From an uncultured Candidatus Saccharibacteria bacterium (GTDB taxonomy: Bacteria; Patescibacteriota; Minisyncoccia; Phycocordibacterales; PALSA-1337), in contig CAYSPX010000004.1 of assembly GCA_964433125.1 (NCBI GenBank), positions 1-31,184 on the forward strand: a DNA stretch of 31,184 bases. The letters run 5' to 3'. Below are positions 1-31,184 of this stretch, in pieces (within the stretch, counting starts at the first letter, position 1; each line of letters starts with the position of its first letter). The translations under genes and the position numbers were made by a program. A model generated the notes under the pieces. The model made no database searches. It saw only the letters and a list, made by a program, of their open reading frames with translations, and was not told the origin of the DNA.

Positions 1-23
1 GGAAAAGTTTTAGTTAAATAGAT

Positions 24-1295
24 CTAATTCAACTTCCCTTTTAAATTCTCATAAACCCAAGTAATATACTTCACAAAAAGTATCATCGCTGTTGTCCAAA
101 ACAACCCCAAGCCTATACCAGCAAGGATATCTGATAGCCAGTGCACACCTAGATAAACTCGGCTAAATGAAGTTAGAATAATTAAAATAACAGAACCGGC
201 GATTAGTATTTCTCTTAGCACTAATGATTTAATTTTAATTATAAAAAGATAAATTAACAAAACAAAGAAAATTGTAGCTATACTTGCATGACCACTTGGA
301 AAGCTATAACCAGTTTCTACTAAAAACTGACTTTCTGGGCGGATCCTTTCTACCATATTCTTGAGTGTATATGTAATCAAATATCCACCAAAAAAAGATA
401 GTGATATTGTTAGTGTATTATAATAATTCTTTTTGTATATATAATAGACAATAGAGATAATACCGAGAATAGCAATTGCTGTTGGACTGATCACGTCTGT
501 AACTATTTTCATAAATGCAATAAGCCAATCTATACTATTTTCTATAAAAAATTTATTTACATATAAGTCTAATTCGAGTAGTGACACTTTGTCTGTAATC
601 GCATCCTGAATTGTTTTGAAAAATAAATAAAGTCCCGCGAGGTTTAAGCCTAGTGTTATCAATTCATACTTTGCAAAAATATGAAATTTTTTGTTTATAA
701 AGCGATAACCCCAAATGATGATTATACCTATTAATATAGCGATAAAAATATACTTTCCCATAATAGGGGCCACCACATGGTAACTCGCTCCAAATATATA
801 ACCCACTGCTAGAGATGGTAAAGCCCAGAGTATCACAGCTATGAAATCATATAACCAAAAAAACTTGCTATGTGTTCCACTTGCACCAACAATAAAAGGA
901 GATAATGGGCGAGTGATGGGACTAAATCTTCCCAGAATGATGGTCTTGGCTGGATGTTCCTTGACCAAGTTTGTTGCCCTTTCAATATGTTCTGGTTTGA
1001 TAAAAAAAATAGAGCCAAATTTTGTAAAAAAAGCAAAACCGTATTTTTTGCCTAGAAAATATCCTATAGCATCACCAATCATTGCACTCACAACTATAAC
1101 TGGAATGATTATGGAAAGTTTAAATATATCAAGTTTGACCAAAAAACCAGCAATAAGAACTGTAGTGTGACCTGGTACGAATTGACCAATTATCGGCAAT
1201 CCTTCCAAGATTGTAATTATAAAAATAAGAATATAACCACCTTGTTCAATTATACCTTGCAGATTGTTACCTATCGTAGACAGAATTTGTGACAT
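24..1295 (-). CDS. Bifunctional DedA-family / PAP2 phosphatase membrane protein (putative polyprenyl-phosphate flippase-phosphatase fusion)
   Basis: The N-terminal half has DedA/SNARE_assoc motifs (LEGLPIIGQFVPG; GDAIGYFLG; GRFSPITR). The C-terminal half has all three PAP2 motifs (KNMVERIRP; FPSGH; SRVYLGVHWLSD). Many hydrophobic segments. Confidence 0.9.
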   Translation of the reverse strand: MSQILSTIGNNLQGIIEQGGYILIFIITILEGLPIIGQFVPGHTTVLIAGFLVKLDIFKLSIIIPVIVVSAMIGDAIGYFLGKKYGFAFFTKFGSIFFIKPEHIERATNLVKEHPAKTIILGRFSPITRPLSPFIVGASGTHSKFFWLYDFIAVILWALPSLAVGYIFGASYHVVAPIMGKYIFIAILIGIIIIWGYRFINKKFHIFAKYELITLGLNLAGLYLFFKTIQDAITDKVSLLELDLYVNKFFIENSIDWLIAFMKIVTDVISPTAIAILGIISIVYYIYKKNYYNTLTISLSFFGGYLITYTLKNMVERIRPESQFLVETGYSFPSGHASIATIFFVLLIYLFIIKIKSLVLREILIAGSVILIILTSFSRVYLGVHWLSDILAGIGLGLFWTTAMILFVKYITWVYENLKGKLN

Positions 1296-1312
1296 ATATA
1301 TTATAAGCCAAT

Positions 1313-1321
1313 ATTATACCA
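1313..1321 (-). promoter_or_regulatory. Putative extended -10 element (TGGTATAAT) for the DedA-PAP2 gene
   Basis: Perfect TGnTATAAT on the minus strand, 17 nt before the ATG at 1295. A second TATAAT (1305..1300) lies 4 nt before the ATG. Confidence 0.45.
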
Positions 1322-1327
1322 TAAGTG

Positions 1328-1355
1328 TGATAAAATTCTGATAAAATTTTTATCA
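1328..1355. promoter_or_regulatory. Putative operator: 10-bp direct repeat with 11-bp period plus overlapping 8-1-8 palindrome
   Basis: TGATAAAATT at 1328-1337 and 1339-1348; TGATAAAA-T-TTTTATCA at 1339-1355. It lies in the 114-bp divergent gap between DedA-PAP2 and the OmpR-family regulator. Confidence 0.55.
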
Positions 1356-1386
1356 TAGATTTCCACAAAAAATATTAGCGTAATTC

Positions 1387-1403
1387 TATAATTATCCTAT
1401 AAT
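1387..1403 (+). promoter_or_regulatory. Tandem TATAAT boxes upstream of the response regulator (possible leaderless start)
   Basis: TATAAT at 1387-1392 and 1398-1403 (11-bp period). The second is 6 nt before the ATG at 1410; no Shine-Dalgarno is visible. Confidence 0.45.
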
Positions 1404-1409
1404 CCTTGT

Positions 1410-2078
1410 ATGAAAATTTTGCTTATAGAGGATGATATCGAGATATCTGATTTTATCAAGAATAACTTAGGTGAAGATGTCTTTATTATTGATATTGCAG
1501 ATAATGGCTCTGATGGGTCTTTTCTTGCTAGAACAAACAATTATGATGTTATAGTCATGGATAATTCACTACCTATCAAGGACGGTATTACAGTCTGCGA
1601 AGAGATAAGGTCAGAGGGTATAAATACACCTATTATATTCTTGACGATTCATAACATCCTCAGAAAAAAGATCTTGGCACTAGACAAAGGTGCAGATGAT
1701 TATATGACCAAACCATTTGCTATCGAAGAGCTTAGGGCTAGGATATTCGCTCTAGCGCGTAGACCACACGCTTTGGAAGATTCTATTTTAAGGGTAGATG
1801 ATTTGGTGATCGATACACACAGGAGAACAGTATGTAGAGGTAATAAACAAATATATCTTACTCGCAAAACATACAATCTGCTTGAATACCTGATGAAGAA
1901 TAAGGGTAAGGTTTTATCTAGAGGAATAATAATGGAGTGTGTCTGGAATTCAGATGGAGATCCATTTTCCAATACTGTAGAAGCTCATATTCTAAGCCTC
2001 AGAAAAAAGATAAATATAGACGGCAAGAAAGACATACTAAAAAATCTTCCCGGAAGAGGTTATATTATTGAGTCTTAA
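1410..2078 (+). CDS. OmpR/PhoB-family DNA-binding response regulator
   Basis: Receiver domain (MKILLIEDD; VIVMD; PIIFLT; GADDYMTKPF) plus winged-helix domain (LTRKTYNLLEYLM; SNTVEAHILSLRKKI; PGRGY); 222 aa. Confidence 0.92.
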   Translation: MKILLIEDDIEISDFIKNNLGEDVFIIDIADNGSDGSFLARTNNYDVIVMDNSLPIKDGITVCEEIRSEGINTPIIFLTIHNILRKKILALDKGADDYMTKPFAIEELRARIFALARRPHALEDSILRVDDLVIDTHRRTVCRGNKQIYLTRKTYNLLEYLMKNKGKVLSRGIIMECVWNSDGDPFSNTVEAHILSLRKKINIDGKKDILKNLPGRGYIIES

Positions 2079-4311
2079 ACTTCCCTTCAGTTATCTGTTG
2101 GATCAATGAATCTACTTGTGCCTTTGGAACTGGGAACAATTCTCCAATAGTTCGCACTGTCTGGATAGCAAGAGCGTTTTGACCATTCAAAATATAAGCA
2201 TAAGCAAGTGCAGAATATATTTCTTGTGGTTGGTTACCAGCCTTGATTAATTTTTTATATATTTCTATAGCTTTTCCATACTGCTTTACATATATATAAG
2301 CATTAATAATTTTAGGGTCATTAAAGATATCCATTTCACCTTTAAACACATCGAGCGCTTTAGATTCTTGACCTACTGCAATAAGTGTAGCTGCGTATCC
2401 AACCTTTGCGGTATCATTATCCTTTGCTGATAAATATGCTTTCTCCATAAGATCGACGGCTTCTTGCTTCTTACCGATAGTTAGGTAGTTAGAAGCTAGC
2501 TCAAATATTATGGTTTGTTTATTTGGTGATAAAGTATTTGCTTTTTCTAGTAGTGGAGTAGCTGATTTATGATCTTGAATTAGACTAAATAAACCACCGG
2601 CAATTATATATATTCTAGCGTCATTTGGAGTTCGTTTGATCTGGTTATCCACCTCAGCTTTTACTAAATTATAAAATTCAACCTTAGCCTTCTCTGTTGC
2701 TTGAGGACTAGTGATAACTCTCGCAGTACAACTTATAAGTTGCTCAACTGTTTCCTGACTTGCTACAGTTTGACCAAGAGATAAGACTTTTACAAATGGA
2801 GCGGTTGTTATAGTCTGGACATTTTGACACTGACTTAGAGCGTTTATTAATCCTCTATTTGCCCGAATTGGTCTAACATTTATAAAGTACAAACAAGAAA
2901 CTGCTGCTATAACTATAACTGGCACGTAAACATAATCACGGATTGTAATATCATCTTCTGACTGGTGCATATGAAAATTCTTGAAAATAAATGGAGTTTT
3001 TCCAAATTTAAGTGAATGTACAAATGCCAAAAAAGTTATAAACATCACATAACTTGTTTGATTGTCGAATACGAATACATTGTGAATGGCATATCCAACC
3101 AATAGACCAATCAAAATTGATTTTTGTGCAATACTTATATCACTTTTATAAATATAAACTAGAGAGATCAAATACAAAGCGAGATATGATAGAAGTCCTA
3201 GCAAACCTCCTGCTACAAGCCAATCTAGGTATACACTGTGAGCTCTATCGAACCACTGTTCATGTCTCCACATCTCAGGATTATAGTTTGAATTAAATAT
3301 GTAGTTAAAGTTTTCTTGTCCAATACCAATAACTGCAGTCTTTGGATTTGAAAAAATTGATTTTACTGCCATTGGCCAGATATAACCTCGAGCCTGTGTT
3401 TTTGTATCATTGATTGAGATTGTAGCTAAACGACCTAGCACTGCATTATTTTTTATAAAACCAGATTCTTTAAATTGTATAAATAATGCACCTAAAATAA
3501 TAAATGAAGCTATCGTTCCACCAGCAATAGATCTTGTAATATTTGACTGTCCGGTACCCTTTTTGCCAAATACCAAATAGATAGAACAAGAAACTAAAAT
3601 AGCGGCGATCCAACCTAGGATAGTACCTCTTGTTGCAGTCTGGAACATTATAAATGAAAAGAATGCAAACAAAACAGAATACGTCCATACCAGGTGATGC
3701 TTCTTGGAATAGTAACTAACTGCCATAAAACCAGCGATAAATGCGTTTATAAGCATATATGCTGCCATATAAGCAGAGTTTCCTAGTGAAGCATCTACTC
3801 GACTACCTTGATGTGTCTCAGCCCAACCGAAAAACTGGTATAGGCCATAAACAGCAGTGATAAACCCTCCAAACAACACAACATTAAAAAACATTCTCCA
3901 ATTCTCTCTTGTGGTCATTACAGAAGATAGAATCATATAATATCCCCATAGATGAACTATTGTTATCCATCCTTCCATTCGCTCAAAATTGGACCAGATG
4001 CTGCGGAGTGGACTCAAACCAACTAGATCCGCTACTAGAGCGATGATGGTAAGAATTGTCACTGCAATAGTTAACAAGTTTACCCTTGGAATAACACTCT
4101 TATCAGTATCCACGAGCGTCGTTCCCTTTTCTCTTAAAATCAAAATCAACCAAAGTGCAAAAATAACCTCAATAATTATTCTAAAAGCAAAGCCTTTTCC
4201 TGATATAAAAGGAAAGAACATAGAGTTCTCAACATACAATGGAATAAAAGGAATAATAGCGAGTCCAGTAATAATAGCGTATTTAAATATTTTATTGATT
4301 GTGTTGTTCAT
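2065..4311 (-). CDS. O-antigen ligase-like (Wzy_C/WaaL/O-OTase) membrane protein with C-terminal TPR-like repeats
   Basis: About 12 hydrophobic segments with TATRG, GIGQENF and RAHSVYLDWLVAGGLLG motifs typical of Wzy_C proteins. The C-terminal ~200 aa are helical with TPR-like spacing (EAVDLMEKAY; YGKAIEIYKKLI; ALAYAYILNGQ). Confidence 0.8.
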   Translation of the reverse strand: MNNTINKIFKYAIITGLAIIPFIPLYVENSMFFPFISGKGFAFRIIIEVIFALWLILILREKGTTLVDTDKSVIPRVNLLTIAVTILTIIALVADLVGLSPLRSIWSNFERMEGWITIVHLWGYYMILSSVMTTRENWRMFFNVVLFGGFITAVYGLYQFFGWAETHQGSRVDASLGNSAYMAAYMLINAFIAGFMAVSYYSKKHHLVWTYSVLFAFFSFIMFQTATRGTILGWIAAILVSCSIYLVFGKKGTGQSNITRSIAGGTIASFIILGALFIQFKESGFIKNNAVLGRLATISINDTKTQARGYIWPMAVKSIFSNPKTAVIGIGQENFNYIFNSNYNPEMWRHEQWFDRAHSVYLDWLVAGGLLGLLSYLALYLISLVYIYKSDISIAQKSILIGLLVGYAIHNVFVFDNQTSYVMFITFLAFVHSLKFGKTPFIFKNFHMHQSEDDITIRDYVYVPVIVIAAVSCLYFINVRPIRANRGLINALSQCQNVQTITTAPFVKVLSLGQTVASQETVEQLISCTARVITSPQATEKAKVEFYNLVKAEVDNQIKRTPNDARIYIIAGGLFSLIQDHKSATPLLEKANTLSPNKQTIIFELASNYLTIGKKQEAVDLMEKAYLSAKDNDTAKVGYAATLIAVGQESKALDVFKGEMDIFNDPKIINAYIYVKQYGKAIEIYKKLIKAGNQPQEIYSALAYAYILNGQNALAIQTVRTIGELFPVPKAQVDSLIQQITEGKFKTQ

Positions 4312-4331
4312 AATCTTGTGATGATATCATA

Positions 4332-5276
4332 TTATTTAAACATATTAAAGAGTTTTTGGGCGAGGAAAATATCTGTATCTCTTCTAGATTCGTAAGTCAT
4401 ACCTCCAATATGTGGAGTAATAATTACCCTAGAATTTGACTGAGCGTATTTGACCAAGACATGATCACTGCAGTTATTTTTTTCAAAAAGAATCTCTCCA
4501 TCGATGACATCAGTTGCATATCCATCAATAATATTATTCTGTAGAGAATGTATAATGTCTTTTTCATCAACTATCTTCCCCCTAGAAGTATTTATTATAC
4601 AAGCGTTCCTCTTCATCAGACGAATTGAATCTATATTAAACATATTTTCTGTTTCATTATTCAAATGGGTGTGAATAGAAATATAATCACTAATTTTCAG
4701 TAGCTCATCAAAATCAATCTTTCGCCAGTTTAAATTATCTACATATGGATCGACATATACGACTTTCATACCCAAAGCACTACCGTAAGTAGCCATCATC
4801 TTTCCGAGACGGCCAAGTCCTACAATACCTAGTGTCTTGCCAAAAAGTGAGTGGCCTTTGAAATTTTCTCTATTCCACTCACCTTTTAAAACTGACAAAT
4901 GTGAGGCTGGTATATTTCGCGCCAACAAAATCATTAAACCTAGAGCAAGTTCAGCTGTACCAGTAATTGTATTCAAAAAATCAACTTCTTCTTTCAGACT
5001 GACTATCTTTATCTTTTTTTCTTCAGCTTTTTTTAAATCGATATGATCAAGACCTGTAGTTGCCGTTGCAATAATTTTTAATTTATCAACTCCACCTAAA
5101 ACGTTTGATGTAAAATTTAAACCTAGTCCACAAAGAATGATATCGTATTTTTTAATATTTTCCATCAATTCTGCTTGAGTAATATTTAAATAGTCAACTT
5201 TACCTAGTTTTTCTAATATCTTTTTTGCATCATTATCAAAAATCTCTCCTATAGTATTCAAAATTCGTAATCTCAT
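4332..5276 (-). CDS. D-isomer-specific 2-hydroxyacid dehydrogenase (SerA-like, no ACT domain)
   Basis: TTGLDHIDL, TAELALGL, Rossmann GIVGLGRLG, YVDP, INTSRG, DVIDGE and TPHIGG motifs; 314 aa. Confidence 0.85.
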   Translation of the reverse strand: MRLRILNTIGEIFDNDAKKILEKLGKVDYLNITQAELMENIKKYDIILCGLGLNFTSNVLGGVDKLKIIATATTGLDHIDLKKAEEKKIKIVSLKEEVDFLNTITGTAELALGLMILLARNIPASHLSVLKGEWNRENFKGHSLFGKTLGIVGLGRLGKMMATYGSALGMKVVYVDPYVDNLNWRKIDFDELLKISDYISIHTHLNNETENMFNIDSIRLMKRNACIINTSRGKIVDEKDIIHSLQNNIIDGYATDVIDGEILFEKNNCSDHVLVKYAQSNSRVIITPHIGGMTYESRRDTDIFLAQKLFNMFK

Positions 5277-5281
5277 ATATT

Positions 5282-6004
5282 TTAAAATTTAAAACCTTTT
5301 TTATTCAATTCAGCAAGCATGTATTCCGCTTGTACCCAGTCAACAGGATAATCAATATCTATGGATCTTTCAGGTGGAACAATATAACCAACTATCTTTT
5401 CTCCATAAAGTTTATTCTCTTTCATAATTAAATCTCTTCTCATAGAATAAACTGCAGCACTTCTTCTATACGCGACAGGTAAATCCTGTCTCCTGATTCC
5501 TTCCACTTCCAACACAGAATAATCCTTAACAAAGCCTCCTTCGATCTTTTTTATTTTAATTGGATGGGCATTACTTGGAACCTCGACTATTGTTACAGCA
5601 CTGTCTGCTTTTGTCATTATTAGTTTATTAAGTGTTTCATCAATATCTTCTACTGTTCTAAACGGAGAGGTTGGTTGTAAAATAACCACATAATCAATAA
5701 TCAAACTATTAAGTGCCTCATAAGTAGCTATAGCGTGTTGTATTACAGGTAAATGCTGGACCGAATCGCCCGCCAACTCAGATGGCCTCATAAATGGAAC
5801 ATTAGCTCCAAACCCTATACAAACATTAGCAATTTCTACACTATCAGTCGATACAATCAAGTGGTTTATTAACTTACTTTTACTAGCAACTGCAATAGTA
5901 TAGTAAACAAGTGGCTTATTTCCCAATTTTTTAATATTTTTTCCTGGAATACCTTTTGAACCGCCTCTTGCAGTGATTACACCTAATATATTATATTTTT
6001 TCAT
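5282..6004 (-). CDS. neuA: CMP-nonulosonic acid (acylneuraminate) cytidylyltransferase
   Basis: ARGGSKGIPGKN signature, VSTD, LQPTSPFR, SIDID. Its ATG overlaps the neuB TGA (ATGA, 6001-6004). Confidence 0.93.
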   Translation of the reverse strand: MKKYNILGVITARGGSKGIPGKNIKKLGNKPLVYYTIAVASKSKLINHLIVSTDSVEIANVCIGFGANVPFMRPSELAGDSVQHLPVIQHAIATYEALNSLIIDYVVILQPTSPFRTVEDIDETLNKLIMTKADSAVTIVEVPSNAHPIKIKKIEGGFVKDYSVLEVEGIRRQDLPVAYRRSAAVYSMRRDLIMKENKLYGEKIVGYIVPPERSIDIDYPVDWVQAEYMLAELNKKGFKF

Positions 6005-7146
6005 TTTTTAATAGTTATATGTTTTTTTGAAACTGGCTGATATTTTTTTATATCAATTTTTATCTTTTTTCCAACAACATGGTGAAAAAAATTTGAAGGT
6101 ATACCATCTAAATACATTCTTGGTCTCATTGCATACAACATATCCTTAGTAAGGATAGTTCCCGCCACTAAATCTCTTGCTGCAACTAAGGTCTTATTGA
6201 AATATGGTCTATATTTATTTTTAGAACCAGCCAACTCCTTATCTATTTTCCCATAAAATGGTTTAATATTAATTTTATTATATCTCTTACTCTTTATTGA
6301 ACTGGCAAGTGATTTCATCTCAGCTGGAGTAATAGAGGCTTTATGATCAGATCCCCACATTTTTCTTGATAGAGAAAAATGCTTCTCAATAACTTGAGCA
6401 CCAACTTTTATTGCAGCTAATGGAATTACATTGCTCCCCACCGAATGATCAGAGAAGCCGATGATTGCCTTAGGATATTTTTTTTTAAAATATTCAATTG
6501 TAGACAAATTAAAAGACTTAGGTGGACAAGGATACTCACTTATACAATATAAAATAACGAGGGGACACTTTTTTTTAGTAATATATTCAACTACTTCATC
6601 TAATTCATTATGACTAACCATTCCTGTCGAAATTATAATTGTTTTTTTTGTACTAATTAGGAAATCTAAAAGTAGATAGTCTTGTATATCCCCAGATCCT
6701 ATTTTCCAAAAAGGGACGCCGATTTTTTCAAGTTTAACCGCCGCCATACGCGACATTGGTGTGGAAAAAAAGATAATTCCTTTTTTATCAGAATATTCTT
6801 TTAACTCTTTAAAAAAACTAATTGGCGCTTCTTCGGTATTTCTTTTTACCCACGCATACCTATCACTTCCCTTAAAATGTGGTGAAGTTATTTTTATATC
6901 AACTTGTTCATCTTCCACTTCATGCGTCTGAAACTTTACTGCATGTGCACCAGCTTTTACAGCCTCGTCTATGAGTTTTTTTGCATTCTTTAAATACACA
7001 TCTTTTCCATGGGACTCTTTAGTTTGAATAAAATTCTTTCCAATTTCAGCAATGATAAAAATATTGTCTTTTGAAACAAGATTACCGATTGGATCTAGAT
7101 TCTCTCTTTTATTAGGTATGTGTGATTTTTGAGTTTTATTGTTCAT
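6001..7146 (-). CDS. neuB: N-acetylneuraminate / nonulosonate synthase with C-terminal SAF (antifreeze-like) domain
   Basis: IIAEIG, AVKFQT, KIGSG, IISTGM, GFSDH, IEKHF, SDH motifs; SAF domain LVAARDLVAGTILTKDMLYAMRP. Confidence 0.92.
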   Translation of the reverse strand: MNNKTQKSHIPNKRENLDPIGNLVSKDNIFIIAEIGKNFIQTKESHGKDVYLKNAKKLIDEAVKAGAHAVKFQTHEVEDEQVDIKITSPHFKGSDRYAWVKRNTEEAPISFFKELKEYSDKKGIIFFSTPMSRMAAVKLEKIGVPFWKIGSGDIQDYLLLDFLISTKKTIIISTGMVSHNELDEVVEYITKKKCPLVILYCISEYPCPPKSFNLSTIEYFKKKYPKAIIGFSDHSVGSNVIPLAAIKVGAQVIEKHFSLSRKMWGSDHKASITPAEMKSLASSIKSKRYNKINIKPFYGKIDKELAGSKNKYRPYFNKTLVAARDLVAGTILTKDMLYAMRPRMYLDGIPSNFFHHVVGKKIKIDIKKYQPVSKKHITIKK

Positions 7147-7175
7147 TACCTTATATCCTATTGTATTTAGAATTA

Positions 7176-8333
7176 TTAATCAACAAAGGTCTTCTGTGTA
7201 TATAGTTTAATTGTAGCGATTATATTTGCTATATTTTTACTCGTATCTTTTGCGAAATACATGTTTGACGGTGTATATTTTCCAACACTAATCTGATCTT
7301 GTATAGCTCTTTTAATTTGAACGGAATCATGTAAAACATTTTTAACATTATTCGATTGGAGTCTATTATTTTGCCTATTACCAATATTTACCACCGGTAA
7401 GCCAACAAACGAAGATTCCTTTATACCAGCAGATGAGTTACCAACCAAGCAAAGACTATTCTTAAGTAACCAAATAAATTCCTTTGGGCCTAAATACCTC
7501 ATGAATCTAATTTTATGTCCGACAACTTCATCTTTAAAGGTCCTCAATTCTTGAGATATATCCTCAGCTCCAGCGTCAACATTTGGCCAAAACCACAATG
7601 TGGGAATATTTAACTCGTGAATCGCCTTTAATATTATTTGAGTATTCTTATGAATATTTTTTACATCTAAAATATCTGGATGATACATTACCATTAAATA
7701 ACCTTTATTTAGGTCAAACATGGCCCCACTACCTGTTTTATTTAAGTCTATTTTTGTCGAACGACTCGATAATTTACTCACAACCTCAATATCTGGACTA
7801 CCAAAATTAAAAACATATGATTTATTTTCACCCATCTTTAATACTCTCTCTTTTGCTGGTGTATTTGTTGTAAAATGTATATGAGAAAGTTTTGTGATTG
7901 CATGTCTAACACTTTCGTCTATTGAGCCAGAAATATCTCCGCCCTCTATATGAGCTATGGGTATAGACATATAAGATGCCGCAACAGCAGCAGATAAAAC
8001 CTCAAACCTATCACCCCTTACAACGACCACATCAGGTTTAATTTGATTAAATAGAGTAGTAAATTCAATTATACCTAAGCCTGCAGTTTTTGCTTTAACA
8101 ATACTAACGTTCCCTTCCAAATTAAAGTGGAGATCATACAGTTTTAGATAACCATCTTCAATTAAAAGCTTCTTAATATCAGCAAACTTCGAGGAATATT
8201 TGGAAAGTAGTGCTGGTCCAGCAACGATGATATGTAAATCAACATCTTTTCTCTTTTTTAATTCTTCGAGAACTAGTAGATTGCGACTGTAGTGTATAAA
8301 ATTTGTTATGACAAAACATACTTTTCTTTTCAT
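7176..8333 (-). CDS. neuC: UDP-N-acetylglucosamine 2-epimerase (hydrolysing, NeuC-type)
   Basis: GDRFE, HIEGGD, DESVRHAITKLSHIHF, MGE, PNVDAG, GNSSAGIKE, NIGNRQ motifs; adjacent to neuB and neuA. Confidence 0.88.
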   Translation of the reverse strand: MKRKVCFVITNFIHYSRNLLVLEELKKRKDVDLHIIVAGPALLSKYSSKFADIKKLLIEDGYLKLYDLHFNLEGNVSIVKAKTAGLGIIEFTTLFNQIKPDVVVVRGDRFEVLSAAVAASYMSIPIAHIEGGDISGSIDESVRHAITKLSHIHFTTNTPAKERVLKMGENKSYVFNFGSPDIEVVSKLSSRSTKIDLNKTGSGAMFDLNKGYLMVMYHPDILDVKNIHKNTQIILKAIHELNIPTLWFWPNVDAGAEDISQELRTFKDEVVGHKIRFMRYLGPKEFIWLLKNSLCLVGNSSAGIKESSFVGLPVVNIGNRQNNRLQSNNVKNVLHDSVQIKRAIQDQISVGKYTPSNMYFAKDTSKNIANIIATIKLYTQKTFVD

Positions 8334-8336
8334 ATT

Positions 8337-9320
8337 CTAACTAATATGCAATATTTTTCTTAAAAAAGCAAATCTGTGTGAATATTTATAAATATAAACA
8401 CATTTAACAACCAGCGGAAATAGTAACACTCTCATTTTAAAATAAATTAATTTAGAAATCTTAATATCACCTGAAATATCTCTTTTTTTTGCTACTAATC
8501 TAATATGGTGAGTATTAAGACCCTCTTTCTTCTGTTGACTTATTTCTTCTATTGTTTTTCCTTCATCTACATCCATATACACTATATCAAAACCTGCTTT
8601 TCTACACATGAGAGATAGTGTATCTGGTGTAAACATATAAACATGATCTATTTGAACACCTGAATCCAACCTACCCATTCTGTAGACCTGATGTTTCCAA
8701 TTTTTTACTGCCAAAAAAATATGATCACCATTATCCAAAACATTGTTTGACCACAATAGAAATTTCATAGGATCAAGAAGGTGGTTTAAACTTTGAACAC
8801 ACAATATATTCTTTATCTTATAGTTAGAATTAATATTAATATCTTCAAATAACCCACGAATAGTATTTACACCTTTTGACTGTGCGTACAATGACTCCTC
8901 TAAAGAAGGTTCGATGCCGAGTAGATCTAAATTGGGACGTAATTCTTTCATTCCATACAAAATTCCACCAGTACTTGATCCAACATCAACAGTTAACCCA
9001 TCCTTGATATACTTCCCCATATGCAAAACTATTGCCTTGCCAAATTTACGGGCATTTTCAAAGTTTATATTTAAATTTGAACTGTATTTCTTTTTCTTAA
9101 TTTCAGCACGATCATATCTATAATGTATTTTATAATACTCGTCATAATCACCACTTGTCATTCTTGGATTTATGAAAATCAAACTACATTTTTTACACAT
9201 CACTGTATTAACTTTCAAATCATTTACACTTTTTCTTACAATAATCTTATGATCCGAGCTTCCACACAAATTACAGGGAATATATTCCAATATCTTTTCG
9301 TTATAATTAAAAATATTCAT
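8337..9320 (-). CDS. Class I SAM-dependent methyltransferase with N-terminal Cys4 (CxxC...CxxC) domain, paralog 1
   Basis: CNLC...CKKC, motif I VDVGSSTG, GIEPS, QSLNHLLDP. Confidence 0.82.
   Translation of the reverse strand: MNIFNYNEKILEYIPCNLCGSSDHKIIVRKSVNDLKVNTVMCKKCSLIFINPRMTSGDYDEYYKIHYRYDRAEIKKKKYSSNLNINFENARKFGKAIVLHMGKYIKDGLTVDVGSSTGGILYGMKELRPNLDLLGIEPSLEESLYAQSKGVNTIRGLFEDININSNYKIKNILCVQSLNHLLDPMKFLLWSNNVLDNGDHIFLAVKNWKHQVYRMGRLDSGVQIDHVYMFTPDTLSLMCRKAGFDIVYMDVDEGKTIEEISQQKKEGLNTHHIRLVAKKRDISGDIKISKLIYFKMRVLLFPLVVKCVYIYKYSHRFAFLRKILHIS
8629..8653 (+). repeat. 25-nt exact dispersed repeat, copy 1 (copy 2 at 12275-12299)
   Basis: GTAAACATATAAACATGATCTATTT occurs in both methyltransferase paralogs and encodes IDHVYMFT on the minus strand. 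Confidence 0.9.
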
Positions 9321-9321
9321 T

Positions 9322-10680
9322 TTATTTTATTAAATCAATCATATAATTTGCAATTCTCTTTCCAGATTTTCCATCAATAAATGAACACTGCTCCATCACC
9401 AATCTTGACCTTTCCCTTCTATTTAACTCAGGGTTTTCTAAATATTTATTAATCATTATAATTAATTCTTCTTTGTTATTAACCAGACTAATACCTCCTG
9501 TATTTAATGCGGCCTTATAATGAGTTGATTGATAGTGCTGTATTGATGATTTTAACAGAAACCTAGATTTGGTAAGTTCAAAATTTATATTAATAATTGG
9601 TTTGTCATTTACTGCCGCATCTATACTAATACTTGAAGCATAACATATTAATAAAGACATGTGTTGTAAGGTATTACATAGATGATCAATATCTAAATTA
9701 TTCATATCCCAATCAACACCTCTTTTAGAACCAAATCTAATTCCCGGTACATCATATTTTAAATTTGGTCTTTTACTAATTTCTAATTCATTAATAAAAT
9801 CATTTGGCTGAAATCTAACTAATAATTCACAGTTGTTAATTGTTTTATTGATATAGATTAAATCAGTTAATAAATCAATAATATCCCAATCCGATGAACC
9901 AAATGATCTACCTATTGGAGCATATACTATTAATTTTTTATTGATATCAAAACCCTTTTCTTTGAAAAAAACTTCTCGAGAAACCTTATTCTTGTCATAG
10001 AATATATCGTACTGTGGCAATCCACTTACAAATATATTATCGGCTGTCATTTCATTGAAGGAAATAAGCTCATTTTTTACGATATTATTAAAAACAATAG
10101 CCTTATCAGGTAGTATTCTGATAATACAACGTGATGTGACCTTGTCCCACGAATTAATGTATCCTATTGTTGTAATACCTCTTTTTTTTGCTGCTCTAAG
10201 TAGATTGATTTCAAGATTATCAAATAAATGCCCCATGAAGACAATACTCGGTGAGTATTTATCGAAATATAAATCAAAGGTGTTATCTGCGACTAGTAAA
10301 TAATCTAGATATCTAACGATTACTCTCACGGTTGGGCGGGCAAGTATAAAATTTAATAAGTCTACAAAATGATATTTCAAATATCCACCACTGTAATCAT
10401 ATGCCATTTTTCTCTTTAGATTTGTTGTATCTGTTCTAAGTAGAATAAACTTTATTTTCTCAAAAAAATTATTAATTTTTGATTTTGCTATTGATTCTAC
10501 CACCTCAAAGTACAGTCGCTGATGAGAAAACTCGTTTTGATAATAATCTCTCTTTTCTTGAGATTTAGTAAACAATACAATTCTTAGATCCTCATCAAGT
10601 AAAAGGTTTTTCAAAATAGAAGTTCTGAGTATATTCTTTGCTTCAACACCTTCAAATATTGTGATAAATATAGTTTTCAT
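9322..10680 (-). CDS. GT-B fold transferase, TagF/sialyltransferase-like, SWD motif paralog 1 (putative nonulosonate transferase)
   Basis: INSWDKVTSR, SGLPQYD, VRFQP, SSISIDAAVNDKPII; colinear similarity to 10691-12010 and 13011-14360. Function inferred from context. Confidence 0.6.
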   Translation of the reverse strand: MKTIFITIFEGVEAKNILRTSILKNLLLDEDLRIVLFTKSQEKRDYYQNEFSHQRLYFEVVESIAKSKINNFFEKIKFILLRTDTTNLKRKMAYDYSGGYLKYHFVDLLNFILARPTVRVIVRYLDYLLVADNTFDLYFDKYSPSIVFMGHLFDNLEINLLRAAKKRGITTIGYINSWDKVTSRCIIRILPDKAIVFNNIVKNELISFNEMTADNIFVSGLPQYDIFYDKNKVSREVFFKEKGFDINKKLIVYAPIGRSFGSSDWDIIDLLTDLIYINKTINNCELLVRFQPNDFINELEISKRPNLKYDVPGIRFGSKRGVDWDMNNLDIDHLCNTLQHMSLLICYASSISIDAAVNDKPIININFELTKSRFLLKSSIQHYQSTHYKAALNTGGISLVNNKEELIIMINKYLENPELNRRERSRLVMEQCSFIDGKSGKRIANYMIDLIK

Positions 10681-10690
10681 TATATTTAAA

Positions 10691-12010
10691 TTAATTAATA
10701 AGGCTATTGAGAAGTCTTTCAGTAGAAAGACTATCAGTGAAAGTTGCTTCTAATTTTTTTAGTTCTTGCCTTTGCTTAAAATTTGAATTTTTATCATTAA
10801 TATATAGCATGAGATACTTTATTAGTTCGTCATGATTTTGGGCATATTTAACACCACCACTTTCAATAACGGGTTTAAAGTTATCATAATCATAAAAACG
10901 CCTAACGCTATCATAATATCCTTTATTCTCATAACCATCAAAACCAAAAATGATTACAGGTTTATTCATAAAAATAGAATCGAGTATCATCGTTGATGGT
11001 CCTGAAACCACAATATCTGAAAAGAAAAGTGTTTGATTCAAATGAGAATCTTCATCATATTTTATCTCAGTCTGTTTAATGTTTTCGTGTGATTTACTTA
11101 CTCTATCATATCTCACATTAATTCTCTCAAACTGATTGGGTTTATCCTCCAACCCTCTAACATAGTCTCCTGGCGGTAATCTTACAAGAATTTGAAAATC
11201 CAATGGTAATGCCTTATTTAATATATCAACCATATCTCTATCTACATTATTCCATTTCAAATATCTGTCACCGATTGGTATATACAACAATATCTTTTTA
11301 CTAATATCACCACCTATTTTTTCAAAAAAAGATTTTTTATCAAATGAATCATTTTTACTATATTTATCATAATGAGGTATACCAATAATTGAAACCGTAG
11401 ATGCATTAATTAAATGATATTTTATAGCTTCTTCTTTTATAATATTATTCCAGACCAAGATCTTGTGTGGAATACAACGAATCAATCCTTTTGAAGTTAG
11501 ATTATCCCACGACCTAACCATTCCAATAGTCCTCAGTCCTTTCTTTCTAGACTCCACCATCAAAGCCACATCAATGTCGTTTTGAATATCAGTCGAGAAA
11601 ATTAAAAAAGGTTTAAATTCGTCAAATAGTTCAGAAAAAATATATTTTCTGTATGACAATAATTCTACTTTTCTAATCAATTTTATAAAAAAATAATTAG
11701 ATGCAATATACTTAAAATATTTTCCACTTCCATCCATTTCTGTACTACGCTTAATATTTAGTGTTTTTGTATTCAGAGCTGCTAATGAAAGGTACCTCAA
11801 AAAAGACTCTCTTAGAGTAAGTTTTAGCTTAACCGATCTAATTAGAATATCTTTGTCTCCAAAATTATTCTCAAAGTAATCAATTTTTCCATCTGGCACA
11901 ATGATAACTATTTGTATATTATTTGAATTTAATTTTTGAAGAATACCTGTAGATAGAATATTACGAGATATTAGTGGGTGACAACTTGTTATAAAAATTG
12001 TTTTTTTCAT
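10691..12010 (-). CDS. GT-B fold transferase, TagF/sialyltransferase-like, SWD motif paralog 2
   Basis: VRSWDNLTSK, IGIPHYD, VRLPP, PSTMILDSIFMNKPVI. ATGA overlap with the upstream methyltransferase stop (12007-12010). Confidence 0.6.
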   Translation of the reverse strand: MKKTIFITSCHPLISRNILSTGILQKLNSNNIQIVIIVPDGKIDYFENNFGDKDILIRSVKLKLTLRESFLRYLSLAALNTKTLNIKRSTEMDGSGKYFKYIASNYFFIKLIRKVELLSYRKYIFSELFDEFKPFLIFSTDIQNDIDVALMVESRKKGLRTIGMVRSWDNLTSKGLIRCIPHKILVWNNIIKEEAIKYHLINASTVSIIGIPHYDKYSKNDSFDKKSFFEKIGGDISKKILLYIPIGDRYLKWNNVDRDMVDILNKALPLDFQILVRLPPGDYVRGLEDKPNQFERINVRYDRVSKSHENIKQTEIKYDEDSHLNQTLFFSDIVVSGPSTMILDSIFMNKPVIIFGFDGYENKGYYDSVRRFYDYDNFKPVIESGGVKYAQNHDELIKYLMLYINDKNSNFKQRQELKKLEATFTDSLSTERLLNSLIN

Positions 12011-12957
12011 TTATTCATCAAAATACGTGGAATTTTAGTAAATAAAAAATACTTTGCATAAACTATATACTTATTTGTTAATAACAATGTCCTAAAATAA
12101 TTATTAGGATCTATTATAATTTTCTTAAATGGAACAACATTTAGTTTTCGACCGATAATTCTTATGTGTATACTTGGTATTCCTTGAGTCTTTGGTTTCT
12201 TTTTGTACTCATCTACCTCCATCACCAATATTTCAAATCCAGCTGATTTTACAAAATCTCTCAAAACTTCTGGAGTAAACATATAAACATGATCTATTTT
12301 AACAGCATTATTTATCTTTCCAGCCTTATATAATTGCTCTCTAAAATTCATTACTTCGATAAGGATAATTCCTCCATCTACTAATGATTTATGTGACCAT
12401 TCTAAGAAATATCTCGGATCAAGAAAATGATTTAGAGATTGAGTACTAATAATTACTGCGCATCTCTCAACCCTTAAGTAATCTTCAATTAAAGTATTGT
12501 GAGTTACAATTCCTTTACTGTTTGCATACTCAGACTCTTTAAAAGAGGGTTCTAGACCAATAACTTCTCTATTTATTTTTTGACGTATACCCTCCAAAAC
12601 ACCACCGACACCAGATCCAACCTCCATAATTGACCCTTCAACCTTCAAGTACGGCTTAATAAATTCCGCCAAGAAATACCCGTGACGTATTGTAGAATCA
12701 AAAAGCTTTTTACAGTCAAAACCTGAACCCATATCACCATTGACTATACTTTTATCTCGATATTCTTGTTCATAATATAAACCATAACTACTCTTAGTCA
12801 TTCTAGGATTGATAAAAATCAAACCACATATCTTACATATGACTGAATTTAATTTTAAACCATCCTTACCCTTAGTTGACATAACGTGATAATTTTCATT
12901 TTTGCAAAAATTACATGGTATGTATTCTTTTTCAATTGTGTTGTATGGAAAAGACAT
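12007..12957 (-). CDS. Class I SAM-dependent methyltransferase with N-terminal Cys4 domain, paralog 2
   Basis: CNFC...CKIC, LIFINPRMT, MEVGSGVG, GLEPS, QSLNHFLDP, IDHVYMFTP; clearly homologous to 8337-9320. Confidence 0.82.
   Translation of the reverse strand: MSFPYNTIEKEYIPCNFCKNENYHVMSTKGKDGLKLNSVICKICGLIFINPRMTKSSYGLYYEQEYRDKSIVNGDMGSGFDCKKLFDSTIRHGYFLAEFIKPYLKVEGSIMEVGSGVGGVLEGIRQKINREVIGLEPSFKESEYANSKGIVTHNTLIEDYLRVERCAVIISTQSLNHFLDPRYFLEWSHKSLVDGGIILIEVMNFREQLYKAGKINNAVKIDHVYMFTPEVLRDFVKSAGFEILVMEVDEYKKKPKTQGIPSIHIRIIGRKLNVVPFKKIIIDPNNYFRTLLLTNKYIVYAKYFLFTKIPRILMNK
12275..12299 (+). repeat. 25-nt exact dispersed repeat, copy 2 (copy 1 at 8629-8653)
   Basis: Identical to 8629-8653; extends to 31 nt with one mismatch (12269-12299 vs 8623-8653). 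Confidence 0.9.
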
Positions 12958-12984
12958 TTTATACTAAATAGTGAAATAATATAT

Positions 12985-12993
12985 ATTATAACA
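12985..12993 (-). promoter_or_regulatory. Putative internal extended -10 promoter (TGTTATAAT)
   Basis: Perfect TGnTATAAT in the 53-bp gap, the largest in this minus-strand run, 27 nt before the ATG at 12957. Confidence 0.45.
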
Positions 12994-13010
12994 TATACAC
13001 CTTCAATATA

Positions 13011-14360
13011 TCATATTATTTCTTTTAGGAAATCTACATTTCTTTTAAATGAGAGTCCGTCTTTAAAATAAATAAATTCATCTAATACCTTATTTTGACA
13101 ATCAATTTTAACTTCTGGATTCTTTAGACACTCATTTACTGAGTCAACTAATTGATCAAAACTCTTTGCCAAAAAAACAGCATTGTAATCTACTATTGGC
13201 TTGTAGTGTCTGAAATGATACGCATTATGATACTTTTCAGGATAATCAATATTTACAACCGGTTTTGAAAAAATAAATGATTCTAGAGTCATTGTTGAAA
13301 CGTAATTGATCACAACATCAGAATACATTAATGTATTCTTTAAATTACTCATATCCTCTATACCAATCTCAATTCTTGTCCCCATCTCTTCTGAAAGTAA
13401 CTTTCCTGGATACTCTACGTGCAAATTTCTAATTTTACCACTAGAGTAAGCCTGAAACTTACTGAAATCCTCTTTTGGATGCATTCTTACAAAAATATTT
13501 GGTTCGTCGCCAAACCTACCCTGACTTCTAGCACGTAATAAATCATCAAGAACCTTATCCTCATCTGGATAATTTCCTTTCGTGACAGTGGTAATTAAAA
13601 TAGTTTTTCTATCAGGATCAAGATTTTTACTTATTAAAAACTCTCTCCGTGATAATTTTTTATACTCACTAGTAAAGTAAGTATCAAAACGCATTACACC
13701 AGAAACAAAAACATTTCCTGCACTATAACCATACTCATTTACTGCTGTATTCTTAATTATATTATTCCACACAATTAAATAATCTGGTCTTCGAAAATGC
13801 ATACCACCGTTATGCAAATTGTCCCAACTAAAATTAATCGAAGCTGTCTTTATTCCAGCTCTTTTTGATAATATTATAGCTTCGGCATCCAAATGACTAA
13901 ATCCTGGTGTCGCAGTAAGTACAATTGATGGATTATATTTTTTAACCAAATTGTTAAATATTTTAGATTCAGGCGCAAGAATCATTTCTAATTTAGTAAA
14001 TAAATCATTTGTCCAAAATGACTTTGGAGCTAGAAAAGAAACAAGTCCCAAGATCTTCCTTTTCCAACCACGCATACCCTTAGCTTTATTTCTGATAACC
14101 ACAGGTTCAAAATCATATTGCCTGATGAGGGAGTATCTGAGATATTTACCAAATATATTCCAAAATACAGGTGATTGAACATTCCACTTAATATATTCTA
14201 TGTTATCTGACATAAAATATTCTTTATTATCTGAACAGAAAGCCTGTGGTGGTATAAGAACAATTACCCTATAATTTTGTGATAAATATTTAATATACTC
14301 TGTTCTGAGAAAATCAGAAGAGTAGACAAAATTGGAAACAAACAAAAAAACTGTTTTCAT
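13011..14360 (-). CDS. GT-B fold transferase, TagF/sialyltransferase-like, SWD motif paralog 3
   Basis: NFSWDNLHNG, SGVMRFD, VRMHP, STMTLESFIFSKPVV. Start moved from 14378 to ATG 14360 because MKTVF matches the paralog starts MKTIF and MKKTIF. Confidence 0.6.
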   Translation of the reverse strand: MKTVFLFVSNFVYSSDFLRTEYIKYLSQNYRVIVLIPPQAFCSDNKEYFMSDNIEYIKWNVQSPVFWNIFGKYLRYSLIRQYDFEPVVIRNKAKGMRGWKRKILGLVSFLAPKSFWTNDLFTKLEMILAPESKIFNNLVKKYNPSIVLTATPGFSHLDAEAIILSKRAGIKTASINFSWDNLHNGGMHFRRPDYLIVWNNIIKNTAVNEYGYSAGNVFVSGVMRFDTYFTSEYKKLSRREFLISKNLDPDRKTILITTVTKGNYPDEDKVLDDLLRARSQGRFGDEPNIFVRMHPKEDFSKFQAYSSGKIRNLHVEYPGKLLSEEMGTRIEIGIEDMSNLKNTLMYSDVVINYVSTMTLESFIFSKPVVNIDYPEKYHNAYHFRHYKPIVDYNAVFLAKSFDQLVDSVNECLKNPEVKIDCQNKVLDEFIYFKDGLSFKRNVDFLKEII

Positions 14361-14400
14361 GGTAAAGTATTCTATCATACATATAACAAACAGTAATAAT
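14361..14400. promoter_or_regulatory. 40-bp divergent intergenic region with overlapping -10-like elements
   Basis: Minus strand TGATAGAAT (14377..14369) lies 8 nt before ATG 14360. Plus strand TATCAT (14373-14378) and TATAAC (14382-14387) precede ATG 14401. Confidence 0.4.
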
Positions 14401-15519
14401 ATGAAGAAAATTAATGTACTAATTTGGATCGCTTGTAGTTGGGCAATGTATCCTCTAATAGTTTACTTATCATCACGAAGATCTATAGAAAAGACAGATA
14501 GAAAACGCATATTAATTATGCCACAACTTACTCGTATAGGTGATATTGTATGCTCAACACCTGTATTTTATAACATAAAAAAATCCTATCCAGACAGTTA
14601 TATTTCTGTATTGGTATCCAAAAAGGCAATTGACATTATAAAAAATAATATAAGAATAGATAATATTATTATCATAGAAGATTATACGACCTGGGGACTA
14701 ATAAAAAAAATACAAAGTGAAAGAATAGAATGGTCGATAAATCTTACTGCTACTTCAGTCAACACATATCTTACCTTTCTGGGACTGATTCCTAATAGAA
14801 TTAAAACAGTTGTTGAAAAACCACCAATAACAGAGAAAATTACTGATAGTCTTTCAAATTACAGACTAATGTACAAAAATCACACATATCTACCAAGACA
14901 TCACCTAAAGCTCCTAAAATTTATGGGTATTGATGATACCGTCGACAAGAAAGAAGTTTTCTTGTCTAATTCTGGTAATGAAAAAGTACTTTTGTTAAAA
15001 AAGGGTTTACCACTCAACCATAAAATCATTGGATTGAGTATAACTGCTGGAAATAAGATTAAGGAATTAGGTGATCATAAATTTAAAATTATTGCTGATG
15101 AATTACTAAAAATAGATGATGTTGTAATATTTTGTCTAGGTTCAAAAAATGATAAGAATAGAATAGATAATTTTACTAAAGGGGTAAGTAACAGCGGAAG
15201 ATGTTTTGCTGTAACCGATTTTAATCTAGAAGAATTACCTTCATTAATGAAATGTTTTTCCTTATATATCGCTGTTGATACAGGTCCAATTTATATAGCA
15301 CATGCTCTTGGAATACCTTTAATAGATATTATCGGCCCAGTAGATCCAAGAGAACAGCCACCAAATGATGCTAATAGTATTCAAATTCTCCCAAAGGGTG
15401 GCATAGAACCATCATCATTTGTATTTAAGGAGCGTGGTTCACTGGAGGACATAAAATCTGCAATAGATTCTATTAATATAGCAGATATTATATCTGAAGC
15501 AAAAAAGTTTTTAGACTGA
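14401..15519 (+). CDS. Glycosyltransferase family 9 (heptosyltransferase-like)
   Basis: RIGDIVCSTP and IAVDTGPIYIAHALGIPLIDIIGP motifs. Start moved from 14332 to ATG 14401 to remove a head-to-head overlap. Confidence 0.8.
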   Translation: MKKINVLIWIACSWAMYPLIVYLSSRRSIEKTDRKRILIMPQLTRIGDIVCSTPVFYNIKKSYPDSYISVLVSKKAIDIIKNNIRIDNIIIIEDYTTWGLIKKIQSERIEWSINLTATSVNTYLTFLGLIPNRIKTVVEKPPITEKITDSLSNYRLMYKNHTYLPRHHLKLLKFMGIDDTVDKKEVFLSNSGNEKVLLLKKGLPLNHKIIGLSITAGNKIKELGDHKFKIIADELLKIDDVVIFCLGSKNDKNRIDNFTKGVSNSGRCFAVTDFNLEELPSLMKCFSLYIAVDTGPIYIAHALGIPLIDIIGPVDPREQPPNDANSIQILPKGGIEPSSFVFKERGSLEDIKSAIDSINIADIISEAKKFLD

Positions 15520-16914
15520 TCTAACCTTGTTAGTAATTTTATTTATCCAGACTAGAATAATGAATTTAACTTTACTAAGTATTTCTCGGTCATTAGAATT
15601 AAAACTAAAAATTACTGATAAGTCAAAATGGAAATCATGATTTTTATTTTTTGTATAAAGATATGTTGTGACAACCATAACAAAAGGTATGATTACAGAT
15701 TCTAGAGCCAACCCCCACAGACCTATTAATGGTATGGTTACGGTAATGAATAAAATTGATAGTAGGTTTCTAAGTATATGAAGAAAAAAGAGATATTTTT
15801 GCTTCCTTAGTGCAATTATATAATTACCAATCATTATCCCACTAGCAAATATCGGGAGATTAATTAACATTAAATAAAAAAATGGTAACGACGCATTATA
15901 TTTTGAAAAATATATATGCACTACTGGGGGAACTATTAGCAATGATATTAGTGCTATAATCACACCTGCAAAAGCGAAGTACTTCACACCATAAGAAAAC
16001 ATCCTAATTGATCTTGCCTTGTCTCTAATCCATAGCGGCACCAAAGACTGTAGAGTGTTTGAAGGTAGTACGTCCTGTAGTGTGGTAATCATAGTTTCTG
16101 CAATAGAAAATATAGCGACAGCTTCAGTACCAATATATAATTTAATTAACCATGGCTTAATTCGAAAAGTAATTTTATTTGATATTTGTCTAAATACATC
16201 CCAAGATCCATAAGTAAGAAATATATTCCAAACAATTACCCTCTTTGTCATTTCAATATTACTCCATTTAAAATATAGTTTAAAAAACCTAAAAAGAATC
16301 AAGGTTGTACTTACAGCTGAAGCGATTACAATTGATAAAATCAATTGTTTTAAACCAAGATTACCCTGTACAAAAAAATAAATAAGTATGAGTGATTGTA
16401 TAAATTTGTTAATTGTATATCTCAATGAAATTACTGAAAACTCTAGCACTACCAAGCAATACATTTTAACTACCGAAAATATACCTTCACTTATTAATAG
16501 GAAAGATATAATTCTCATATCTTTTATAAAATCTATATCATATTTAGTAAAAAAATATGTAGCGCCAAAGAAAAAAACTAACCATACAACAAAACTAATG
16601 ATTAGCCTGAATATGGAGTATTCAATAAATATTCTTTTTGCATCAGATAATCGTCTATCAGCAATAGAACGAGAGATCTCATTTGAAACTACAGCCGAAC
16701 CCAGATTTAAGAAATCTGATGGAATACCAGAAAAAGACAATAGTAGTTGAAATACTCCATATTGATACAAAGTAAGGGAAGTAATCGTTAAAAAGGTATT
16801 CAATAAACCAATGCATTTGGTAGATAAATTCCAAAAAGTGGATATTGCCTCCCCTTTTAGGAACATTTTTATGAAGGAATTATTATAATCCATTTGTGAA
16901 TTCATATTATGCAT
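15511..16914 (-). CDS. wzx: Wzx-type oligosaccharide flippase (MOP superfamily)
   Basis: About 467 aa with roughly 12 hydrophobic segments, early YG motif (LYQYGVFQL) and AVAIFS in the second half; polysaccharide-locus context. The start could be one of several nearby Met codons. Confidence 0.75.
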   Translation of the reverse strand: MHNMNSQMDYNNSFIKMFLKGEAISTFWNLSTKCIGLLNTFLTITSLTLYQYGVFQLLLSFSGIPSDFLNLGSAVVSNEISRSIADRRLSDAKRIFIEYSIFRLIISFVVWLVFFFGATYFFTKYDIDFIKDMRIISFLLISEGIFSVVKMYCLVVLEFSVISLRYTINKFIQSLILIYFFVQGNLGLKQLILSIVIASAVSTTLILFRFFKLYFKWSNIEMTKRVIVWNIFLTYGSWDVFRQISNKITFRIKPWLIKLYIGTEAVAIFSIAETMITTLQDVLPSNTLQSLVPLWIRDKARSIRMFSYGVKYFAFAGVIIALISLLIVPPVVHIYFSKYNASLPFFYLMLINLPIFASGIMIGNYIIALRKQKYLFFLHILRNLLSILFITVTIPLIGLWGLALESVIIPFVMVVTTYLYTKNKNHDFHFDLSVIFSFNSNDREILSKVKFIILVWINKITNKVRSV

Positions 16915-17006
16915 AATAACATATTAATTGAGGTAAATATAAGCCCAAGCTAAGTATTATTTTTTATAAGTTTGCACGACAAGCAATTATAATCTAAAAT
17001 ACAAAG

Positions 17007-17711
17007 ATGGAGAATAAAACTTTATCTATAATAATTCCAGTTTTTAATGAAAAGAATACTATAGAAGAAATAATAGCCAAAGTTAAAGCTGTAACCATAA
17101 AAAATATAACCAAAGAAATTATTGTTATTGACGACAAATCTACTGATGGAACTACTGATATTTTAAAAAATATTAAAGATATTGTATATATTTGTAAAAA
17201 GGACAATGAGGGTAAGGGTTCAGCTATTAAAATGGGTTTCGATAATGCATCTGGAGATATCTTGGTCATACAGGACGCAGATCTTGAATACGATCCCGAG
17301 GAGTATCCTAGACTTATTAGTCCTATATTAAATAATCGTGCTGATGTAGTTTTTGGCTCTAGATTTATGTCAGGAAAAGATCATGTTGTACTTCGTTTTC
17401 ATCACTATACTGCAAATCGTTTTTTAACGATTTTATCAAATATCTGTTCTGGTATTGCCCTAACTGACATGGAAACAGGCTATAAAGTATTTAGTAAGGA
17501 TGTTTATAAAGCACTAGCTAAAAAACTAATTTCAAAAAGATTTGGAATAGAGCCGGAAATAACAGCTAGAATAGCAAAAATGAACATACGGATATATGAA
17601 ATAGGGATATCTTATCATTCTCGTGGATATATAGATGGGAAAAAAATAAACTGGAAAGATGGCTTTGCTGCTATCTGGCACATAATAAACTACAATTTTT
17701 TTGCAAAATAA
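17007..17711 (+). CDS. GT2 polyprenyl-phosphate glycosyltransferase (DPM1/GtrB-like)
   Basis: SIIIPVFNE, IDDKSTDGT, NEGKGSA, QDADLEYDP, TDMETGYK, RFGIEPEIT. Confidence 0.88.
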   Translation: MENKTLSIIIPVFNEKNTIEEIIAKVKAVTIKNITKEIIVIDDKSTDGTTDILKNIKDIVYICKKDNEGKGSAIKMGFDNASGDILVIQDADLEYDPEEYPRLISPILNNRADVVFGSRFMSGKDHVVLRFHHYTANRFLTILSNICSGIALTDMETGYKVFSKDVYKALAKKLISKRFGIEPEITARIAKMNIRIYEIGISYHSRGYIDGKKINWKDGFAAIWHIINYNFFAK

Positions 17712-17712
17712 A

Positions 17713-19110
17713 ATGAATAAACTTTCAAAAAAGGCTATCATATTAACTTTTACAATAATTGTTTCAGTAAATTTTTTTTATGCTATTACATATAGAATTA
17801 AGCCCGTAGTTGACGCAGAGGCGTATAATGAGATTGCAACGAATATAATAGAGCGAGGTGAGTATAGATCGAATAACACTACTCCACTTTTTTTGGATGG
17901 ATCTATTACACGTATTGGTCCTGGTTATGAATTATTTTTAGCAATTAACTATCTTTTTTGGGGTAAGTATTTTTGGATTATTTGGCTAATGCAATCAATA
18001 TTATTCGCAATAACGATTTTAATATTAGGAACACTGAGTATTAATATCTTTCCTCAATTACAGAATAACCTGAAATATGTTTATACTTCGATGTTTTTTT
18101 TAGGTTTGTTGATTGACATGGTTCAGTTAAATGGAATGTTAATGACTGAATCATTATTTATATTTATATTATCTTTATGTTTTTATATTTTTTATAGAAT
18201 ATTTTATCACGACGAAATTAAACATTGGTATTTATGGACGTTGCTTGGTTTAATGTTAGGTTTATTAACATTAATTAGGCCAACAGGTTTGCTAATTTTT
18301 CTATTATTTACAAGTATTTCTATATACAAACATCGAATGAAATCTATAGTTTTATTAATTAGTCTAATGTTAGCTTTTATTTGCATTCAACTTCCATGGT
18401 TTATAAGAAATTATAAAATATATAATCAATTTATTTTTCACTCTACAGCAGATGGTATGAATTTATTTAGTGGTAATTATCCTGGCAATCATGGTGAATT
18501 TAATTCTGATTTTCCACTTTTTAAAGAATATAAGCAAAAGTATCCAGCTCCTACCGAATTTAATAAAGTGGCTAAAAAATGGTACGTGAATTTTGTACTG
18601 GACACCCCCATTACAGCAATCACTATCTTGTTAGAGAAGACACTCATGATGTTTTCTTTAGCGAAAACATCAGGGTTTTGGTTTCACTATCTAGGTAGAC
18701 CTGATCAAATTATAACAATTATCGTGTCAATATTTCAGAACTTTATACTTTTTTTCCTTATTATTCTATACTATCTAATTGTGATAAAAAAATTCATTAA
18801 AGATAAGATTGTAAACATGGACATTGTAGTATTTGCCACTTCCCTTATTTTAATGCTAACACCGATACTGACAGTTATTTCAAATCGACACAGACTACCA
18901 TTAGTCATTATGTCACTACCTATTTTAGGGTACATGTTTTTTTATCTACACAACAATTTTAAACATATATATAGAGAGATAGCAATTACCATATTAATAA
19001 TATCTATTAGTACTTTTTTTGATATATATATGCAATTTGATAAATTTAAGTTGAGAATGGGTAGTATTAGTATTGAAAATTTTGAAAATCTAACAAACGA
19101 TAATGTTTAA
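17713..19110 (+). CDS. GT-C fold (ArnT/PMT-like, GT39/GT83-type) membrane glycosyltransferase 1
   Basis: Multi-TM protein; DAEAYNEIA in the first loop, PGYELFLA, MTESLF, LIRP, PWFIRNY, RHRLP. Start set at ATG 17713, just after the GT2 stop, rather than TTG 17701. Confidence 0.72.
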   Translation: MNKLSKKAIILTFTIIVSVNFFYAITYRIKPVVDAEAYNEIATNIIERGEYRSNNTTPLFLDGSITRIGPGYELFLAINYLFWGKYFWIIWLMQSILFAITILILGTLSINIFPQLQNNLKYVYTSMFFLGLLIDMVQLNGMLMTESLFIFILSLCFYIFYRIFYHDEIKHWYLWTLLGLMLGLLTLIRPTGLLIFLLFTSISIYKHRMKSIVLLISLMLAFICIQLPWFIRNYKIYNQFIFHSTADGMNLFSGNYPGNHGEFNSDFPLFKEYKQKYPAPTEFNKVAKKWYVNFVLDTPITAITILLEKTLMMFSLAKTSGFWFHYLGRPDQIITIIVSIFQNFILFFLIILYYLIVIKKFIKDKIVNMDIVVFATSLILMLTPILTVISNRHRLPLVIMSLPILGYMFFYLHNNFKHIYREIAITILIISISTFFDIYMQFDKFKLRMGSISIENFENLTNDNV

Positions 19111-20767
19111 AAATATACTCAAACATCCCCTAACATATATATTGTCATTTTCATTGATAATCAGACTAATCATGATAAATTATGGATTACCTTTGTGGTT
19201 ATACAATGATGAACCACCTTACATATTAGGTGCATTAAAGATGTTGCAGTTAAAGACAATACTACCCGTATTACATGAGCAAGAATTTATCTCATTCTTA
19301 TATTATCCACCATATATATGTTACCTATTCTTACCCTTTTTTGTTTTAGTGGCAAGTATTTCTATCATCACATTCGATGGTAGTATGGCAGACTATATTT
19401 CCTATGTAGCAAGTGATCCATCTATTTTCTTTCTAACTGGTAGATTTGTAATTATACTGATAAGTTTACTTTCTATCTATTTTATCTATAGGGTCACAAA
19501 AAATATATTTGGAGAAGAGAAACTAGCACTACTATCCGCTTTTCTTGTATCCACAAGTCTAATACATATACTACTATCAGTTACTAGCAAACAATGGATG
19601 CCTATATTTTTTATATATGTACTTGGATTATATTTCTTATCTAATAAAAACTTATCGGTAAATAAAAGATTTATTTATTCTTCTATTGTAACCGGAATTG
19701 GTACTGGTATAAGTACAATTACGATATTATTTGTGATAGTTATGTTCTTTTGGTATATTTTTGTGGAAGATAAGCGACTTAAAGAACTTTTGACTGGTAG
19801 CCTCTTTTACAAAGTAAGCATAATATTAATTACATTATCTATATTACCCGCCATCATTTATCCAGCTAGTTTCGGTTTTGCTCCAGATATGACCATCGAT
19901 AGATCAAAAGATATGTATGGTGTTATTACTAGCCCCTTATTTTTTAATCTACGATTACTTAGAACAGAACCTGTTATATTTATATTATTTCTAATTGGGT
20001 TATTTTTTGGATTTAAGAAAAATAAACCCTTTTATATTGTTTCTATATCGTTTATTTATCTTTATAGTATAATATTTTATATTTTTTTTAGATTTGAATA
20101 TAGATTTCTAATGCCAATTATTGTCTTTTTATGTATAGGTGCGAGCTATGGATACAATATTTTACAATATAAAATGTCGAAAAGGTCCAGTTTATTTATT
20201 CTGATCACAGTAGTTATATTTAGTTTGGCAACCTCAATAAGAATTAGCTATCTTGGATATGTAAATGATTCTAGAGTATTAGTAAAAGAATGGATGGATG
20301 CAAATACAAAGCCAGACACCAAAGTAATTGTCTACGCTAATTTAATGAGACTGCCCAATAGTATTGAAGGTATTAATGAACAATATTTTATAGATCCAAA
20401 TTCCCTAAGGACGAATGATAAGAATGAGAAGGTGCTAGATAAAAAATTGAGGTTTGGAAACGTATACCACGCACTAAATTTGTACACAGTAAAAAATGAA
20501 AATTTCTACAACTCAATTGTAGACTATGCAAAGAATAATAATTATGAGTATCTGATAATAAGTAAGCAGGATTTTTTAAATGATCAATCTCAATTTAAAA
20601 AAATGAGGAAATTAACTGAAAATGCTATACTGTTAGATAAGTTTGGAAATAATGAACGAGACTATTCACTTGGTAAGACTGAGATTGGACCAACATTATT
20701 ACCCTTATTTAAAATTAACGAATTTGGTCCCGAAATTGAAATATATAAAATAACCATAAAAAATTAA
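19103..20767 (+). CDS. GT-C fold (ArnT/PMT-like) membrane glycosyltransferase 2 with soluble C-terminal domain
   Basis: GLPLWLYNDEP acidic first-loop motif, YPP, GRF, RFLMP; about 11 TM segments followed by a hydrophilic domain. Confidence 0.72.
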   Translation: MFKNILKHPLTYILSFSLIIRLIMINYGLPLWLYNDEPPYILGALKMLQLKTILPVLHEQEFISFLYYPPYICYLFLPFFVLVASISIITFDGSMADYISYVASDPSIFFLTGRFVIILISLLSIYFIYRVTKNIFGEEKLALLSAFLVSTSLIHILLSVTSKQWMPIFFIYVLGLYFLSNKNLSVNKRFIYSSIVTGIGTGISTITILFVIVMFFWYIFVEDKRLKELLTGSLFYKVSIILITLSILPAIIYPASFGFAPDMTIDRSKDMYGVITSPLFFNLRLLRTEPVIFILFLIGLFFGFKKNKPFYIVSISFIYLYSIIFYIFFRFEYRFLMPIIVFLCIGASYGYNILQYKMSKRSSLFILITVVIFSLATSIRISYLGYVNDSRVLVKEWMDANTKPDTKVIVYANLMRLPNSIEGINEQYFIDPNSLRTNDKNEKVLDKKLRFGNVYHALNLYTVKNENFYNSIVDYAKNNNYEYLIISKQDFLNDQSQFKKMRKLTENAILLDKFGNNERDYSLGKTEIGPTLLPLFKINEFGPEIEIYKITIKN

Positions 20768-21547
20768 ATGAAAATAGCTATAGTAATTCCAACCCTCAAT
20801 GAATCGAAGATAATACGGACACTTCTAGACTCAATCATTCTTGAGGTAGGTAAAAATACAAGACATACATTTGTAATAATTGTTGTAGATAGTAAATCTA
20901 TAGATGGTACGTCGGATATAGTAATAAATATGACAAAAAATTACCCGAATATTGTTTTATTAACAGAAGAGAGAAGAGGTTTAGGATATGCGTATTTACA
21001 CGGAATAAATTATGCAATTAATGAGCTTAAAGTAGATGCGTTCATGGAATTTGATGGTGATTACCAGCATGACCCAAAAGATATCAATAGATTAGTAAAC
21101 AAATTAGATGAAGGATATGATTATGTAATAGGGTCCAGATATATTATGAATGGCAGTATACCAAAGGAATGGCCTTGGTACAGAAAAGTGTTGAGCTACT
21201 TAGGTAACTTAATCATACGAGCGGGTTTAAATATAAAAGTAAGTGATGCAACATCTGGTTTTAAACTTTCAAGAGTTTCAGGTTTTAAATATAAAATTCC
21301 ACTACAAAATAAAGAATTGATTTCATACAGACATGCATATAAAATACATTTTTTATATTGCATGATAAAAGGTGGAGCAAAAACAACCGAAGTACCTATA
21401 GTTTTTCTAAACCGTAGTAATGGAATATCCAAGAGCACCTTTGAGGATGTGATTGAATCGTTACGAGTTATATATGTTCTCAATATTAGGAATCTCTTGT
21501 GGATTATTTCTAAAAATAAAAAGCGAATAAATATAAAAACTACTTAA
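20768..21547 (+). CDS. GT2 polyprenol-monophospho-sugar synthase (Ppm1/DPM1-like)
   Basis: IVIPTLNE, VDSKSIDGT, GLGYAY, FDGDYQHDP, VIGSRY, DATSGFK, EVPIVFLNRSNGISK. Confidence 0.88.
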   Translation: MKIAIVIPTLNESKIIRTLLDSIILEVGKNTRHTFVIIVVDSKSIDGTSDIVINMTKNYPNIVLLTEERRGLGYAYLHGINYAINELKVDAFMEFDGDYQHDPKDINRLVNKLDEGYDYVIGSRYIMNGSIPKEWPWYRKVLSYLGNLIIRAGLNIKVSDATSGFKLSRVSGFKYKIPLQNKELISYRHAYKIHFLYCMIKGGAKTTEVPIVFLNRSNGISKSTFEDVIESLRVIYVLNIRNLLWIISKNKKRINIKTT

Positions 21548-21883
21548 TGCAATAAGTCCAGAAGTAATTATTTGACTAATGATATAGTGTAATCCAAGAA
21601 ACTCAACAAATAAAAAAACTAGTATAGTATTGAGTATTAGATTGATGGCAGATACTAAAAAATATTTTGATGCTTGAGAATTTATTTTTTTACTATCATC
21701 ACCGAAGGTCCAGTATTTCTGTAAAGTAAAACTAACTATAAATGCTACTAGGAAAGCAATAACGGCTGAGAGAATGTATGTTATATTCAGCTTTTCGACC
21801 AACATATATAATATGACCAAGTCAACTATAGCAGCGGTACCTCCAGAGATAATATATCTAATTATTTTAAATATATTATGCAT
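21461..21883 (-). CDS. gtrA: GtrA-family 4-TM polyprenyl-phosphate-sugar flippase
   Basis: 140 aa, four hydrophobic helices; RYIISGGTAAIVD, FTLQKYWTF, KYFLVSAINL. Confidence 0.88.
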   Translation of the reverse strand: MHNIFKIIRYIISGGTAAIVDLVILYMLVEKLNITYILSAVIAFLVAFIVSFTLQKYWTFGDDSKKINSQASKYFLVSAINLILNTILVFLFVEFLGLHYIISQIITSGLIALSSFYIYSLFIFRNNPQEIPNIENIYNS

Positions 21884-22572
21884 TAATTTTTAATTATCAC
21901 ACATTGTCCTATAGTGGTTATTATAGGTTTTTCTATTTTTCCAATTAAAAACTCATCAATTGCTTTTTTGACACCTGGGGTATTTTTACCCATGTAGTCA
22001 TCGAATATTATAAATCCTCCATCTATCATCTTTGGATAGAAAAAAATTAGTGAATCTAGTACTGATTGATAAATATCAACATCAATATACACAAAAGAAA
22101 ATTTTTCATTAATTGCACACATTGCTGTTTCCGGGAAAAATCCCTCACAGAATTTTATGTTAGAAAAATCCTTAAATAATTCCTTAACCCCAATCAAGGA
22201 TGTGTTACTGAAATCTCCTTTTTTATGCAAATCAATATTTTTATTAACTTCTGGCATTCCTGTAAAAGTATCAAATAGGTAGAATGACTTATTACCATCT
22301 TTTGCTGATACTGCAATCAATTTTGCCGAACCACCACGAAATACCCCGACCTGAGCAAATACTCCATTTAAAAGTTTTGCTTGCTCTGAAAACTGCCACA
22401 GCATAAATAACCTATCTCGATCAAGCATTGTAAATGACTTTACAATACTATATGTATTTTCAAACTTACTATCATTTGCCCAAGAAACAAAATCAAGCCT
22501 GGTATTATTTCTGCTAATTGAATAGCCTATCTTTTTAAACAACCACACGATAAATCTTTTTACTATTTTCAT
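21883..22572 (-). CDS. TylF/MycF/NovP-family sugar O-methyltransferase
   Basis: QVGVFRGGS, YLFDTFTGMP, GFFPET, YIDVDIYQS, IIFDDY. Confidence 0.85.
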   Translation of the reverse strand: MKIVKRFIVWLFKKIGYSISRNNTRLDFVSWANDSKFENTYSIVKSFTMLDRDRLFMLWQFSEQAKLLNGVFAQVGVFRGGSAKLIAVSAKDGNKSFYLFDTFTGMPEVNKNIDLHKKGDFSNTSLIGVKELFKDFSNIKFCEGFFPETAMCAINEKFSFVYIDVDIYQSVLDSLIFFYPKMIDGGFIIFDDYMGKNTPGVKKAIDEFLIGKIEKPIITTIGQCVIIKN

Positions 22573-22578
22573 ATTCTA

Positions 22579-23172
22579 TTATTTTACAGCATATAAATAA
22601 TAACCGGAAGTTGTAGTTCTTGATTCAGTTTTAAATACACTATCCATAAATGTACCTAGTGGTTCAATTATAAATTTCAATCTATGTTGCATAGGAATAA
22701 AGAAAAATAGTGTTTTAAAATAACCACCCCTTTTAACTAATTCAACTCTCGAAAAATCGGCAAACATAAAAAATAGTGTATCATCAAAAAACCTCCAATA
22801 ATCTGGGTAGGAGCCCTTTCTTGCGTGATATGGATAAATTGATGGAACATATACAAAAATCTTACCTCCCGGTTTAAGCACGCGTCTAAGCTCTATAACT
22901 GCTCTAATTGGATCTTTTACATGCTCAAGCACAGAACTACATATAATTGCATCCAAACTATCTGATTTTAAGGGTATATTATGTATATCACCGACAACAT
23001 CAGCCCCCGTCTTACTATCATAATCCATTGTCATGTAATTTGTCTTATCAAATAACTTTTTATATGGCAACAGCCATTTTTGGAAACGATCACCACCACC
23101 AATATCCAAAATATCCATTTCTTTACTTATCTCATGCATTTTATCATCAACAAATTTTTGATATTTAGACAT
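22579..23172 (-). CDS. Class I SAM-dependent methyltransferase (type 11-like)
   Basis: LDIGGG, GDIHNIPL, SSVLEHV, LKPGG. Start moved to ATG 23172 (MSKYQ), 1 nt after the upstream stop. Confidence 0.83.
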   Translation of the reverse strand: MSKYQKFVDDKMHEISKEMDILDIGGGDRFQKWLLPYKKLFDKTNYMTMDYDSKTGADVVGDIHNIPLKSDSLDAIICSSVLEHVKDPIRAVIELRRVLKPGGKIFVYVPSIYPYHARKGSYPDYWRFFDDTLFFMFADFSRVELVKRGGYFKTLFFFIPMQHRLKFIIEPLGTFMDSVFKTESRTTTSGYYLYAVK

Positions 23173-23173
23173 A

Positions 23174-23818
23174 TTATTTTTTATTCTTAGCAATAAAACA
23201 CAGGTCAAATGCAAATAATTGTGGAAATTTTCTTGCAATAAACCCCAATCTTCCTATTCCGACAATCTCAACATCAAAAAAATATTGTGATAACAAACCT
23301 TTCAGTTCATTAGAGGAAAAATGATTTATATGAGTTGGATCAGATAAAGGAGTATATTTTTTATTTGCAAAAATATACTTAATCCTATTTTTTAAACTAA
23401 AAGCATTTGGAACTGAACCTATAAAAAAACCGTCCTTCTTTAGAATATTAGAAACTTTCATAATAACTCTATCTGGATAAAAAACATGTTCAAGAAACTC
23501 CCCCGCTACCACTACATCAAATTTTCTATCACCAAGATGAGTCCATTCTGATTGAATATCAAACGTAGCTGTCTCTATCTCTAAATTTTTTGCTGCCCTT
23601 GCTAAACTAATTTGGTCTATATCTACTCCCATTACTTTATTACCTTTTACAAAAAAAGAAGTAAGTGCTCCATCCCTACAACCTAAGTCAAGAATATCTT
23701 TACCTTTACCAATTATTTTAGAGAAAAGGATACCCCTATCTGACTTCATCACACTAAACCCTTCTTCTCTCGCATTACCATGATGATCCTCGTACATTTT
23801 TTTTAATGATTCTGACAT
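23174..23818 (-). CDS. Class I SAM-dependent methyltransferase
   Basis: LDLGCRDG, GVDID, FDVVVAGEFLEHV, SVPN, HINHFS. Confidence 0.85.
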   Translation of the reverse strand: MSESLKKMYEDHHGNAREEGFSVMKSDRGILFSKIIGKGKDILDLGCRDGALTSFFVKGNKVMGVDIDQISLARAAKNLEIETATFDIQSEWTHLGDRKFDVVVAGEFLEHVFYPDRVIMKVSNILKKDGFFIGSVPNAFSLKNRIKYIFANKKYTPLSDPTHINHFSSNELKGLLSQYFFDVEIVGIGRLGFIARKFPQLFAFDLCFIAKNKK

Positions 23819-23827
23819 ATACTTTAA

Positions 23828-24856
23828 TTATACAATATTTGATATTTTATTACTAAGCTCTATTAAGCTATGCTTTTTAACGAAATTTTGTAATTTATTG
23901 ACTGCTTTTAACCTTTCCTCTGGTGTGTATGAGAGTAGTATCTTAATTTTTTGAGTAAGGTCATCCACATCACCTTCATTAAAAATATGACAATCGTCAA
24001 TTTGACCTATTAAATTCCTATTTGAAGCTAAAATCAGACATCCGCAAGCAATTGCCTCAAATATAGTTTTGTCGTACATACCACTCGATGAAAGATTAAC
24101 AAATATATCATGACTTGAATATACAGCGACGGTTTCAATATTTGGGATACCTTTATGAAATCTGATAAATGAATTTTGGTTATTTTTACTAACACTTTCT
24201 CTCAAACCATTATAATATTCGTAATCTTTTAAAAGAGGATCTCCATATATAGAACAAGTCATATTTATAAATTCTTTTTTAATTTTAGTGACAACAGAAA
24301 TCAACATATGAGGTCTTTTTACTGGTGATATTCTGCCTAGAAATAAAATACTCTGTTTTAATCTATTGGAATTGATGCTTTCCTTGAAGTTAACAAGGTC
24401 CACACCAACTGGCATTATTTGAGTCTTTTTATATTTAGCTGTATATGAAAAAACTGAAGTGCAAAAAACTTTTTTACAGAATAAAGCCGCTATGTCTGTA
24501 AGTATCGTGCCATCGTGGTGGTTTCTCCACATAAAGATATCTTTATTTAATATAAACCAAATTAAAGATCCCAATAATACGTACTCCTGATTCATGTGAA
24601 CAAAAACCTTATCGTAATTTTTATTTTCTAGCAAAATATACTTATAAAAGTTTAATATGTATTTAATTTTTAGAACACCCCTTTCCTTTCCCAATGAGAG
24701 AACTTTGACATTATTTGGTAATTTATATTTACCTTTATATAAACATATTACCTGAATCGACTCATAACTTTTTGAAAATTCAACGACCCACTGATGAAAA
24801 AATCCCAAGATTGGATCATTGATATCTATTTTTTGGGTTACTATTAACAACTTCAT
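23828..24856 (-). CDS. GT4 glycosyltransferase
   Basis: PVGVD, LFLGRISPVK, DKTIFEAIACG. Confidence 0.85.
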   Translation of the reverse strand: MKLLIVTQKIDINDPILGFFHQWVVEFSKSYESIQVICLYKGKYKLPNNVKVLSLGKERGVLKIKYILNFYKYILLENKNYDKVFVHMNQEYVLLGSLIWFILNKDIFMWRNHHDGTILTDIAALFCKKVFCTSVFSYTAKYKKTQIMPVGVDLVNFKESINSNRLKQSILFLGRISPVKRPHMLISVVTKIKKEFINMTCSIYGDPLLKDYEYYNGLRESVSKNNQNSFIRFHKGIPNIETVAVYSSHDIFVNLSSSGMYDKTIFEAIACGCLILASNRNLIGQIDDCHIFNEGDVDDLTQKIKILLSYTPEERLKAVNKLQNFVKKHSLIELSNKISNIV

Positions 24857-24858
24857 AA

Positions 24859-25707
24859 TTATTTATTGTATACTTGTTCTAGAATATCCATATCCTTATT
24901 TGTTGAGTTAAGTAGATCAATATTTTTTTCTTCCAAAGCCTTCAATACTGATATTCCAAGTTTATCATCTGACATTGCTTGTTCATAAGACTGTCTGAAA
25001 GCTGCAAAGTCTTTTATAAAGCATCGCCCTCCAGCACCTCTACCTGTCTTATGTACAGGATTAAAATAAGTAGAACTTTTCTCTGTATCGGCATCAATCG
25101 CAGACTTTATATTTTCCCAACTAGCACCGTGTGACTTTGCAAGATCATAAAGTAAATTACCAAACACAACAGTTACAAAACCTAAGCAATTGTGTGCGTA
25201 TTTTATAACCTCTGCCTCCTCTGCAGAACAGATAATTTCAAATGGTGACTTTGGTAACAGACTCAAAACTAGTTTTGCAGCATTTCTATTCTTATCGTCT
25301 TGTACAGATATTCCAACAATATTTCTTGTAGGATTTGCTGCCTCAAATGCTGCAGTTTTTTCACTAAGAAACTCTGGTGAATGCATAACTATAATATCCG
25401 TAAATTTACTTTGTAAGATCTTAGTAGTTCCAGGAATTATTGTAGACTTTATAACAGCTATTTTACCTTTACCGATCAAACTTAGAGTAGATTCTATAAT
25501 TGAATAATCAAAACCTTGTTTTGTAGTAGGGGTTGGTACTGCAATAAACACCACATCGCAATCCTTTATAAGATCTTTATTGTTTACATGATCAGGCTCT
25601 TGTGAATATCGAACAACCTTATACCCACGATTTTCAAAATCATCACTATAATTTTTACCAACAAAACCTTGTCCCACAAAACCAATTTTAAGATTTTCTT
25701 TATTCAT
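24859..25707 (-). CDS. UDP-glucose/GDP-mannose dehydrogenase family protein, short form lacking the C-terminal domain
   Basis: GFVGQGFVG, FIAVPTP, KSTIIPGTT, SPEFLSE, AEVIKYAHN, GAGGRCFIKD (catalytic Cys motif); only 282 aa. Confidence 0.82.
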   Translation of the reverse strand: MNKENLKIGFVGQGFVGKNYSDDFENRGYKVVRYSQEPDHVNNKDLIKDCDVVFIAVPTPTTKQGFDYSIIESTLSLIGKGKIAVIKSTIIPGTTKILQSKFTDIIVMHSPEFLSEKTAAFEAANPTRNIVGISVQDDKNRNAAKLVLSLLPKSPFEIICSAEEAEVIKYAHNCLGFVTVVFGNLLYDLAKSHGASWENIKSAIDADTEKSSTYFNPVHKTGRGAGGRCFIKDFAAFRQSYEQAMSDDKLGISVLKALEEKNIDLLNSTNKDMDILEQVYNK

Positions 25708-25713
25708 TTTAAT

Positions 25714-26769
25714 TTATTTAAATATATTAATTATTTTCCCTGCCACACTCCCCCGATCCCACCCCACAATATCCGCCCCGACATCCCTCGCAATCCCGAC
25801 ATCTGTACTAACTATTTTACATCCTGCAGCCTCAGCTTCTTTGAAGACCATACCATAACCTTCATACCACGATGTCATGAGAAAGACGTCACAACCCTTA
25901 TAGTACGATATAGTATCAGTCTGTGAGCCCACAAACTCCACCATATGCCCTATTTTGAGTCTATTTGCTCTATCTTTAAGGCTAGCGAGCAATCCCCCTG
26001 AACCGACAACAACTAGTCCTACACCGGGAATTTTATCATTTACAAGTTTTATAGCATCTATTGCTAGTGACACATTTTTCTCAGGCTCAAGACGTGCTAC
26101 CATCAAAACAATTTTCTTAAAATTAGGATACTTCAAATGAAGATCAAAAGATGGGATTGTGTTTTTAATACTATCCACATCGACACCTATAGGTTTTACA
26201 ATTATTTTATCAAAATCAATACCCCTCTGTACTAGTGAATCCGCAACCTTTCTGGAAACCACCTGTATTACCTGTGCGTGTTGAAGAGTGAAGTTTGATA
26301 TAAAAAGATTGATTCTATTTAAAATAGAGTGCTTTAAACCAATTTTTAAACTACAAAAATACGGGCTATATAAATCAGTATGAACCTGTAAAAGCAATTC
26401 TGAATTTAAACGAAGATTTGCAAGACACTTACCAACTAGACCTGTTTCAAAAGGATTTTGACAACTTACAAGTAGAGGCGTTTGATTATTAATTTTTTTA
26501 ATAATCTTTTTACCTATCTTTTGCGCATCTGAAACATAGTTTGGTCTTATAAATGATCTTGTAGAATAGACCGTGCAATTGTCGGATATCGTAATTGGCT
26601 CAATGCGCTTTGTAGAAAAAACAATTATATTTAGTTCTTTATATTTCTTTGCATACTCTATCATTCTAGCTCGCACAGAACTTTTTTCATCAAAAATCAA
26701 CTGATCTGTTGAAATCATAATAACTGCATAATTAGAATAATCTTTGTATTCTGTTTTATAGTTTTGCAT
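25714..26769 (-). CDS. GT4 glycosyltransferase
   Basis: PIGVD, MVARLEPEKN, YEGYGMVFKEA (EX7E), VSTDVG. Confidence 0.87.
   Translation of the reverse strand: MQNYKTEYKDYSNYAVIMISTDQLIFDEKSSVRARMIEYAKKYKELNIIVFSTKRIEPITISDNCTVYSTRSFIRPNYVSDAQKIGKKIIKKINNQTPLLVSCQNPFETGLVGKCLANLRLNSELLLQVHTDLYSPYFCSLKIGLKHSILNRINLFISNFTLQHAQVIQVVSRKVADSLVQRGIDFDKIIVKPIGVDVDSIKNTIPSFDLHLKYPNFKKIVLMVARLEPEKNVSLAIDAIKLVNDKIPGVGLVVVGSGGLLASLKDRANRLKIGHMVEFVGSQTDTISYYKGCDVFLMTSWYEGYGMVFKEAEAAGCKIVSTDVGIARDVGADIVGWDRGSVAGKIINIFK
25738..25797 (-). other. G-rich tract with seven GGG+ runs (putative G-quadruplex-forming sequence)
   Basis: Plus-strand C-runs at 25738-40, 25750-54, 25758-60, 25762-65, 25776-79, 25785-87 and 25795-97. 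42 of 63 nt are G/C at 25738-25800, in AT-rich surroundings. Confidence 0.55.
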
Positions 26770-26770
26770 A

Positions 26771-27799
26771 TTATTTTTTAGAAATATTTAAGTGGAGGGC
26801 CACAAATTCATCACAAATATTTGCCCATGTATGTATCCAAGTAAATTTCTTTATTTTTTCTGCTTGTGTCGCTCTGTTTTGTGGATCTGAAATCCAGACT
26901 ATTTTATCCTTTATATCTTTTTCATTCATTGGATCAACAAATATCGCACAATCCTTCACTCTATTTGCGATTCCAGTTTCTTGAGTCAAAATAAATGGAG
27001 TTCCCACACGAATAGCATCAAAAATCATATTGGGGCTTATGTCACCAATAGATGTAAGTATAACTGCATATGACCTTCTCATACGTTCCTGAAAGTTATC
27101 ATAGACAGCCTTTGTAGTATCAAATTCTATATCTTCAAATCCTTTATTTTTTATCTCTACCTGTGCTTGTTTAAATGCTCTCTTTAGTGCGTCTATATTT
27201 TTCCATTTCAAATCTCTAGTTCCGGCAACAAAAGTGCGGTTTTCAGGTGTAATAAACTCATCTCTAACACCACAAAAGTTTTCTATTATTCGACTTTTCT
27301 TTGAATCAAGTTTATATGCTTTTTCAAAAATACTTCTCTGCCACTCTGTACTGTAGACAATTAGCGACGCTTTTCGTAAAGCTTCTCCACCTAGTTTAAA
27401 AATTAACTTTTCTTTTCTTGATAATTTACTTAATGAAGTATTGTAGAAGTTTTTAAATAAAACCATGTCCCCTGTTCTCTCTACATAAGTTTCCCAGAGG
27501 AAATCTCCACCAGTTCTGATGATGTATTTTTTATTCATTATTTTACAAGCATACATTGTCGGAACAGCAGCACTCCAAGTGTCCAGTACGATAATCATAT
27601 CTGCATTCCATCCTTTTCTAAAAATCTTTAGGAAAAATAAAATATGCCTAACAAAAGTAGGAAAAGCCCTCTCCCATCTATATGCCGCTACTTTTACTTC
27701 ATGACCCTGACTCTTCCAAGTTTCATATAGGTTGCGGGCGTATTGAGCTGGTCCACCAATATCAGGTGGATATATACCTGTAGAGATTAAGATTTTCAT
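26771..27799 (-). CDS. GT4 glycosyltransferase
   Basis: MKILISTGIYPPDIGGPAQY N-terminus; DISPNMIFDAIRVGTP in place of the EX7E motif. Confidence 0.82.
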   Translation of the reverse strand: MKILISTGIYPPDIGGPAQYARNLYETWKSQGHEVKVAAYRWERAFPTFVRHILFFLKIFRKGWNADMIIVLDTWSAAVPTMYACKIMNKKYIIRTGGDFLWETYVERTGDMVLFKNFYNTSLSKLSRKEKLIFKLGGEALRKASLIVYSTEWQRSIFEKAYKLDSKKSRIIENFCGVRDEFITPENRTFVAGTRDLKWKNIDALKRAFKQAQVEIKNKGFEDIEFDTTKAVYDNFQERMRRSYAVILTSIGDISPNMIFDAIRVGTPFILTQETGIANRVKDCAIFVDPMNEKDIKDKIVWISDPQNRATQAEKIKKFTWIHTWANICDEFVALHLNISKK

Positions 27800-27800
27800 A

Positions 27801-28931
27801 TTATCTTAAGAATACCTTATTTTTCATGTCTCTGGCAACAATATCCCAATCGTATTTATTTTTCACCATACTTTCGGCATTATTGACAATATAGTCATAA
27901 GATTCCTTATCTTTAACTAATTTTTCTACTTTTTGTGCAATACTCTGAGGATTATTAACTTCACATAAAAGTCCAGTCTCTCCATCTTTAACAAAGTCCA
28001 CGATTCCGCCAACTGGTGTTGCGATTACTGGTATACCCGCAGCCATAGCTTCCACATAAGATATTCCAAAACCTTCAGAAAGTGCCGGTCTAATAAAAAT
28101 ATCTGAAATATGTAAGTATTGAGGCATTTCAGAATGATCAACAAAACCCACAAACCGCACCCTCTCCTCAAGCCCAAGTCTAGCAACCTTTTCTTTCAAT
28201 TCCCCTTCCAAATGTCCCACTCCAAGTATTAAAAATTTAACATTCGCTGGTAAATACTGTAGCGCCTCTATCGTGTCCCCTGTAGCATTTTTCAAAACAA
28301 GTCTAGATGTTGTAATCAAAAATATATCATCAACCTTTTTACCCAAATTCCTCTTCAAAATTTCCAAATCCGCATGAGACTTCTTGATTGAAAATAAATT
28401 AAAATCAACACCGTTTGGAATAACCTCGACTGGGCATTTCGCACCCATTTTTCGTGCCCAATCCGCTAGAAAATTTGATATAGCTTGAATATGATCAGCT
28501 TTAGTAAAAATCATTTTAAACAATGGATATAGTGGAAGCGCGCGTCTTTCCATATGTTCTATAGGGTCTCCCTCTTGTAAAGTCAGTATGTATGGAACTT
28601 TTGGATTAATTATTTTAAAAAAGAGCGCAGCAAAAGAGTTATAACTTGCCATCATTGACCATATTGCATCGTATTTATTTTTTTTATGTAACGAAAGGGC
28701 ATTAAAAAGACATAGGGGTATGAAAGAATATTTATCAAAATATCCTATGCGATAAATATTAACATTTCCAATTCTTTCAAATTTAGGATCATTTTTATTA
28801 AAATGAAAAGTCACCATGTCAAACTCAATCTCATCAACAGGTATTCTTTTAGATATTTCTTTTATTGCAATCTCCGCTCCACCAACAGGTTTGGGGTAGT
28901 ATGCTAATGAAAATATGAGTATTTTCTTCAT
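27801..28931 (-). CDS. GT4 glycosyltransferase
   Basis: GGAE, IPNGVD, SEGFGISYVEAMAAGIPVIATPVGG, DGETG. Confidence 0.92.
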   Translation of the reverse strand: MKKILIFSLAYYPKPVGGAEIAIKEISKRIPVDEIEFDMVTFHFNKNDPKFERIGNVNIYRIGYFDKYSFIPLCLFNALSLHKKNKYDAIWSMMASYNSFAALFFKIINPKVPYILTLQEGDPIEHMERRALPLYPLFKMIFTKADHIQAISNFLADWARKMGAKCPVEVIPNGVDFNLFSIKKSHADLEILKRNLGKKVDDIFLITTSRLVLKNATGDTIEALQYLPANVKFLILGVGHLEGELKEKVARLGLEERVRFVGFVDHSEMPQYLHISDIFIRPALSEGFGISYVEAMAAGIPVIATPVGGIVDFVKDGETGLLCEVNNPQSIAQKVEKLVKDKESYDYIVNNAESMVKNKYDWDIVARDMKNKVFLR

Positions 28932-28937
28932 ATTAAA

Positions 28938-28966
28938 ATGGTAACATAAATAGACATTAGTGTCTC
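28938..28966 (-). promoter_or_regulatory. Putative sigma70 promoter for the 28931-to-21461 operon (GAGACA-17 nt-TACCAT, TGn extension)
   Basis: On the minus strand, GAGACA (28966..28961), a 17-nt spacer ending in TGT, then TACCAT (28943..28938), 6 nt before ATG 28931. Confidence 0.45.
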
Positions 28967-29044
28967 TATTGTTATTATTTTCACATAATTTAAAATATTA
29001 GTAAGTACCCACATATTTTATTAAAATATTAACGATGAAAAACT

Positions 29045-29371
29045 ATGATTCAAATAGATAATAATGTTTTTCAAGATTTCAAAGATGAAATGTCAGGTAG
29101 GTTCGATAAAATTGACGAGAGGCTTGAAGTAATAGACGAAAAACTTGAGGTAGTAGATACAAAACTTGAGGTAGTAGACGCAAGACTTGATAAAATGGAT
29201 GAAAGACTCAGTAGAGTCGAAGGTAAAATTGATGTGCATTTTGAGACTATTGGTGAGTTGAAAGTTCAAGTCACTGAGATTGCACTTTCACTGAAAGAAA
29301 AAGCAAGTGTTGACTATGTTAGACAAATCGAAGAAAGAACTGAAAAGATTGAGGGAGTAGTTTTTGCTTGA
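29045..29371 (+). CDS. Small heptad-repeat coiled-coil protein of unknown function
   Basis: 108 aa; seven consecutive heptads RFDKIDE RLEVIDE KLEVVDT KLEVVDA RLDKMDE RLSRVEG KIDVHFE; fills its own gap between two minus-strand units. Confidence 0.75.
   Translation: MIQIDNNVFQDFKDEMSGRFDKIDERLEVIDEKLEVVDTKLEVVDARLDKMDERLSRVEGKIDVHFETIGELKVQVTEIALSLKEKASVDYVRQIEERTEKIEGVVFA
29140..29178 (+). repeat. 18-nt exact direct repeat with 21-nt period inside the coiled-coil gene
   Basis: AAAACTTGAGGTAGTAGA at 29140-29157 and 29161-29178; degenerate 21-nt units flank it (29099-29245). Confidence 0.85.
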
Positions 29372-29388
29372 AAAACATTAAGCAAAAA

Positions 29389-31176
29389 CTAATCAACCTT
29401 TAGAACATTCCTGAGAACATCTTCAGGGATTTCTTTGGTGTTTTCTTTATTGTTTTTTTCATTAACTGTAGTAGCCACGTGAACTGGAGTACTTGAAGGC
29501 ATAATTTGAGGTTGCTTTACTGCTCCATGAGAAAGAGCATTGGCAAGTGCATTTTTTAATTCATTTACTCTTTGTGGTACAGCTTCTTTTTGATTATTAT
29601 TTTGCACACCAGTACTAGGATTATGTCTTACCTGTTGTGCGAGTGAGCTAAGTGGCACAGCTTTTATCTTGGGTACTAAAGGAACTGGTGGTACGGGCGG
29701 AGTAGGTGGAGCCATAGGCGGTGCTACAGGTCTAGGTGCTGTATATGGAACTTGTGGTTGTTGTACTGGCACTCTTGGTTGTATAGGTTGCTGCATTGGA
29801 GGACGAGGTGCCTGCACCGGCGCAGCAATAGGCGCTGATGTGACTGTAGTAGGTGTTGCTACTTTATCTTTAACTGGCGCTTTCATAGGTGCAAGCCATT
29901 CATCTATTTTCTTTTCAACTTCTGCACGGTTATTTGCAAATTGTTTTCGTGATTCATTTATCACATTTGTCATACTAGAATTTTCTGGTTTTGCTATTGG
30001 CGCTAGTGTAGTTGCAGAAAAAGGCTGAGAACTTATTCCATCAATCATAAGTTTGAGATAGATCTGGAAAATTCCCAGATTTACTATGTCTTCAGCTGTA
30101 AACTGTGGGCTGAATTCTTTTTCCAAGACTTCAGCGTCAAAGGCTCCCACACGGAATACGATCATGGTTCCCACGTTACCAAACACTGCATCTCTCACTT
30201 CTTCTTCCATTTGTTCTATGTATTGATGAGCAATAGTTAGATTGAGTTTATATTTTCTAGCCTCAGAAAGAATATCTGCGAAACTTTCATTAGCAAAAGA
30301 CTGGAACTCATCTACGAAAAGATAGAAATTTGGCAGAGTTTTGAGTACCCTGTCAGGAACGTCAGCACGAGAAAGTGCAGCGAGGTATATCTTGGTAATT
30401 ATCATACCTCCGAGAAGGTTTGCATTTGATTCACCTATGCGTCCCTTAGATAAGTTTATAATAAAAATCTTACCACTATCCATCATTTTTCTTATATCAA
30501 AAGAAGACTTAGGCTGGCCGATCATGTTTCGAATAAGTGCATTTGCAGTAAACTGACCGATCTTGTTCTGAATAGCGGGAACAGCTTCAGCTGCCATTCT
30601 TTCTGTATAGTTTGCAAACTCTTGTACCCAAAAAGCTTTGACGGAAGCGTCAGTGACATGTGAGATAACATACTTACGGTATTCTTTGTCAGAAAGCATT
30701 CTGTTCACTCCAAGCAAGGTCGCATCAGGACATTCAAGTAGAGCAAGTAAAGTATTTGTAAGGATATATTCCATTCGAGCAGACCACGCATCTTTCCAAA
30801 TCTTTTTAAAAGTACTCATGAGACCAGAAACCACCAAGTGTCTCTTATCAGGATCCACACTTTCAAGAACATTAAATGAGATAGGGTACTCCATATCAAA
30901 CGGCGCGAAATATACGATGTCTTTCATTCGATGCTCTGGAACGTATTCAAGAAGAAGTTCAGCAGTCTTACCGTGAGGATCGATAAAAGCCATACCTTCC
31001 CCATTTTGAATATCCTGCACTGCCATGTTTTCCAGGAGAGTCGACTTTCCCATACCCGTCTTTCCTATCACATAGACGTGCTTGGTACGATCCTTCGCCT
31101 TAATACCAAATCTAACTCTTTTATTACGAGCGTCAGTTTCCCCAAAATATGTAACTCTTTCTTCGTTTATAGACAT
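29389..31176 (-). CDS. VirD4/TraD/TrwB-like (T4SS coupling protein/HerA-related) P-loop ATPase with Pro/Gln-rich C-terminal tail
   Basis: Walker A GKTGMGKS, IDPHG, Walker B LFVDEFQ, SEARKY, LTIAHQY; no N-terminal TM segment; low-complexity tail. Confidence 0.82.
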   Translation of the reverse strand: MSINEERVTYFGETDARNKRVRFGIKAKDRTKHVYVIGKTGMGKSTLLENMAVQDIQNGEGMAFIDPHGKTAELLLEYVPEHRMKDIVYFAPFDMEYPISFNVLESVDPDKRHLVVSGLMSTFKKIWKDAWSARMEYILTNTLLALLECPDATLLGVNRMLSDKEYRKYVISHVTDASVKAFWVQEFANYTERMAAEAVPAIQNKIGQFTANALIRNMIGQPKSSFDIRKMMDSGKIFIINLSKGRIGESNANLLGGMIITKIYLAALSRADVPDRVLKTLPNFYLFVDEFQSFANESFADILSEARKYKLNLTIAHQYIEQMEEEVRDAVFGNVGTMIVFRVGAFDAEVLEKEFSPQFTAEDIVNLGIFQIYLKLMIDGISSQPFSATTLAPIAKPENSSMTNVINESRKQFANNRAEVEKKIDEWLAPMKAPVKDKVATPTTVTSAPIAAPVQAPRPPMQQPIQPRVPVQQPQVPYTAPRPVAPPMAPPTPPVPPVPLVPKIKAVPLSSLAQQVRHNPSTGVQNNNQKEAVPQRVNELKNALANALSHGAVKQPQIMPSSTPVHVATTVNEKNNKENTKEIPEDVLRNVLKVD

Positions 31177-31184
31177 GAGCTTTT

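What the first reader, a model, noticed from the sequence alone, without database searches (positions are those of the whole stretch)
24..28931. Candidate complete surface-glycosylation system for a methylated sialic-type glycan, probably in a CPR bacterium
Seen: one locus holds donor synthesis (neuCBA, UDP-sugar dehydrogenase), at least 12 putative glycosyltransferases of GT2, GT4, GT9, GT-C and SWD types, five SAM methyltransferases, two flippases (Wzx, GtrA), a Wzy_C/WaaL-TPR transferase and a DedA-PAP2 carrier-recycling fusion. Established: Patescibacteria generally lack lipid A/LPS synthesis but are rich in type IV pili and surface proteins, and Wzy_C-family enzymes include pilin O-oligosaccharyltransferases (PglL, TfpO). 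Inference: this builds an O-methylated nonulosonate-capped glycan on protein or another non-LPS acceptor, possibly for host mimicry, attachment or phage evasion.
Basis: partly seen in the sequence, partly recalled or inferred. Interest (0 to 1): 0.75.

Follow-up and report, generated by a model that had tools for sequence, protein, structure and literature searches.

The report
Sialic-type surface glycan locus, CPR bacterium
A tiny uncultured wastewater bacterium with no lipopolysaccharide genes carries a conserved 29-kb gene island that most likely builds a methylated, sialic-acid-containing surface sugar chain and attaches it to an unknown, non-LPS target, using transferases whose activity has never been tested.

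Summary
The gene content is confirmed: neuC/neuB/neuA, three paralogous TagF-like GT-B proteins, five SAM methyltransferases, four GT4, two GT2, GT9, a PMT_2 GT-C, Wzx, GtrA, a Wzy_C-TPR protein and a DedA-PAP2 fusion.

Two corrections apply. The "UDP-sugar dehydrogenase" lacks the UDP-binding domain. The locus is not complete: the only initiating phosphoglycosyltransferase lies on another contig.

The genome (634 kb, 90% complete) has no LpxA/B/C, WaaA, LCP ligase or DegT aminotransferase, and has 13 pilin-like matches. Homologues come from Patescibacteria.

The cassette is conserved and colinear in at least nine other loci. Of 27 sampled genomes with the GT-B family, 26 also have NeuB. Natural fusions join the GT-B to a NeuA-like domain and to a methyltransferase.

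The Wzy_C domain models as a full WaaL fold (Z 22), followed by a 13th helix that should put the TPR domain outside the cell.

Best reading: a Wzx/Wzy-type, Und-PP-linked, nonulosonate-containing methylated glycan, ligated to a non-lipid-A acceptor. The acceptor, the sugar identity and the transferase activity remain inferred. The source is wastewater and freshwater, so vertebrate mimicry is unlikely.

This scan saw the GT-B/methyltransferase cassette earlier in two other genomes. It is a new variant of a known kind.

The parts
24..1295 (-). DedA (VTT) + PAP2 fusion, 423 aa. Putative Und-PP phosphatase fused to an Und-P flippase, for carrier-lipid recycling.
   Evidence: PF09335 55.5 bits and PF01569 68 bits. 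Weak UptA, SepP and BcrC-type NCBIfam hits. At least 8 hydrophobic segments. Fusions of this kind are already noted in PMC10127716.
1410..2078 (+). OmpR-type response regulator, convergent with Wzy_C-TPR. A possible regulator; there is no kinase in the window.
   Evidence: Response_reg + Trans_reg_C.
2065..4311 (-). WaaL-fold Wzy_C membrane domain (12 TM), then a 13th TM helix, then a C-terminal TPR domain (~480-748). Putative ligase or oligosaccharyltransferase for Und-PP-linked glycan.
   Evidence: PF04932 52.5 bits plus TPR. AF2 pLDDT 86. Residues 6-437 align to full-length WaaL 7tpj at Z 22.2. Hydrophobic helix at 455-478. Invariant R228, R294 and H358 in 29 homologues.
4332..5276 (-). D-2-hydroxyacid dehydrogenase (short PGDH-like). 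Conserved member of the cassette; role unknown.
   Evidence: PF02826/PF00389. Best PDB relative is PGDH 1wwk. Lies in the neu gene cluster (beside neuA in three of the four) in L009, L011, G270 and G125.
5282..6004 (-). NeuA-type CMP-nonulosonate synthetase.
   Evidence: PF02348 80 bits. TIGR03584 PseF 153 bits, below its cut-off.
6001..7146 (-). NeuB-type nonulosonate synthase with SAF domain.
   Evidence: PF03102 216 bits. TIGR03569 245 bits and PseI 205 bits, both below their cut-offs. Best PDB relative is N. meningitidis NeuB, 1.3e-42.
7176..8333 (-). NeuC-type hydrolysing UDP-GlcNAc 2-epimerase.
   Evidence: TIGR03568 333 bits against a cut-off of 236.
8337..9320 (-). Zn-ribbon (Cys4) + Methyltransf_23 methyltransferase (MT_a).
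   Evidence: PF13489. CxxC...CxxC at the N-terminus.
9322..10680 (-). TagF-like GT-B paralogue 2. Candidate CMP-nonulosonate transferase. The HP-motif His is replaced by Gln.
   Evidence: PF04464 38.5 bits. NF046086 46 bits. Alignment.
10691..12010 (-). TagF-like GT-B paralogue 3. Candidate CMP-nonulosonate transferase. The HP-motif His is replaced by Pro.
   Evidence: PF04464 40.4 bits. NF046086 30 bits. Alignment.
12007..12957 (-). Zn-ribbon (Cys4) + Methyltransf_23 methyltransferase (MT_b).
   Evidence: PF13489 52.9 bits. Sequence. No solved relative by sequence.
13011..14378 (-). TagF-like GT-B paralogue 1. Keeps the VRxHP motif. Candidate CMP-nonulosonate transferase.
   Evidence: PF04464 34 bits. 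NF046086 85 bits, E 5e-24, below its cut-off of 200; TIGR04396. AF2 pLDDT 90.9. GT-B fold: NeuC Z 23.6, TarL 21.1, TagF 18.9.
14332..15519 (+). GT9 (heptosyltransferase-like) glycosyltransferase.
   Evidence: PF01075 42 bits. RfaQ/heptosyltransferase III hits, below their cut-offs.
15511..16914 (-). Wzx-type flippase.
   Evidence: PF01943 35.4 bits.
17007..17711 (+). GT2, polyprenyl-phosphate sugar synthase-like (AglJ/ArnC/PgfS/PpgS-like).
   Evidence: PF00535 116 bits. NCBIfam hits.
17701..19110 (+). Polytopic membrane protein. Possible Wzy-type polymerase (weak EpsG match).
   Evidence: PF14897 E 0.0025, below its cut-off. At least 9 hydrophobic segments.
19103..20767 (+). GT-C glycosyltransferase (PMT_2/ArnT-like).
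   Evidence: PF13231 27.5 bits against a cut-off of 26.1. At least 10 hydrophobic segments.
20768..21547 (+). Second GT2, polyprenyl-phosphate sugar synthase-like.
   Evidence: PF00535 87 bits. PgfS/PpgS/ArnC-like hits.
21461..21883 (-). GtrA-family small flippase-like protein.
   Evidence: PF04138 89 bits.
21883..22572 (-). TylF-family (sugar) O-methyltransferase.
   Evidence: PF05711 84.8 bits.
22579..23818 (-). Two class I SAM methyltransferases: 22579-23238 and 23174-23818. The called ORFs overlap by 65 bp.
   Evidence: PF08241 and PF13489.
23828..24856 (-). GT4 glycosyltransferase a.
   Evidence: PF00534.
24859..25707 (-). UGDH-like dehydrogenase lacking the UDP-binding C-terminal domain.
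   Evidence: PF03721 + PF00984 only. GGRCFIKD motif kept. A 311-aa homologue is conserved in L009 and L010.
25714..28931 (-). Three GT4 glycosyltransferases: 25714-26769, 26771-27799, 27801-28931.
   Evidence: PF00534 and PF13439.

Best explanation
The window holds a conserved Patescibacteria glycan island. It works as a Wzx/Wzy-type pathway on an undecaprenyl-diphosphate carrier, in a cell that has no lipid A.

Proposed steps:
1. A WbaP-like phosphoglycosyltransferase encoded elsewhere (contig C23) starts the chain on Und-P (inferred).
2. NeuC, NeuB and NeuA turn UDP-GlcNAc and PEP into a CMP-activated neuraminic-type nonulosonate. The gene families are shown. The sugar identity is inferred from the lack of any Leg/Pse aminotransferase.
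3. Four GT4, one GT9 and three TagF-like GT-B paralogues extend the chain in the cytoplasm. The GT-B paralogues are proposed to use the CMP-nonulosonate (inferred).
4. Zn-ribbon methyltransferases paired with the GT-B genes, a TylF-type enzyme and two further methyltransferases methylate the sugars (inferred).
5. Wzx flips the unit. The EpsG-like membrane protein may polymerise it.
6. The WaaL-fold Wzy_C enzyme has a TPR domain predicted to face outward. It transfers the glycan from Und-PP to a non-LPS acceptor, most plausibly a surface protein such as a pilin.
7. The DedA-PAP2 fusion dephosphorylates the released Und-PP and returns Und-P to the inner face.
8. A separate branch adds a side sugar on the outer face. 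It consists of GT2 polyprenyl-P-sugar synthases, GtrA and the PMT_2 GT-C enzyme.
For: - Gene families.
- No lipid A pathway: LpxC, WaaA, LpxA and LpxB not found in a 90%-complete genome.
- No LCP ligase.
- No DegT aminotransferase. NeuC scores above its curated cut-off. NeuB is nearest to Neu5Ac synthase.
- GT-B to nonulosonate link. In a 301-genome phylum sample, 26 of 27 genomes with the GT-B family also have NeuB. The 27th has NeuA beside the GT-B on a 5-kb contig. The genes are often adjacent.
- Natural fusions: GT-B + CTP_transf_3 (P0081) and GT-B + Methyltransf_23 (P0355).
- Remote similarity to NF046086 (E 5e-24), the family of the T. forsythia Pse/Leg-derivative transferases studied in PMC5420450.
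- No TagD or TarI to make CDP-glycerol or CDP-ribitol.
- Wzy_C-TPR: full WaaL fold at Z 22.2, an extra 13th TM helix, and invariant Arg and His residues.
- Initiating transferase on C23.
- Colinear loci in five further species genomes at 54-77% amino-acid identity. The core cassette is also present in L009, L011, G270 and G125.
- Near-identical DNA in independent metagenomes from at least 10 studies.
Against: - No enzyme activity, sugar or acceptor has been observed.
- The GT-B proteins score below the NF046086 cut-off (85 against 200). Their model is a generic GT-B, closest to NeuC-type epimerases and TarL/TagF. No known sialyltransferase appears in the top 50.
- Two of the three paralogues lack the His of the HP motif.
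- NeuB and NeuA fall below their NCBIfam equivalog cut-offs, so the exact nonulosonate is open.
- Wzy_C-TPR also occurs in related genomes without NeuB: 3 of 5 same-order genomes. It is therefore not specific to this glycan.
- Wzy_C-TPR has no PglL_A domain.
- The genome is 90% complete in 78 contigs, so absences are not proof.
- The roles of the 2-hydroxyacid dehydrogenase and the truncated UGDH-like protein are unexplained.
Confidence: 0.6

Rival explanations
1. The same biosynthetic pathway operates, but the product is not a glycoprotein. Wzy_C-TPR either polymerises the chain or ligates it to a glycolipid or cell-wall glycan. The result is a capsule-like or lipid-anchored, nonulosonate-containing polysaccharide.
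For: - The Wzy_C domain is shared by polymerases, WaaL ligases and O-oligosaccharyltransferases. No PglL_A domain is present.
- Wzx and a possible Wzy are present.
- TagF-like enzymes are often polymerases; TarL, TagF and capsule polymerases are among the fold matches.
- Sialylated extracellular polymers are reported in sludges (PMC10483923, listed).
Against: - The best structural match is the ligase WaaL over its full length, far above the SEDS polymerases (Z 22 against 13).
- A separate polymerase candidate exists at 17701-19110.
- No LCP enzyme for wall attachment and no lipid A.
- The predicted outward-facing TPR domain fits a macromolecular acceptor, but this is not decisive.
Confidence: 0.27
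2. The three GT-B paralogues are what they are annotated as: CDP-glycerol or CDP-ribitol phosphotransferases making a teichoic-acid-like polymer. An unrecognised transferase handles the nonulosonate.
For: - Pfam Glyphos_transf hits score above the gathering cut-off.
- The best solved sequence relative is TarL (5.5e-6).
- Public annotations read 'CDP-glycerol glycerophosphotransferase family'.
Against: - No TagD or TarI equivalent in the genome. The IspD hit is the GlmU N-terminal domain. The TagD-like hit sits in a nucleotide-metabolism context.
- NeuA is the only cytidylyltransferase in the locus.
- Near-perfect co-occurrence with NeuB.
- Fusion to a NeuA-like domain.
- No other sialyltransferase family is present in the window.
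Confidence: 0.08
3. This is an ordinary LPS O-antigen locus from a Gram-negative bacterium, mis-binned into a small genome.
For: - Contig GC is 5 points below the genome mean.
- WaaL fold and GT9 are present.
Against: - The tetranucleotide profile lies within the range of the bin.
- Homologues of the GT-B and Wzy_C-TPR proteins are named Patescibacteria.
- Colinear loci lie on 46-77 kb contigs of 0.6-0.7 Mb genomes that also lack LpxC.
Confidence: 0.03

Closest known systems
Wzx/Wzy-dependent O-antigen assembly with WaaL ligation (e.g. WaaL of Cupriavidus metallidurans, PDB 7tpj)
   Same: Wzx flippase, a candidate Wzy, a WbaP-type initiator in the genome, and a 12-TM WaaL fold with conserved Arg and His residues (Z 22.2 over 371 residues). 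Und-PP recycling functions are encoded alongside.
   Different: No lipid A or Kdo pathway to supply the acceptor. The ligase carries an extra TM helix and a ~270-aa TPR domain. The initiator is not linked to the locus.
Tannerella forsythia general protein O-glycosylation with a terminal Pse/Leg derivative. Transferases Tanf_01245 / TFUB4_00887 / BFO_1060, NCBIfam NF046086 (PMC5420450)
   Same: TagB/TagF-like GT-B proteins encoded beside nonulosonate synthesis genes. One paralogue matches NF046086 at E 5e-24. The glycan is also methylated in concept.
   Different: Scores are far below the family cut-off (85, 46 and 30 against 200). There are three paralogues instead of one. The donor pathway is NeuC-type, not Pse/Leg. 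The organism has no outer membrane.
TagF/TarL CDP-polyol phosphotransferases of wall teichoic acid synthesis (PDB 3l7i, 8va1)
   Same: Pfam Glyphos_transf membership and GT-B fold (Z 19-21). A cytidine-nucleotide donor is plausible.
   Different: No CDP-glycerol or CDP-ribitol synthesis genes. The HP-motif His is kept in only one of three paralogues. The genomic partner is neuCBA.
PglL/PilO-type O-oligosaccharyltransferases, and eukaryotic TMTC-type GT-C O-mannosyltransferases with lumenal TPRs
   Same: A Wzy_C membrane domain acting on Und-PP-glycan (PglL). A membrane glycosyltransferase fused to an extracytoplasmic TPR domain that could bind protein substrates (the TMTC comparison is from general knowledge, not tested here).
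   Different: No PglL_A domain. No protein acceptor has been identified. TMTC enzymes have a different membrane fold family (PMT_2), so this is an analogy only.
GtrA/GtrB/GtrC-type and ArnC/ArnT-type three-component outer-face glycosylation
   Same: GT2 polyprenyl-phosphate sugar synthase-like genes, GtrA, and a PMT_2 GT-C enzyme clustered at 17007-21883.
   Different: The acceptor is not LPS. The GT2 proteins are short and show no hydrophobic C-terminal helices.

Membership tests
LPS O-antigen locus (WaaL ligation to lipid A-core) | The genome encodes lipid A/Kdo synthesis (LpxA, LpxB, LpxC, WaaA) | tested here: not met
   No match for PF03331, PF04413, TIGR01852 or PF02684 in the 90.4%-complete genome. 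The controls rang in E. coli and others.
LPS O-antigen locus (WaaL ligation to lipid A-core) | WaaL-type 12-TM fold with conserved periplasmic Arg and His residues | tested here: met
   The model aligns to 7tpj at Z 22.2 over 371 residues. R228, R294 and H358 are invariant in 29 homologues.
PglL-type O-oligosaccharyltransferase | Wzy_C domain together with the PglL_A domain | tested here: not met
   Wzy_C is present at 52.5 bits. No PglL_A or Wzy_C_2 hit appears in the Pfam scan at E <= 0.01.
PglL-type O-oligosaccharyltransferase | Transfers Und-PP-glycan to Ser/Thr of pilins or other proteins | not testable with these tools
   There are 13 pilin-like genes in the genome, but nothing links them to the enzyme.
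Neu5Ac (sialic acid) biosynthesis NeuC-NeuB-NeuA | Hydrolysing UDP-GlcNAc 2-epimerase (NeuC) | tested here: met
   TIGR03568 333 bits against a cut-off of 235.9.
Neu5Ac (sialic acid) biosynthesis NeuC-NeuB-NeuA | NeuB equivalog (Neu5Ac synthase rather than the Pse, Leg or Kdn type) | tested here: inconclusive
   PF03102 216 bits. TIGR03569 245 bits is below its cut-off of 400, and PseI 205 bits is below 340. The nearest solved protein is N. meningitidis NeuB.
Legionaminic / pseudaminic acid pathways | DegT-type aminotransferase (LegC/PseC) in the genome | tested here: not met
   No PF01041 match in the genome. The control rang in 14 of 14 genomes.
Known bacterial sialyltransferase families (GT38, GT42, GT52, GT80) | Sequence or fold match to one of these families | tested here: not met
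   No such Pfam family appears for any window protein. None is among the top 50 fold matches of the GT-B model.
NF046086 BFO_1060-family nonulosonate transferases | Score above the curated cut-off (200 bits) | tested here: not met
   85, 46 and 30 bits, as partial matches. The proteins are related to the family but are not members.
TagF/TagB Glyphos_transf (PF04464) | Pfam domain above the gathering score | tested here: met
   34-40 bits against a cut-off of 22.1 for all three paralogues.
TagF/TagB Glyphos_transf (PF04464) | A CDP-glycerol or CDP-ribitol donor pathway (TagD/TarI) is present | tested here: not met
   TIGR01518 scores 41 bits against a cut-off of 165, in a nucleotide-metabolism context. 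The IspD hit is the GlmU N-terminal domain.
Wzx/Wzy-dependent pathway | Initiating polyprenyl-phosphate phosphoglycosyltransferase | tested here: met
   None in the window. One Bac_transf protein (475 aa; TIGR03025 288 bits) lies on contig C23 beside FtsW/RodA, a GT4, an epimerase and SecDF.
Wzx/Wzy-dependent pathway | Wzy polymerase | tested here: inconclusive
   EpsG matches at E 0.0025, below its cut-off. The protein is polytopic, with at least 9 hydrophobic segments.
DedA (UptA-type) Und-P flippase / PAP2 Und-PP phosphatase | VTT/DedA and PAP2 domains above their Pfam cut-offs | tested here: met
   55.5 bits against 33.9, and 68 bits against 27.2. The UptA and SepP equivalog scores fall below their cut-offs.

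The most novel reading that the evidence does not exclude
Wzy_C-TPR is a general protein O-oligosaccharyltransferase of Patescibacteria. Its outward-facing TPR domain selects pilins or other surface proteins. In this lineage the transferred glycan carries several methylated sialic-type residues. These are added by a large, uncharacterised TagF-derived family of CMP-nonulosonate transferases (about 2,200 clusters at 50% identity), some with a rewired active site. The glycan would shape attachment of these episymbionts to their host cells, or their resistance to phages.
Probability: 0.22. Interest if true: 0.8.

Novelty: new variant of a known kind. Interest (0 to 1): 0.55.

Why it matters
The surface chemistry of CPR/Patescibacteria is almost unknown, although these cells live attached to other microbes. 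Three things follow from this locus.

- It gives a concrete, conserved gene set for a sialic-type, methylated glycan in cells that have no LPS.
- It points to a large family of TagF-like proteins as likely nonulosonate transferases. Few such enzymes are known in any bacterium.
- It points to a WaaL-fold enzyme with an external TPR domain, whose acceptor must be something other than lipid A.

Each of these can be tested by heterologous expression.

The literature searched holds only a passing mention of sialic acid genes in a CPR genome (PMC4736985). No paper in the library combines 'Patescibacteria' with 'nonulosonic'.

Tried and rejected
- The search for related loci with the 23-sequence GT-B alignment failed because no conserved stretch was long enough. 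It was repeated with a single protein.
- The Foldseek PDB search of the Wzy_C-TPR model returned only TPR proteins, and so did the PDB profile search. The membrane fold appeared only with the exhaustive VIA search.
- Foldseek and AFDB-SwissProt searches of the GT-B model gave only generic GT-B hits such as MurG, LpxB, MGD and epimerases. They give no guide to specificity.
- No solved relative by sequence was found for the Zn-ribbon methyltransferase.
- Literature searches for Patescibacteria + nonulosonic, and for nonulosonic acid + glycerophosphotransferase, found nothing. Patescibacteria + O-antigen ligase found only an unrelated superfamily survey. The nonulosonate synthase phylogeny paper does not mention CPR.
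- The kinship of the five 'Saccharibacteria'-titled genomes to this genome could not be obtained. The class-level placement within Patescibacteria is therefore left open.
- I considered that the weak IspD and TagD hits might supply CDP-polyols, and rejected this.
- I considered an ADP-heptose pathway for the GT9 enzyme, based on an RfaE-domain-II-like hit. The gene's neighbours are nucleotide-metabolism genes, so this is unsupported.
- Complex prediction was not used. No specific binding pair is claimed.

Full report
**What is in the window.** The window is the whole of contig C4 of a 633,711-base, 78-contig genome.

A 10-gene leftward operon runs from 14378 to 2065. In order it encodes:
- GT-B paralogue 1
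- a Zn-ribbon methyltransferase
- GT-B paralogues 3 and 2
- a second Zn-ribbon methyltransferase
- NeuC
- NeuB
- NeuA
- a D-2-hydroxyacid dehydrogenase
- a 748-aa Wzy_C-TPR protein

To its left lie an OmpR-type regulator and a DedA-PAP2 fusion.

To its right lie:
- GT9 and Wzx
- a rightward block of GT2, an EpsG-like membrane protein, a PMT_2 GT-C enzyme and a second GT2
- a second leftward operon: four GT4, a UGDH-like gene, two class I methyltransferases, a TylF-type methyltransferase and GtrA

The contig ends with a coiled-coil protein and a VirD4/TrwB-like ATPase.

**Corrections to the observation.**
- The 'UDP-sugar dehydrogenase' has only the N-terminal and central domains. It keeps the catalytic Cys motif (GGRCFIKD) but has no UDP-binding domain. 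The flanking genes abut it, so nothing was lost by frameshift. A 311-aa version is conserved in related loci.
- No initiating phosphoglycosyltransferase is in the window. The genome's only Bac_transf gene lies on contig C23, between FtsW/RodA, a GT4, a GalE/LegB-like epimerase and SecDF. The only Glycos_transf_4 match is a single 378-aa ORF on C12, probably MraY. 'Complete' is therefore an overstatement.

**The organism.**
- The genome is small (634 kb, GC 36.5%), 90.4% complete and 0.47% contaminated.
LpxC, WaaA, LpxA and LpxB gave no match, while the controls rang in Gram-negative reference genomes.
- There is also no LCP wall-polymer ligase.
- There are 13 type IV pilin-like N_methyl matches.
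- Named homologues of the GT-B and Wzy_C-TPR proteins are from Patescibacteria, Parcubacteria, Taylorbacteria, Sungbacteria and Paceibacterota.
- The five closest colinear loci sit in 0.6-0.7 Mb MAGs titled 'uncultured Candidatus Saccharibacteria bacterium'. These also lack LpxC.
- The contig's GC is 31.4%, five points under the genome mean. Its tetranucleotide profile correlates with the rest of the bin at 0.953, inside the range of the other contigs.
- Near-identical DNA occurs in wastewater, sludge, runoff and freshwater metagenomes from at least ten studies.

The locus is therefore real, and it belongs to an environmental CPR bacterium.

**Which nonulosonate.**
- NeuC scores above its curated equivalog cut-off.
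- NeuB and NeuA fit their Pfam families but fall below the NCBIfam equivalog cut-offs.
- The nearest solved relative of NeuB is N. meningitidis Neu5Ac synthase, ahead of PseI.
- No DegT-type aminotransferase is found anywhere in the genome. This argues against legionaminic or pseudaminic acid.
- A GlmU-type uridylyltransferase domain is present, which would supply UDP-GlcNAc.

A neuraminic-type sugar is the best guess. The exact product is open. The conserved 2-hydroxyacid dehydrogenase inside the operon hints at a modification that I cannot name.

**The three GT-B paralogues.** They share only 25-26% identity with each other, so the duplication is old.
- *Family membership.* They belong to Pfam Glyphos_transf. 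Their best solved sequence relative is TarL. The AF2 model (pLDDT 90.9) is a GT-B fold nearest to NeuC-type epimerases, TarL and TagF. No GT38, GT52 or GT80 sialyltransferase is among the top matches.
- *Link to T. forsythia.* One paralogue matches NCBIfam NF046086 at E 5e-24, well under the cut-off. This family is built on the Tannerella forsythia Pse/Leg-derivative transferases studied by Tomek et al. (PMC5420450).
- *Co-occurrence.* The case for a nonulosonate donor is mostly genomic. In an even sample of 301 genomes of the phylum, 57 have NeuB and 27 have the GT-B family. Of those 27, 26 have NeuB. The 27th has NeuA next to the GT-B on a 5-kb contig. Kin are not independent, but the positives span nine families.
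- *Fusions.* One natural fusion joins the GT-B to a NeuA-like cytidylyltransferase domain. Others join it to a Methyltransf_23 domain, a deacetylase, a PhyH dioxygenase or a second GT-B.
- *No alternative donor.* The genome has no TagD or TarI to make the CDP-polyol donors implied by the public annotation.
- *Size.* The family is large: 2,182 cluster representatives at E <= 1e-30.
- *HP motif.* Only paralogue 1 keeps the His of the VRxHP motif. The other two have Gln and Pro.

**Conservation of the locus.**
- The core is two to four GT-B genes, neuC, neuB, neuA and the 2-hydroxyacid dehydrogenase. Wzx, the short UGDH-like gene and Wzy_C-TPR usually accompany it. This core recurs in a Hainich groundwater contig, a Taylorbacteria contig, and genomes G270 and G125.
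- Five further species genomes are colinear with the window over TylF, PMT_2, the EpsG-like gene, Wzx, GT9, GT-B1, MT, GT-B3 and GT-B2, and one of them (L030) also over the second MT and NeuC. Amino-acid identity is 54-77%, except one locus (L031) whose PMT_2 match is 37% and which lacks the EpsG-like gene.
- The distribution is patchy. None of the five sampled same-order genomes has NeuB, and three of 13 same-class genomes do.

**Wzy_C-TPR.**
- The AF2 model (pLDDT 86) aligns over residues 6-437 to full-length WaaL (7tpj) at Z 22.2. The SEDS polymerases score about Z 13.
- WaaL has 12 TM helices with both ends in the cytoplasm (established knowledge). Here a 13th hydrophobic helix (455-478) follows, and then the TPR domain.
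- Lys/Arg-rich short loops at 202-206, 249-256 and 433-454 fit this topology. The TPR domain is therefore predicted to lie outside, on the same side as the catalytic loop. This is an inference.
- R228, R294 and H358 are invariant in 29 homologues.
- The family is very common in Patescibacteria: more than 2,800 hits, and 41 of 301 sampled genomes with a single-protein query. It also occurs in genomes without NeuB. It is therefore a general transferase, not one tied to this glycan.
- It has no PglL_A domain.
- With no lipid A and no LCP enzyme, it is the only evident candidate for the final transfer step. Its acceptor must be something else. A surface protein is plausible but untested.

**Carrier recycling and side branch.** A WaaL-type reaction releases Und-PP outside the cell. 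The adjacent DedA-PAP2 fusion would dephosphorylate it and flip Und-P back. Such fusions are already noted in the literature as support for DedA flippase function (PMC10127716). The two GT2 proteins resemble polyprenyl-phosphate sugar synthases (AglJ, ArnC, PgfS, PpgS). With GtrA and the PMT_2 GT-C enzyme they form a standard three-part outer-face glycosylation branch.

**Verdict.**
CPR placement and a non-LPS acceptor are supported. A nonulosonate-containing methylated glycan is well supported as an inference.
- The acceptor, the 'cap' architecture and the ecological roles are not shown. Vertebrate mimicry is unlikely given the habitat.
- This scan had already noted the GT-B/methyltransferase cassette in two other Patescibacteria genomes, with similar conclusions.
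- I rate it a new variant of a known kind of system, of moderate interest.

Noticed in passing
window 24859-25707: UGDH-like protein with the catalytic Cys motif (GGRCFIKD) but no UDP-binding C-terminal domain. The short form (282-311 aa) is conserved in related loci, so it may act on a substrate that is not a UDP-sugar.
   Followed up: partly
window 4332-5276; L009 14801-15772; L011 2559-3512; L016 9189-10133; L018 9361-10287: A PGDH-like D-2-hydroxyacid dehydrogenase is a conserved member of the NeuC-type cassette. It is missing from the loci without a NeuC match (G138, G008, G095, G054). Its role in nonulosonate synthesis or tailoring is unexplained.
   Followed up: partly
proteins P0081, P0355, P0347, P0329, P0237: Natural fusions of the TagF-like GT-B family with a NeuA-like cytidylyltransferase, a Methyltransf_23 domain, a polysaccharide deacetylase, a PhyH dioxygenase and a second GT-B copy.
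   Followed up: partly
window 9322-14378 (alignment A1): Only paralogue 1 keeps the His of the VRxHP motif. Paralogues 2 and 3 have Gln and Pro. W185, D186, R298 and S361 are invariant across 23 family members.
   Followed up: partly
window 29045-31176: A coiled-coil (XhlA-like, weak) protein and a VirD4/TrwB-type coupling ATPase at the contig end. Local GC is about 39%, close to the genome mean. Their relation to the glycan island is unknown.
   Followed up: no
G000:C23 (L015) 1175-5768: The genome's only WbaP-like initiating phosphoglycosyltransferase sits in a housekeeping context: FtsW/RodA, GT4, PGT, GalE/LegB-like epimerase, SecD, SecF.
   Followed up: partly
phylum sample, family f36 (e.g. 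G098:C5:33941-34651): In many genomes of one family, NeuB lies in an open frame of about 630 aa, which suggests a NeuB fusion protein. The GT-B homologue there is a shorter form of about 400 aa, often on another contig.
   Followed up: no
window 22579-23818: The two class I methyltransferase ORFs overlap by 65 bp as called (the downstream ORF's TTG start lies at 23238). Its true start is probably further downstream.
   Followed up: no
window 17007-17711 and 20768-21547: Both GT2 polyprenyl-phosphate-sugar-synthase-like proteins are short (234 and 259 aa). They show no hydrophobic C-terminal helices, unlike the usual GtrB/ArnC architecture.
   Followed up: no
window 2065-9320 in public runs: Near-identical sequence (0.5-1.0 of sampled words) occurs in wastewater, sludge, runoff and freshwater metagenomes from at least ten studies dated 2019-2025.
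   Followed up: partly
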